From: an uncultured Acidobacteriota bacterium
Lineage (GTDB): Bacteria > Acidobacteriota > Blastocatellia > RBC074
DNA length: 64,000 nucleotides
NCBI GenBank assembly: GCA_963796275.1
Contig: CAWCKY010000004.1
Span: 1,056,001-1,120,000 of the forward strand
Direction of reading: 5' to 3'
Of the stretch, positions 1 to 64,000 are shown piece by piece (position 1 is the first letter of the stretch; the number at the start of each line of letters is the position of its first letter). The translations under genes were made by a program, and so were the position numbers. The notes below the pieces were generated by a model that did not search any database, was not told the origin of the DNA, and worked only from the letters and a program-made list of their open reading frames with translations.

Positions 1-473
1 CGTGCGACCGTATCTTTCAAGCACTCGGTCAACGGCAACTCGGCGGGCGTGAGCGATGCGTAACGCGGATCTTTCCCCGGATAACGCGGATCATCGGATC
101 TGAGAGGCGGTGGAGGAATATCATAGCTCCGCCGCCAGATCTGTGTTTGTTCCAGCCCGTGCCGTTCGGCGGTCTCGGCTTTATTCAAGCCCTGTAGCGC
201 ACCGTAGTGGCGTTCGTTCAATCGCCAGCTATTATGGATGGGGATCCACATTAAATCCATTTCTTCGAGCGCAAGCCACAATGTCTTGATCGCGCGTTTT
301 AGCACCGAAGTATATGCGACATCGAAGGCGTAGCCTTTTTCGCGCATCTGGCGGCCGGCCTCAACGGCCTCATTCACCCCCTTCTCGCTCAGCCCGACGT
401 CCGTCCATCCGGTGAAGCGGTTTTCTCTATTCCAGTCACTCTCGCCGTGGCGAAGCAATACCAATCGTTTCAT
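1..473 (-). CDS. gpmA: 2,3-bisphosphoglycerate-dependent phosphoglycerate mutase (5' part; runs off window edge)
   Basis: Manual translation [32 protein letters not shown] contains the RHGES catalytic His motif; [11 protein letters not shown] follows; AGGAGA RBS 7 nt upstream. Missing from the ORF track because it is truncated. Confidence 0.93.
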
Positions 474-489
474 TCTCATTTCTCCTGGA

Positions 490-564
490 GCGCGCGCGGC
501 CTCGCACGCCTGCTCGTTTTAAATAGACCCGGGCTCAAAACCCAACGCGCGAGGCCGCGCGCGC
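490..564. repeat. GC-rich REP-like inverted repeat
   Basis: Perfect 16-bp IR GCGCGCGCGGCCTCGC (490-505) / GCGAGGCCGCGCGCGC (549-564); degenerate relative at about 52333-52386. Confidence 0.7.
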
Positions 565-569
565 CGGGA

Positions 570-1694
570 TCAATGACGCTCTTCTTCTCTGACTACTGAC
601 CACCCATCATTGACAATTTTTTTACCCTCATGATTCTCGATCTTCATCTCGCGCAGCTCTTCCCTGATCAGACTGAACAATGCCTGAGCAATGGCCACAA
701 TCACGGGGCCGATGAAAAGCCCCAGAATGCCGAAAGCCTGAACGCCGCCCAAGAGCGAAAAAAATATGTACAGGGGATGAAATTTAACATGCCCGCTGAT
801 CACATATGGTCTGATCACATTATCGGCCATCCCGACGACGCCCGCGCCCCAACCGAGCAAAAACAGGCCTTTTACCCAATTTCCGCTCAAGATCAAAAAT
901 ATCGAGGCCGGCAGCCACACAATACTCGATCCGATGAAGGGGACGAATGAAAATATGGCAGCCGCAATCCCCCATAAGATCGGCGAAGCGAGCCCGAGCG
1001 CCCAGAACGCTAACCCGGTCAATATACCCTGAGCCGTCGCGACCGCCAAACCGCCATACATGCTTGCAGTTATGGTCTTCCCCACCTCACCGGTCAACTT
1101 CTCGATCTGCGCGGGGCGCAGCGGGGTCATCACCGACATCCGCCGCAGGACGCGCCGTCCGTCGCGAAATAGAAAGAATAGAGTGAAAAAGGCGAGGACG
1201 CCATTGACGAGAAATGAAACCAGGTTGCCGGCCGCACCAGTCAACTGTTTGAGCAGAAAAGAGCTCACCTGCTCCAGCCATTTCAGCAGCTCACCACGAA
1301 GATCGTATTGCGAGACATCGACATATCGTCCGACCCATTCCTTCATCCAGTCACTCAATTGCAGCAGGTAAGGGACCCAGCCGCCACTCTGCGCGGTTCG
1401 CAAACTGAGCGACTGGTAAGCATCGGTCAGTTCGCTCCTGATCGCAGTTCCGAGAAGAACGGTCGGGGCGATGATCACGAGCAGTACAAGCAGAGTCGAA
1501 AGCAGGGCCGCCAGATTTTGATTCCGGATATCCTTCTGTATCCGCGCATGAAATGGAAAGAAGACGATGGCAAAGACAATGGCGATAAAGACTGGTTTGA
1601 GGAACGGTTCCGCTATTAGATACAAGAACCAACAAGTAATTGCACCGAGCACCGTCAGGAAAATAAGTCTGGATCTCTGATGGTTTAAAAACAT
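570..1694 (-). CDS. AI-2E/PerM family transporter
   Basis: 374 aa, multiple TM helices, PFIGS and DNVIRP...HPLYIFFSLLGG...FGILGLFIGP motifs. Confidence 0.9.
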   Translation of the reverse strand: MFLNHQRSRLIFLTVLGAITCWFLYLIAEPFLKPVFIAIVFAIVFFPFHARIQKDIRNQNLAALLSTLLVLLVIIAPTVLLGTAIRSELTDAYQSLSLRTAQSGGWVPYLLQLSDWMKEWVGRYVDVSQYDLRGELLKWLEQVSSFLLKQLTGAAGNLVSFLVNGVLAFFTLFFLFRDGRRVLRRMSVMTPLRPAQIEKLTGEVGKTITASMYGGLAVATAQGILTGLAFWALGLASPILWGIAAAIFSFVPFIGSSIVWLPASIFLILSGNWVKGLFLLGWGAGVVGMADNVIRPYVISGHVKFHPLYIFFSLLGGVQAFGILGLFIGPVIVAIAQALFSLIREELREMKIENHEGKKIVNDGWSVVREEERH

Positions 1695-1814
1695 TGTTCT
1701 ACCGCCAAAACTAAATGTAAGATGGGGTTACCCGAATGATGATAAATCATAAATGGGGCGAAGAGGTAATAGATTGATAGAATCTGTCCGATATACACGA
1801 AAGGTGGAGCCGAG

Positions 1815-2225
1815 ATGACTGAGAAATTAAAAGGAAGCGCACGAGTATTTCTGAGTATCACAGCATTGCTTTTCCTCCTATCCGATACCACGCGAACCGG
1901 CGATCTACAACAAGACTTGAATTTCCGCATGATGAATCTCGAACGCCGTTTCGATCAGTTACAAATACGCGTGAATTTTATTGAACGGACGGTACAAACT
2001 CAGTCCCTCAATAAACCGAACGATTCGACCGCGGTTGTTCTTGATTTGCAGCGGAAGCAGATATCGCTGACCGAACAGATAGTGCTGCTCGAGAAGCGAA
2101 TGTTTGAGATGCAAAAAACTATCGATCAGATGCGCGCGGCTGCTCAGGAAAAGAAGGAGTCCGGGGAGACCAGCGATACGCCGAAGAGCGAGCCTAAGCC
2201 GAAATCTCCACCAAGAAAACAATAG
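1815..2225 (+). CDS. Hypothetical exported coiled-coil protein
   Basis: GGAG RBS, hydrophobic N-terminus, heptad-rich middle, Pro/Lys-rich tail. Confidence 0.6.
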   Translation: MTEKLKGSARVFLSITALLFLLSDTTRTGDLQQDLNFRMMNLERRFDQLQIRVNFIERTVQTQSLNKPNDSTAVVLDLQRKQISLTEQIVLLEKRMFEMQKTIDQMRAAAQEKKESGETSDTPKSEPKPKSPPRKQ

Positions 2226-2319
2226 CGAAAATTGAGCGAAAAAAAACACAACCGTCAGTATAGCGGCTTCGAAGCTATTTTTCTGGCATCCGTCTATATA
2301 ATCTTTTTTCCGTCAAAAC

Positions 2320-3496
2320 CTATATCTCGATTCGCGCGATGAGCAGATTGATCGCTTCACGTAAGATCTCCGGCTCCGGCAGCAGGCTAACAATCAAATA
2401 CGCCTCACGCGAAAAGTCGAAGAAATAGCCCGGGTGCGCTAGTACGTTATCTCGCTCGAGCAAGCCCAGGACCCATTCCTCTTCCGGCACATACCGCGGG
2501 ATCTCGAGCGCCGCATACCATCCTCCTTCAACCGTCAACAAACGACAACCCGATTCAATCTTCCGAAGAGATTCGATGTTTCCGCTTAGCCGTTCGCGTA
2601 ACGCTCCTTGTATTTCAGACCGCAATTGCAGCCAGGCGGGTGCGGCATGCTGCACCGGCGCACCGGCAGAAAGATAAGTATCCGCGATCAGATCCAGACG
2701 ATCTATCGCTTCATTGCGCAAGGCAGCCGGCCCCGCTGTTACGACCCAGCCGAGCTTCATCTGTGGCAATGCCAGGATTTTGGAAAACCCGCTCAAAACG
2801 AAAGTCAGCACCTGATTGTTCGAGACCAGCGATGGCGCGCGCCTCTCGTCCGCGCCAAAAAAATAATCGCCGAAAACTTCATCGCAGATCAATGCAAGGC
2901 CGTGGCGCGAGCAGATATCGTTCAACTTGTTGAGCTCGGTTTTCTTGATGAATGAGCCGGTCGGGTTATTCGGGCTGACTAAGATGACGGCGCGTGTGGT
3001 TTTATCGATCGCCTTTTCCAGCGAGTCAAAATCTATCTCCCAACCCATCGGATGAAGATAATTCAACTGATAAGGCCGTAACTCGACGCCATCCAAAGAG
3101 GCGAGGAATTCAAACAAGGGATAGCTTGGCTGCGGCGCCAGCACCGATTGACCATGATCGGTGAGTAATTTGAAGAGGTAGGAATAACCCTCGCTCGTAC
3201 TCGACGTGAGATGAAGGTGGGCTGGATCAACCTCGATATCCGCGTTCACGATAATAATCAGCGACGGCTCCGCGGGCGACCGGAAGACCGCGTGGATACG
3301 GTTCATAAACGATCGTCTCGAGGCGTCCCAGATTTTTCAATATGGCATCAGCTGGAAACCTCAACCCCACACGCGTCGGATTGGATTCGGTCAAATCGAG
3401 CACGCGCGCCTTCATACTGCGCTTCTCTTCAAGCAGCAGCGCCAGGCGATTGGAATCCAGGCTCCATTTAAGACGCGTCGAGAATCGATAACCCAT
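2320..3496 (-). CDS. PLP-dependent aminotransferase class I/II (one frameshift near 3240)
   Basis: ORF 3227-3496 (LDLTESNPT...YYRERG) joins ORF 2320-3306 (IEVDPAH..SPNNPTG..DEVF..SGFSK) if one extra T is removed. Confidence 0.85.
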
Positions 3497-3737
3497 AATC
3501 GATATCTTATGGGTATTTGCGAAAACTAGCCATAGATTAACCGAGGGAGGCAGGGAGATCAGGGGATAACGGGATCAGGAGAACTAAATCCCGTTACCAT
3601 GACTAAATCTGACATCATCAAATTGGTATGAGCCTTGAGCCTCAAAATTCACACAACCAGACGAACATCAGATGACCATGTTGTCCCCTGTCTGCCTTCA
3701 GCGTCTCAGGGCCAGATGGGCCACCATGACTAAGTTT

Positions 3738-6509
3738 CTATTTCGCCTCTGTTCTCGACTTCGCGAAATCGCCGGCCTTGATGATCGAAAGTTTTGTAGG
3801 ATCGAGGTACTTGCGCATCGCAGAGGTTATCTGTTCGGCGGTCAGGGCCTCGATCTTCTTCTCGAACCCGGCGTCCCATTCAAAAGTTCGGTTCAGATTA
3901 ACTAAAGCGCGCAGCCTTCCCGCCAACTCTTTATCCTGCGAGCGCGTGACCTGGCGCAATTGTAACAACCCGCTCTTGGCGGTCTTGATCTCTTCCTCGG
4001 TGAAACCGTCTTTCAGAGCTCGCGATATCTCTTCCTTGAACGCAGCCTCGATCTTCGCGGCATTCTGCGGGGCATAGATCGCGTAGCCTGAGAAAGACCC
4101 GCTCTTATCGAACGAGCTCACCTGCAATTGCGATCCGACGCGGTAACTCAGGCCCTCGCTCTGGCGGACACGCGTGGCGAGCCGCGAGTTCAAAAAACCG
4201 CCCCCGAGCATGTAGTTGCCCAGCACCAGGGCCGGATAGTCGGGATCATCATCCCGCATGTTGAGGTTTATCGCGGCGACGAAATAGGCATTGGCTTTAT
4301 CAGGAGTCTCGAGCGCCTGATTCCGTATCGCAACATCTTTGTAGCTGTCGGGGATACGTTTATACGGCCGCTGGCTCTTCCAATTGCCGAAGAGCTCGGC
4401 CGCCAGTTTTGTTATCTCCTTATCATCGAAGTCTCCTACCACCGCCAATTCGCCGTTCTGCGCACCATAAAATTCACTGTGAAACTTCTTCACATCGTTG
4501 AGCTCCGCGCCCTTTATCTCAGCAATCGTTTCATCGATGGTGAAAACGTATTTAGGGTGACCCTTGGGATATGGCTTAGTGTGACGCTGCATCGCGATGG
4601 ATGCCACAACTGCCGGCTCGCTGCGCTGGATTTCAATTCCGGCGATCTGCTCCTGTTTGAGCTGCTCGAATTCATTGGCTGGGAAAGAAGGCTCGCGCAG
4701 AAGTTCCGCCACGAGCTTCAGGACGGCCGGCAGGCTATCGCGTACTGTCTCGATCGTGACATCGACCGAATTCTCTCCTCCAATAAAGCTGACTTGCGCT
4801 TTGAGTTTGTTAAATTCGTCCTTGATCTGCTGACGGGAGCGCTTGGCCGTTCCGCGATCGAGCATGAAAGCGGAAAGCTGGACGGCCGCGGCCTGGTTCA
4901 TCAAGCTCTTCTCATCGCCCATCTCCAGAGTAAGGTTTGCGACCACGGTGGCCTTATACGTCTTTTTGGGGAGGAGAGCGAGTTTCAAACCGCCTGTCGT
5001 GGAGCTGCGGAGCGTCCGCGCATCGACATTGGCCGGTGAGGGATCGAAATTTTCTCCCGCCCCCACTGTCGCATCGCCTTTATAGTCCTTAACCATAGCA
5101 ATTACGTCCGGCGCAGGAGGGATTTCGGCTCTATCCGGTTTCTGCGTAGGAATAAAATAGCCTAAAGTCCGATTTGTTTGTTTGAGATAGGATACGGCCA
5201 CCCGCTGCACTTCCTCGGACGTCACAGCACGCAGACGATCGCGATGGATGAAGAGCAACCGCCAATCGCCCATTGCTATCCACTCGCTCAACTGGAGTCC
5301 AATTGTCTCCGACGAGTTCAGAGTGAGCTCGATCTGTTTCAGCAGGTCAACGCGAGCTCGTTCGACCTCTTCTTTCGTCACGGGATTTTTAGCGATATCT
5401 TCGGTAACCTGCAGCATCGTATCCCGTGCCGCCTCGAGCGACTGGTCCTGGGTAAGCGCCGCGCCGACCAGAAGCAATCCCGGATCACCAAGTTGGAATG
5501 TCAGGTTATAGACAATGCTCGCCTTCTTCCCTTCAACTAGCGCTTTGTGTAACCGCCCCGAGGGAGAATCGCCAAGGATTTGGGATATGACAGTAGCGGC
5601 AGAAGAATCCGGATGCGCACCCGACGGAATGTGGTAGACCGCACCGACGAATTGCGCATCGCCAACGCGCCGCACTGTAACCATTCGTTCACCATCCTGA
5701 ACCGGTTCCGCCGTATAAATCTTCGGCAATTCACGTGATGGCTTGGGAATTTTACCGAAGTACTCATTAACCAATCCGATAGTCTTCGATTCATCAATCC
5801 TTCCGGTCAGAAGCAGGACGGCATTATCCGGCTGATAATATTTTTTATAGAATGCCTGCAGGCGATCGATTGGCACATTCTCGAGATCGGATCTCTCGCC
5901 TATCACGACCTTCCCGTAGTTATGCCAGAGATAAGCTGTGGAAAAGATGCGAAATCCCAATACGCGATCCGGTTCGTTATCGGCCTTCTCCAATTCATTG
6001 CGCACGACCGTCATCTCGCTATCGAGATCTTTTTTGGCAATAAAAGAGTTGATCATCCGATCGGCCTCGAGATCGAGCGCCCATCGAAGATTTTCGTCGG
6101 TTGCGGCGAAGGTCTCGAAGTAATTGGTCCGGTCCCACGATGTCGACCCGTTCGGCCGGGTGCCGTGCGCCGTCAGTTCCTGAGGAATGTTCGGATGCGA
6201 TGGCGTGCCTTTGAAGACCAGATGCTCGAGCAGGTGCGCCATCCCCGTCTCGCCATAGTTTTCATGTTTGGAACCGACAAGATAGGTAACATTGACCGTG
6301 ATCGTCTGCTTCGTCGGGTCGGGGAACAGCAGGACTCGCAGTCCGTTGGATAGTTTATATTCAGTAATTCCCTCGACCGTTGTAACGCGCTCGACGCCTT
6401 TCGGTGTGGCCGGCACGTTCTGAGCAAATATCAATACGCCTGACGCAGCCCATATGACTGCACCAAATATCGCCGCACAAAGTATCATTACTTTCATTCT
6501 TATATTCAT
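3738..6509 (-). CDS. M16 family (pitrilysin/PqqL-like) zinc peptidase, exported
   Basis: HLLEH inverted zinc motif, two M16 halves, signal peptide; start chosen at MNIRMK with GGAGGAG RBS. Confidence 0.92.
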   Translation of the reverse strand: MNIRMKVMILCAAIFGAVIWAASGVLIFAQNVPATPKGVERVTTVEGITEYKLSNGLRVLLFPDPTKQTITVNVTYLVGSKHENYGETGMAHLLEHLVFKGTPSHPNIPQELTAHGTRPNGSTSWDRTNYFETFAATDENLRWALDLEADRMINSFIAKKDLDSEMTVVRNELEKADNEPDRVLGFRIFSTAYLWHNYGKVVIGERSDLENVPIDRLQAFYKKYYQPDNAVLLLTGRIDESKTIGLVNEYFGKIPKPSRELPKIYTAEPVQDGERMVTVRRVGDAQFVGAVYHIPSGAHPDSSAATVISQILGDSPSGRLHKALVEGKKASIVYNLTFQLGDPGLLLVGAALTQDQSLEAARDTMLQVTEDIAKNPVTKEEVERARVDLLKQIELTLNSSETIGLQLSEWIAMGDWRLLFIHRDRLRAVTSEEVQRVAVSYLKQTNRTLGYFIPTQKPDRAEIPPAPDVIAMVKDYKGDATVGAGENFDPSPANVDARTLRSSTTGGLKLALLPKKTYKATVVANLTLEMGDEKSLMNQAAAVQLSAFMLDRGTAKRSRQQIKDEFNKLKAQVSFIGGENSVDVTIETVRDSLPAVLKLVAELLREPSFPANEFEQLKQEQIAGIEIQRSEPAVVASIAMQRHTKPYPKGHPKYVFTIDETIAEIKGAELNDVKKFHSEFYGAQNGELAVVGDFDDKEITKLAAELFGNWKSQRPYKRIPDSYKDVAIRNQALETPDKANAYFVAAINLNMRDDDPDYPALVLGNYMLGGGFLNSRLATRVRQSEGLSYRVGSQLQVSSFDKSGSFSGYAIYAPQNAAKIEAAFKEEISRALKDGFTEEEIKTAKSGLLQLRQVTRSQDKELAGRLRALVNLNRTFEWDAGFEKKIEALTAEQITSAMRKYLDPTKLSIIKAGDFAKSRTEAK

Positions 6510-6652
6510 CAATCTCCTCCAAAATATGCTGAGTATATTTGCCAGGGTAGAATAGGAATAAAAATTAGGGGTGTGCAAGATTCATTGAATCAACGATTCA
6601 ACCAGTAAATTTCGGGGGCGAAGTAATAGATAGGCTTTATAAATTAAAAATT

Positions 6653-6702
6653 TGGCATCGCTCATTTTTCACAGATTGAACAGTTAAAAATGAGCGATGC
6701 CA
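6653..6702. terminator. 17-bp perfect inverted repeat, likely terminator/hairpin
   Basis: TGGCATCGCTCATTTTT (6653-6669) / AAAAATGAGCGATGCCA (6686-6702), downstream of the 6778-7161 gene. Confidence 0.55.
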
Positions 6703-6777
6703 CATAAATCATACGTTAAGATCCCAAGTCCCTGATCCTTGACGTATGGCAGTCAGGCAAACAGGCTGTAGCCAAAT

Positions 6778-7161
6778 TTATTCCCCAATAAACACTTCAC
6801 ACTTCTCTAAAATGTATTGCGATGAGATCTCCCTCAGTCTGTCATCGACCTCCGGGGAGAGTTGCACTTTGATCGTTCCGTCCTCTCCTACTCTCAATCC
6901 TGGGCGCTCGCTGTTTTTATCTTCGTTTTGCGCCACTGCATACTTCACATCAGGCGCGTTTTGTTCCAGCCATCCATTGAATTCGGGATGCAGCAGGTCG
7001 AGACCGTATTGCTGCCACAAGAGCGCCATCATCACAGTGTTCGAGGAGACCGTCTTGCCCTCATATCCGGCAGGCATTTCCACCATCACGGGAAACTGGT
7101 CGATCATTGAAACTGATGTATTCCGCTCTTTACGCCCGAAAATATTGATGTTCTGAAACAT
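6778..7161 (-). CDS. Hypothetical protein (~127 aa)
   Basis: GAGAGGG RBS 9 nt upstream of ATG 7161; globular-looking sequence; AT-rich upstream region; no family recognised. Confidence 0.6.
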   Translation of the reverse strand: MFQNINIFGRKERNTSVSMIDQFPVMVEMPAGYEGKTVSSNTVMMALLWQQYGLDLLHPEFNGWLEQNAPDVKYAVAQNEDKNSERPGLRVGEDGTIKVQLSPEVDDRLREISSQYILEKCEVFIGE

Positions 7162-7426
7162 TGTAATCATCCCTCTCAAATTGATTGTTGAAGCTCTTTT
7201 AGGGGGGGCATTTTGATCTCAATCAATTTCGCTTCTCGATTTAAGGTGCGTGAATTGGCTGAATATGTCGCGGGGGATTTGGCGTGATTTATCCAAAGCA
7301 CACACAAATACACATAAAACAAGATACATAAGAAGATTTTAGGTACTTTGTATTATGAATCTTGCGCGTATATCTACTTATTCAATTATTTCTCAATTAC
7401 TATTCACTAAAAGGTAAGAGCTTCTA

Positions 7427-9688
7427 TCATTCGCCGCGCACGTCGATAACGCCATCCTTTACATCGACGGTGAACCCTTTGAAGCCCTTCCAGAGATTGG
7501 TCACCGGAAGTTTAATCTTCTCATCGATCGTGCGCTTGAGGAAGCGGGCTCCGTATGCTGGGCTGAACCCTTTTTCGACGATGAGATTGAGAGCTGTATC
7601 AGTAACGATGAACTGTTTTCCCTGTCTCTCCATCTGGCGGCGGATAGTGCTGAGATAGAGTTGAGCGATCTGTTTCACTTCGTCTTGCGTCAAAGGCGAG
7701 AAGATAACGATCTCATCTATGCGGTTGCGGAATTCTGGTGAGAAGCGTGTCTCGGCCGCCTGCATCACGGCGCGCTTTATCTCTTCCAGATCTCCGGTAG
7801 TCTTCTGCCCGAAACCGAGCGGTTTCATGTACTTCTTGAAATTCTCCGACCCCAGATTCGAAGTCATGATGATTATCGCATCGGAGAGATAGACCTTCTT
7901 GCCGCGACCGTCCGTCAGCCAGCCTTCATCGAAGGCTTGCAAGAAAAGGTTGAGCAGATATGACGAAGCCTTCTCGACTTCATCGAGCAGAAGCACGGTA
8001 TAGGGGTTTTCACGCATTCGCTCGGTCAAAATCCCGCCGCGCTCCGATCCGACGATGCCGCGGGGCATGCCGATCAGCTTCTCGATTGCGACCGTCCCGT
8101 CCTGATATTCGCTCATATCGATGCGCACCATCTTCCGCTCGTCACCGAACATGCATTCCGCTACTGCCTTCGCGAGTTCGGTTTTGCCTACTCCGGTGGG
8201 ACCGAGGAAGAGCAGCACGCCGTCCGGCTTATAGAAATTCTCTTTCAATGGTCCTTTATTCAACCGCAGGCGTTGCGCGACGGCGCGGACCGCATCTTTC
8301 TGGCCGATGACCCGCCGGCCGAGTTGTTCTTCGAGCGTCTTGAAGCGCTCACTCGTATCGCGGAAGATCAGGTCGCGCGGAATGCGCGATTCCTGTGAAA
8401 TAACATCTATGATGTGGTCGGGCTGGACCTGCATGATGTTCGGCTCATTGATTTCAACCTTGACCGAAGCCGTGTCGAGCCACCCGATAACCTTGTCGGG
8501 AAGATGCAGGTTGCGAACATACCGCTGTGACATCTCGAGCGCGGTATCGATGGCCGCATCGGTGATCTTGACCGAATAATTCTTCTCGAGGCGCGGGCGA
8601 ATGCCATGCAGTATCTGGCGCGTCTCGCTCAACGACGGTTCGTCCACTTTGACCAGGCGGAAGCGGCGGGCGAGAGCTTCATCCTCTGCGATGTATTCCT
8701 TGTACTCAGTCAGCGTAGTCGCGCCGATAATGCGGATCTCTCCGCGCGCCAGCGCCCCTTTGAACATGTTCGCAGCGTCTGAAGAAGCTCCCAGAGCCGA
8801 TCCGGCGCCGATGATCGTGTGCGCTTCGTCAACGAAGAGAACGATGTCGGGACGCTCCTTGACCTCATTGATAATACCCTGCAGCCTCTCTTCAAACATA
8901 CCACGCAACATCGTTCCCGCGACGATGCCCGCCATCTGCAGCTGAACTATGTGCGCTCCGCGCAGCCGCGCCGGGACATCCTGAGGATCCAGCTCGATCG
9001 CACGCGCGAGCCCCTCGACAACGGCGGTTTTACCTACGCCCGGCTCGCCCACCAGCATGGGAGAGTTGGCGCGTTCACGATGACAGAGGATCTCTATCAT
9101 CTGATGGATCTCCCGCTCGCGACCGATGGTCGGCGGGAGCTTATCGTTACGCGCCAGCTTGTTGAGAGAAACACCGAAATGTTTGAGATAGGCCGGAAGC
9201 TCGTATTTCTTGCGTAAAACTTCCGTCTGCTCTTCCCTCGTCCGGATCGTCAATGAAATTGTCTCGGTGGCCTGAATCGGATCGACGCCGAGGCGGCGCA
9301 GGATATCGGCTGGAAGTCCGGTCGGATCGGAAAAAAGCGTGACGAAGAGATCGAAAGATTCGATCTTCTGGCGGCCGCTCTGCTTGGCACGCTTGAGCGC
9401 GCGAGTGAACAACTCGCGAGTCGTATCCGCAACGGCCATTCCCTTCCCCATATATTTATTGGGCCGGGCTAACTCCTGTTCGAGTAAGCGCGAAACTGCT
9501 CTCGGGTCCAGACCGATTGATTGCATCGATTCGGTAAATAGGACATTCTCAATATCGTACAGGGCGGTAAATATATGTTCGACCGAGAGATAATTATGAT
9601 CCCGGCTCTTAGACACTTCGATAGCCCGGCGGACCACCTGCTGCCCGGTTTCGGAGAATCTATCAGTCATTGGCCCCAAATCGATCAA
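7427..9688 (-). CDS. ClpA/ClpC-like Hsp100 AAA+ ATPase without M-domain, atypical pore loops
   Basis: Clp N-domain, Walker A GEPGVGKT and GPTGVGKT, Walker B FVDEAH and LLDEVEK, KPLGF ClpP-docking-type loop. Confidence 0.9.
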   Translation of the reverse strand: MIDLGPMTDRFSETGQQVVRRAIEVSKSRDHNYLSVEHIFTALYDIENVLFTESMQSIGLDPRAVSRLLEQELARPNKYMGKGMAVADTTRELFTRALKRAKQSGRQKIESFDLFVTLFSDPTGLPADILRRLGVDPIQATETISLTIRTREEQTEVLRKKYELPAYLKHFGVSLNKLARNDKLPPTIGREREIHQMIEILCHRERANSPMLVGEPGVGKTAVVEGLARAIELDPQDVPARLRGAHIVQLQMAGIVAGTMLRGMFEERLQGIINEVKERPDIVLFVDEAHTIIGAGSALGASSDAANMFKGALARGEIRIIGATTLTEYKEYIAEDEALARRFRLVKVDEPSLSETRQILHGIRPRLEKNYSVKITDAAIDTALEMSQRYVRNLHLPDKVIGWLDTASVKVEINEPNIMQVQPDHIIDVISQESRIPRDLIFRDTSERFKTLEEQLGRRVIGQKDAVRAVAQRLRLNKGPLKENFYKPDGVLLFLGPTGVGKTELAKAVAECMFGDERKMVRIDMSEYQDGTVAIEKLIGMPRGIVGSERGGILTERMRENPYTVLLLDEVEKASSYLLNLFLQAFDEGWLTDGRGKKVYLSDAIIIMTSNLGSENFKKYMKPLGFGQKTTGDLEEIKRAVMQAAETRFSPEFRNRIDEIVIFSPLTQDEVKQIAQLYLSTIRRQMERQGKQFIVTDTALNLIVEKGFSPAYGARFLKRTIDEKIKLPVTNLWKGFKGFTVDVKDGVIDVRGE

Positions 9689-9805
9689 GACGTCTTACCC
9701 CGTTGTGAAATTATTTCCCAGGTATTCATCAGTCCGTTATCGGCCACCCATTATCGATATCTGTCAAGTGAAGAAGAACCGATAAAGTTTCGTGGGAGTA
9801 TGTCT

Positions 9806-9834
9806 AAGCTAACAGCGCCATACTTAACTGTCAA
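9806..9834 (-). promoter_or_regulatory. Putative sigma70 promoter for the Clp ATPase
   Basis: Minus strand TTGACA-17 nt-TAGCTT. Confidence 0.45.
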
Positions 9835-9941
9835 GCAGGGAGTATTTTTACATACACCCCTTTGTCTGCTTCCGCTTTGCCTGCCTGTTTATAGACGAAA
9901 TTTAAGAAGTAACAGCTAAGCAATTAAAGGATCGATAGAAA

Positions 9942-11561
<1,620 letters not shown>

Positions 11562-11653
11562 TTACAAACAAATTAACCCACGAAGAAAGATGAAAATTTT
11601 CTCCGTCGTTTCTTCGCGATTGATAAATTCACCATTCCCGGACGGTGAACGTC

Positions 11654-12358
11654 CTAGTCGCCCGCTCGTCCCACACGCACCCGTGCTGGGCGCAAGAGGC
11701 GGTCTCCGAACTTATAGCCGGTTTGGAACTCTTCGATCACGTGATTGTCCTCTTCGGCTTTAACGGGGACTATCTCCACCGCTTCATGAATTTCAGGATT
11801 GAATTGCTCACCGACGCTGGTGATAGGTTTGAGCCCCAGCCCCTGCATCTTCGCTTCGAACATGTTGGATGTCGCGCGAACCCCTTCAAGCAATGCCTCC
11901 CAATCGTTCTCGCGCCTCTCGCTTATCTCGGCGGCGGCTATCGCTCGCTTGAGATTGTCGAGTGCATCGAGTAAGCCTGCGATGGTGTCTCCGCGCGCCG
12001 CTTCGAGCTTCTGATCGAAGAGGCGCTGCATTCGAGCGCGCTGCTCCTCAGTCTCGGCTTTCAGCTGCGCCTGAGCATGGCGGAACCGTTCGGAAATATC
12101 GCGCACTTGCCGCTCTGCTTCGGCCCGCTTCTCATCCGACGCTTTCAGCTTCGCCTGAAGCTGTTCGATTTCAGATATCACCGCATCCGTTTTCTCTGTA
12201 TCGAATGGAGTTCCTTCATCATTGATATGAGCTCGCCGCTTATCACCAACGAACACATCGTCTTCGTTCGTCTCATCTTCAATATCGTCCAGCAGCACAT
12301 GCTCCTGCTCCTCCAACGGATGTTTATTAGCTTCCTGATTTTCAGGTTTTGACCTCAT
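11654..12358 (-). CDS. grpE: Nucleotide exchange factor GrpE
   Basis: Acidic N-terminus, long coiled coil, FNPEIHEAV and GYKFGDRLLRPARVRV. Confidence 0.93.
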   Translation of the reverse strand: MRSKPENQEANKHPLEEQEHVLLDDIEDETNEDDVFVGDKRRAHINDEGTPFDTEKTDAVISEIEQLQAKLKASDEKRAEAERQVRDISERFRHAQAQLKAETEEQRARMQRLFDQKLEAARGDTIAGLLDALDNLKRAIAAAEISERRENDWEALLEGVRATSNMFEAKMQGLGLKPITSVGEQFNPEIHEAVEIVPVKAEEDNHVIEEFQTGYKFGDRLLRPARVRVGRAGD

Positions 12359-12565
12359 AACTACCCAACCACCTCTCAATATTGCATTTCGGATCGATTA
12401 GTAAGAAAGATATTCAAAATATCATCGCACCAGAACGAATGCAATGATTGCCGGTTCACAACATTCACTACATAAAAGGTAAACAGAAAAAAACACGCAG
12501 ACGGGAAATATAAGTTCTTTTTTGCTTTTACTGTGACTATTTGGTCAATCTTCCGCTATTCGTCA

Positions 12566-15172
12566 TTAATGCGTCACCGCGGACTTTTGCGCCTTCGTGA
12601 AGACCATCTGGCCGCGCCCCTGATCGCCTCGCACGTCGATCGTATCGTTTGGCTTGATCTCCCCCGAAAGGAGTTTCATCGCAAGCGGATTCTGAATCAA
12701 ACTCTGAATCGCGCGTTTGAGCGGGCGCGCGCCGTATACGGGATCGAAGCCCTCCTGTGCCAGGAGCTCTTCGGCCGATGGATCGAGCACGAGGTTTATC
12801 TTGCGGTCTTCCAGCGTCCGCCTCAAAGTCTCAAGCTGGATCTTGATGATCTGCTTGAGCTGCTCCATCCCCAGCCGTTTGAAGATGATCACATCATCGA
12901 TGCGGTTGAGGAATTCGGGCTTGAACGAGGTGCGCAATTGTTCCATGACGCGGGAGCGCAGGACTTTCTCATCATCATCCCAATTCTGAATCTCACGCGA
13001 GCCGACGTTGGATGTCATGATGATAACCGTATTCTTGAAATCGACCGTGCGCCCTTTTCCATCGGTCAAACGCCCGTCATCCAAAATCTGAAGCAGTATG
13101 TTGAAAACATCCGGATGCGCCTTCTCTATCTCATCAAATAGCACGACGGCATAAGGCCGGCGGCGGACCGCCTCGGTCAGATAGCCGCCCTCTTCGTAAC
13201 CGATGTATCCGGGAGGCGCGCCGATCAAACGCGCGACCGAATGTTTCTCCATATATTCCGACATATCGAGCCGCACCATCGCGTGCTCGTCATCGAAGAG
13301 AAATTCGGCGAGCGCGCGGGCCGTCTCGGTCTTGCCGACACCGGTCGGCCCTAAAAAGATAAAAGAACCGATGGGCCGCTTGGGGTCCTGCAGCCCCGCG
13401 CGCGCGCGGCGAACAGCATTGGCGACGGCGATCAGGGCGTCGTTCTGTCCGACGACTCGCATGCCCAGCCCCTCTTCCATCCTGACGAGTTTCTCCATCT
13501 CACCCTCGAGCATCTTCGTGACCGGAATTCCCGTCCACTTCGCAACAACCTCGGCCACATCCTCTTCGGTGACCTCTTCTTTCAATGTCCTCCCAGCCTT
13601 TTGCAGTTCCCCGAGCCTCTCCTGATCGGCATCGAGTTGTTTCTGCAGCTCGGCCAATTTCCCGTAGCGGATCTCGGCGACCTTGCCGTAATCGCCCGCG
13701 CGCTCGAACTGTTCAGCCTGGAACTTGAGTTGCTCCGCCTGCTCTTTGATTGAGCGAATGGCTTCTATCACTTCTTTCTCCGATTGCCACTTCGCCTTCA
13801 TCGCTCCCGACTTCTCTCGCAGGTCGGCTATCTCTTTCTCGACTTTGGCCATGCGATCTCGAGAGACAGGATCGTCCTCGCGCATGAGAGCCTGACGCTC
13901 GATCTCGCGCTGGATTATCTCGCGCTCGACCACGTCGATCTCGGTGGGCAGACTGTCGATCTCTATGCGTAATCGCGAAGCGGCCTCGTCGATCAGGTCG
14001 ATCGCCTTATCGGGCAGGAAGCGGTCCGTAATGTATCGGTTCGAGAGCGTCGACGCCGCGACGATCGCCGCGTCTTTGATCCGCACGCCGTGGTGAGTCT
14101 CATACCTGTCCTTCAGGCCGCGCAGTATCGCAATCGTGTCTTCGACATTGGGCTCGCCGACATAGACCTGCTGGAACCGCCGCTCGAGGGCTTTGTCTTT
14201 CTCGATATATTTCTGGTATTCGTTCAGCGTAGTGGCGCCGACGCAACGCAGCTCTCCGCGGGCCAGGGCAGGTTTCAACATATTCGAGGCATCGACCGCG
14301 CCCTCCGCGTTGCCCGCGCCGACCAGCGTATGCAATTCGTCTATGAAGCAGACGATCTGCCCGTTCGATTTCTCGATCTCGCGGAGAAAAGCCTTGAGAC
14401 GTTCCTCAAATTCTCCACGATATTTGGCGCCGGCGAGCATCGCGCCGAGATCGAGCCCGACCAGCCGCTTGTGTTTCAAAGTCTCGGGGACATCGCCGGA
14501 AACGATGCGTTGCGCCAGCCCCTCCACTATCGCGGTCTTTCCCACACCCGGTTCTCCGATAAGGACCGGGTTGTTCTTCGTTCGGCGTGAAAGGACCTGA
14601 ATAGTGCGGCGTATCTCATCGTCGCGGCCGATGACCGGATCGAGTTTGCCCTGGCGAGCAAGCTCGGTCAGGTCGCGCGAATATTTGGACAGCGCCTGAT
14701 AGCTCTCTTCCGCATTCTGACTGGTGATCCGGGCGCCGGCGCGCATCGCCTCGATGGTTTTCATGAGAGCGTCGCGGTTGACGCCGTGCGAACGCAGGAT
14801 CCGGCCAGCCTCGCCGCTCTTCTCTTCGACGATCGCAAGCAGCAGATGCTCGCTCGAGATATATTCGTCCTTCAGTTTGTCTGCTTCTTTTTGTGCTTTG
14901 TTGAAGAGATCGGTGAGGCGCGGGCTGTAGTATCGCTGGCTGACGCCGCTGACCTGCGGAAATTTCTTGATCGCGGCCTGAACCTCAGTCAAAACCGTTT
15001 GCATATTGGCGCCGATCTTGCCGAGGATAGGGCGCGTTACTCCTTCGGTCTGCTCGAGGAGGGCGGCTAGCAAGTGCTCTGGCTCGACGTTCTGATGCTG
15101 CTGCGTTTCAGCCAGCGCAACCGCCGACTCGATCGCTTCCTGGGCTCTCAAAGTGAACTTGTCCAGTCTCAT
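12566..15172 (-). CDS. clpB: ATP-dependent disaggregase ClpB
   Basis: MRLDKFT start with AGGGAG-type RBS, two NBDs, long M-domain, KYRG and PPGYIGY pore loops, no IGF loop. Confidence 0.97.
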
Positions 15173-15310
15173 AGCGCTCCCCTTCCTTGATTCCCTCCGG
15201 AGCGCGTCCATACTCCGGCTGCCTCAGTTATTGACGTGGACGCTCGTACATCGCTCGCGAAACTTTGCGAAGGTCTCACGCATTTCGCCTGAGCTACATG
15301 AAACCGCTGA

Positions 15311-15377
15311 GGCAACCGCGAATAAATGAAATAACGAAGAAAGAAATCTTCGCCTGCTTCGTTTCTTCGCGGTTACC
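15311..15377. repeat. 9-mer-type inverted repeat element
   Basis: GGCAACCGCGAA...ACGAAG / CTTCGTTTCTTCGCGGTTACC; relative at about 11575-11625. Confidence 0.55.
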
Positions 15378-15444
15378 GTTCATCGCTTAATAGAAATCTG
15401 TAATGAATAAACGACTCCCCCCCTATTTTGGAGGAAATTATCAA

Positions 15445-15927
15445 TTATTTAGACTCGGCCGCCTTCGCCTTACCCGCATCGTTTACCGTAACGTGGATAT
15501 GCCGAGCCTTGACCTCTTCCCGCTTCGGCAGAGTCACCCGCAAAACTCCATCCTTGAACTCGGCGTTGACCTCTTCCACATTGACGGTTGAAGGCAACGT
15601 GAAGTTGCGTGTGAATGAACCGTAGCTGCGCTCGACGCGATGAAAATTCTCACCCTTCTCGTCCTTCTCGAACTTACGCTCGCCGCTTAAGGTGAGTTTA
15701 TAATTCTCAATCGATAGCTTGAAATCCTCCGGTTTTATCCCCGGCAAATCTGCTTCGAGAACAATCGAGTTTTGATCCTCATATATATCAACGCTCGGAG
15801 CCCATGTTCCGCTCAACACCTCCTCGCCATTAAATAACCGCGGCCAGTTCGTGCTAAATAAACGACTGAAATCTTCCTGCAAACCACGTAACTCGCTGAA
15901 TGGATCGCGCCTTACTAACCTTGACAT
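15445..15927 (-). CDS. Small heat shock protein Hsp20/alpha-crystallin family
   Basis: WAPSVDIYE, ERSYGSFTRNFTLP, DGVLRVTLPK; AGGAGG RBS. Confidence 0.96.
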   Translation of the reverse strand: MSRLVRRDPFSELRGLQEDFSRLFSTNWPRLFNGEEVLSGTWAPSVDIYEDQNSIVLEADLPGIKPEDFKLSIENYKLTLSGERKFEKDEKGENFHRVERSYGSFTRNFTLPSTVNVEEVNAEFKDGVLRVTLPKREEVKARHIHVTVNDAGKAKAAESK

Positions 15928-15972
15928 TATGTTTCCTCCTAATCTTCTGATTATTTAAACCAGCTCTTATTG

Positions 15973-16027
15973 CTTACTCAACATTGAGCACTTACTCAAT
16001 ATAAAAGTTGAGTGTCATCCTGTCAAG
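15973..16027 (-). promoter_or_regulatory. sigma70 promoter with overlapping HAIR (HspR)-like operator
   Basis: TTGACA (16026-16021)-17 nt-TATATT (16003-15998); GTTGAGT-N7-TGTCAAG (16007-16027) vs HAIR CTTGAGT-N7-ACTCAAG; extra TTGAG/CTCAA half sites at 15973-16000. Confidence 0.7.
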
Positions 16028-16195
16028 AAGGTTGTAGAAAAATATTCAGATATTAGCCAAGACAGGGCATCGCATGTAACAATAAGCATTTACAAGACTT
16101 AGATGAAATCGGCTAAAAAGGTGGAGAAAGGAGCGAGGGGTTGGATGGGTATGACCGGGCTATGGTTTCTTTCCTATAGCCCGGTCTGACGTTCG

Positions 16196-18385
16196 TTATC
16201 TGGGTTTAATAGTCGCCTGAGCGTTTCCGATATTCGCGCTGGAGTCAAACACTCGGAAGGCCAGGAGATGCGGCCTGGCATCGGAGACTCGCATTGTGAC
16301 ACGGAATTCCTCACGCCTGGAATCGGCGATTCCGTCGACCGGAAATATAGATTTCCAATCACCGCCGTCAATCTGATATTCAGCGCGACGGATAATTGAA
16401 GTCGTGTCGGCCGCGCGGAAAATGACCTCGACCTGGTTCGATGTAATCTTGGGGGCATCCGCCGTGACGCTCGGTGGCGTATTGTCGATCTCCACCGGCT
16501 CCGTCTCACGCTCGCCTGTGAGCGCCAGGTCCGCCGGGTTCGATATGGCATCTGTCGCTAGCACTTTAAAGACGTAGCGCCCATCGGGCAGCGCATTGGG
16601 TTCGACCGTGTAATAGGTCTCCCTCAATCCCGTCTTCAACGGATAAAATTCTCCATCCGCCGCATTCCTGTAAAAGACTGAATACTCGATGGCGTCTCCA
16701 TTGCGGTCTTCGCCCTGCCAATCCAGAGAAACCGCGCCGCGTTGAAACCCGCGACGAGGCGGTATTTGCATGGTATTGCTGGCGGCACCGGTATCGGATG
16801 ACGGCAGATCCGAGTCGTTTTGAGACTGCCCCATCAACGCCGGCTGAAGCGTCACTCCGATGGGAAGCACGTTAAGCGCGGTGATCTTGGGCGCCAGATT
16901 GCGCGGCAGATATGAGACAGTCACCTCTCTCAGTCGCGGCGAAGAACCGGGCGCTCCGCGCTTCAGTGTAGCGCGCCATTGAAGATACCGGGCAGGCGGG
17001 CTTTTGATACCATTACCTTCGGACAGAGATACTGACGATGACCAATCGCTCCAGGTCGAGTCGGGATTGGTGGTATTCCCGCTGCGAGTCTGTAATTCGA
17101 TCGCCCCTTCTCCAACCCACGAAATACGGCCCCAGTTGGCGGTCGAATTAGCGTCGCGCACCGAAGAAGTATATGTCCCGTTGACGCCGCTCTCACTGCT
17201 CAAGCGGAAGAGCTTCCCCAGATTCGATGCGGCCGCGTAAACCTGACTCCCCACCCTGACAAAACGCGCCGTCTGCGCCTCTGAAGACTGCGTCAGTAGC
17301 AGAGGATTTTGCGAAGGTTTTATGCTGTAGATCCGGCCTTTCTGACCGGTACCGACCAACACTTCTCCGCTATTGTCCACGGTTATCGCGAATGCTATCG
17401 TTTCGCGCGAATCCCAGATTGCATCGCCCGCGCCGCCCGCATCGATCTTGTAAAGGGCGCTTTTCGGCTGATTGCCGCTGGCCGCCGTCGTTGAAGAAAT
17501 GGCGCCGCTCGATGATCCATCAACCACCTGAATGTCGCTGATCGTTATTGTTATCCCTTCATCGGCGCTGATCGTATTCGATGCCGAAGGTGTCGGCGTC
17601 TTGGAGCTAGAGTTCACCGCCCCGCCTTCGGCAGATTCCGCCAGCGTCAGCGCATAAATCTCCCCATCTTTCCCAACCGCCAGGTCGCGCACTTCTTTCA
17701 GCGAAGAATCGAAGAGCGTGAACGCTCGACCATCCGGCGAAATTCGCAGAATCAAGCCTCCGGGGTCAGTGCCCGCGATAACATTGCCGATCGAATCGAC
17801 CCGCAAAGCGGTTATATTGGTCTGCGTGGTCTTCACCAGTGCGTTCCCGCTGCCATCTGGATTGACTCGATAGATCGTGCCTTTATCTCCGGTGCCCACC
17901 AGCAGGCGCCCCCGCTGATCGAATGCCAGCGACCAGATGTATTTGGTCTTCGGTTCGAAAAAGACTTTCGTCTCCCCGCCGGGCGCTATTCGGTAGACTT
18001 TGCCGTCGGGCGACGTCCCGGCGTATAGATTGCCCTGATCGTCGACTGCCAACGCCATTACCGAAAGTTCCGTTGTCTTATAGAGAAGCGTCCCCCTGCC
18101 TTCAGGATCTACCTTGTAGATGCGGCCTTCGTTTCCGGTTCCCAAATAAATGTTGCCCGCATTGTCGGCGGCGGTCGACCAGATGTAAGCCTGTTTGGTA
18201 TCGAAGACCTCGAGGAGCGACGGCGCCAGGGTAATCGTTCCGTTATCGGCGATCGATACGCCGCGCGCATCGCCTTTCTCAATCTCGGCGCGCGTATTGA
18301 CTCGCCAGAAAATGGGCCCGCTCGCAGTCGCCGAGATTATTCCAAATGTAATGATGAAAAGTGAAAGAAGGAAAATACTACGCAT
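16196..18385 (-). CDS. Exported beta-propeller protein with C-terminal beta-sandwich/FN3-like domains
   Basis: Signal peptide from MRSIFLL; repeated GNxYxGTG..GxxYxV blades; low-complexity Ser/Thr linkers; DNTPP Ig-like end. Confidence 0.8.
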   Translation of the reverse strand: MRSIFLLSLFIITFGIISATASGPIFWRVNTRAEIEKGDARGVSIADNGTITLAPSLLEVFDTKQAYIWSTAADNAGNIYLGTGNEGRIYKVDPEGRGTLLYKTTELSVMALAVDDQGNLYAGTSPDGKVYRIAPGGETKVFFEPKTKYIWSLAFDQRGRLLVGTGDKGTIYRVNPDGSGNALVKTTQTNITALRVDSIGNVIAGTDPGGLILRISPDGRAFTLFDSSLKEVRDLAVGKDGEIYALTLAESAEGGAVNSSSKTPTPSASNTISADEGITITISDIQVVDGSSSGAISSTTAASGNQPKSALYKIDAGGAGDAIWDSRETIAFAITVDNSGEVLVGTGQKGRIYSIKPSQNPLLLTQSSEAQTARFVRVGSQVYAAASNLGKLFRLSSESGVNGTYTSSVRDANSTANWGRISWVGEGAIELQTRSGNTTNPDSTWSDWSSSVSLSEGNGIKSPPARYLQWRATLKRGAPGSSPRLREVTVSYLPRNLAPKITALNVLPIGVTLQPALMGQSQNDSDLPSSDTGAASNTMQIPPRRGFQRGAVSLDWQGEDRNGDAIEYSVFYRNAADGEFYPLKTGLRETYYTVEPNALPDGRYVFKVLATDAISNPADLALTGERETEPVEIDNTPPSVTADAPKITSNQVEVIFRAADTTSIIRRAEYQIDGGDWKSIFPVDGIADSRREEFRVTMRVSDARPHLLAFRVFDSSANIGNAQATIKPR

Positions 18386-18408
18386 GGTGATTAACAAGAG
18401 AGAAAAGA

Positions 18409-18505
18409 ATTGATAGTTGATAGTTGAGAGTTGATAGTTCGTATCGATTGATGCCACAGTCTCTACAAACTATCAACTTTCAACTATCAATTATCAACTA
18501 TCATT
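18409..18505. repeat. Inverted heptamer array (TTGATAG)n...(CTATCAA)n
   Basis: About 4-5 units per arm around a ~28-nt spacer. Confidence 0.85.
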
Positions 18506-18513
18506 GATTAGTC

Positions 18514-20400
18514 CTATTGATTGACGACATTGACGGTCAACGTCCGTTGCCCGGAAATGACGAATTCTGCCGGTGGAAGTTCTTTTTCAAAAATGGTAGA
18601 CGAGCGCGTCAAAGTATATCCGCCCGCTGTGCGATCGGAACCGAGCGTGGCCAGAACCGAGGGCGGCAAGCCGGGCATCTCCTCGTTTTTAATGACGGCG
18701 CCGCTTTCTGATCGCGCTAAACGCACATACAACCGGTCGAATTTGCGGAGGCGGTTAATCTCGCGCACCAGTTGATCGAGAGATTTCGGCGTGAATCCGG
18801 TACGCGATTCGGCGGCTTGAAGTGCCCTGCCGTCGCTGACTACGATCTGCAGAGGACCGAGCGGCGCATCATCGGGTATTTCAACCTCCGTCCGTTCGAC
18901 GAATTCATCCCCATCATCGGTACGCGCGAATGCCTGAATCTCCACCTTTTCTCCGCGCCTGACGTCCGTCCGGTTAATCCATAAGCGATCGAGCTGCCCC
19001 GTACTGAGAGCATCGCGTGAGGTGATGTCATAGGTGAGTTTTTCGAACTGCAGGTTCTTGAATCCGCTGTTGAACAACGTGCTGACCGGCTGCGAGACCG
19101 CAAAGGCGGCTGCCAGGGGCGCATTGAGCGAAACCGAGAGACGATTCTCGAGGTTTATCTCCTGCTGGTTTTTGAGCTTGATCCTTCCGCGCATCTCCAA
19201 AGTCGAATCGCCGACCGCTCGCTCGGTCGTCGTGATCGTCGAGAGTACCGTCATCTGCAAGATGATCGGCGTCAGGAAACGATCGACGACTACTTCAAAA
19301 TTATATGTTTGATTGTTGCCGCGGCTCGTCTTCAGGTTGATCTCCACCGGGATAATGCGCGGAGCGACGCCCAGTTCGCCGAAAATGCCCGTCGAACGAT
19401 CGCCACGCATCGTACCGACCATCGCCGTCGGGTAAGAGACCTTGAATGAACTCGCCGCCGATGACATGACGGTGACGACTTCTCCCTCGTGCATCGGGAA
19501 CTCCGAGACGCCGAGCTGTAGAAACGGATGCCCGAATGCATAGATGCGGTTTCCGTCGCGATAGGTGACGGTTCCGGCGGCCGCCAGTGAATAATCGCCG
19601 CGGACGAGCGGAACGACGACAGTCGATCCGGGCTTCAATGTGTCCGCATCGGCTTCCTTCAATTGCGTTATATCGGCTGCACCCGAAACGCCGGCGACCG
19701 GAGAAAATCCCCACGACTGGAAGAGAGGAGCGAAGCGCGCCACTACATCCGGGGCGACGCCCGTGATCGCCAGCGGCGTCGCAATAGGCATCAATATCTG
19801 TGCCCCCTGCGGAGCTGCAACTGCCTGTGCCCCGTGCGGTCCCGATCCGTTTATGTTTTTGATAAATTCGGTGAATTCGCGCGAATTTTCATTGAATGCT
19901 ATCTCCGAGAACGAGACCGAGCGCGGCTGCTCGAGTTGAGGGTCTTTTTGTTCAGGTACTTGTTTCTGCTCGAATACATCGATCATATGTTGGATCGGCG
20001 TGATCCCGGCGATCGGCTCTTTGGCGAAGTTATATCCGAAGGCGATGGCGCCCAGCAATTTGCCGTCAATATATACCGGCGAACCGCTCATCCCCTGAAA
20101 GACGCCCGTATGCTGAAGCTCGTCACCCAATAATCTGGATAGGACCGCGCTCTGTTGGGGATTGGGAAAGCCTTTCAGCACGCCGAGTATCTCGAGCTCG
20201 AACGGCTTCGGCTCACTGCCCACAAAGACCGTGTAGCCAGTGGCCCTCATACCAGGCTTCACATTCGCTATGGGGAAAAACCTTTCTTTCGGTATATCTT
20301 TTATAGGTTGCTTCTCTTTTTCGACATTCTGTCCGGAAGCGGATAAAATTATCGCTATAAGAAGCGAGACAAGCAGCTTAAACTTCAGCAATCGCCTCAT
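18514..20400 (-). CDS. SpoIVB-type peptidase S55 domain protein, exported
   Basis: Signal peptide; catalytic-serine motif QGMSGSPVYIDGKLLGA; AFGHPF motif. Confidence 0.9.
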   Translation of the reverse strand: MRRLLKFKLLVSLLIAIILSASGQNVEKEKQPIKDIPKERFFPIANVKPGMRATGYTVFVGSEPKPFELEILGVLKGFPNPQQSAVLSRLLGDELQHTGVFQGMSGSPVYIDGKLLGAIAFGYNFAKEPIAGITPIQHMIDVFEQKQVPEQKDPQLEQPRSVSFSEIAFNENSREFTEFIKNINGSGPHGAQAVAAPQGAQILMPIATPLAITGVAPDVVARFAPLFQSWGFSPVAGVSGAADITQLKEADADTLKPGSTVVVPLVRGDYSLAAAGTVTYRDGNRIYAFGHPFLQLGVSEFPMHEGEVVTVMSSAASSFKVSYPTAMVGTMRGDRSTGIFGELGVAPRIIPVEINLKTSRGNNQTYNFEVVVDRFLTPIILQMTVLSTITTTERAVGDSTLEMRGRIKLKNQQEINLENRLSVSLNAPLAAAFAVSQPVSTLFNSGFKNLQFEKLTYDITSRDALSTGQLDRLWINRTDVRRGEKVEIQAFARTDDGDEFVERTEVEIPDDAPLGPLQIVVSDGRALQAAESRTGFTPKSLDQLVREINRLRKFDRLYVRLARSESGAVIKNEEMPGLPPSVLATLGSDRTAGGYTLTRSSTIFEKELPPAEFVISGQRTLTVNVVNQ

Positions 20401-20623
20401 CAGATCAGTACCTCAACAGTTGTAATTTTCTCGCTTACGAGATGCAATGCTAGAGCAATATAACACATTAAATCGACCTTTGCGGTCTAATCCAGTAATC
20501 CATTGTGAATTGTTTGGCGATAGACCCGGGCCGTCATGGATGGAAACAGTGCATTGAGAGACAGGGGACTAGGAGCTGACGGCTAATGAAAAACTTCAGA
20601 AAATATCCTGAACTTGGAATAAA

Positions 20624-21259
20624 ATGACAGATTTTCCCGTAACAAAATTCATGATCGCGGGCTTCATACAAGCGGGCGGGCGTAGTTCGCGTATGGGGAC
20701 AGATAAGGCATGGCTGGAGATAGAGAATCGACCGATGATCGAGAGAGTGCTCATAGAGACGAAGCCGATCGTCGATGATCTTTCGATTATCGTCAATGCA
20801 ACCAACCCTCATCTCGGCCGCTACCGGAGTCTGGCTGAGGAATACGATGCAAAAGTGATACTTGACCTGCACGACCACCGTGGTCCGCTCGGCGGAATCG
20901 GCACAGCACTGATCCACTGTGGGGATGCGCAATCCGCATTTATCCTGGCCTGCGACATGCCATTCATAACGACCGAGTTCATCGCCTTCCTCGTCGATCT
21001 TCATCAGCGTGAAGCAAATCAAGTCACCGTGCCGGTCGACCGGCAGGAACGATTACAGCCTCTGGCGGGTATTTATTCGACAGCTTGCCTCCCAATGGTC
21101 GAGCGGCTCTTAGATACAGATGAGCTGCGCGTGGATAGTCTTTGCCGACTTGCGAAAACACGGCGAGTCGCGTTTGCCGAGTTCTCAAACCTGGCAAATG
21201 CGGAGAGGCTTTTCATCAATATTAATTCGATGGAAGAGTACGGGGTAATCGAAAAGTGA
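20624..21259 (+). CDS. mobA: Molybdenum cofactor guanylyltransferase
   Basis: AGGRSSRMGTDKA, GPLGGI, ACDMPF, NINS. Confidence 0.92.
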   Translation: MTDFPVTKFMIAGFIQAGGRSSRMGTDKAWLEIENRPMIERVLIETKPIVDDLSIIVNATNPHLGRYRSLAEEYDAKVILDLHDHRGPLGGIGTALIHCGDAQSAFILACDMPFITTEFIAFLVDLHQREANQVTVPVDRQERLQPLAGIYSTACLPMVERLLDTDELRVDSLCRLAKTRRVAFAEFSNLANAERLFININSMEEYGVIEK

Positions 21260-21365
21260 CGATGTAACCCTAATAGACGCAGATATTTCCCTTGCGTCCT
21301 TGCTTAACGGCGATGACGACCCCACAATGTTGTAATCATCCGACTTCGAATTAACATTAACCCCC

Positions 21366-21394
21366 TTGCCCTCTCACCATTGCATCGCTAAGAT
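21366..21394 (+). promoter_or_regulatory. Putative sigma70 promoter for uvrA
   Basis: TTGCCC-17 nt-TAAGAT. Confidence 0.4.
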
Positions 21395-21439
21395 ATTAGT
21401 TTCATTCAACACAGTACCGTCTTTCTATAGCACACTCGT

Positions 21440-24288
<2,849 letters not shown>

Positions 24289-24526
24289 TAAGCCTTTGAT
24301 TTCTAATCTCGATGCAATAGCATTGAGTTATAACCCATCACATCGTCGCTAAGCACGAAGAAGGCGCACATTTAGTGCATGTATATTGTTAAATGACGAG
24401 GTTTCCGCAGCCCAACACGGGCTAGATTCTCAATCCCCCTTCGGGTTAAAGATTCGAATAACTATATTCTTAAATGCTATAGAATTGCGCCATTGATAAA
24501 CTGAAAAATGAAAGTGACTGTTCAGC

Positions 24527-25065
24527 CTCTTCGCCGAGTTAGCGGCGGCAGGCTCTTCGCCGAGTTAGCGGCGGCAACCTTTCGCCGAGTTAGCGGCGGC
24601 AGGCTCTTCGCCGAGTTAGCGGCGGCAACCTCTTCGCCGCGTTAGCGGCGGCAGGCTCTTCGCCGAGTTAGCGGCGGCAGGCTCTTCGCCGAGTTAGCGG
24701 CGGCAGGCTCTTCGCCGAGTTAGCGGCGGCAACCTTTCGCTGCGTTAGCGGCGGCAGGCTCTTCGCCGAGTTAGCGGCGGCAGGCTCTTCGCCGAGTTAG
24801 CGGCGGCAGGCTCTTCGCCGAGTTAGCGGCGGCAGGCTCTTCGCCGAGTTAGCGGCGGCAGGCTCTTCGCCGAGTTAGCGGCGGCAGGCTCTTCGCCGAG
24901 TTAGCGGCGGCAGGCTCTTCGCCGAGTTAGCGGCGGCAGGCTCTTCGCCGAGTTAGCGGCGGCAGGCTCTTCGCCGAGTTAGCGGCGGCAGGCTCTTCGC
25001 CGAGTTAGCGGCGGCAGGCTCTTCGCTGCGTTAGCGGCGGCAACCTTTCGCCGCGTTAGCGGCGG
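24527..25065. repeat. Tandem array of 26-bp unit CTCTTCGCCGAGTTAGCGGCGGCAGG (21 copies of the core, no spacers)
   Basis: Counted 21 TTAGCGGCGG cores; minor variants; the last copy is the left end of the adjacent REP doublet. Confidence 0.95.
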
Positions 25066-25226
25066 TTGATTGTAGCCGTGGGTTTTAACCCACGGAAGGC
25101 TTGAAGGATATTCCGCGTCGCGTTAGCGACGCCTGAATTCAAACGTCGCTGACGCGACGTGATAAAATCTACCGCCACCGTGGGTTAAAACCCACGGCTA
25201 CAATCAACCGCCGCTAACGCGGCGAA
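25047..25226. mobile_element. GTAG-REP doublet (REPIN/MITE-like), copy 1
   Basis: 49-bp perfect terminal IR (25047-25095 / 25178-25226) containing GTAG + CCGTGGG-TTTTAA-CCCACGG palindrome; near-identical inverted copy at about 57527-57727. Confidence 0.85.
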
Positions 25227-25307
25227 GCGGCTGAAGCAGTTAATTTCAGTTTTTTAGTTTTCAGCTGAGCTGTCTCGATCAGCAACTAAAAACTAAAAAC
25301 TAAAAAA

Positions 25308-26087
25308 ATGAAAACTGTTATTCTCTGCGGCGGACGCGGCACGCGCCTGGGCGAGCACGGTGCAGCCGTCCCGAAAGCATTGATCAAAATCGGCGAGCGT
25401 CCACTGCTCTGGCACCTGCTTAAAATCTATGCTCACCACGAGCTGAATGAATTCGTTCTTTGCCTGGGCTATCTCGGAGACGCGATAAAGCGCTATTTCC
25501 TGGAGCATCACTGGCTCTACGCCGATTTCTCGCTCAAAATGAGTAATACCGGCGATTACCTCTTGCACAAACAGGAAGCGCCGAGCGAGGATTGGAATAT
25601 CACGTTCGCGGAGACTGGGCTCAATACCAATACCGGCGGTCGCATCAAACTGATTGAGAACTACATCGGTGACGACCAGACTTTCTGCGTGACATACGGC
25701 GATGGGCTGGCGGACATCGATCTACCAGCATTGATCGAATTCCATCGAAGTCACGGAAAGCTTGCAACGCTCACCGCTGTGCATCCCCGTTCCAGCTTCG
25801 GATTGCTGAAAGTCGATGAAGATAATGCGATAACCGAATTTGTAGAGAAGCCGGTGATGAAGGAATGGATCAATGGCGGCTTTTTCGTCTTCAATCGCGG
25901 AGTGTTCAATTATCTGACCGATGACTGCGTGCTCGAACGCGAACCATTCGAACGTCTCTCACAAGCGCGCGAGCTGATGGCCTATTCTCACACCGGCTTC
26001 TGGAAATGTATGGACACTTATAAAGACAATGTCGAATTTAACCAGCTCTGGGACGCAGGTCAGGCGGAGTGGAAAGTGTGGGAATGA
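25308..26087 (+). CDS. rfbF: Glucose-1-phosphate cytidylyltransferase-like nucleotidyltransferase
   Basis: [36 protein letters not shown]. Confidence 0.88.
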
Positions 26088-26092
26088 GATCG

Positions 26093-26213
26093 GTTTTCAG
26101 TTTTCAGTTTTCAGTTTTCAGTTTTCAGCATGATTAGTTTTTCAGGCGATTTCAAAAAAGACTACAACTAAAAATCTGAAATTTAAAATCTAAAATTTAA
26201 AATCTAAAATCTG
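26093..26213. repeat. Heptamer arrays (TTTTCAG)5...(AAAATCT/AAAATTT)n
   Basis: Fills the rfbF-dehydratase gap; the two arms use different heptamers. Confidence 0.85.
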
Positions 26214-26215
26214 TA

Positions 26216-27194
26216 ATGCCTTCTTTCTGGAACAACCGCACAGCTTTCATCACCGGGGCGACCGGCTTCATCGGCGCGCACGTCGCCAGAAAGCTGGTCG
26301 AAGCCGGGTCTCGCGTCGTCTGTCTGCAGCGCGACGGGGTGCGCGCCAATTCCCTCGATCTTTTCGACCTGCGCCGCCGCGTCACGGTCATCAACGGATC
26401 GGTCGAGGATTTTGCGCTGATCGAGCGCATCCTCAACGAGTATGAGGTCGAGGCAGTTTTCCATCTCGCCGCTCAGGCGATAGTTGGCGCGGCCAACCGC
26501 TCGCCCATCTCGACATTCGAAACCAACATCCGCGGCACTTACTCGCTCCTGGAGGGCTGCCGTCAAAGCCCGCTGATCAAAAGCGTCGTAGTCGCGTCGA
26601 GCGATAAGGCGTATGGGGCACAACAGAATCTGCCATACACTGAAGACTATCCGCTGCACGGGCTTTTTCCCTACGACGCATCGAAAGCCTGTACTGACAT
26701 ACTGGCGCGATCGTACGCGCACACCTACAAAACACCGGTAGTCGTCTCGCGCTTCGCTAATATTTACGGACCCGGCGATATGAACCTTTCCCGCGTCATT
26801 CCGGGGACGATCGTGTCGGTCCTACGCGACCAGCCTCCCGTCATTCGCAGCGACGGGACGCCCATCCGCGAGTTCGTTTACGTTGATGACGTGGCAAACG
26901 GCTATCTGCTGCTCGCTGAAAAAATCGATGGAGTTATTGGTGAAGCTTTCAACTTCGGCGCGGGCGAGCAAGTAACGATGCGCGATCTGGTAGAAAGAAT
27001 AATCAAACTCTCCGGCAAGAATTTGAAACCGAATGTCCTGCTTCAGAAAAAGATCGAGCGCGAAATCGACGCGCAGTACCTGTCATCCGAAAAAATAGAG
27101 AAGAGATTGGGATGGCGGGCGAAAAATGATTCTCGATGCGGGGCTGCGCTTGACGATGGAATGGTACCGCGAGCATTTACCTGAAATTTCGTAA
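26216..27194 (+). CDS. NDP-sugar 4,6-dehydratase (RfbG/GDP-mannose dehydratase-like); frameshift in A-run near 27125
   Basis: [26 protein letters not shown]; removing one A restores a typical end [22 protein letters not shown]. Confidence 0.85.
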
Positions 27195-27203
27195 GGAGGA
27201 AAA

Positions 27204-28148
27204 ATGAGCCTAACCCGCCGCAATCTACTCAAACAGAGCCTGGCCGGCGCCGCCGCGCTCTCTACCGCCACAACGCTGAAAAATACCGATGTTTTCCCGA
27301 TTCAATCGACAACCACACCGCCGCGGATACGGATCGGGGTATCGACATATTCCTACTGGCATTTTGATAAAGTGAAATATCCCATCGAGAAAGTCATCGA
27401 GAATGCGGCGCGGCTCGGGTTCGATGGCGTTGAAATCCTACATCGGCAGATGGAGAGCGAAGATCGCAAGTACGTGAACAGTCTCAAGCGAATGGCTTTC
27501 TCACTCGGTCTCGATCTGTTTTTTCTCTCAATTCATCAAAACTTCGTATCGCCGGACCCGGCCAAAAGGCAACAGCACATCGATCACACGAAACGCTGCA
27601 TCGATCTGGCTCAGCAACTGGGATGCCCGGCAATCCGGTTGAATTCAGGCCGATGGGGAACTATCCCCGAATTTCAGAAGATGCTCGACGCGGGGGGTAA
27701 AGAAGCCCCGATAGAGGGTTACACCGATGACGATGCGTTTAAATGGTGCATCGAATCGATCAACGATTGCATTCCTCACGCCGAACAGGCGGGCGTCATT
27801 ATGGCACTCGAAAATCACTGGGGATTGACGACTTCGGTCGATGGATTGCTGCGAATCTTCAAGGGCGTCAATTCGCCCTGGCTGTGCATCAACCTCGACA
27901 CCGGAAATTTCGTAGGCGATCCGTACCCACAACTCGAAAAACTAGCCCCTCACGCCATCGTAGTGCAGGCGAAGACTTATTATGGGGGTGGCGTGTATTA
28001 CACGCGTGAGCTCGACTATAGCCGAATCGCCAAAATATTGCGCAATGCGAATTTCAAGGGATATGTCTCGCTCGAGATGGAGGGGAAAGAGTCGGCGGAT
28101 GAAGCCGTCTCTAAGAGTCTGAAGGTGTTGCGTGAAGCCTTTGCGTGA
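27204..28148 (+). CDS. Tat-exported sugar phosphate isomerase/epimerase (xylose isomerase-like TIM barrel)
   Basis: TRRNLLK Tat motif; GFDGVEI, ALENHWG, NLDTGNF, SLEMEG. Confidence 0.88.
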
Positions 28149-28818
28149 TCGTTCGGTAGCCGGTCTTCTCTCCCAAATAGCTGTATATCATCCCAGCTAT
28201 CAAGTCATAGAGGAAATGCAGAAACATCGCCGGAATTAGAGAACCGGTGAACCAGACTATGACATGAAATGCGATCGCGAAGCCGAAGATCGCGGTTATG
28301 CTGGCCCAGCCCTGCATGTAATGGCTGACGGCGAAGATGATCGAGGCGATCAATGCCGCTACCCATAATGATCCCGTCAATTGCGTTAACAAGACCCACA
28401 TCACACCGCGATATGTGATCTCTTCGCCGATCCCTGCCGCCACCGAGATGAAGACCCAGAGCGATTTCTCGGCCGCATCGCCGGGCATAAAGAGATATAC
28501 CATCGGTTCACGATTATCGACATTGCGCCTCCAACGCGGGAGCATCAACGCGATAGCCGCGGTGAAGACGATTGCGACGATAGCGCTCGATTGAATGGGT
28601 TGCTGCGGCAGTTCGAGCAGAGGAATTTTTTCAAGCCGGGCCACCGCCACGGTCGCACCGATAAAGAAAAGATGTTGCAACAGTACGCCGATGTAAAATC
28701 TGCGGCGCGGCGGGTAAGGAAATAAGTAGAGTTTTGCGGCGGATCGGTAAGCCGCCCAGGGGAGCACCAACCCGAATAAGATCAAATGGCAGTAGCCCGC
28801 TGCACCAATCGTCTGCAT
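28111..28818 (-). CDS. CPBP (CAAX/Abi) intramembrane metalloprotease
   Basis: [18 protein letters not shown] motifs; TM helices. Confidence 0.85.
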
Positions 28819-28877
28819 CGCCAGCAGAGTTTAGGTGTGAGAACCCGATCTTTCAAGCCTACCGCTGGATAAGAAGA

Positions 28878-29002
28878 GATTCACCACAAAAAAACAAAAA
28901 AGACAAAGAGCACAAAGTAGGAAGAGAAGTCCCTTTTGTGTCGGCCATCGCCACCACCCCGCACATTTTCCTTTTGTACTTTTGTGTTCTTTGGAGTGAA
29001 TC
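28878..29002. repeat. 9-mer-type inverted repeat element
   Basis: ATTCACCACAAA..ACAAAAA..GCACAAAG / TTTTGTACTTTTGTGTTCTTTGGAGTGAAT. Confidence 0.7.
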
Positions 29003-29009
29003 CCTCCTA

Positions 29010-29774
29010 GCACCGAAAGTCATAATCATCAACGAAACGCTGGCCCGACGCTTCTTTGCCGGCGAGAACCCGATCGGTCACCGGTTGTTCTCTGAACCAA
29101 ACAAGATGACGATTGTCGGAGTGGCAGGCGACACGAGTAATCGCGGTTTAGACCAGGAGGTTCAGCCTGAGGTTTATACTCCGTACGTGCAAGATCTGAA
29201 GGAGATAGGAGGCTTGCGCCTGGTGGTGCGAGCCTCCTTCGATCAAAACAATCCGACCAGTACCTCCGTTTTATCAAACCTGCCTACATCCATACGCAAT
29301 CAAGTGCGAGCAATCGAGCCAAACGAGGCGGTCAATCAGGTCGTCAGAATGGATGAACTACTGTCGAATTCGGTGGCGTGGCGGCGCTTCCAGATGCTCT
29401 TGCTCGGCGTCTTCGCCGCAGTCGCGCTCGTCATCGCAACGGTGGGAATTTACGGCGTCATCTCGTATGCCGTCAGCCAACAAAAGCATGAGATCGGCAT
29501 CCGGATGGCACTGGGCGCGCAGGCGAGCGATGTGTTGCGGATGGTGATCTGGAGAGGAATGAGCCTGGCGCTGATCGGCGTGGCGCTGGGCTTGGCGGCA
29601 GCATTCGCGCTCACGCGCGTCATGAAGAATCTGCTCTTCGAAGTGAGCCCTACCGATCCGATGACCTTCATGCTCATCGCGTTGCTGCTGATCGTCGTCG
29701 CGCTGATCGCCAGCTACATCCCGGCGCGGCGCGCAACCAAGGTCGATCCACTCCAGGCTCTGCGCCACGAATGA
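29010..29774 (+). pseudogene. 3' fragment of an ADOP/MacB-type ABC permease
   Basis: Begins at [16 protein letters not shown] with no start or RBS; [10 protein letters not shown] and [18 protein letters not shown]; about 255 aa vs 803 aa for the paralog at 39185-41596. Confidence 0.8.
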
Positions 29775-29947
29775 GACGGCTCTATTTTCATTTTCATCCG
29801 TGAAGTCCCCTCACTTGGCCTCTCAAGAACTGCTGTATAAACAGACCGACCTCAGATATATTTTGAATCGTCGCATTATTACGGACTCGTCAGATCGGTC
29901 CCGGCGATCTGACGAAACCGCAGTTCTCAACTTACAGATAATTCTTA

Positions 29948-31390
29948 ATGGAGATTCTTGTGCCGGAAGAGAAAAGTTTTCACATGCCGATCGATGAGTT
30001 TCGCCGTAATGGCCATGCCGTGGTGGACTGGATCGCCGATTATTTTGAGCGCATCGAATCGCTGCCCGTGCTTTCACAAGTAAAACCAGGTCAGGTTCGC
30101 GCATCGCTCACCAACGATCCTCCCGTTACGGGCGAGCGATTCGAAGACATCCTGGACGATTTTGACAAGCTCATCCTGCCCGGCATCACGCACTGGCAGT
30201 CCCCGAGTTTTTATGCCTATTTCCCCACCGGAGTCTCCGGCCCATCTATCCTCGGAGAGTTGCTCTCCGCGGGTCTGGGAGTGCAGGGAATGCTGTGGGC
30301 CACCAGCCCCGCTTGCACCGAACTGGAGACGCACGTCCTGGATTGGCTGGTGGAGATGCTCGCGCTGCCTCAGAAGTTTCTCTCCACGGGCGCCGGCGGA
30401 GGCGTGATTCAGGATACGGCTTCGAACGCCTCTCTATGCGCCCTCCTGGCCGCACGCGAGCGCGCGACCGACTTCGCCAGCAATCAGCGCGGGTGCGACG
30501 GGAAGCTCGTCGCTTACACCTCTTCACAGGCCCATTCTTCATTGGAGAAAGCCGCACAGATCGCAGGTATCGGCCGGCAAAATCTGCGAGTGATCGAGGT
30601 CGACGAGAAGTTCGCCATGCGTACTGACGCGCTCGCCCATCGAATTGAGCACGATCGCCGTGCGGGGCTGATCCCGTTCTTCGTTTCCGCCACCGTTGGA
30701 ACGACCTCTTCCAATGCTATTGATCCGTTGGCCGAAATCGGCCGCATGTGCCGCGAACAGAATCTATGGCTGCACGTGGATGCGGCCATGTCCGGGACGG
30801 CTGCGCTCTGCCCCGAATTCCGTTATATCCACGACGGCCTGGAATTCGCCGACAGTTATTGCTTCAACCCGCACAAGTGGATGTTCACGAACTTCGATTG
30901 CGATTGCTTCTATGTGGCTGATCGAAAGGCGCTGATACAGACTTTGAGCGTACTTCCGGAATTTCTTCGTAATCGGGCTACCGAATCGGGTGCGGTCATC
31001 GATTATCGCGACTGGCAGATTCCGCTCGGCCGGCGCTTCCGTGCGCTCAAGCTGTGGTTCGTGATTCGTCACTACGGCGTTGAAGGATTGCAACATCACA
31101 TACGCCGCCACATCGAACTGGCGCAGCAATTTGCCGCCTGGGTCAAGGAGGACGGCCGTTTCGAGATGGCCGCCCCCGCGCCCTTGAACCTGGTGTGCTT
31201 CCGCCTTAAGGGCGGAGATGAGATCAATCAGGCCCTGATGGAGAAACTGAACGCCAGCGGCGATCTCTATCTGACGCACACTCGTTTGGACGACCGCTTT
31301 ACTCTGCGCCTGTGTGTGGGCCAGGCTAATACCGAAGCACGCCATGTGCGACAAGCCTGGGATAAGATCCGAGCGACAGTTTCAAGCTAA
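29948..31390 (+). CDS. Aromatic-L-amino-acid (group II PLP) decarboxylase
   Basis: THWQSPSFYAYFP, SPACTELE, AHSSLEKA, HVDAA, NPHKW, GRRFRALKLW. Confidence 0.92.
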   Translation: MEILVPEEKSFHMPIDEFRRNGHAVVDWIADYFERIESLPVLSQVKPGQVRASLTNDPPVTGERFEDILDDFDKLILPGITHWQSPSFYAYFPTGVSGPSILGELLSAGLGVQGMLWATSPACTELETHVLDWLVEMLALPQKFLSTGAGGGVIQDTASNASLCALLAARERATDFASNQRGCDGKLVAYTSSQAHSSLEKAAQIAGIGRQNLRVIEVDEKFAMRTDALAHRIEHDRRAGLIPFFVSATVGTTSSNAIDPLAEIGRMCREQNLWLHVDAAMSGTAALCPEFRYIHDGLEFADSYCFNPHKWMFTNFDCDCFYVADRKALIQTLSVLPEFLRNRATESGAVIDYRDWQIPLGRRFRALKLWFVIRHYGVEGLQHHIRRHIELAQQFAAWVKEDGRFEMAAPAPLNLVCFRLKGGDEINQALMEKLNASGDLYLTHTRLDDRFTLRLCVGQANTEARHVRQAWDKIRATVSS

Positions 31391-32685
31391 TCATTAATTG
31401 CCTGGTATGCCAGTTGTTTGAATTCGCTCCCATAAGTGAGCCCGGTATGGGGCAGAATTTGAACCATAAAAATACCGATCATCTCTTCTTTGGGATCTAT
31501 CCAGAAACGCGTGCCCGCCGCCCCGCCCCAGTTGTATTCGCCTTGCGAACCGATCGCGCCGGTCTTTCCGACACCTCGGTTGACGGCGAAGGTGAGGCCG
31601 AACCCGTAGCCCCGCTGCAAAAGAGGCGTGGCGATCGGAATATCTCCCAGATGATCGGCGCTCATCAACTCGACGGTCTTACGGCTCAGGATTCGCATGT
31701 CGTCGAGTTCGCCCCCATTGACCAGCATCTGGCAGAACCGGGCGTAATCCATCGTGGTAGAGACCAAGCCTCCGCCGCCTGACAGTAATTTACGAGGTTT
31801 CTTGTAGCTCTCCTGCGGCGGCCCGGCGTGGCGTTTGATCGTCCTATCTTCGTTAGGGGTATAGAGCGTGACCAGCCGATCCCATTTCTCTTGCGGCACG
31901 AAGAACCCCGAATCGATCATCCCCAGAGGTTTGAAGATTCGATCAGCGAAGAATTGATCGAGCGTCTTGCCGGAAACGACCTCGATCAACCGACCGAGCA
32001 CATCCTGCGATATGCTGTAATCCCACACCGTGCCCGGTTGGTGAACGAGCGGAACTTTGGCGGCGCGTTTGACGGCCGCTTCGATCGTTATCTCGGGATC
32101 CATTACGCCCGCTTTGGCAAACATAAACTCGCCCTTTTCATCGCGCGGCCCGGAGTAGTTCATTCCCGATGTGTGACGCAATAGATCGCGGATCGTAATT
32201 TCGCGCTCCGCGGGCACGGTATAAACGGTGCGTCTGCCCGTTCCCGCGTCGGTCTTCTCGACAGCTACTTGCATCTTGCCGAGTTCGGGTACGAATTTCG
32301 AGACAGGGTCGTTGAGGGAGAACTTGCCCTCTTCGTAAAGAATCATGGTCGCTACTCCGGTGACGGCTTTGGTCATCGAGTAGATGCGAAAGATCGCGTC
32401 TTTGCGCATCGGTTTGGAGGATTCTTTGTCCATCATTCCCCACGTTTCGAAATAACCGAGCTTTCCGCGCCGCGCGATCATGCCGATCGCGCCAGCGATC
32501 CGGTTTTCCGCGATATGTTTTTGCATCACCGCTCCGATACGGTCGAGGCGCTCTTTCGACAGCCCGGCCTCTGCGGGAGTAGCCGGCGTCAATCCCTTGC
32601 CGTTGGGATTGTCCGACGTTACGCCAACCGCAGGAGTCAGCAAGAGCGCGAAACAGGTCAACAGGTATATGATCGTACGGGTCAT
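31387..32685 (-). CDS. Serine hydrolase, beta-lactamase/EstB family, exported
   Basis: FRIYSMTK (SxxK), LLRHTSG, WDYS, WGGAAGT. Confidence 0.9.
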   Translation of the reverse strand: MTRTIIYLLTCFALLLTPAVGVTSDNPNGKGLTPATPAEAGLSKERLDRIGAVMQKHIAENRIAGAIGMIARRGKLGYFETWGMMDKESSKPMRKDAIFRIYSMTKAVTGVATMILYEEGKFSLNDPVSKFVPELGKMQVAVEKTDAGTGRRTVYTVPAEREITIRDLLRHTSGMNYSGPRDEKGEFMFAKAGVMDPEITIEAAVKRAAKVPLVHQPGTVWDYSISQDVLGRLIEVVSGKTLDQFFADRIFKPLGMIDSGFFVPQEKWDRLVTLYTPNEDRTIKRHAGPPQESYKKPRKLLSGGGGLVSTTMDYARFCQMLVNGGELDDMRILSRKTVELMSADHLGDIPIATPLLQRGYGFGLTFAVNRGVGKTGAIGSQGEYNWGGAAGTRFWIDPKEEMIGIFMVQILPHTGLTYGSEFKQLAYQAIND

Positions 32686-32767
32686 CGTTATCTCCTTTTT
32701 TTATTTTTAAATCCTCGTTTCTTCTCAGACCCGATGATGGACGTTGAAAAATAGATGAAACTTCTCA

Positions 32768-32936
32768 AAGTCCCAACGACGTCAGTCGGAGGATCGATAA
32801 GGTCCAGCCTTCAATGTCTCACAGGTTGGACTTTAAATATCCACCGACTGCCGTCGGTGGGATTTGGTGAAAACTAAACCGGCTTGCGTATGGGTTGAGA
32901 CTTAACCATCCACCGACACTGCAGTCGGTGGGATTA
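32768..32936. repeat. REP-like cluster of three CCACCGAC..GTCGGTGG hairpins
   Basis: ATCCACCGACTGCCGTCGGTGGGATT plus two degenerate copies, one inverted; inner IR GTCCAGCCT/AGGTTGGAC. Confidence 0.7.
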
Positions 32937-33046
32937 AGGAGGCAGCTATTTTCAAAGACCATCACCAAGTTTAGAAGTTACCGATCTCACGGATTTGGGT
33001 GTACGATTTCGCGAGGCCTGACAACTAGAAACCCTTACTCCCCTCT

Positions 33047-34816
33047 TCATTTCTGCTTTTCCTCTTTAAACATTTTTCCCAGATCGGGGTTTCGCTCGAT
33101 GAGGGACTCGCGAAAAATAGCGGTGTAGACGGCGAGCTTGTTGCTCGGCGCGGTGCAAAGGGCGGCTATTTCACGAGCCAGACGGTAATGATGAAGTTTA
33201 GCCGCCCCTATCGCAATTGCGGCTAATCGTGTTGATTTCTCTGAACCCCAGGCGATCTGCTGGGCAGCGATTTGCGCTTCATTGAGAGTGCTTTTAGCTT
33301 TACCCGCCTCGCGATTTCTTGTCATCGCCTCAGCGACGCTGACCATAGCCTGAGAGCGATAGCCTGCATCATCGATCTTCTGGGCCGATGCGAGCGCCTC
33401 GTCCGTCCTGCCGGCAGTTGTCAGCGCTTCGACCAGGTTGGCCATCACCCGAGAGCGATAGTATGCATTATCGATCTGGCGGGCCGATACGAGCCCCTCA
33501 TTGGCAACCTGCAGCGCCTCTTCCGTATTGCCGGCCTTCTCCAGCGCTTTGACGATGCCAGCCATAAGCATAGAACGAGAGTATTCATCCTCTATCTTGC
33601 GGGCCGATTCGAGCGCCCCTCCCGACTTACCTGCCTCCCCCAAGGCCTCGACAATACCAACCATATGTACAGAACGAAGGTACGCATCATCAATTTTACC
33701 GGCTGATTCGAGGGCCTCGTTGGCTGCCTGCCGCGCTTCGTCCGTCCTTCCGGCCTTCCCCAACGCTCCGACGATGCTGGCCATCGCCCAGGAGCGGGGG
33801 GAATCATCCTCGATCTTGCGGGTCGATTCGAGCGCCTCGTGGGCAACCTGCAGCGCCTCTTCCGGCTTGCCAGCCTTCACCAGCGCTTCCACGATGCCAG
33901 CCATGAGCGTAGAGCGAGAGTATTCATCCTCGATAAGGCGAGCCGATGCGAGCGCCTCGCCGATCTTGCCGGCCTTGGTCAGCGCTTCGATGACGTTGAC
34001 CATCGCCAGAAAGCGATAGGCCTCATCCTGGATCTGACGGGCTGATTCGAGCGCTTCACCGGTAACCTGCTGCGCCTCATCCGTCTTGCCGATCTTCTCC
34101 AGCACTTCGACGATGCTGACCATCACCCGGGAGCGGAGGTCGGCATCGGAAATTTTGCGGCTCGATTCGAGCGCTTCGTGGGCGATCGGTAGCGCCTCGT
34201 CTGTCTTGCCGGCCCTCCCCATCGCTTCGACGATTCTGGCCATCACCCGAACGCGGAGGTCTTCATACACGATCTCGCGGGCCGATTCGAGAGCCTTTTC
34301 GACAGCCAGCTGCCACCGTTCCGTCTGGCCGAGCCTCGTCAGAGCTTCGACGATGCTGACCATCACACGAGAGCGGGGGATTGCATCGACTATCTTGCGG
34401 GTCGATTCGAGCGCCTCGTGGGCAGCCTGCAGCGCCTCGTCCGACTTGCCGTCCCTCTCCAACGCTTCGGCGATGTTTACTAATCCCCGGGAACGGTATT
34501 CTGCATTTCCGATCTTGCGGGCCGATTCGAGCGCCTCATTCGACTTTCCAAGTATGACCAGTGTCCGTAACCAGGTTTCTACAATTTCGAATCCTTCTCC
34601 CTCTTTCTCAATAGCTATCAACTTCACCAACTGTGAGGACTCGAAAAGGACCTTATCGATTTGTGATTCAATCCTGTTATCCCAGAGATCCCAACCGATC
34701 GCCGCCAGCACGGCGATGATCGCTAATATCGCGTTAGTCAACATCGGACCGCGCCGTTTTCCGGCGGTCAGCTCACGATTTTGAAAAATTTCTGGCTTCT
34801 CCGGATTCATAGCCAT
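33047..34816 (-). CDS. Membrane-anchored alpha-helical (TPR-like) repeat protein; start uncertain
   Basis: One TM segment, then about 12 repeats of 40 or 33 aa, consensus ALESARKIxDxxxRSxxMxxIVEALxKAGKxDE. Confidence 0.75.
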   Translation of the reverse strand: MAMNPEKPEIFQNRELTAGKRRGPMLTNAILAIIAVLAAIGWDLWDNRIESQIDKVLFESSQLVKLIAIEKEGEGFEIVETWLRTLVILGKSNEALESARKIGNAEYRSRGLVNIAEALERDGKSDEALQAAHEALESTRKIVDAIPRSRVMVSIVEALTRLGQTERWQLAVEKALESAREIVYEDLRVRVMARIVEAMGRAGKTDEALPIAHEALESSRKISDADLRSRVMVSIVEVLEKIGKTDEAQQVTGEALESARQIQDEAYRFLAMVNVIEALTKAGKIGEALASARLIEDEYSRSTLMAGIVEALVKAGKPEEALQVAHEALESTRKIEDDSPRSWAMASIVGALGKAGRTDEARQAANEALESAGKIDDAYLRSVHMVGIVEALGEAGKSGGALESARKIEDEYSRSMLMAGIVKALEKAGNTEEALQVANEGLVSARQIDNAYYRSRVMANLVEALTTAGRTDEALASAQKIDDAGYRSQAMVSVAEAMTRNREAGKAKSTLNEAQIAAQQIAWGSEKSTRLAAIAIGAAKLHHYRLAREIAALCTAPSNKLAVYTAIFRESLIERNPDLGKMFKEEKQK

Positions 34817-35017
34817 ATCGGAATCTGCAAGGAATATCGGCGTGCGGTACAACGTGGGGATTATAAGCCCTCGCTGTTCTTTCGCCTCAGCCAAAAATAC
34901 AATTTCAAAAGATCGACAATTTTTTCCAAGCCGACTAACATACACTCGGCGGCGGCGCGGTTATCGAATTCCAGATCGCAGGGGCCGCCATTAATTGATT
35001 TCCGGAGGATTCACAAG

Positions 35018-35602
35018 ATGAAGATTTCTGTAATGCTTTCTCTGATCTGGCTCTTGCTGCCAGTCGTGGCCTTTGCCCAGACGACTGCATCAGCGGAAGA
35101 TCAGATTGCGTCCGCCATCCTCGCAGCTCCCGAAGAGCGGCGAGAGGGTGCAACTGTCCTGGGCTATGATGCGCAAGGCAAAATTGTGACGCTGCGCAAG
35201 GGCAGCAACGATCTGATCTGCCTCTCGGACAAGCCCACCGACAATAAGTTCAGCGTTGCCTGCTACCACAAGGACCTCGAACCCTTTATGGCTAGAGGCC
35301 GCGAGCTTGAAGCCCAGGGAATTTCCGGCAATGAGCGGAACGAGAAACACCGATGGAAGGAGATCAAGGAGGGAAAACTTCCGATGCCGCGCGAACCTCG
35401 GATGCTCTATGTGCTCTCCGGCAAAGGCTACGATGCTGCAAGCGGCCAAGTAACCAATGGTTCTTTACGCTGGGTGATCTACTTGCCCTTTGCAACAGGA
35501 GAATCCACCGGATTGTCGACCAAGTCGAAGCGAGGCGAGCCGTGGCTGATGGATGCCGGGACGGCTGGCGCTCACATCATGATCACACCCCCAGGTAAAT
35601 GA
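35018..35602 (+). CDS. Hypothetical exported protein
   Basis: GGAGG RBS, signal peptide MKISVMLSLIWLLLPVVAFA; Cys pair; PWLMDAGTAGAHIMI end. Confidence 0.75.
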   Translation: MKISVMLSLIWLLLPVVAFAQTTASAEDQIASAILAAPEERREGATVLGYDAQGKIVTLRKGSNDLICLSDKPTDNKFSVACYHKDLEPFMARGRELEAQGISGNERNEKHRWKEIKEGKLPMPREPRMLYVLSGKGYDAASGQVTNGSLRWVIYLPFATGESTGLSTKSKRGEPWLMDAGTAGAHIMITPPGK

Positions 35603-35624
35603 ATCTCACTCGAATCTCGCTCGT

Positions 35625-36695
35625 ATGAATACTTATCACATTGCGGTAATTGCCGGAGACGGCATCGGGCGGGAAGTAATTCCCGCCGGCATCAAAGTGC
35701 TCGAAGCGGCCGGCGCTCGCTTCGGATTTCAGTTTAAGTGGACACACTTTCCCTGGGGCTCTGATTATTATTTTGAGCACGGCGTTATGATGCCGGCGGA
35801 TGCGCTCGATCAACTGCGACCGCTCGACGCCATATATCTGGGCGCCGTCGGCGATCCGCGCTTACAGGACAACCTCACGCTGAACGGTCTGCTGCTACCG
35901 ATTCGACGCACCTTCGATCAGTACGCTTGCGTTCGGCCGGCTGTGCTTTATGAAGGTGCGCGCTCTCCGCTTGCCGGGAAGAAGGCCGGCCAGATCGATT
36001 TCACCGTGGTGCGCGAAAACACCGAAGGTGAATACACGCAGATCGGCGGAAATCTCTATACCGGGAGAGCGGAGGAAGTGGCGATTCAGACAGCCGTATT
36101 CACGCGACACGGGACCGAACGCGTGATCCGCTTTGCCTTTGACCTCGCTCGCAAACGGAACAAAAAGATGCGGCTGACCTCGGTGACGAAATCGAACGCA
36201 CAGGGTTTCAGCATGGCCTTCTGGGATCGCGTCTTCACCGAGGTCAGCCGGGAATACCCTGACATCAGTACGGAATCGCTGCTGGTCGATGCGGCTTGCA
36301 TGGATCTGGTGCGGCGGCCTGAGAGTTTCGATGTGATCGTCGCCTCGAACCTGTTCGGCGACATCCTGACAGACCTCAGCGCGATCATCACGGGTAGCCT
36401 CGGTCTGGCACCGAGCGCCAACCTCAATCCCGAAAAGAGATACCCATCGATGTTCGAACCCGTGCATGGCTCGGCTCCCGACATCGCTGGGCGAAACCTC
36501 GCCAATCCGCTTGCGACGATTCTGGCCGGCGCCATGATGCTCGACCACCTGGACGAAGCGGAGGCGGCGCGCAAAATAGAAGAGAGTGTAGCAAAGGTGC
36601 TCGCCTCAGGTGCCACACTGACGGCGGATTTGGGTGGGAAGGCTAAGACCGATGAGGTTGGGGCAGCAACGATCGCGCATTTCGAGGATGATTAA
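35625..36695 (+). CDS. Tartrate/D-malate dehydrogenase (isocitrate/isopropylmalate dehydrogenase family)
   Basis: GDGIGREV, RENTEGEY, TKSNA, SNLFGDILTDL, FEPVHGSAPDI. Confidence 0.88.
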   Translation: MNTYHIAVIAGDGIGREVIPAGIKVLEAAGARFGFQFKWTHFPWGSDYYFEHGVMMPADALDQLRPLDAIYLGAVGDPRLQDNLTLNGLLLPIRRTFDQYACVRPAVLYEGARSPLAGKKAGQIDFTVVRENTEGEYTQIGGNLYTGRAEEVAIQTAVFTRHGTERVIRFAFDLARKRNKKMRLTSVTKSNAQGFSMAFWDRVFTEVSREYPDISTESLLVDAACMDLVRRPESFDVIVASNLFGDILTDLSAIITGSLGLAPSANLNPEKRYPSMFEPVHGSAPDIAGRNLANPLATILAGAMMLDHLDEAEAARKIEESVAKVLASGATLTADLGGKAKTDEVGAATIAHFEDD

Positions 36696-36705
36696 AAGGA
36701 CAAAA

Positions 36706-36811
36706 GTCATTTTACATTTATCATTTTACATATGTCATTTGACATTAATTGCATCCTTCAGGGACGAACAAATGACAAATGACAAGTGTAAAATGATATA
36801 TGTAAAATGAA
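36706..36811. repeat. Inverted heptamer array (TCATTTN/ACATTTN)n...(AAATGAN/AAATGTN)n
   Basis: 7-bp periodic arms between convergent genes. Confidence 0.8.
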
Positions 36812-36835
36812 AGACGCGAATTCAGTGTTTATTTG

Positions 36836-37939
<1,104 letters not shown>

Positions 37940-37983
37940 TATGATTGAAGTGAATTTAACCCAAGCTGAAAAAGGATGCTATC

Positions 37984-39060
37984 GTGACCGGGCTTGATCT
38001 GCCAACTGCATATTACGTTTTCTTCGCTTTCCTCTTTGGCCTGCTGATCGGCAGCTTCCTCAACGTCGTGATACATCGCGTTCCCCTCGACGAATCGATC
38101 GTTTTTCCAGGATCGCACTGCCCGGGTTGCGGAAACTCGATTCGCGCGCTCGACAACATCCCGCTCATAAGCTACGCCCTCTTGCGCGGGCGATGTCGCT
38201 ACTGCCAGAGGAGAATCTCGCCGATCTATCCGTTTGTTGAAATCCTCACCGCGCTGCTTTTTTCGGCCATCATTTATAAAACCGGCCCAAATGGAAAGGC
38301 TCTGCTGGAAATGGCTTTCGCATCGATCATGCTCGCGTTAGTAATGATCGATGCCCGCCACCTGCTGCTGCCAAATATCATCACGTATCCCGGTTTCATC
38401 TTCGCCATGGCCGCGGCTACCGTGCGCGGCGGCCTGGGGATGAATGCGGGGGGCGATTTTGCTCTCATCACAACTAACCCGGGATTCGATCCCTTGCGCG
38501 CGGCATTCTTCGGCGGGCTGCTGCTCGCGCTCGCCGCAATTGGGTTCCGTCTACTCGATCGACTCGACCTGATTCTGTTTAATAAATACCTGGAATGGGC
38601 GGAGATGAATGCCGAGATTCCAGGCAACAGCGGCGCGGATGACCATGGCCGCAAAACTCGCGCGGCGGTGATTACCGGATTGTTGATCGCCGTCATCTGG
38701 GCAGTTACGACCATCACATTTTCCCCGAACGATCGATTTGATTGGGAAGAGGCTTACAATTCCTTGCTGTCTGCGAGCGTGGGGGCATTCATCGGGGGCG
38801 GACTGATCTGGGGGCTGCGCGCCGTCTATTTTTACGTTCGCGGAATCGAAGGGATGGGGCTGGGCGACATCAAGATGATGGCAATCTCCGGCGCATTTCT
38901 TGGTTGGCGCGGCGTGATCGGCGTGATGCTCATAAGCTCGATTCTCGGCGTGGCTGCGGGAGTAGTCCTCGCTTTCCGCAGCAAGCGGGGGATGGAAACA
39001 GCGGTGCCCTACGGAGTTTGTCTCGGGATTGCTTCGTTGATCGTGATGTTGATCTACTGA
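37984..39060 (+). CDS. pilD: Prepilin peptidase (A24A) with internal insertion
   Basis: [20 protein letters not shown] zinc cysteines, catalytic Asp motifs MIDARH and GMGLGDIK. Confidence 0.9.
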
Positions 39061-39184
39061 TTCGGTTGTCGGTAGTCGGTTGTCAGTTGTCGGTCGGCGA
39101 TTCGTAGTTAACAAGTCATGGTCAACTAGCAAAACACTATGAGCAATTGATTGCGAACCGCCAACCGTCAACCGTCAACCGCCC
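39061..39184. repeat. Inverted heptamer array (CGGTTGT)n...(CAACCGT)n
   Basis: Arms start right after the stop codons of two convergent genes. Confidence 0.8.
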
Positions 39185-41596
39185 TCATTCGTGGCGTAGC
39201 GCCACCATCGGATCGACTTTTGACGCCCGCCGAGCCGGAATGTAGCAAGCCATAAGCGCCACGATGATCAGGACGAACGCGATACCGCCCATCGCCATCG
39301 GATCGCGCGTGGGCAATGTGGGGATCGCCGATGCCAGGAAACGCGCCACAGCATATGCGCCGCCGAATCCGAGCAGTGCGCCCAAGAAAATCAAGCGCGC
39401 TCCTTTTCCCAATACCAGCCGGAGCACGTCAATCGTTTGCGCACCGAGAGCCCTGCGAATCCCGATTTCGCCCGTGCGTTGGATGACGGAATATGAGATC
39501 ACCCCGTAAATTCCGATGGCGGCCAGTGCCAGTCCGAGCGCGGCAAACGCGCCGAGCAGAGAACCGAGGAGCGAGACGGATCCCAGGCTCTGCACCACGA
39601 TGCTGCGCGCAGTTCGGATCTGATACGCCGGCAGAGCGGGGTCCACTTCGGCGACGGCGCTGCGTAAGGCGCTCATAATTGCCTCCGGCGCAGCGGAGGT
39701 ACGCAAAAAGATGTGGTTAAATCCCCACGGTTGCTGCGCCAGCGGCCGGAACGATTGAAAACGCGTGTAGGGTTCACCCAGGCTTGCAGGGAAACTCACG
39801 TCGTTCACAACTCCTACGATCTCCACCCAGGTCGGGTTTTGCCCCTGGCCGGCAATGCGTTTGCCGACCGCACTTTCACCCGGCCAGAAGTGCCGCGCCG
39901 TGGTTTCGTTGATGATGGCAACCGGGGGCCGTTCAGCGGCGTCTGCGACCGTGAAGAGGCGGCCTTCCAGCAGCCGAATCCCGAAAGTCTCGAAATATCG
40001 CGTGCTCACCGGTTCCTGGAAGATTTCGGGCCACTGCCCCGGCCGCGGCTCAGGCCGCCCTTCGATCCTGAAACCTGTGCTGGAGTAAAATGACCAGACA
40101 GGTTGCGAGTTGGAGAGCGCTACATGCTGAACGCCGGGGAGCGCCGCCAGCCGTTCTTCAAGCCGCTTATGGAAGTTTCGTTTCTGATCGTCACTCCGAT
40201 AATTGTCGCCCTGCAGGCTGATTTGTGCCGTCACCAGTCCATCCAGGCGCCAGCCGGGATCGAGATTGATGAATCGTTGCAACCCGCGCAGAAATAGACC
40301 CGCCCCCGTCAGCAATACCAGCGCGAATGCGACTTCACCGACAATCAGCGCGCTCCGCAAGCGCTGGTGCGATCGGCCCGCGCTCGATCCGCGCGCGTTC
40401 TCCCTCAGCGCCTGGTTAACATCCGCGCGCGAAGCCAGCCAGGCCGGCACTGTGCCGAAGAGCAAACCGGTCAGCAGCGAACAGAGCAAGGCGAAGCCGA
40501 AGACCTTGAAATCGAGCGTTACTTCCGCGCCGGGCAACTCGCTAAAGAGACGACTGCTGATAAAACTTATTCCCGACAGCGCCAGCAAGAAGCTCAGTGC
40601 GCCGCCAATGAGGGCGATCATCAAACTTTCAATGAGCGATTGCCGGAGCAGACGAATGCGTCCGGCGCCGAGCGCGGCTCGCACGGAAAACTCGCGTGTG
40701 CGTGCTGCAGTACGGGCGAGTTGGAGATTGGCGATGTTGGCGCAGGCGATAAGCAGTACGAACCCGGCCAGGCCGAAAGTGAACCACATAACCTTCCGCC
40801 CGATCTCATCCGAGATAGACTGCTGCAGTGGTTCGAGTCGCAAGCTCTCGTTCTGGTTGCGCCCGGACTCTTGGGAGATGTTAGCGGCGAGCGTCTTCAT
40901 CGCCTGATCGGCCTGCTCGATCGTCACGCCGGGTTTCAGACGCGCGAAGGATGCCAGCCAGTTATTGTTGCGGTTCCGGCGCTCCTCCGCGTTGAACGAC
41001 AGGGGCCGCCACACATCGACCGTGCCCCACAACAGCGGATGATCGAAACCCGGAGGCATCACACCGATGACCTTTACATCCAGTCCATCCATCTTCAGCG
41101 TACGACCCAAAGCGTTAGCGTCGCCGCCGAATCGGCGCAGCCAGAAACGATCGCTCAGTACGACGACACGGTCGGCGCCCGCCTCATGCTCTTCGGGAGT
41201 GAAGGTGCGACCCAGTGCCGGCTGAATACCCAACGCCGGAAAGAAATCGGCGGTGGCGGCGATGCCCTGCAAGCGCTCGGCCGGCTCTCCCGGATTTGCG
41301 AGATTGGGACCTATATTGGTAAAGGCGACCATCTTATCGAAGGCGTTGTTCTTCTCGCGAAAATCGAAGAAGTTCCCCTGCGAATGCGGCCAGCTCTGCG
41401 AATGAATCGAAGTACGATAGACCCGCACCAACCCATCCGATTGCGGATACGGAAGCGCGCGAAACAGATATGTATTGAGCACGCTGAACATCGCAGTGTT
41501 GGCTCCGATGCCGAGCGCGAGGGTGAGCACGGCTACAATGGCAAAGCCTTTATCCTTGAGCAGCATTCGTATGCCAAATCGCAGGTCTTGCAACAT
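39185..41596 (-). CDS. ADOP-type duplicated ABC permease (MacB/FtsX domains)
   Basis: MLQDLRFGIRML..LALGIGANTA, LLIACANIANL, REFSVRAALGA, IPARRASKVDPMVALRHE. Confidence 0.93.
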   Translation of the reverse strand: MLQDLRFGIRMLLKDKGFAIVAVLTLALGIGANTAMFSVLNTYLFRALPYPQSDGLVRVYRTSIHSQSWPHSQGNFFDFREKNNAFDKMVAFTNIGPNLANPGEPAERLQGIAATADFFPALGIQPALGRTFTPEEHEAGADRVVVLSDRFWLRRFGGDANALGRTLKMDGLDVKVIGVMPPGFDHPLLWGTVDVWRPLSFNAEERRNRNNNWLASFARLKPGVTIEQADQAMKTLAANISQESGRNQNESLRLEPLQQSISDEIGRKVMWFTFGLAGFVLLIACANIANLQLARTAARTREFSVRAALGAGRIRLLRQSLIESLMIALIGGALSFLLALSGISFISSRLFSELPGAEVTLDFKVFGFALLCSLLTGLLFGTVPAWLASRADVNQALRENARGSSAGRSHQRLRSALIVGEVAFALVLLTGAGLFLRGLQRFINLDPGWRLDGLVTAQISLQGDNYRSDDQKRNFHKRLEERLAALPGVQHVALSNSQPVWSFYSSTGFRIEGRPEPRPGQWPEIFQEPVSTRYFETFGIRLLEGRLFTVADAAERPPVAIINETTARHFWPGESAVGKRIAGQGQNPTWVEIVGVVNDVSFPASLGEPYTRFQSFRPLAQQPWGFNHIFLRTSAAPEAIMSALRSAVAEVDPALPAYQIRTARSIVVQSLGSVSLLGSLLGAFAALGLALAAIGIYGVISYSVIQRTGEIGIRRALGAQTIDVLRLVLGKGARLIFLGALLGFGGAYAVARFLASAIPTLPTRDPMAMGGIAFVLIIVALMACYIPARRASKVDPMVALRHE

Positions 41597-41810
41597 AAAA
41601 ATTTTAGATTTTAGATTTTAGTTTTAAAATTTTAGATTTAAAATTTTATCCTTGAGCAGCATCCGTAGGCTAAATCGCAGGTCTTGCAACTTATCTCACT
41701 CCAAGAGACGAAAATTTAGATTTTAGATTTAGATTTAGATTTAGATTTAGATTTAGATTTAGATTTAAAATCTAAAATCTAAAATCTAAAATCTAAAATC
41801 TAAAATTTTC
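41597..41810. repeat. Heptamer/hexamer arrays (TTTTAGA)/(TTTAGA)n...(TCTAAAA)n enclosing a 46-bp duplicate of the permease 5' end
   Basis: 41549-41594 vs 41645-41690 identical at 43/46. Confidence 0.88.
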
Positions 41811-41820
41811 AGGTTTTGAA

Positions 41821-43287
41821 TCACAACGGCAACCTCAAACTAGCCTTAACTCCATTTCCGTTCACGCGGTTTTCCAGCATCAGCATCCCGCCGTGTCCCT
41901 CTGCGATCTGCCTGCTGAGCGCCAGGCCTATGCCGGAACCGCCGGGCTTCGTGGTGAAGAACGGCACGAATAGGTTGGATGTGTTGGACAGTCCCGGCCC
42001 CTCATCTTCAACCAGGACTTCGAGGTAGCCATTGACGGCGTGCCAGCTCACGAGCACCTCGCCGGCGGTTTCGCTCGCCGCGTCAACCGCATTACGCACG
42101 AGATTGATGAGCACCTGTTCGAGTTGATCTCGATCACCCTGAATCATCAATTCTGGGCCGGGGAGAAGATTGATCTTCATCCGCGTCTCCAGCCCCACTA
42201 CCTGCCGCACCCAGAAACCGATCTCTATCGGCTTCAATTCGGGTCGCGGGAGCTTAGCGAGCTTCGCGTATGCCGTCATAAAACGATTTAAGGCTTCGGC
42301 GCGCGCGGCGATTACGGCCAGCCCGCTTTGTACGTCCTCTTCCCAATCGGGCGGGCGCGGAGCGCGTGAAAAAAGGTTTTCCAGACTGCCCGCGATCGAT
42401 TTGATGGGCGCCAGCGAATTGTTGAGCTCATGGCCGATGACGCGGACGAGGCGCTGCCATGCGAGCCTCTCTTCTTCGCGCAATGCCCTGCTGAGGTCGG
42501 CCAGGACCACCAGTTGATGCGGCTTTCCTCCCTCGCGAAAGGTGCTGCGCCGCATTCCCCAGCGCCCGAAGCCTCCGGGAAAGGAGCGCTGCAATGTCCT
42601 CGCCTGGTCGCCTTCCAGACAATCGTCCATGTGTAATTCTTCGGCAGTGCGACCGAGCAGTTGCTCCGCCGGGCGATCGAGCAACTTCTCTCCCGCGCGA
42701 TTGACCAGACGCAGCCGGCGATCGCTGTCGAAGGCGAAGATGGCGACCTCGATTTCAGCCATCACCGTTCGCAAAAGCGCTGTCGCCTCCATGGCCCCGA
42801 GCCTTTGTGTGCGCAGGGTCGAACTCAGCGCGTTGATTTCACGGACGACATCTCCCAGCGGATCATCGTTCTTCGCGGCGCGGCCGCGGATCGAGTAGTC
42901 TCCTTCGCGCAGCGCGGCAAGCAGGTTCGAGAGAGTCTGCAGGGGCATCACCACCTTTTCGCGCAGGGCGAACGCACATCCGAGCCAGAAACTGAGAATT
43001 AAAACGGTGAATGTCCATTGCTCCTTCGGCTCGAATTCGCCGGTCCAGAGAAGATAGAGAGCCACGGTGGCCCCGGGCAGGCCGGTGAAGAAGGCCAGAA
43101 ACCAGATGCGCAGATCGTAGTTGATCGCCTGTGGATGAAAAGGCCGCGGGAGCGGTTTGACTTTTATCTCGGGTGAATCGAGTGCGAGCAGATGCGGGCG
43201 GCGAGCAGGTGCCGGGTTTCTGCTCTCGCTTTGTGCCGGTCTCTCCGGCTCGTACTCGCCGAAGATCCGCAGGCCCAAGATCTTCAT
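41821..43287 (-). CDS. Sensor histidine kinase (2 TM, HAMP-like, PAS)
   Basis: HELNNSL, NLVRNA, DEGPG, FFTTKPGGSGIGL. Confidence 0.93.
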   Translation of the reverse strand: MKILGLRIFGEYEPERPAQSESRNPAPARRPHLLALDSPEIKVKPLPRPFHPQAINYDLRIWFLAFFTGLPGATVALYLLWTGEFEPKEQWTFTVLILSFWLGCAFALREKVVMPLQTLSNLLAALREGDYSIRGRAAKNDDPLGDVVREINALSSTLRTQRLGAMEATALLRTVMAEIEVAIFAFDSDRRLRLVNRAGEKLLDRPAEQLLGRTAEELHMDDCLEGDQARTLQRSFPGGFGRWGMRRSTFREGGKPHQLVVLADLSRALREEERLAWQRLVRVIGHELNNSLAPIKSIAGSLENLFSRAPRPPDWEEDVQSGLAVIAARAEALNRFMTAYAKLAKLPRPELKPIEIGFWVRQVVGLETRMKINLLPGPELMIQGDRDQLEQVLINLVRNAVDAASETAGEVLVSWHAVNGYLEVLVEDEGPGLSNTSNLFVPFFTTKPGGSGIGLALSRQIAEGHGGMLMLENRVNGNGVKASLRLPL

Positions 43288-44648
43288 AATCCGAACTTCT
43301 CTAGGCGGCGATAGAGCGCGCTGCGGCTCAGTCCTAGCGCGTCAGCCGCTTTGCTCACGTTTCCGTCAAACCGGGCGAGCGTCTTTTTGATGAGGAAACA
43401 TTCGACCTCTTCCAGATTCATGTCCTCAAGACGCGGCGAGCTGTCATGACCCTGATTCAACCCGAGGTCGCCCGTCTTCACAATCGTCCCTTGCGCCATC
43501 AGGACCGCGCGTTCGATCGAGTGATCGAGCTCGCGTACGTTGCCGTGCCACGTATGCGTGGTCAGTGCATGAATCGCCGGCTGATCGAAGCTGGTCACCA
43601 GCTTGCGATACCGCGCTGCGTGCTGCCGCAGGAAATGCGCAGCAATCAGCGGTATGTCCTCTTTCCGGTCGCGCAAGGGCGGCAGACGAATTTCAACAGT
43701 ATTTAATCGGAAAAGCAAATCCTGGCGGAAGCGCCCGGCAGCCACCTCCGTGTAGAGGTCGGAATTGGTGGCCGAGATGATCCGGACATTTACTTTGCGC
43801 GTCTTCGATGAACCGACCCGCTCGAACTCGCCGGTTTCGAGGACGCGCAGCAGCTTGGCCTGCTGAGGCAGGGTGATATTGGCGATCTCATCCAAAAATA
43901 GGGTGCCTTCATCGGCCAGTTCGAACCGCCCGACGCGGTCCGTCTTGGCATCCGTGAATGCCCCCTTGATGTGTCCGAAGAGCTCGCTCTCGAAGACTCC
44001 TTCCGAAAGGCCGCCGGCGTTTACGGTCACCAGCGGCCTCAACGATCTGTGTGAGATCGAATGCAGGACGTTGGCGACCACGCCCTTGCCGGTCCCGTTC
44101 TCGCCGGTGATCATAACGTTGGCATCCGATGGGCCGACGCGCGCGATGACCTGCAGTACGGGTTGCATCGTCGGAGATTCGGCGATCAGCTTGGTGCGGC
44201 TCTCGTCGCGCAGCAATTGGTTCTCCGCTTCCAGCCGCTCGCCTTTGCGAAGCGCTTTGCTCAGCTCGGCCTGAGTCCGCAGGATGGTGATCAGGCGCTC
44301 GTTCTCCCAGGGCTTCTGTACGAAGTCGCGCGCGCCGCGCCGCATCGCCTCGACCGCCAGACCGACGCTTCCCCAGGCGGTCATGACTACGACCGGCAGG
44401 CTCGCGTCTATCGCCTGAATATTCGTAATCAGATCGAGCCCTTCCTGTCCCGATGTCGTATCGCGTGTGTAGTTCAGATCAATCAACGCGACATCGAAAT
44501 CTCGCGCTTCAACCACAGATAGCGCCTGCTCGGGCGAAGTCACGGTTTCGATCTGCAATCCTTCGGCCTTGAGCAGCAGGCGCAGCGCTTCGATCACGTC
44601 GAGCTGATCATCGGCAATCAGAACTTTTGGAATTGATGAGAGATTCAT
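43284..44648 (-). CDS. sigma54-dependent response regulator (NtrC/AtoC family, GAFTDA variant)
   Basis: Receiver domain, GENGTGK, ESELFGH, GAFTDA, RFRQDLLFRL, WHGNVREL, Fis-type HTH. Confidence 0.95.
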   Translation of the reverse strand: MNLSSIPKVLIADDQLDVIEALRLLLKAEGLQIETVTSPEQALSVVEARDFDVALIDLNYTRDTTSGQEGLDLITNIQAIDASLPVVVMTAWGSVGLAVEAMRRGARDFVQKPWENERLITILRTQAELSKALRKGERLEAENQLLRDESRTKLIAESPTMQPVLQVIARVGPSDANVMITGENGTGKGVVANVLHSISHRSLRPLVTVNAGGLSEGVFESELFGHIKGAFTDAKTDRVGRFELADEGTLFLDEIANITLPQQAKLLRVLETGEFERVGSSKTRKVNVRIISATNSDLYTEVAAGRFRQDLLFRLNTVEIRLPPLRDRKEDIPLIAAHFLRQHAARYRKLVTSFDQPAIHALTTHTWHGNVRELDHSIERAVLMAQGTIVKTGDLGLNQGHDSSPRLEDMNLEEVECFLIKKTLARFDGNVSKAADALGLSRSALYRRLEKFGL

Positions 44649-44765
44649 TGGAGTCTAACAACCATTCAATGGAATACAGAAAACCCAAAAGGGCTGGAAT
44701 TCTCAGAAGACAAAAAAAGACCGGAATTTACGTATTTTTCACCCTTCGCTATCTCTCCCACTTCC

Positions 44766-45431
44766 TCACTCTTTTACCAACCAGCCATCGGCGAGATTTA
44801 TGACCCGATTGCCGTATGTCGCGTTCACCTCGGAATGCGTCACCTGTATGATCGTCGTTCCTTCGTTATTCAACTTCTTGAACAACTCCATGATTTCTTT
44901 ACCCTGGCTCGAATGCAGGTTCCCGGTCGGTTCGTCCGCCAGTATCACTTTCGGATTGGCGATCACGGCGCGCGCTACGCCGACCAGCTGTTGTTGCCCG
45001 CCCGACAATTGGTTGGGATAGAGGTCCTTCTTCCCCACTATCTGAAATCTGTCGAGTATGTCGGCCACCGTCGATTCGCGCTCCGACTTTTTTACGTCGC
45101 GGTATGAAAGCGGTATCTCCAGATTCTCATAGACCGTCAGATGATCGAGCAGGTGATAACTCTGAAATACGAATCCGATGTTTCTATTGCGCAAACTGGC
45201 GCGGTCCTTCGCGCTCATTTTATGAACGGGGTGATCCATAAAGTAATACTCGCCGCTCCAGCCGCTGTCGTGCATGCCCAGGATGTGCAACAAAGTGGAT
45301 TTGCCGGCGCCCGAGGGCCCCATAATCGAGATGAATTCGCCATTTTTTATATCGACCGCGATTCTACGCAGCACGAAAAATTTCTGTACCCCCTGCTGAA
45401 AATACTTCTCGACATTTTCCAGTTGGATCAT
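44766..45431 (-). CDS. ABC transporter ATP-binding protein (MacB/LolD-like)
   Basis: GPSGAGKST, LSGGQQQ, ADEPTGNL. Confidence 0.94.
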   Translation of the reverse strand: MIQLENVEKYFQQGVQKFFVLRRIAVDIKNGEFISIMGPSGAGKSTLLHILGMHDSGWSGEYYFMDHPVHKMSAKDRASLRNRNIGFVFQSYHLLDHLTVYENLEIPLSYRDVKKSERESTVADILDRFQIVGKKDLYPNQLSGGQQQLVGVARAVIANPKVILADEPTGNLHSSQGKEIMELFKKLNNEGTTIIQVTHSEVNATYGNRVINLADGWLVKE

Positions 45432-45505
45432 GATTCAACCCCTGTTCTGATTCGTTGGCTTCTCAGCTTTCACAATTGTGTAGTTAGTATTCCTGTTTAA
45501 TCGGC

Positions 45506-45631
45506 TTCAATCTGCGTGCCAAAAAAATACGCGATACAAGTCATTTATTGGCGTAGGTTGATCATAATTCAGGAGGTTGGTTTAAACCAGAGATGTTCGA
45601 TTTTGGGAAAAAATATTCCCAATAACGGAGA
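45506..45631 (-). promoter_or_regulatory. sigma54 promoter with upstream activator site
   Basis: Minus strand TGGCACGCAGATTGAA (45521-45506); site TGTTCGATTTTGGGAAAAAATATTCCCAA (45594-45622), shared with 48041-48069. Confidence 0.7.
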
Positions 45632-45665
45632 GAGATGAGTGTCCGGTAATCAGAACCCGGCAATA

Positions 45666-45730
45666 AAACCACAAAAAGACAAAGGGGAGAAGGAGATGGC
45701 CATTCTTCGCGTCATTTGTCTTTTGTGGTA
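45666..45730. repeat. 9-mer-type inverted repeat element
   Basis: ACCACAAAAAGACAAA / TTTGTCTTTTGTGGT. Confidence 0.65.
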
Positions 45731-45751
45731 ATTGCGATGAATTTCTCCGCT

Positions 45752-46453
45752 TCACGCGGTGACTTCTTGTTTATGGTCTTCCTCGACAACGCGACCGTCA
45801 AACAAATGGATCGAACGATCGGCATGGCGAGCGAACCGAGCATCGTGAGTGACCATGCAGATCGTTGCGCCGCCTCGATGAAGCTCGCGTAGGAGTTCCA
45901 TGACCGCCTCGCCATTGGTCGAATCGAGATTTCCGGTCGGCTCGTCCGCCAGCAAGATCAGAGGCTCTCCTCCGACCGCGCGGGCGACTGCGACACGTTG
46001 TTGTTGACCTCCGGAGAGCTGTGAAGGCAAATGCTTCGCGCGATGCGCCATGCCTACTTTCTCCAGCGCCGCGTTGACGCGCTGCTTGCGTTCGGCCGAG
46101 CTCATTCCGCGGTAAGTGAGAGGCAGTTCGACGTTCTCATAGACCGTCAAATCACCAATGAGATTGAAGCTCTGGAAGATGAATCCGATCTCGCGATTGC
46201 GAATGCGGGCTCGCTCCGAAAGATTCAGGCCCTGAACCGGCTTGCTGTTGAGGAAATAGCTGCCTTCAGTGGGTGAGTCCAGTAAGCCCAGAATCGAAAG
46301 CAGCGTTGATTTTCCACACCCGGATGGACCGGCGATCGAGACATATTCTCCCTGGCCGATCTCTAAGTGTATTCCTGAGAGAGCGTGCGTTTCGACCTCA
46401 TCGGTGTAAAAAACCTTCGTCACAGCTTCCATTCGCAACAGGGGTTCGCTCAT
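45752..46453 (-). CDS. ABC transporter ATP-binding protein (MacB/LolD-like)
   Basis: GPSGCGKST, LSGGQQQRVA, ADEPTGNLD. Confidence 0.95.
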   Translation of the reverse strand: MSEPLLRMEAVTKVFYTDEVETHALSGIHLEIGQGEYVSIAGPSGCGKSTLLSILGLLDSPTEGSYFLNSKPVQGLNLSERARIRNREIGFIFQSFNLIGDLTVYENVELPLTYRGMSSAERKQRVNAALEKVGMAHRAKHLPSQLSGGQQQRVAVARAVGGEPLILLADEPTGNLDSTNGEAVMELLRELHRGGATICMVTHDARFARHADRSIHLFDGRVVEEDHKQEVTA

Positions 46454-46596
46454 TTTTATCTCCTCTGGATATGTACTGTTGGTATCTAACCTGCGGATGA
46501 CTCGTTAAATGAGTCGTTCAATTACCACCAGGTAGTTGTTACGGGAGCCATCCGCAAGCTGGCCCTGCGGAACATTGCTCGCCTTTGTTTATGGAT

Positions 46597-47862
46597 TCAT
46601 CTCAGATGAACCCGATCAGCATTATCGGGCACCTGGTTCTGGGTATCGGACACGATAACTTTGTCGCCGACTTTCAAACCACTAAGAATTTGAATCTGTG
46701 TCGTGGAAGATTGGCCGAACATGACGGTGACTGCTTCGGCGTATTCACCGTCAGGAGTGAGCCGGAAGAGCCTGACCGAGGAGTTCTCCTGGCCGAACGC
46801 TGGGCGCTGAACCTGTATCACATTCGGCATTCTGGTGATTTCGATCTCGCCCTCGACATTGGTGTTAGGGACAGCGCCTATCGGTAAATCGCCCTCGAGG
46901 GTGACGTCGATAAGCCTCGTCCCCTCTATAACCGAGGGAGCGATGCGGCTCACGCGCCCTTTGATAATTTTTCCTAGGTGGGGATCGATAGTAGCGAACT
47001 GGCCTTCCACAATATCTCTGGCCTGTGTTTCGGTAACTCTCAGTTCGGCCTTGAGACGCTTCGGATCAGAGACCTCGGCAATGGCTTGCCCCACTGTGAT
47101 CGCCTGGCCCACCTCAACGGTCAAATTCTGAAGTATGCCGTTCATACCTGCCTTCACCTGCAGATTCGCGACCTGTCTTCTGCGTAAATCAAACACCGCA
47201 CGTTGCTGATCGAGCGTGGCCTGTGCCACGGCCATCTGAGTATTCACGGCTTCCGTGTTGATATGGATGCGCTTCCGTTCCAATTCAACACGATTTTTCA
47301 GCTCAGCCGCACTAGTCACCGCTTGTTGGAGTTCAATCGTGCCGATCAGCTTATCTTTCGCTAAAACCTCTTTGGCATCGGCGTCAAGCTGTGCATTTTT
47401 ATATTGCGCCTCTACCTGGGCGAACTGGGCCTGCTGTGTGAGCAGTTGCGCCTCGAGGTCGACTTTCCGGTTGGCGTAATCGGATTCCGCTCTTTTCAAT
47501 GCCAGCGACGCATCCTGCAGCTGCTGCTCCGCCTCGGGGCTGGTCAACGTTACGATGACTGTATCGGGCGTGACCGACTGGCCGGCTTTGACATGTCGTT
47601 CTTTCACGCGGCCGGCGGTCTCAGCCGGAATATAGTTTAGACTTTCGGGCTTGAGTATGCCGATTCCGCGGCGATTAACCACGAACTCTTCCTGCCTGAC
47701 GACGTCGATAATCTGGGTGGCGCGTTCGAGTGGCGGCGCTTGCGGCTTGAGCTTCGCCAGGTAGACGCTCACACCTCCAATTGCAGCGAGCGTCAACACC
47801 GTGTAGATAGCCCGCCGAATCCTCTTATTACGCAAGACCGATTTGCTGCGAGGTACGTCCAT
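46597..47862 (-). CDS. Efflux periplasmic adaptor (HlyD/MacA family)
   Basis: N-terminal TM, lipoyl halves flanking a long coiled coil, GLKVGDKVIV. Confidence 0.9.
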   Translation of the reverse strand: MDVPRSKSVLRNKRIRRAIYTVLTLAAIGGVSVYLAKLKPQAPPLERATQIIDVVRQEEFVVNRRGIGILKPESLNYIPAETAGRVKERHVKAGQSVTPDTVIVTLTSPEAEQQLQDASLALKRAESDYANRKVDLEAQLLTQQAQFAQVEAQYKNAQLDADAKEVLAKDKLIGTIELQQAVTSAAELKNRVELERKRIHINTEAVNTQMAVAQATLDQQRAVFDLRRRQVANLQVKAGMNGILQNLTVEVGQAITVGQAIAEVSDPKRLKAELRVTETQARDIVEGQFATIDPHLGKIIKGRVSRIAPSVIEGTRLIDVTLEGDLPIGAVPNTNVEGEIEITRMPNVIQVQRPAFGQENSSVRLFRLTPDGEYAEAVTVMFGQSSTTQIQILSGLKVGDKVIVSDTQNQVPDNADRVHLR

Positions 47863-47948
47863 AATTCCTCCGTCTCAATTCAATTTATTTTCAATATTAT
47901 TCAATATTCGATTTCAATTCGATTTCACAGTTTTCCGATAGATTGATA

Positions 47949-48077
47949 GCCAAGTTCCGTGCCAGAAATCCAGCGGAACCCTAAACTCATCAAATTGACC
48001 GGTTTAATCATTTATGCGGACGGAAAAATCATCGTCCGGGTGTTCGTTTGTGGGATAACCGATTCCCAAAAGTGAAA
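47949..48077 (-). promoter_or_regulatory. sigma54 promoter with upstream activator site
   Basis: Minus strand TGGCACGGAACTTGGC (47964-47949); site TGTTCGTTTGTGGGATAACCGATTCCCAA (48041-48069). Confidence 0.7.
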
Positions 48078-48132
48078 TTAGGTTCTCGCAGTTCCCGTGA
48101 AATAGGTTCCAATAAAATCGAAATTCTGAGGC

Positions 48133-48161
48133 TTGCCCGCGTTCATACTAAAGGCTATGCT
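48133..48161 (+). promoter_or_regulatory. Putative sigma70 promoter for the TlpA-serpin genes
   Basis: TTGCCC-17 nt-TATGCT. Confidence 0.45.
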
Positions 48162-48234
48162 AAATCACTTATAGGTTATGATTATATTCAGTGGTCCCAC
48201 TTTGACAAACATTTTTTGAAAGAAGCTTTTGAAT

Positions 48235-48849
48235 ATGAGTTCTTCCAAAACTCCGCAAAAACGCTCTCCCTGGACCTTGACGCGCATCGGTTTGATCGGT
48301 GCATCGTTATTTCTGTTAACAGCCACTCTCTCGGCTGTCTACAACAACGAAGAATCATCGACGGATGCAGGGCTATCCGGGAGAAGCGGCGATTCGAGCG
48401 TTCCCTATGAATTGTCTGCCAATGTGCTGGATACGAGCTTCAGGTTGGTCGATGGCGGATCGCGAAAAATCTCGGATTACTCCGGGAAGGTCCTGGTCGT
48501 GGATTTATGGGCCACGTGGTGCCGCCCGTGCCGCCAGGAGATCCCGCATTTGATCGAATTAGCCAACGAATATAAGAGCAAAGGCGTTGAAGTGATCGGG
48601 TTGACGACCGAAGACCCGGAGGCTGACGCGCAATTGGTCAGGGATTTCTCCCAACAATTCAAAATCAACTATCCGATCGGCTGGGCCGAGATGCCCCTGG
48701 CGGATCAACTTATGAACGGGCGCGACGGCATACCTCAAACGATCATCATCGGACGCGACGGCAAAGTGAAGCAACATTTCGTCGGGTTCAACAGAACGGT
48801 TAGCGTTCCTCAAATGAAGGCAGCGTTGGATGAAGCCGTAGCTGAATGA
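48235..48849 (+). CDS. TlpA-family thiol-disulfide oxidoreductase
   Basis: N-terminal TM; DLWATWCRPCRQEIP; GIPQT cis-Pro loop. Confidence 0.92.
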   Translation: MSSSKTPQKRSPWTLTRIGLIGASLFLLTATLSAVYNNEESSTDAGLSGRSGDSSVPYELSANVLDTSFRLVDGGSRKISDYSGKVLVVDLWATWCRPCRQEIPHLIELANEYKSKGVEVIGLTTEDPEADAQLVRDFSQQFKINYPIGWAEMPLADQLMNGRDGIPQTIIIGRDGKVKQHFVGFNRTVSVPQMKAALDEAVAE

Positions 48850-48904
48850 AACCAGTTGAACGGCTCAATACTGAAGAAGGAAACAGTTTTGCTGAGGAGG
48901 TAAA

Positions 48905-50221
48905 ATGCGAACAAGTATAATTACATTATTGCTCTTTTCAGTCAGTGGAGGACTGGCGCTCGGCTCCGCATTTTGCGACGACGCCGGATCAAACAAGGAC
49001 GCCTCGCAACCGGTACAGGCGCAACCGGCGGCGGCCGCGACGAATCCCGCTCAGAATAGCCTGTCCGCCGGAGAGGGAAAAATAGATATGAAAATCGCCG
49101 CCGCCAACAATCAATTCGGTTTCGATCTGTTCAACCAGCTCAAGCTTCGGGACAAAGACAAAAACCTCTTCTTCTCCCCGCTGAGCGTGGCCTTTGCGCT
49201 CACGATGACATACAACGGTGCAGCCGGCGTTACGAAAGAAGAGATGCAGCGCGCCCTCAAATTAAGCGGCATGAGCACGGCCGAGATCAATGAGGCGAGC
49301 GCCGCTTTGATGAAGTCGCTCAAGAGTTCCGATCCGAAGATCGAGCTGGCCATCGCCAATTCGCTCTGGGCGCGTAAGGGGGTGCAGTTCAAAGAGGATT
49401 TCCTCGCGCGCAACCGCCAATTTTTCAACGCTGAGATCGCGACCCTGGATTTCGCCGATCCGCAGACCTTGACCACGATCAATAACTGGGTGAGCAAGAA
49501 CACGCAGGATAAAATACCCTCGATCATCGACGAGATCGACGGCCAGATGGTCATGTATCTGATCAACGCCATCTATTTCAAAGGGCTCTGGTCGAAGAAA
49601 TTCGACAAGACGCTAACCAAGAACGAGCCCTTCTACCTGTCCTCAGGTTCGCAAAAACAGGTGTCGATGATGTCGCAAGCGGGCGATTATCGCTATTATC
49701 GCGGTGATAAGTTCCAGGCAGTCAGTCTGCCCTACGGCAAAGGCGGCACGGGTCTCTATCTTTTCCTGCCCGACAAAGGATCGTCGCTGGGCGATCTGTT
49801 GAATAGTTTCAGCCACGACAAATACGAGCAATGGATGAAAAGTTTCCGCAGCAATCCCGGCGACCTGAAGATCCCGCGCTTCAAGATGGAGTATGAAAGC
49901 AATCTGAATAAGATGCTCGTCGCGCTCGGCATGGGTACGGCATTCAGCGAAAGCAAGGCAGACTTCAGCGGGATGCGAGAAAAACGCGATGTCTATATTT
50001 CCGAGGTCAAACACAAAGCGATCGTCGATGTTAACGAGGAGGGAACGGAGGCCGCGGCCGCAACGTCTGTGGGCATCCGTACTACTTCCATGCGGCCTCC
50101 GCAGGAACGGTTCACTTTCATCGCAGATCACCCCTTCCTGATGATCATCCGCGATGAAACGACCGGCGCCATCCTGTTTATGGGGACATTGATCGATCCG
50201 AAATGTGAATGTGAGGGTTGA
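48905..50221 (+). CDS. Secreted serpin
   Basis: Signal peptide, FFSPLS, NAIYFKGLW, hinge EEGTEAAAAT, FIADHPFL. Confidence 0.96.
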   Translation: MRTSIITLLLFSVSGGLALGSAFCDDAGSNKDASQPVQAQPAAAATNPAQNSLSAGEGKIDMKIAAANNQFGFDLFNQLKLRDKDKNLFFSPLSVAFALTMTYNGAAGVTKEEMQRALKLSGMSTAEINEASAALMKSLKSSDPKIELAIANSLWARKGVQFKEDFLARNRQFFNAEIATLDFADPQTLTTINNWVSKNTQDKIPSIIDEIDGQMVMYLINAIYFKGLWSKKFDKTLTKNEPFYLSSGSQKQVSMMSQAGDYRYYRGDKFQAVSLPYGKGGTGLYLFLPDKGSSLGDLLNSFSHDKYEQWMKSFRSNPGDLKIPRFKMEYESNLNKMLVALGMGTAFSESKADFSGMREKRDVYISEVKHKAIVDVNEEGTEAAAATSVGIRTTSMRPPQERFTFIADHPFLMIIRDETTGAILFMGTLIDPKCECEG

Positions 50222-50310
50222 GACGTTCGATCGATGACCTCGCCTAAAATGACAGCCCGCCAGGAACAAAAACCCGGCGGGAACGGGAGATTTGAGATTT
50301 GCTGATGATT

Positions 50311-50691
50311 ATGAGGTTTCTACATAAATTATTCCCGATCTCAAATTTCAACTCGAACATCGCCCCCTCATCATCAGGCGAATCTGAGCTACCTGAAGAC
50401 GAAGACCCATTCGATGAGCCCGTCCGGCTTGAAATTCGCGATGTGATCGATCTGCACACCATCCCTCCGAAACAGGTGAAAGCCGTCTGCGAAGAGTATC
50501 TCAAGGAAGCGCGGACGAAGGGATTTCGGTTCGTGCGGATCATCCATGGCAAAGGCATCGGGGTGCAGCGTGAAATAGTGCGTAAAGTTCTCGATCGCAC
50601 GGGGTTCGTGTCGAGTTATTACGATGCGCCTCCGGAGGCGGGTGGGCTCGGGGCGACGATTGCCGAGCTTGATCTTGATAAAACTGGTTGA
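50311..50691 (+). CDS. Smr/MutS2-like small domain protein
   Basis: IDLHT..RIIHGKGIG..GGLGAT; start uncertain. Confidence 0.85.
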   Translation: MRFLHKLFPISNFNSNIAPSSSGESELPEDEDPFDEPVRLEIRDVIDLHTIPPKQVKAVCEEYLKEARTKGFRFVRIIHGKGIGVQREIVRKVLDRTGFVSSYYDAPPEAGGLGATIAELDLDKTG

Positions 50692-50754
50692 TAGGATCAC
50701 CCATTCAAATCGGAATACAAACAATCAAGCAAGAATAATAACAAGAATAATAAA

Positions 50755-52321
50755 ATGATCAATCTACCACCTTTCAAAAACGAAACATGCGCGGATTTCT
50801 CAGACGAACGAACCGCGCAGGCCATGCTCAAGGCGATCGAACACGTCGAATCACAGCTCGGGCGCGAATATCCGATAGTCATCAACGGCGAGCGCATCAA
50901 AACCGGAGAATCTGCACGATTCGACCAACCCTTCAAAATTCTCGCAAACTGTCGGCCGCGTGCATCAGGGAACGAAAGAGTTGGCCGATAAGGCGATCAT
51001 GTCCGCGTGGAAAGCCTTCGATAAGTGGAAGCGGGTTTCCGCCGAGGAGCGCGCGAACTATCTCTTCAAAGCCGCGGCTGAAATGCGCCGCCGCAAGAAT
51101 GAATTCAACGCCTGGATGGTCTATGAGGTCGGCAAGTCCTGGGCCGAAGCCGAGGCGGATACGGCCGAAGCCATCGACTTCATCGAATTCTACGCCCGGC
51201 AGGCGCTGCGCTACGATGAGGCGCAGCCGCTGACGGCATCGCCTCTGGAAGCCGAGGTAAATGAGCTTAAATACATTCCCCTTGGCGTCGGCATCGTGAT
51301 ACCGCCGTGGAATTTTCCGCTGGCGATAATGGCCGGCATGTCGGCGGCGGCGGTGGTGACTGGCAATACTGTAGTTATAAAGCCTTCCCACGACAGCCCC
51401 GTGATCGCCGCGCAATTCGTCGAGTTGATGGAGCAGATCGGGCTTCCGCCCGGCGTGATCAACTTTCTGCCGGGAGACGGCAAAACAGTCGGCGAATATA
51501 TGGTCGAGCATCCGCAGACCCGCTTCATCTCGTTCACCGGGTCGATGGCCGTCGGGTTGCGCATCAATGAACTCGCGGCCAAACCGCGTGAGGGCCAGAT
51601 ATGGATCAAGCGCGTGGTGGCCGAGATGGGAGGCAAAGATACCATCATCGTCGACGAGACCGCCGACATCGACGAGGCGGCCGCGGGCATCGTGGCAGCA
51701 GCCTTCGGCTACTCGGGACAGAAATGTTCGGCCTGCTCGCGCGCGGTGATCGTCGAATCGGTTTATCAGCAGGTTCTCGAAAAGGTGGCCGAGCGGGCGA
51801 AGAAGCTATCGGTGGGGCCGGTAAAGGACGTCGCGAACTTCACCGGTCCGGTATCCAGCAAGCGGGCGTTCGAGAAGATCAACAAGTATATCGAGATCGG
51901 GCGGGAGGAAGGCCGCCTCATCGCCGGAGGCGGCAAGCACGAACTCGCCGCGGAAGGCTATTTCATCACTCCGACGATCATCGCGGATGTCGATCCGAAA
52001 GCGCGGGTGGCGCAGGAAGAAATTTTCGGACCGGTGCTCGCCTGCATCAAAGCGAAAGATTTCGGCGATGCGCTGGCGATAGCCAACAACACGATTTACG
52101 GGCTGACCGGGGCCTTCTATTCGCGCAACCGCGAACGGATCGAGCGAGTTAAAAGCGACTTCCACGTCGGCAACCTATACATCAATCGCAAATGCACGGG
52201 CGCTCTCGTCGATGTTCATCCGTTCGGCGGATTCAATATGTCGGGAACTGATTCGAAGGCCGGAGGGCGCGATTATCTGGGATTGTTTCTGCAGGCGAAA
52301 TCAATGGCTGAGAAATTGTAA
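50755..52321 (+). CDS. pruA: L-glutamate gamma-semialdehyde (P5C) dehydrogenase, RocA/PruA type; frameshift near 50910
   Basis: LPPFKNE start, PWNFP, FTGS, EMGGKD, GQKCSAC, EEIFGP, PFGGFNMSGT. Confidence 0.9.
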
Positions 52322-52405
52322 AATGAAAATACCTGGGAGCGCGTTTCACGTGCACGATCTGAAATAAGCGAGGGCTGCGCGCCCAGTAATTTCCAGAGGA
52401 CGAAT

Positions 52406-53473
52406 ATGATAAAACGAATATATACTTTGCTGATCGCCGGCGCGGCGTTACTTATTACGCTCAACGCTCAAACAACCACGATTGCAAGTTCCGCGCTTGC
52501 AGTCGGTACGCCGGCGCCCGACTTTACTCTCCCAGACCTCAAAGGCCAGAACCACACGCTCAAAGACTACCGCGGCAAGATCGTGGCTCTCGGGTTCATC
52601 TCGACTAATTGTCCGATCTCGAATGACTACAATGCCCGCATGCGCGCGATCGCTGAAGACTACGATAAACAGAACGTGGTATTTCTGGGCATCAACTCGA
52701 ACTACAATGAGCCCCCGGCGGCAATCAAGACTCACGCGGCCAAAAACAACCTGACTTTCCCGATTCTCAAAGACGAAGGCAATAAGATTGCCGACGCGTA
52801 TAGCGCGCAGCGCACGCCCGAGATTTTCCTGATCGATACAGAGGGGGTGCTGCGTTATCACGGGCGCATTGATAACTCGCGGGAAGTGCGGCGAGTCAAT
52901 CGCCAGGATCTGCGCACAGCCCTGAATGAACTGATCGAAGGCAAGGCCGTAAGCGTCACCGAAGGGAAAGCCTTCGGCTGCCCGATCAAAAGATCGCAGG
53001 GCGCGCAAAAGATTAAAGCCGTTGGGACCAGGACGAAGGTCGCCGAACCTAAAGTGACAACTCTCAAACCCGCCGATTTCAACAAATACAAAGACGCGGC
53101 GAAGGGGAAAGTTTTAGTGGTCAATTTCTGGGCGACCTGGTGCGGTCCCTGTGTAGCCGAGTTTCCGGAACTTATCGCGATCGACGCCAAATATCGCGAC
53201 AAAGGCGTGAAGATGGCCGGCATCAGCGTCGATGAGGTCGCCGAAATAAAGAGCAAGGTTGTTCCGTTTATCAAGGAGCAGAAGGCGGCGTTCGACATCC
53301 TCGTCCAGGATTCCAGTGATCCAGAGGAGATAATAAATCTCATCGATAAGAACTGGCAGGGGACGCTGCCGACGACGTTCGTCTTCGACAAACAGGGCGC
53401 CATCGCCTACACAGTTTACGGCATTCTCGATCGCGAATTGCTGGTTGAGGCGATCGAGAAGGCATTGAAGTAA
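52406..53473 (+). CDS. Exported two-domain redoxin (peroxiredoxin-like + TlpA-like)
   Basis: Domain 1 TNCP..RTPE..YHGRID..FGCPI; domain 2 FWATWCGPC. Confidence 0.85.
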   Translation: MIKRIYTLLIAGAALLITLNAQTTTIASSALAVGTPAPDFTLPDLKGQNHTLKDYRGKIVALGFISTNCPISNDYNARMRAIAEDYDKQNVVFLGINSNYNEPPAAIKTHAAKNNLTFPILKDEGNKIADAYSAQRTPEIFLIDTEGVLRYHGRIDNSREVRRVNRQDLRTALNELIEGKAVSVTEGKAFGCPIKRSQGAQKIKAVGTRTKVAEPKVTTLKPADFNKYKDAAKGKVLVVNFWATWCGPCVAEFPELIAIDAKYRDKGVKMAGISVDEVAEIKSKVVPFIKEQKAAFDILVQDSSDPEEIINLIDKNWQGTLPTTFVFDKQGAIAYTVYGILDRELLVEAIEKALK

Positions 53474-53666
53474 ATCAATTTGTATCCGCTCAGGCCGCTG
53501 ATGGTCTTTGAAAAATAATCTTACTTCCCGCTTCACCGCCCCTGTCTCAGGTTGAATTTAGCACGGCCAATGGTGGCCGCAGGCGAGATTGTCAGGTTAT
53601 TTATTCGACGACCATAATCGGGTTGAGGGGCAGAAAGAAACATCAAATCGCAGGAGACAATTCTTC

Positions 53667-54899
53667 GTGGCAATTGTTAAGGCTTTTCGCGCTCTAAGGC
53701 CGCTACCCGAACAAGCCGCTGCTGTCGCAAGCGTACCTTACGATGTCGTAAACACCGAAGAAGCGCGCGCGCTGGCGGGCGACAACCCGCTGAGCTTCCT
53801 GCGCGCCTCACGGCCCGAAATAGAAATGCCCGACGGGACCGATCCTTATTCTGACGAGGTCTATCGACGGGCGGCATCCAATTTTGATCGCCTTATCGCT
53901 TCAGCCCCGCTCATCATCGAAGACGACCCGCGTCTCTATCTTTATCGCCTGCGATTGGGTGACCAGGAGCAGACCGGACTGGTCGCCTGCTGCTCCATCG
54001 ATGAATACGATAACGACATCATCCTCAAACACGAACGCACGAGGCGCGACAAAGAGGACGATCGTACGCGCCACATGCTCACGCTGCGCGCGCAGACCGG
54101 CCCTGTCTTCATGACCTATCGCCCGTCAAAAACCATAAATGAGCTGATCAGTAAGCTCACGCTCGCCGCGCCGCTCTTCGATTTCAACGCGCCTGATGGC
54201 ATTGCGCACACGATTTGGCGTGTGCCCGGGGATGCGAACGAAGCTTTGATCGAAGCCTTCAAGCATGTGCCGCAGTTTTATATCGCCGATGGGCATCATC
54301 GCGCGAAGAGCGCCAGCCGTGCGCGCGAGACTTTGCGCGCGGAAAACCCGCAGCATAACGGGCAAGAGGAGTATAATTTTTTCGAATGTGTGCTCTTCCC
54401 CGCCGATCAGGTGCATATTCTTCCTTATAACCGGGTCATCAAAGACCTCAATCATCACACCCCAGAAGAATTTTTGAGCGAGATCCGCCGCGAGTTCGAA
54501 CTGACGGAAAATGCCGGCTCGCAACCGAAAACCCGCGGGGCATTTTCGATGTATCTCAACGGCCGCTGGTACGGGCTGGCGGTCAAGCATGATGTCACGA
54601 AGCCACTCAAGGTCGGCGATCGCCTCGACGTCAGCGTCTTGCAGAACCAGTTGCTGGCGCCCGTGCTCGGAATTCAGGATCAGCGCACCGATAAACGGCT
54701 AGATTTCATCGGAGGCATGCGCGGCACGCGCGAACTCGAGCGGCTGGTCGACCAGGGATATGCGGCGGTCGCATTCTCACTCTATCCTGTCACGGTCGAC
54801 GACCTGATGATGATATCCGATGCCGGCGAGATCATGCCGCCGAAATCGACATGGTTCGAGCCGAAATTGAGAGACGGATTGCTGAGTCATCTTATATGA
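53667..54899 (+). CDS. DUF1015 family protein
   Basis: PYDV, HERT, YIADGHHR, MPPKSTWFEPKL; GTG start after AGGAG; upstream of serA-serC. Confidence 0.9.
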   Translation: MAIVKAFRALRPLPEQAAAVASVPYDVVNTEEARALAGDNPLSFLRASRPEIEMPDGTDPYSDEVYRRAASNFDRLIASAPLIIEDDPRLYLYRLRLGDQEQTGLVACCSIDEYDNDIILKHERTRRDKEDDRTRHMLTLRAQTGPVFMTYRPSKTINELISKLTLAAPLFDFNAPDGIAHTIWRVPGDANEALIEAFKHVPQFYIADGHHRAKSASRARETLRAENPQHNGQEEYNFFECVLFPADQVHILPYNRVIKDLNHHTPEEFLSEIRREFELTENAGSQPKTRGAFSMYLNGRWYGLAVKHDVTKPLKVGDRLDVSVLQNQLLAPVLGIQDQRTDKRLDFIGGMRGTRELERLVDQGYAAVAFSLYPVTVDDLMMISDAGEIMPPKSTWFEPKLRDGLLSHLI

Positions 54900-55042
54900 G
54901 GCCTGTGCAAATTAAGTTGGTTATTATCAAGCTCCTGATGGGCTCGGGAATAGTTCTATAGATATCCCGCGCCTTGGCGCTCAGGACCGATAACGTTGAT
55001 CTCAATGACCTTTTATTTGCATACTCTTCATCTTATTTAGGT

Positions 55043-55121
55043 GGATGCGAAAAAGGCGAAGAAGGGCAAAAAAGACAAGAAGCCTGCCTTTTTTGCCTTT
55101 TTTTACTTTTTTTACTGCCCC
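55043..55121. repeat. 9-mer-type inverted repeat element
   Basis: GCGAAAAAG GCGAAGAAG GGCAAAAAA / TTGCCTTTT TTTACTTTT TTTACTGCC. Confidence 0.7.
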
Positions 55122-55133
55122 ACGACTTTCGCT

Positions 55134-56354
55134 ATGAAAGTTCTGATAGCCGACAAATTCGAGGAGAATGGAATCAACGGCCTGAAAATGATCGGCTGCG
55201 AGGTCATCTATAACGCCGATCTGAAGGACGAAGCGCTCGTCCACGCGATACGCGCTGCGCAAGCGGACGTGCTCATCGTGCGGTCAACCAGGGTGACGGA
55301 GGCGATGTTCGATGCGGGAGGTCTCAGTCTCGTCGTGCGGGCCGGAGCGGGTTTCAACACAATTGACGTCGACGCCGCTTCCGCGCGCGGCGTCTTTGTC
55401 TCTAACTGTCCCGGTAAAAATTCTATTGCCGTCGCCGAACTGGCGTTCGGTTTAATCCTGGCCCTCGACCGCCGCATCCCTGACAACGTTGCAGAACTAC
55501 GAGCCGGCAAATGGAACAAGAAAGAGTTCAGCAAGGCGCCGGGGCTATACGGGCGCACGCTCGGGCTGATCGGCCTCGGCCGGATAGGCCGTGAAATGGT
55601 GCAGCGCGCTAAGGCGTTCGGTATGAATGTGACGGGCTGGAGCCGCAATCTGACGCCGGATTCGGCGGCCGGAATGGGAATCGTTTTCCGACCGTCGATC
55701 ATCGAAGTGTTTCGCGATTGTGACATCGTCAGTCTTCATCTGGCTCTCACACCCGAAACTCGCGGGATAATCAATGCCGATATCTTCCATAATATGCGGC
55801 CGGGCGCTTACCTCATCAACACTTCGCGCGCTGAAATCGTCGATCAATCGGCGCTGGCGCAAGCAATCAAGGAGAAAGGTATAAGGGCAGGGCTCGATGT
55901 TTTCGCCGGCGAACCTTCCGGCGCCACGGGCGAGTTCGGCGATAGCATCATTCAGCTTCCCGATGTCTATGGCACGCATCACATCGGCGCCTCAACCGAT
56001 CAGGCCCAGGAAGCCATAGCCGCCGAGACCGTCCGCATCATCCGGACATACAAAGAGACGGGAAAAGTGCCCAACGTCGTCAACCTCTCCGAACGCACGC
56101 CGGCAACCCACCTGCTCGTCGTTCGCCATCGCGATCGTCCCGGCGTACTGGCTCACGTCTTCAATGAGATCAAGGCAGCCCAAATAAACGTGCAAGAAAT
56201 GGAGAACATCGTTTTCGAAGGCGCCGAGGCCGCCATCGCACGAATCGGCCTCGATGCGCCGCTCGCCGCCGAATCACTATCCCGCATTCGCGATAGCAAT
56301 AGCGACATCATAGAGATCAACTTAATAAAATTGAATACAGAGGTATCGATATAA
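55134..56354 (+). CDS. serA: D-3-phosphoglycerate dehydrogenase with ACT domain
   Basis: RAGAGFN, GLIGLGRIG, NTSR, HIGAST, C-terminal HRDRPGVL ACT. Confidence 0.9.
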   Translation: MKVLIADKFEENGINGLKMIGCEVIYNADLKDEALVHAIRAAQADVLIVRSTRVTEAMFDAGGLSLVVRAGAGFNTIDVDAASARGVFVSNCPGKNSIAVAELAFGLILALDRRIPDNVAELRAGKWNKKEFSKAPGLYGRTLGLIGLGRIGREMVQRAKAFGMNVTGWSRNLTPDSAAGMGIVFRPSIIEVFRDCDIVSLHLALTPETRGIINADIFHNMRPGAYLINTSRAEIVDQSALAQAIKEKGIRAGLDVFAGEPSGATGEFGDSIIQLPDVYGTHHIGASTDQAQEAIAAETVRIIRTYKETGKVPNVVNLSERTPATHLLVVRHRDRPGVLAHVFNEIKAAQINVQEMENIVFEGAEAAIARIGLDAPLAAESLSRIRDSNSDIIEINLIKLNTEVSI

Positions 56355-57445
56355 TGACCGAACGCATTTATAACTTCAGTGCTGGCCCCGCCGTATTGCC
56401 CGAGGCCGTGCTCAAACAGGCTCAAGGGGAGCTGTTCGCACTTCCCGGAGTCGGGATGTCGGTGCTGGAAATAAGCCATCGCTCAACTACGTTCGAGCGG
56501 ATCATCAATGAAGCGGAGGCTGATTTGAGGAAGTTGCTCGCCATTCCGGAGAGCTACAAAGTACTCTTCCTGCAGGGGGGTGCGAGCCTGCAATTTGCGA
56601 TGGTTCCTATGAATCTGCTTCCGAAGGGAGGGAGCGCCGATTATCTCCTCACAGGCAGTTGGGGGCAGGGCGCATTCAAAGAGGCCAAGAAGTTCGGGGC
56701 CGCGCGCGAGGCCGCGTCGACGGCGGATACCAATTTCAACCGCCTACCGCATCCCGAAGAGCTCAAGCTCGACCCGAAGGCAGCCTATCTGCATTTCACT
56801 TCGAATGAGACGATCTTCGGGGTCGAGTTCCAGGAAGAGCCGGAGGCGGGCGACGTGCCTCTGGTTTGCGATATGTCGTCGAACTTCATCAGCAAACCGA
56901 TCGACGTATCGAAGTATGGGTTGATTTACGCGGGAGCGCAGAAGAATGCGGGGCCTGCCGGCGCGACGATGGCCATCATACGCGAGGACCTGCTGGAAAG
57001 AGCGCCCCAGGGCTTACCAGCAATGCTCGATTACAAAAATCTGGTCAAGAGCGATTCGATGTACAACACGCCGCCGTGCTTTGCGATCTACATTTGCGGT
57101 CTGGTATTCAAGTGGCTGCTCAACGACATCGGCGGCCTCGAACAAATTCATACCAATAACGAGGCGAAGGCCAAAATTCTTTATGACGCCATCGATGCTT
57201 CGGACGGCTATTATCGCGGTCACGCTGAAAAGGACTGCCGCAGCCTGATGAATGTCACGCTCCGGTTGCCCAATGAAGAGCTGGAAAAGAAATTCATCAA
57301 GGAATCGACGGCGGCGGGGCTCGACGGCTTGAAAGGCCACCGCTCGGTCGGCGGGTTACGGGCATCGATCTACAACGCCTTTCCGAAAGATGGTGTGGTC
57401 AGGTTGGTAGAGTTTATGCGCGAATTCGAACGGAAGAACGGATGA
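56354..57445 (+). CDS. serC: Phosphoserine aminotransferase
   Basis: NFSAGPAVLP, ISHRS, QGGASLQF, GAQKN, MYNTPP, GHRSVGG. Confidence 0.97.
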   Translation: MTERIYNFSAGPAVLPEAVLKQAQGELFALPGVGMSVLEISHRSTTFERIINEAEADLRKLLAIPESYKVLFLQGGASLQFAMVPMNLLPKGGSADYLLTGSWGQGAFKEAKKFGAAREAASTADTNFNRLPHPEELKLDPKAAYLHFTSNETIFGVEFQEEPEAGDVPLVCDMSSNFISKPIDVSKYGLIYAGAQKNAGPAGATMAIIREDLLERAPQGLPAMLDYKNLVKSDSMYNTPPCFAIYICGLVFKWLLNDIGGLEQIHTNNEAKAKILYDAIDASDGYYRGHAEKDCRSLMNVTLRLPNEELEKKFIKESTAAGLDGLKGHRSVGGLRASIYNAFPKDGVVRLVEFMREFERKNG

Positions 57446-57446
57446 A

Positions 57447-57915
57447 AATAGTTTTCAGTTTTTAGTTTTCAGTTTTCAGTTGCTGATCGAGACAGCTCAG
57501 CTAAAAACTGAAAACTGATATTAACCGCTCAGCCTTTTCGCCGCGTTAGCGGCGGTTGATTGTAGCCGTGGGTTTTAACCCACGGTGGCGGTAGATTTTT
57601 TTCACGTCGCGTCAGCGACGGTTGAATTCAGGCGTCGCTAACGCGACGCGGGAATATCCTTCAAGCATTCCGTGGGTTAAAACCCACGGCTACAATCAAC
57701 CGCCGCTACGCGGCGAAAAGGCTGAGCAGTCACTTTTAGTTTTTCAGTTTTTAGCGTCTTCAATCGTCTTTCGAGACCACATATCTGAAAACTGAGAAAC
57801 TAGAACCTGAAAACTATTTTTCAGTTTTTAGTCTTCAATCCTCGTTCGAGACCATATAACTGAAAGCTGAAATACTAGAAACTGAAAACTGAAAACTAAA
57901 AACTGAAAACTGTTT
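57447..57915. repeat. Heptamer arrays (TTTTCAG)n/(CTGAAAA)n flanking a REP doublet; includes a tandem ~85-bp duplication
   Basis: Three inverted-array units whose spacers all contain TCGAGAC. Confidence 0.85.
57527..57727. mobile_element. GTAG-REP doublet (REPIN/MITE-like), copy 2, inverted relative to copy 1
   Basis: Near-identical reverse complement of 25047-25226; long terminal IR. Confidence 0.85.
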
Positions 57916-57916
57916 T

Positions 57917-59329
57917 ATGGCTGAAAAAGAGATGACCATTGATCAACCGTTGGATTCCCCCTCCGCTAGTGCCGGCCTGCACCGCGCGTTGGGAGTGTGG
58001 GCGGCCACCGCATTTGTAATCACCAATATGGTCGGCACAGGAATATTCACTGTCCCGGCATTTGTCAGGAGCGCGACCGGCAATGGGATGGCAGCGCTTG
58101 CCGTGTGGGCAGTTGGTGGCGGGCTTGCGCTCTGCGGAGCTTTCTGCTACGCGGAGTTGGCGACGCGGATGCCTGAGGCAGGCGGTGAGTATCACTTTGT
58201 TACGCGTACTTATGGGCGGTTGTGGGGATTTCTGAGCGGATGGATATCGTTCTTCGTCGGGTTCTCGGCACCGATCGCCGTCGCCTCGTTGGGAGCGGCT
58301 GCTTATTCATTTTCAGTTCTGGGATTGAATCCCGGTGCGCCGATCTTCGGACAATCGAGGATAACTCAGGGCGGAGTCGCGGCGGCTTGTCTGATAGTTG
58401 TGCTGTCGCTTTTTCATTCATCAGGGGTCCGTCCCAGCGGACGGCTGCAAACCATCATTGCGGGGCTCGTTATCGGGGCGATCGTGATTCTGGTGATAGC
58501 CGGCCTCACCACCGGAGAGGGCGATTGGAGAGGAGTGATCGAGGGATCGGAGGCGCCGGAGGGCTGGTGGCTCGCCCTGATTCCGGTCAGTTTCGCATAC
58601 AGCGGGTGGAACGCGGCTGCTTATCTGGCTGGAGAAGCTCACAATCCGCTCCGCACGCTGCCACGCGCGCTGATCGGCGGCACACTCGCGGTGACGACTC
58701 TTTATCTTGCACTCAACCTGCTCTTTTTCTATGCGCTGCCCCCCGAAGCCTGGGAGGCTACAAACGAGAGCGAGAAGATAGGCATCGGGGCGGTCGCCGC
58801 CCGTTATTTATTCGGCCCTGTCGGCGAGAAATTCGTGGGCATCATCATTGCATTGGCGATTATCGGTTCGGTCAGCGCGATGACTGCCGTTGGACCGCGG
58901 GTCTATTATGCGATGTCACGCGATGGACTCGCTCCGGCGATCTTCAGTCGGTTGGGCCGGCGCAGCGGAGCGCCAACCATGGCCACACTCGTTCAAGCTA
59001 TTCTGGCGGTGATGTTGGCATTGACCGGGGCTTTCGGGTTCTTGTTGACTTATGTCGGCTCCGCCCTGCTACTTTTCAACGGACTGACGGTCGCTTCCGT
59101 TTACCTGGTCAGGCGTAAATCGGTGACCGGTTCGACTCCATATTTCCGCGTCCCGGGCTATCCCGTGACGCCGGGGATATTCCTGGTGCTCGTCGTAATA
59201 GTATGGGTTTATGGATTGAAGAGGGAACCAGAGCCGACTATCGCGGCGCTGGTAACCATTGTGGCGGGCGCGCTGGTCTATTTGATCGGCCGCTCATACG
59301 GCTGGATCAGCGAGAAAGCGGAGAAGTAA
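57917..59329 (+). CDS. APC family amino acid permease
   Basis: MVGTGIF, YAELATRMPEAGGEY, FAYSGWN, PRVYYAMSRDG. Confidence 0.93.
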   Translation: MAEKEMTIDQPLDSPSASAGLHRALGVWAATAFVITNMVGTGIFTVPAFVRSATGNGMAALAVWAVGGGLALCGAFCYAELATRMPEAGGEYHFVTRTYGRLWGFLSGWISFFVGFSAPIAVASLGAAAYSFSVLGLNPGAPIFGQSRITQGGVAAACLIVVLSLFHSSGVRPSGRLQTIIAGLVIGAIVILVIAGLTTGEGDWRGVIEGSEAPEGWWLALIPVSFAYSGWNAAAYLAGEAHNPLRTLPRALIGGTLAVTTLYLALNLLFFYALPPEAWEATNESEKIGIGAVAARYLFGPVGEKFVGIIIALAIIGSVSAMTAVGPRVYYAMSRDGLAPAIFSRLGRRSGAPTMATLVQAILAVMLALTGAFGFLLTYVGSALLLFNGLTVASVYLVRRKSVTGSTPYFRVPGYPVTPGIFLVLVVIVWVYGLKREPEPTIAALVTIVAGALVYLIGRSYGWISEKAEK

Positions 59330-59368
59330 AGTACGAAAACCCTGGCTTACGATTTTGAGGAGTGTGTG

Positions 59369-59986
59369 ATGAGAAGACTGAAAATATTATTACTTGTTCT
59401 CCCCATCTTTCTACTTGGCGCGCAGCAAGCACAGCAGCGTCGCGATCCGCAGGAGTATATCAAGCGACTCGAGGCGGAGCAGCGCGTCAAAGAGTTGCAG
59501 GTCGATCGGGTGGTTGAGACGCTCAAAATTTCACCGGGGCAGAAAATTGCCGATCTGGGTGCAGGATCGGGGCTCTTCACGCGCCCGATCGCCCGAAAGG
59601 TCGGAGAAACCGGGAAAGTCTTCGCCATTGACATCGACCCGGAGTTACTGAAACACATCGAAAAAACCGCGGATAATCCGGCCAACATCCGCACAGTACT
59701 GGGCGCAGAAGACGATCCGAATATCCCCGAGCGGGTTGATCTGATCGTAATTATCGACACGCTCCATCACATCCGTAACCGTGCAACTTATCTCAAGAAA
59801 TTGCGCGATTACCTGCAGCCTTCCGGGCGCATCGCCATCCTCGACTTCAGCAAGAACTGGCCGCAAGACCATGAGCAGATGAAATACGCGCTGGATGAAC
59901 TCGAGGGGTGGATGAAATCAGCAGGATACAAAAGGGTTGAAAAGCACGACTTCTTGAATAACAATTTCTTTGTAATCTATCAGTAA
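59369..59986 (+). CDS. Class I SAM-dependent methyltransferase with signal-peptide-like N-terminus
   Basis: ADLGAGSG, AIDID, DTLHH. Confidence 0.85.
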   Translation: MRRLKILLLVLPIFLLGAQQAQQRRDPQEYIKRLEAEQRVKELQVDRVVETLKISPGQKIADLGAGSGLFTRPIARKVGETGKVFAIDIDPELLKHIEKTADNPANIRTVLGAEDDPNIPERVDLIVIIDTLHHIRNRATYLKKLRDYLQPSGRIAILDFSKNWPQDHEQMKYALDELEGWMKSAGYKRVEKHDFLNNNFFVIYQ

Positions 59987-60005
59987 ACCATCAGGTCGTT
60001 CGCAT

Positions 60006-60753
60006 ATGGCCGCACCGATTGTCCCAATGCTGTGCATGTCGTTCCTCATATTCCACGGCTGCGCAATCCAGAAGCCTGAGGACTCAGCCGGTGGCGGATA
60101 TCAAACGAAAAACACATCCGAAGATGAATTCAAAGATGAGCGCCTGCAAATGGTCGATCGGCAGATACCGCGCCCGAAGGATCAATAACCAGGCAGTCCT
60201 GAATGCTATGAAGAAAGTCCCGCGCCACCGTTTCGTATCTGCAGAAAACGCCACTTCAGCTTACGAAGATTTTCCGCTGCCCATCGGTCAGGGCCAGACC
60301 ATATCTCAACCTTACATAGTCGCCTATATGACGGAGGCCGCCGAAATTTCTGATAATGACAAGGTATTGGAGATAGGCACTGGTTCCGGCTATCAGGCCG
60401 CCATCCTCGGCGAACTTGCCAAAGAGGTCTATACCATAGAGATCATACCCGAATTAGCCGAACAAGCGCGGCGGACGCTCGATGAACTCGGATACAAGAA
60501 CATAACGGTGAAGGCCGGCAATGGGTACGAAGGCTGGGCCGAACATGCCCCCTTTGATGGAATCCTGGTCACAGCCGCGCCGGATGAGGTTCCGCAAGCG
60601 CTGATCGATCAACTGGCGATGAACGGAAAGTTGATAATTCCGGTCGGTGCGGGGGACCAGGAGATGACGATTATCACGAAAACAGCCAAGGGCGTGATCG
60701 AGAAGCGAACTATACCCGTGAGATTTGTGCCGATGACGGGAAAACCAAAATAG
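60006..60753 (+). CDS. pcm: Protein-L-isoaspartate O-methyltransferase with lipoprotein-like leader; frameshift near 60168
   Basis: VPRHRFV, GQTISQPYIVA, LEIGTGSGYQAA, APFDGI, VRFVPM; ORF 60006-60188 supplies the N-terminus up to MVDRQI. Confidence 0.9.
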
Positions 60754-60920
60754 TTGATAGTTGATAGTTGATAGTTGATAGTTGATAGTTGATAGTTGAC
60801 ATACGCTTGGCAACAAGTGTCCGCGCTATCAACTACAACTACAACTACAACTACAACTACAACTACAACTACAACTACAACTACAACTACAACTACAACT
60901 ATCACTATCAACTATCAACT
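60751..60920. repeat. (TAGTTGA)7...(AACTAC)11(AACTATC)n inverted array overlapping pcm stop and miaA 3' end
   Basis: Direct count from sequence. Confidence 0.92.
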
Positions 60921-61857
60921 CTTCATATACTCTGCTTGCATCTGCGATTACCCTGTTATCAAATCCGAACCCATCGAACCAAACCGTATTCTTCTGTGCT
61001 CGCCACCAGGTCCACTGACGTTTCGCATAATGTCGGGTGTCGAGCTTCATCTGTTCGATCGCGGATTCCAGAGTTCGCAGTCCCATTAGATATTCGACAA
61101 ATCGTTTGTACCCATGCGCGTTAAAGGCTTTCGCGGTGAGAGGAACGCCCGACGCTACCAGACTCTGAATTTCTGCGAGCATGCCGTTCTCGAGCATAAT
61201 GTCGACGCGGTTGTTGATGCGTTCATAGAGTTCTTCGCGCGGAGGCTGAAGCACGAAGTAGCGCAAGCGGGCGTCGAATTCGGTTGGCTCTTCCGGCGTC
61301 AGCCCCTGCCACACGGACAGCGGCGTGCGCGATGAGAAATAGACTTCGAGCGCACGAATAATCCGCGACCAGTCTCCAGATGAAAACTTCAGAGCAAGCT
61401 TCGGATCGACGCGTTCGAGCATTCGATGCAAATGCGGCGCACCGCGTTTCCGCATAATTTCCCGCAATCGCGGCCTGAGCGAATCATCGATTGTTGGCGA
61501 ATCAAAGAATCTCGTCGTAAGCGCGCGCAGATAAAAGCCGGTCCCTCCGACCAGGAATGCGCGTTTGCCTCGTACCTCGATTTGCGTGATGGCTTCCCTT
61601 GCCTTCTCAGCCCAGGCGACCGCAGTGAAATTTTCAGTCGGGTCAGCTATGTCAATCAGATGATGGGGAATTCCCCGTCTTTCATCCATCGGCACTTTAG
61701 CTGTAGCGATGTAAATACCCCGATAGACCTGAACCGAATCGCAGTTGACTATCTCGCCATTGAACCGTTCCGCAAGCGCGATACCGAGATCGCTCTTGCC
61801 CGAAGCCGTCGGGCCTACAACTGCGATGAGAGGCAGCGTTGAAAATGCCTTAGTCAT
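60829..61857 (-). CDS. miaA: tRNA dimethylallyltransferase with repeat-derived (Ser-Cys)n tail
   Basis: GPTASGKS, DSVQVYRG, VGGTGFY, RALEV, TRHYAKRQWTW. Confidence 0.95.
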   Translation of the reverse strand: MTKAFSTLPLIAVVGPTASGKSDLGIALAERFNGEIVNCDSVQVYRGIYIATAKVPMDERRGIPHHLIDIADPTENFTAVAWAEKAREAITQIEVRGKRAFLVGGTGFYLRALTTRFFDSPTIDDSLRPRLREIMRKRGAPHLHRMLERVDPKLALKFSSGDWSRIIRALEVYFSSRTPLSVWQGLTPEEPTEFDARLRYFVLQPPREELYERINNRVDIMLENGMLAEIQSLVASGVPLTAKAFNAHGYKRFVEYLMGLRTLESAIEQMKLDTRHYAKRQWTWWRAQKNTVWFDGFGFDNRVIADASRVYEELIVDSDSCSCSCSCSCSCSCSCSCSCSCS

Positions 61858-61963
61858 TCTGGGAGATTGAACCAACGATAGAACGCAATGACAAGTAGAA
61901 TGGTGAAGAGCAGCCAGATGCCGAGTTGTTGTTTTCTGGTCATACTATCAGGAAAGATTGCGA

Positions 61964-63199
61964 TCATTCGAAACCCAGCATCGCCAGTGTGTTCTCATCC
62001 TTTATCAGCACATTCTTTCCCACGATCGCCGGATGCGCCCATGTCGGGCTGCCAGCGACGCTGTATTGTTTGACCGGCGTGGCGGCTTTATCGGTCGCGC
62101 TGGTCACGATCAGATTCGCATCGTTAGTCAACGAAAAGATCAAACCGCTCGAGATGACCATCGCAGCGTGCTCTCCCTGACGCGGATCGCCGGTCCACAA
62201 TGTTTTTCCCGTATTTGCATCGAGACAGAAGAACTGACCTTTATTGCGGTGAGACATTCCGAAAAGATAATTACCGCTGAGAACCGGCGAGTTCATGTAC
62301 ATCGAGACTTCCCTGTTATGCCATACCTGATCGGTAACCCACTTTTCGTCGCGCCATCCGACCCTTATCGCAAATACTCCTTTATTCAGTCCCGAGAAGA
62401 TCAGCAGGTCCCGGTAGAGAATCGGAGTAACTATGTTTTGCACGTAATCCGTTTCGAATGGGAGCTTCCATAATAATCCGCCATTGTCAGCCCCGATGCC
62501 TATGATGCTTTTTTGCGACTGCGTGACAATCTGCCGCTTGCCCGCGATCTCGACGACTATCGGCGATGCATAACCCGGACCATCGCCATTCCACCTCCAT
62601 TTCTCCGCCCCGCTCGCGGCATCGAAAGCCATAAGCGCTCCGTTATCGTTCCCGCCCAGATAAGCTATCACCAATCCCCGGTCGACGATCGGTGAAGTAG
62701 CTGTGCCGTAGAGCGGGGCTTTGGCATTGACGAGAACCGAGGATTCTTTGCGCCAGAGCATCTTCCCGTGAGCCGCGTCATAACACGAGAGGACTCCTGT
62801 GATACCGAGCGTATAGAGCTTCCCGCCATTGAAGGCGGGCGTGGATTTGGGCCCTTTGCCGTGCTCGCGCGCCGCCGGATGCATCGAGTATTCGACCGCA
62901 TAACTATCGCGCCATAAGACTTTTCCGGTATCGAGATCGAATGCGGCAACAACCTCATTCTCGCCCTGCCTTGAATGCAGGTAGACGGTTTTGCCGACTA
63001 CCAGCGGTGATGAATGGCCCGCCCCGACCGTCATCTTCCATTTCGGTTTCAATTGATCAAGCCACTGCTTCGGCGCAGCAAAGCCCTTTATCGCTCCATC
63101 TCGGTTTGCACCACGCCACTGTGTCCAATCCTGCGCTCGTGCGTTCTGAGAAACCAGGATGAAGAGGGTGGCAAGAATCAAAACTGTTCTAGTTGGCAT
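61964..63199 (-). CDS. PQQ-binding-like beta-propeller repeat protein, exported
   Basis: DWTQWRGANRDG, SSP/STP motifs, repeated AFDxxTGKxLW blades. Confidence 0.88.
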   Translation of the reverse strand: MPTRTVLILATLFILVSQNARAQDWTQWRGANRDGAIKGFAAPKQWLDQLKPKWKMTVGAGHSSPLVVGKTVYLHSRQGENEVVAAFDLDTGKVLWRDSYAVEYSMHPAAREHGKGPKSTPAFNGGKLYTLGITGVLSCYDAAHGKMLWRKESSVLVNAKAPLYGTATSPIVDRGLVIAYLGGNDNGALMAFDAASGAEKWRWNGDGPGYASPIVVEIAGKRQIVTQSQKSIIGIGADNGGLLWKLPFETDYVQNIVTPILYRDLLIFSGLNKGVFAIRVGWRDEKWVTDQVWHNREVSMYMNSPVLSGNYLFGMSHRNKGQFFCLDANTGKTLWTGDPRQGEHAAMVISSGLIFSLTNDANLIVTSATDKAATPVKQYSVAGSPTWAHPAIVGKNVLIKDENTLAMLGFE

Positions 63200-63348
63200 A
63201 CGCGATTGATCTCCGTAATTTGCTCAGCTCCTATGCCGCGCTACGGCATCTGAATTTAACCTTTGGTTTATGGTATTTGAAAGATAATGCAACCACGTAT
63301 GGCAGACCGCATGGTGCATTTATTTTCAAAAACAAATCCCCCAAATCA

Positions 63349-64000
63349 CTACTCCGTCCTCAACGCCGGTAACACCGGTGCCCGTACGGCAGCTCTCACC
63401 GCTATCAGCGAAGCGGCCAGACCGGTAATTAATATCGCAAGTAGGAGCAATCCGAGCGAGGGAGCCGACAATCGCCCGCCGCGCGCCATTAATGCCGGCG
63501 TGATCGCCAGCAGGGCACACAAAACTCCGGTCAGCAGCCCGCAACCGAGCATCAAGCCATTTTCAGCGAGAACCATCAACCCCAGATGCGATCCCTGAAA
63601 CCCCACCGCACGCATGAGCGCAAGCTCGCGCCGTCGTTCGATCACATTGCGTAACAACACGGTGGCCAATCCCAGGGTCCCCAGCAGAAGCCCCAATCCG
63701 CCGAGCGTTTGAAAAGTAGAGAGGTAGGTATTCTCGACCTGATGAAACCCGGCCAGTTTCTCCTCAGCACTCATGGCGTCGAACCCGAAATCCGAAAGCC
63801 TATCCTCCAACACGGCAGCTACAGTCGACGCCTTCTCCAGCGGGGTATCGATCAGGAAAACGCGATACCCACCTTGATCAGGAAAAAGTCGCAGGAAATT
63901 GCTCTCCGACATCAGCAACTCGCTCTGAAAGACGCTGTCTGAAAGGGCGGCGACCACGCGCAACCGCACAGGCGCCCCATTGCCCGCATTGATCGTCATC
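63349..64000 (-). CDS. ABC transporter permease (FtsX-like), 3' part; runs off window edge
   Basis: ERRRELALMRAVGF followed by TM helices. Confidence 0.85.
   Translation of the reverse strand, partial: MTINAGNGAPVRLRVVAALSDSVFQSELLMSESNFLRLFPDQGGYRVFLIDTPLEKASTVAAVLEDRLSDFGFDAMSAEEKLAGFHQVENTYLSTFQTLGGLGLLLGTLGLATVLLRNVIERRRELALMRAVGFQGSHLGLMVLAENGLMLGCGLLTGVLCALLAITPALMARGGRLSAPSLGLLLLAILITGLAASLIAVRAAVRAPVLPALRTE

Follow-up and report, generated by a model that had tools for sequence, protein, structure and literature searches.

Inverted heptamer arrays at gene ends in a Blastocatellia-type acidobacterium and their possible kinship with stems that enclose four-helix-bundle genes

The window, by which we mean the whole 64-kb stretch of DNA analysed, carries tandem arrays of 7-nt units at nine sites (Table 1). 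An earlier note on this DNA had listed these sites, and TRF together with direct reading recovered period-7 arrays at all nine. Every site lies between open reading frames, the exception being the miaA reading frame, which crosses the hexamer run (60830-60920) of the last site. TRF returned 13 period-7 rows in the window compared with a mean of 0.15 in 20 dinucleotide shuffles of it, and exact runs two or more periods long were found five times at period 7, twice at period 6 and never in the window at periods 2-5, 8-11, 13 or 15. Over 663 kb, made up of the window and 41 loci from relatives and with rows counted at three or more copies, periods 7, 6 and 8 gave 74, 20 and 3 TRF rows, so that the proposed enrichment of period 7 over 6 and 8 was borne out. 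With head-to-tail 7-nt copies exceeding the neighbouring periods, the arrays are intergenic heptameric tandem repeats of the long SSR or STRR-like kind, and the relatives of the host carry hairpins of like kind built from other units.

Table 1. Heptamer arrays in the window, with RNA folding of each site
Feature	Positions	Units or arms	Loop or setting	Fold	Detected by
Hairpin	18410-18439 / 18468-18503	TTGATAG x4.3 / AACTATC x5.1	loop 28 nt	-49.3 kcal/mol, z -9.95	TRF
Hairpin	25245-25306	T-rich arm (25245-25265) + AACTAAA x3.3		weak, z -2.05	TRF
Two arrays	26093-26128 / 26171-26212	GTTTTCA x5.1 + AAAATCT x6		z -0.66	TRF
Hairpin	36707-36746 / 36768-36810	arms 40 nt, 90% complementary		-44.5 kcal/mol, z -10.5	TRF
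Hairpin	39062-39094 / 39156-39181	TCGGTTG x4.7 / AACCGTC x3.7		-49.6 kcal/mol, z -5.2	TRF
Four-piece composite	41597-41810		between histidine-kinase stop and ADOP start	z -7.8 (41705-41812)	TRF
Composite, piece 1	41597-41648	T-rich arm
Composite, piece 2	41649-41700	duplicate of ADOP 5' end
Composite, piece 3	41714-41767	ATTTAG x8.8 hexamer run
Composite, piece 4	41766-41806	TAAAATC x5.9
Weak hairpin	50287-50301 / about 50339-50352	GAGATTT x2 + CTCAAAT-type arm		weak, z -2.6
Three hairpins	57447-57518, 57733-57817, 57818-57915	AGTTTTC / AACTGAA family		z -5.3, -5.9, -3.2	TRF
Opposed arrays	60750-60799 / 60830-60920	ATAGTTG x7.1 vs CAACTA x14.8 hexamers, then CAACTAT heptamers		-56.3 kcal/mol, z -11.1, one bulge per unit	TRF

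Relative to a stop codon, left arms mostly begin at -5 to +25 nt. The hairpin at 18410-18503 lies between two minus-strand genes, and 10 nt separate its right end from the stop codon of the gene at 18514-20400. The hairpin at 36707-36810 stands between convergent leuB-like and glycosyltransferase genes, and that at 39062-39181 fills the space in which the prepilin-peptidase and ADOP genes converge, leaving 1 nt and 3 nt to their respective stops. The hairpin at 25245-25306 ends 1 nt ahead of the ATG at 25308, the arrays at 26093-26212 begin 5 nt past a stop and end 3 nt ahead of the ATG at 26216, and the block at 57447-57915, which encloses a 190-nt palindromic element (57529-57720), begins 4 nt past a stop and ends 1-4 nt ahead of the ATG at 57917. 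At 50287-50352 there are only about two units per arm, 65 nt past the serpin stop, while at 60750-60920 the PCMT gene ends in a TAG that falls within the first ATAGTTG unit. Beyond the window, the hairpins at L001-L003 open with the stop codon as their first triplet. Among 27 paired arrays from the window and the relatives, 11 stand in ++ context, 10 in +- and 3 in --, with 3 unassigned, and none of the 27 lies between divergent genes. Period-less hairpins likewise follow ADOP stops in other relatives (for example L015 and L032). Intrinsic (Rho-independent) terminators were considered and rejected: the arrays are not canonical terminators, because none of the 11 terminator-like hits in 24000-43000 (a G+C-rich stem and short loop, then a T run) falls within an array, and shuffled sequence gives more such hits on average (21.3).

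Once rotations are merged (TCTAAAA and AAAATCT are one unit), six unit families remain in the window, in agreement with the claim of at least six different 7-mers. The accompanying description of the sequence as not conserved is overstated, in that families recur within and across genomes, with the same units at many sites within one genome; by reading, most window units differ from C-T-N-N-[A/C]-A-[A/T] by one or two changes. The AA dinucleotide said to occur every 7 bp is present in the window arrays but not in units of relatives such as CTGACAC and GACTACG. G runs of three are absent from the window units and present in some relatives, for example AATGGGG in L001 and L002.

The T/G-rich arm comes first in all 11 hairpins at the nine window sites (by reading), as first noticed, and the G/T-rich arm leads in 25 of the 27 array pairs and in 17/17 hairpins between co-directional genes. 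Reverse complementation leaves this polarity unchanged, so that it is genuine and does not depend on which strand is read. Seven of the 11 window hairpins fold with z <= -5; the arrays at 26093-26212, which are of separate unit families and form no stem with each other, nevertheless keep the polarity. Variant units are mirrored from arm to arm at 36707-36810, and a concerted change separates L002 and L003 (AGATGTC) from L001 (AGGTGTC) in all units of both arms. Whole hairpins have copies at separate sites: 25245-25306 is an inverted near-copy of 57459-57514, loop included (93%), and in L010 two hairpin loops are homologous and two are mutual reverse complements. Copy number differs among related hairpins, and the hexamer runs at 41714-41767 and 60830-60901 each occupy one arm only. 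Of the argument that random slippage would not fix period, inversion and polarity together, the joint fixation of the three holds up; the one-arm hexamer expansions suggest that simple slippage is among the processes still at work.

The proposed search for gene families that such arms enclose, in which small four-helix-bundle proteins were the first candidate, had a positive outcome outside the window. The gene in question belongs to PF05635/TIGR02436, the 23S-rRNA intervening-sequence protein, and is similar to Avd, the accessory protein of DGRs. When an HMM made from 14 family members was run over the 663 kb, only two such ORFs were found, which leaves more than 50 arrays without the gene nearby; both ORFs lie inside GTAGTCC inverted arrays in the relative L010, behind different ADOP paralogues, and are 96% identical over 81 residues. 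In the window, the HMM detected neither the gene nor a remnant in six-frame translation. Among 25 plasmid-borne genes of this family from five phyla (cyanobacteria, Azospirillum, Riemerella, Treponema and Gemmatirosa), which are not independent, being in part several copies of one element family, with 11 chosen for taxonomic breadth, 24 have arrays on both sides. The arms are at least 78% complementary at 22 of the 25, G exceeds C in the upstream arm in 22/22, and the repeat period is 8 instead of 7 at five. The Azospirillum gene (L052) sits inside a 23S rRNA gene. Protein pairs at least 74% identical have the same or a similar unit in 14/14 cases (by reading). Within 50 kb of pNPUN01, six of the seven period-7 arrays are at the two four-helix-bundle genes, compared with only 2 of 14 in 50 kb of pNe_5. 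The association could also arise through insertion of the gene into pre-existing hairpins.

The reading we prefer, to which we would give an even chance, is that the window arrays are acidobacterial hairpins whose stem is made of heptamers and that they represent the gene-less form of the stem that encloses a four-helix-bundle gene elsewhere. Each such hairpin consists of two inverted arrays of one 7-nt unit, the G/T-rich arm first, whose stem measures 20-50 bp and takes up the space between a stop codon and the next gene. Arrays may lengthen and shorten through replication slippage, and whole hairpins, with or without the gene, may be copied to new gene ends; among the scanned proteins of the window and the array neighbours, none encoded beside an array was an enzyme that could do the copying. 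In transcripts, the long stem is likely to act as a processing or stabilising site rather than as a terminator, and by analogy RNase III is probably the processor. This reading supplies no reason for period 7 or for the fixed polarity.

A broader proposal is possible, though we are doubtful of it. Inverted tandem arrays of 7-8 nt would be the arms of one selfish element widespread in many phyla, whose full form, classical 23S rRNA intervening sequences included, carries the four-helix-bundle, Avd-like gene; the arms would be made, homogenised or moved by this protein and a trans-acting enzyme, for example a reverse transcriptase, as with Avd in diversity-generating retroelements. If this were true, hundreds of gene-less hairpins in Blastocatellia, Xanthomonas and cyanobacteria, STRR too, would be non-autonomous copies. 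The earlier note had gone as far as an active repeat-generating or mobilising system, which the window does not demonstrate: it contains neither a four-helix-bundle gene nor a reverse transcriptase, an HUH nuclease or a transposase.

Plain microsatellites are a rather doubtful alternative. Slippage would favour 7-nt units, selection would keep hairpins at 3' ends as RNA stabilisers or terminators without any dedicated or mobile system, and four-helix-bundle genes would merely prefer landing there. The one-arm hexamer expansions, the variable copy number among related hairpins, the majority of arrays with no gene inside and the period-less hairpins after ADOP stops (e.g., L015 and L032) all agree with this, as does the published idea, credited to Mrazek 2007 in PMC4692102 and PMC4679880, that the polymerase footprint favours 7-nt slippage. 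However, slippage alone leaves unexplained the copies of entire hairpins, loops included, that stand at separate sites, the same units at many sites per genome, the concentration of the pNPUN01 arrays at two genes and the restriction of arrays to some lineages, and a terminator role fits poorly with arrays that are not canonical terminators.

It is unlikely that the arrays are primarily protein-binding sites in mRNA, G/U-rich after stops and A-rich before starts, that control translation, with pairing secondary. The A-rich arms do stop 1-4 nt short of the starts at 25308, 26216 and 57917, the site at 26093-26212 retains polarity without pairing, and unpaired GATTGCG arrays at L005 and L025 follow stops on the sense strand in six of seven cases. 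A precedent is offered by the TAACTGA direct repeats known from Beggiatoaceae, cyanobacteria and Bacteroidetes, proposed for translation control in Beggiatoaceae (MacGregor 2015, PMC4679880), whose last base in the Guaymas 'Maribeggiatoa' lies 1 nt upstream of starts. They share with the window arms period 7, an intergenic location a few bases ahead of starts and the sense of the AACTGAA and AACTAAA arms, and are one change from the window's AAACTGA, but they are almost always direct (one inverted in 170 sets), have 2-6 copies and use one unit (PMC4679880). Against such a role, at least six units would call for either many binding proteins or a single one of very loose specificity, in 10 of the 27 pairs the flanking genes converge and no start codon follows, and the variant units mirrored between arms suggest that selection or copying acts on the stem as a whole.

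We consider it improbable that the hairpins are REP/REPIN-like and owe their mobility to a RAYT-type (HUH, Y1) transposase whose gene lies in another part of the genome. Like REP/REPIN sequences, they are abundant intergenic palindromes, at 3' ends and within operons, in both orientations and in within-genome families of many copies, and GTAG, a REP hallmark, occurs within the L010 and L017 units. REP/REPIN systems have one or a few conserved palindromes per genome with a conserved 5' tetranucleotide, whereas the 64-kb window has at least six unrelated unit families side by side, arms made of tandem 7-nt units and no shared 5' motif. No Y1 transposase was present among 73 distinct window and array-neighbour proteins, which is weak evidence as RAYT genes are usually single-copy. 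A MITE of a DDE transposon would have terminal inverted repeats with a target-site duplication around them; the edges of the arrays are too blurred for such a duplication to stand out cleanly. An assembly or sequencing artefact is barely conceivable: assemblies can collapse or inflate the copy number of perfect repeats, but many independent assemblies show this architecture at gene ends, and finished plasmids from cultured strains have it too.

Several known systems resemble the window arrays. The comparison with cyanobacterial tandem heptamers made at the outset was apt, as these STRR, reportedly first described by Mazel (1990), share period 7, several unit families per genome and an intergenic location. 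The arrays on the cyanobacterial plasmids examined flank four-helix-bundle genes in inverted order, while the host here is a Blastocatellia-type acidobacterium and not a filamentous cyanobacterium; for the GGGGA(C/T)T class in Nostoc 7120, Rehm et al. (2015, PMC4692102) list no more than a few pairs in inverted order. The GGGAATC heptamers of Xanthomonas campestris and X. axonopodis described in the same paper also have period 7, lie between genes and abut or overlap the upstream gene's stop codon, and their 70-75 convergent (inverted) pairs per genome are matched in the window by pairs of close-set convergent arrays beside a stop. They vary in length and sequence among close relatives and show no tie to insertion sequences (PMC4692102). 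The two hosts belong to different phyla, and Xanthomonas has one G-rich, quadruplex-capable unit, in contrast to the at least six mostly A/T-rich units of the window, which have no quadruplex-capable G-tracts. The parts of Rehm et al. available to us (PMC4692102) draw no link to a four-helix-bundle gene, although the structure of an X. campestris PF05635 protein has been solved (PMC4990558, PMC10053308).

The intervening sequence of Coxiella has two to three GACAGAT repeats ahead of the S23p ORF, and RNase III cuts its stem in vitro (PMC4990558). S23p-bearing 23S intervening sequences (Coxiella, Azospirillum L052) share with the window hairpins a long stem, closed around a spacer and formed by inverted arms of short tandem units; their arms are tandem heptamers of strain-variable copy number, in an element inside a transcribed unit. 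The window hairpins differ in lying between protein genes and not in rRNA and in having no PF05635 ORF between the arms, and cutting by RNase III is for them an analogy. Inverted heptamer pairs beside stops in Xanthomonas and heptamers in the Coxiella stem having been published, the suggestion that the window arrays are a candidate for an undescribed system does not hold. The new lead is the four-helix-bundle genes within inverted heptamer arrays; the hairpin class itself was already known, and the window arrays are its acidobacterial instance, alongside those of Xanthomonas, cyanobacteria and the Coxiella 23S intervening-sequence stem.

A period-7 array was returned by Tandem Repeats Finder (TRF) at every one of the nine intergenic sites in the earlier note, and direct reading of the sequence bore out the inverted layout described for them. 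The window gave 13 period-7 TRF rows against a mean of 0.15 in 20 dinucleotide-preserving shuffles of it, and runs with at least two exact periods had a period of 7 (n = 5) or 6 (n = 2) and no other. The T/G-rich arm came first in all 11 window hairpins, as had been noticed, and since reverse-complementing an inverted repeat keeps the order of its arms, the DNA truly has this polarity. When folded as RNA, seven of the 11 were far better than shuffles (z of -5.2 to -11.1 for fold energy). Weak folds were seen at 25240-25307 (z = -2.05), 50283-50356 (z = -2.6) and 57816-57916 (z = -3.2), and none at 26088-26215 (z = -0.66) because its GTTTTCA and AAAATCT arrays lack complementarity. The picture of the units had to be revised: TCTAAAA and AAAATCT, taken to be separate, are one unit in two rotations, and the units, thought to be unconserved in sequence, are related to one another. 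CTATCAA recurs at two sites in the window, CTGAAAA/CTAAAAA at three or more and TCTAAAA at two. The AA dinucleotide every 7 bp was confirmed for this genome but is not seen in the units of relatives, and is thus genome-specific. Positions 1-18400, which carry a heat-shock cluster (clpB, groEL, grpE and hsp20), have no period-7 arrays despite several intergenic gaps.

Genes in the window code for a sigma-54-dependent response regulator and for an ADOP duplicated permease (TIGR03434, 919 bits), and the window also contains a match to the Rfam family Acido-Lenti-1; no tRNA genes were found. A search of species-representative genomes with the ADOP protein, in a set that did not include the window's own genome, gave 41 loci (cited below by L numbers) with ADOP identities of 63 to 78%, except for one Gemmatimonadota locus at 39%. 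Their bin titles are mostly Blastocatellia, Pyrinomonadaceae or Acidobacteriota, and seven name other phyla. The sigma-54 activator, the permease, the Acido-Lenti-1 match and the fact that the nearest loci are Blastocatellia bins rule out a cyanobacterial origin and indicate that the host is an acidobacterium. Seven bins bear the names Heliobacteriaceae, Heliomicrobium or Clostridia in their titles (L008, L013, L018, L021, L024, L025 and L027); their ADOP proteins are 67 to 71% identical to that of the window and lie beside further ADOP paralogues, and judged by these genes the titles look mislabelled.

The same architecture is found in the relatives. In the window and the 41 loci together (663 kb), period 7 accounted for 74 TRF rows at a minimum of 3 copies and 75% matches, compared to 20 for period 6 and 3 for period 8, and the proposed excess over both neighboring periods is thus confirmed; period 9 gave 20 rows. 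From 76 period-7 arrays, a pairing script formed 27 inverted pairs, a few of them with an arm in common, and the G/T-rich arm came first in 25 of these, corroborating a non-random polarity, with both exceptions in the single locus L013. Polarity was then compared by gene context for 31 hairpins, made up of the script pairs and six window pairs added by hand, minus two duplicates. All 17 hairpins between co-directional genes had a G/T-rich first arm, and the clear exceptions (two by G+T content, three by G-minus-C) were confined to the 11 hairpins between convergent genes. Against a crude longest-ORF set of gene calls, no inverted array pair was found between divergent genes in the window or the relatives' loci, and the start of the left arm mostly falls between -5 and +25 nt relative to a stop codon. 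In L001, L002 and L003, the first triplet of the hairpin is the TAG stop of the ADOP gene, and in L001 and L003 the opposite side of the hairpin has the complementary CTA, which overlaps with the end of the convergent ORF; the arms of the window hairpin at 39061-39184 begin 1 and 3 nt from two stops. In L005 and L025, GATTGCG arrays that are unpaired come after a stop, on the sense strand, in six of seven cases. In L011, the place behind the ADOP stop that heptamer hairpins occupy in other relatives has about eight copies of a 15-nt unit (TAGATCAGCTCAAGG-like, 12410-12560).

The earlier note had suggested looking for an ORF family enclosed by the arms, with four-helix-bundle proteins, HUH nucleases or reverse transcriptases as candidates. 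The first of these was found outside the window, in L010 and on plasmids, while no reverse transcriptase, HUH nuclease or transposase was present among the 73 distinct window and array-neighbor proteins scanned. The unit GTAGTCC/GTAGTCA occurs at five sites in L010. Two ORFs of this locus have on one side a GTAGTCC array, beginning just past an ADOP stop, and on the other a complete GTAGTCC/CTACTGA hairpin. At 124 aa, the full ORF is a match to both PF05635, the 23S rRNA intervening-sequence protein (E = 7.5e-27), and TIGR02436, four helix bundle protein. The second is truncated by the array and is 96% identical to the full copy over 81 residues; the ADOP paralogues flanking the two copies are distant from each other. 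With an HMM based on 14 members of the family, no further copies were found in the 663 kb, the window included.

Plasmid records were searched with the L010 protein and an Azospirillum homologue, and flanks were examined for 25 genes, 14 coming from the first match list plus one neighbor and 11 being hand-picked from the second for taxonomic breadth. Their hosts are Cyanobacteriota, Bacteroidota, Spirochaetota, Gemmatimonadota and Pseudomonadota. Short-period arrays were present on both sides of 24 of the 25 genes, and in 22 the arms were at least 78% complementary over at least 14 nt, the upstream arm having more G than C in every one of these pairs. The period is mostly 7, and 8 in five (Picosynechococcus, Gemmatirosa, Oscillatoria, Leptolyngbya and Brasilonema). 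The Azospirillum copy, with GAGGACG-type arms, lies within a large-subunit rRNA gene (Rfam RF02541) and is therefore a classical intervening sequence. As a control, six of the seven period-7 arrays in 50 kb of Nostoc punctiforme pNPUN01 were found at the two four-helix-bundle genes. In 50 kb of N. edaphicum pNe_5, two of 14 were at such a gene, and several gene-less arrays have the unit of the gene's arms in another rotation. Proteins at least 74% identical have the same or a similar unit, as joint inheritance of gene and arms would predict; this is not independent evidence. On plasmids of Anabaena sp. 90 and Pseudanabaena galeata, genes that differ in subfamily and in repeat unit occupy the same kind of site, each between cas6 and cas4; in Picosynechococcus, the gene lies between cas10 and cmr3.

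Several observations bear on how the hairpins change. Two long runs in the window (41714-41767 and 60830-60901) are hexamers, ATTTAG (8.8 copies) and CAACTA (14.8 copies), each being the local heptamer minus one base and each expanded in a single arm, as in slippage. At 60829-60990, the miaA frame crosses the CAACTA run and continues through about 11 Cys-Ser pairs to a TGA stop; the hexamer leaves this frame open and a heptamer would not. The units also change in concert: L002 and L003 are 95% identical in ADOP DNA and 94% in their AGATGTC hairpin; in L001 (ADOP 85%), all left-arm units read AGGTGTC and all right-arm units have the matching change. Sequence just beyond the L002 (4396-4492) and L003 (12425-12520) hairpins is unrelated, which places a synteny break at the hairpin's far edge. 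The relatives share the ADOP gene alone and differ in its neighbors, so the proposed comparison of empty and filled sites mostly failed for want of synteny but could be made at the ADOP 3' end, where L001 to L003 have the hairpin and L037 and L039 (ADOP 84 to 86%) have no array. Whole hairpins also recur: 25245-25306 copies 57459-57514 in inverted orientation at 93% identity, with its loop and in company with a palindromic element, and L010 has two hairpins with 39-nt loops that are mutual reverse complements and two others that share a loop in the same orientation.

The two copies of the palindromic element each have a copy of one and the same heptamer hairpin directly beside them. The element was rejected as a general partner of the arrays, the relatives' loci having only short pieces of it. 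The uvrA-like gene, which appears split, is either a pseudogene or affected by local sequence errors.

Other features of the window
Feature	Position	Description	Identity or score
Nested palindromic element, ~190 nt, two copies	25047-25234, 57529-57720	Opposite orientations	97% identity
Acido-Lenti-1	57670-57715	In palindromic element arm; only Rfam hit in window	37.6 bits (gathering score 37)
26-nt unit, 21 copies	24523-25065	Sequence matches terminal stem of neighboring palindromic element	94% matches
uvrA-like gene over at least 4 reading frames	21440-24288	UvrA_inter and ABC pieces in separate ORFs	
~50-nt near-copy of ADOP 5' end (41551-41596)	41649-41700	In array, just past T-rich arm	
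TPR protein gene	33047-34945	120-nt (40-residue) repeats	60-77% identity

The candidate causes of polarity each fit only part of the data. A Shine-Dalgarno-like purine arm could be the enclosed ORF's ribosome binding site for many units in cyanobacteria (TCAGGAG, AGGAGTC and GAGGACG) but does not suit those of the window. That a C-rich first arm is avoided because Rho would load on it is a weak idea that agrees with every clear polarity exception lying between convergent genes; against it, the G-first order also holds for the 18 cyanobacterial pairs among the 22 complementary plasmid pairs, and cyanobacteria, as far as we know, are said to lack Rho. The composition of the downstream gene's leader is likewise a partial account. 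Stop codons in all three frames fail as a cause of the period of 7 and of polarity, as several G/T-rich units (TTTTCAG, TCGGTTG, AGGTGTC and AGATGTC) have no stop triplet. Nor are the arrays intrinsic terminators: none of 11 terminator-like hits at 24000-43000 fell within them, and the total was below the shuffle mean. In the same interval, 11 of 16 sigma-70-like promoter matches, by consensus only, lie inside A/T-rich arrays (TAAAAT being the second hexamer), and several of those within arrays face the adjacent gene.

The best-supported reading is that the window arrays are gene-less copies of a stem that elsewhere encloses a four-helix-bundle gene. They would be shaped by slippage and by homogenization between units and arms, with whole hairpins copied occasionally, and in RNA the stems would form long double-stranded segments at cistron boundaries. 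The hairpins mark gene ends, can extend or cap frames as in miaA, and lie at synteny breaks as in L002 and L003, and therefore matter for annotation, in gene calling as well as when metagenome bins are assembled. Proteins of the four-helix-bundle (S23p) family are common and, to our knowledge, no function is known for them except in diversity-generating retroelements. If the family belongs together with the heptamers, its role and their origin become testable at once.

Tandem heptamers in bacterial genomes have been known since about 1990. They are described as over-represented and without an accepted origin in two papers (PMC4692102, PMC4679880). In the first, Rehm et al. (2015) report that two Xanthomonas genomes have about 185 GGGAATC repeats apiece, with 70 to 75 convergent inverted pairs, a strong preference for sites at the stop codon of the upstream gene or overlapping it, and differences among close relatives, and credit Mrazek (2007) for the general heptamer excess and the polymerase-footprint idea. 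The TAACTGA direct repeats of MacGregor (2015; PMC4679880) end just upstream of start codons. PF05635 is described as similar to the retroelement protein Avd in PMC10053308. For a general link between PF05635 and heptamers, the literature outside subscription journals gave only Warrier et al. (2016), who describe a Coxiella intervening sequence with two to three GACAGAT repeats ahead of the S23p ORF, strain-variable in copy number and with a 28-bp stem cut by RNase III in vitro (PMC4990558). Seen beside these systems, the window arrays are a member, in a new lineage, of a known but unexplained class.
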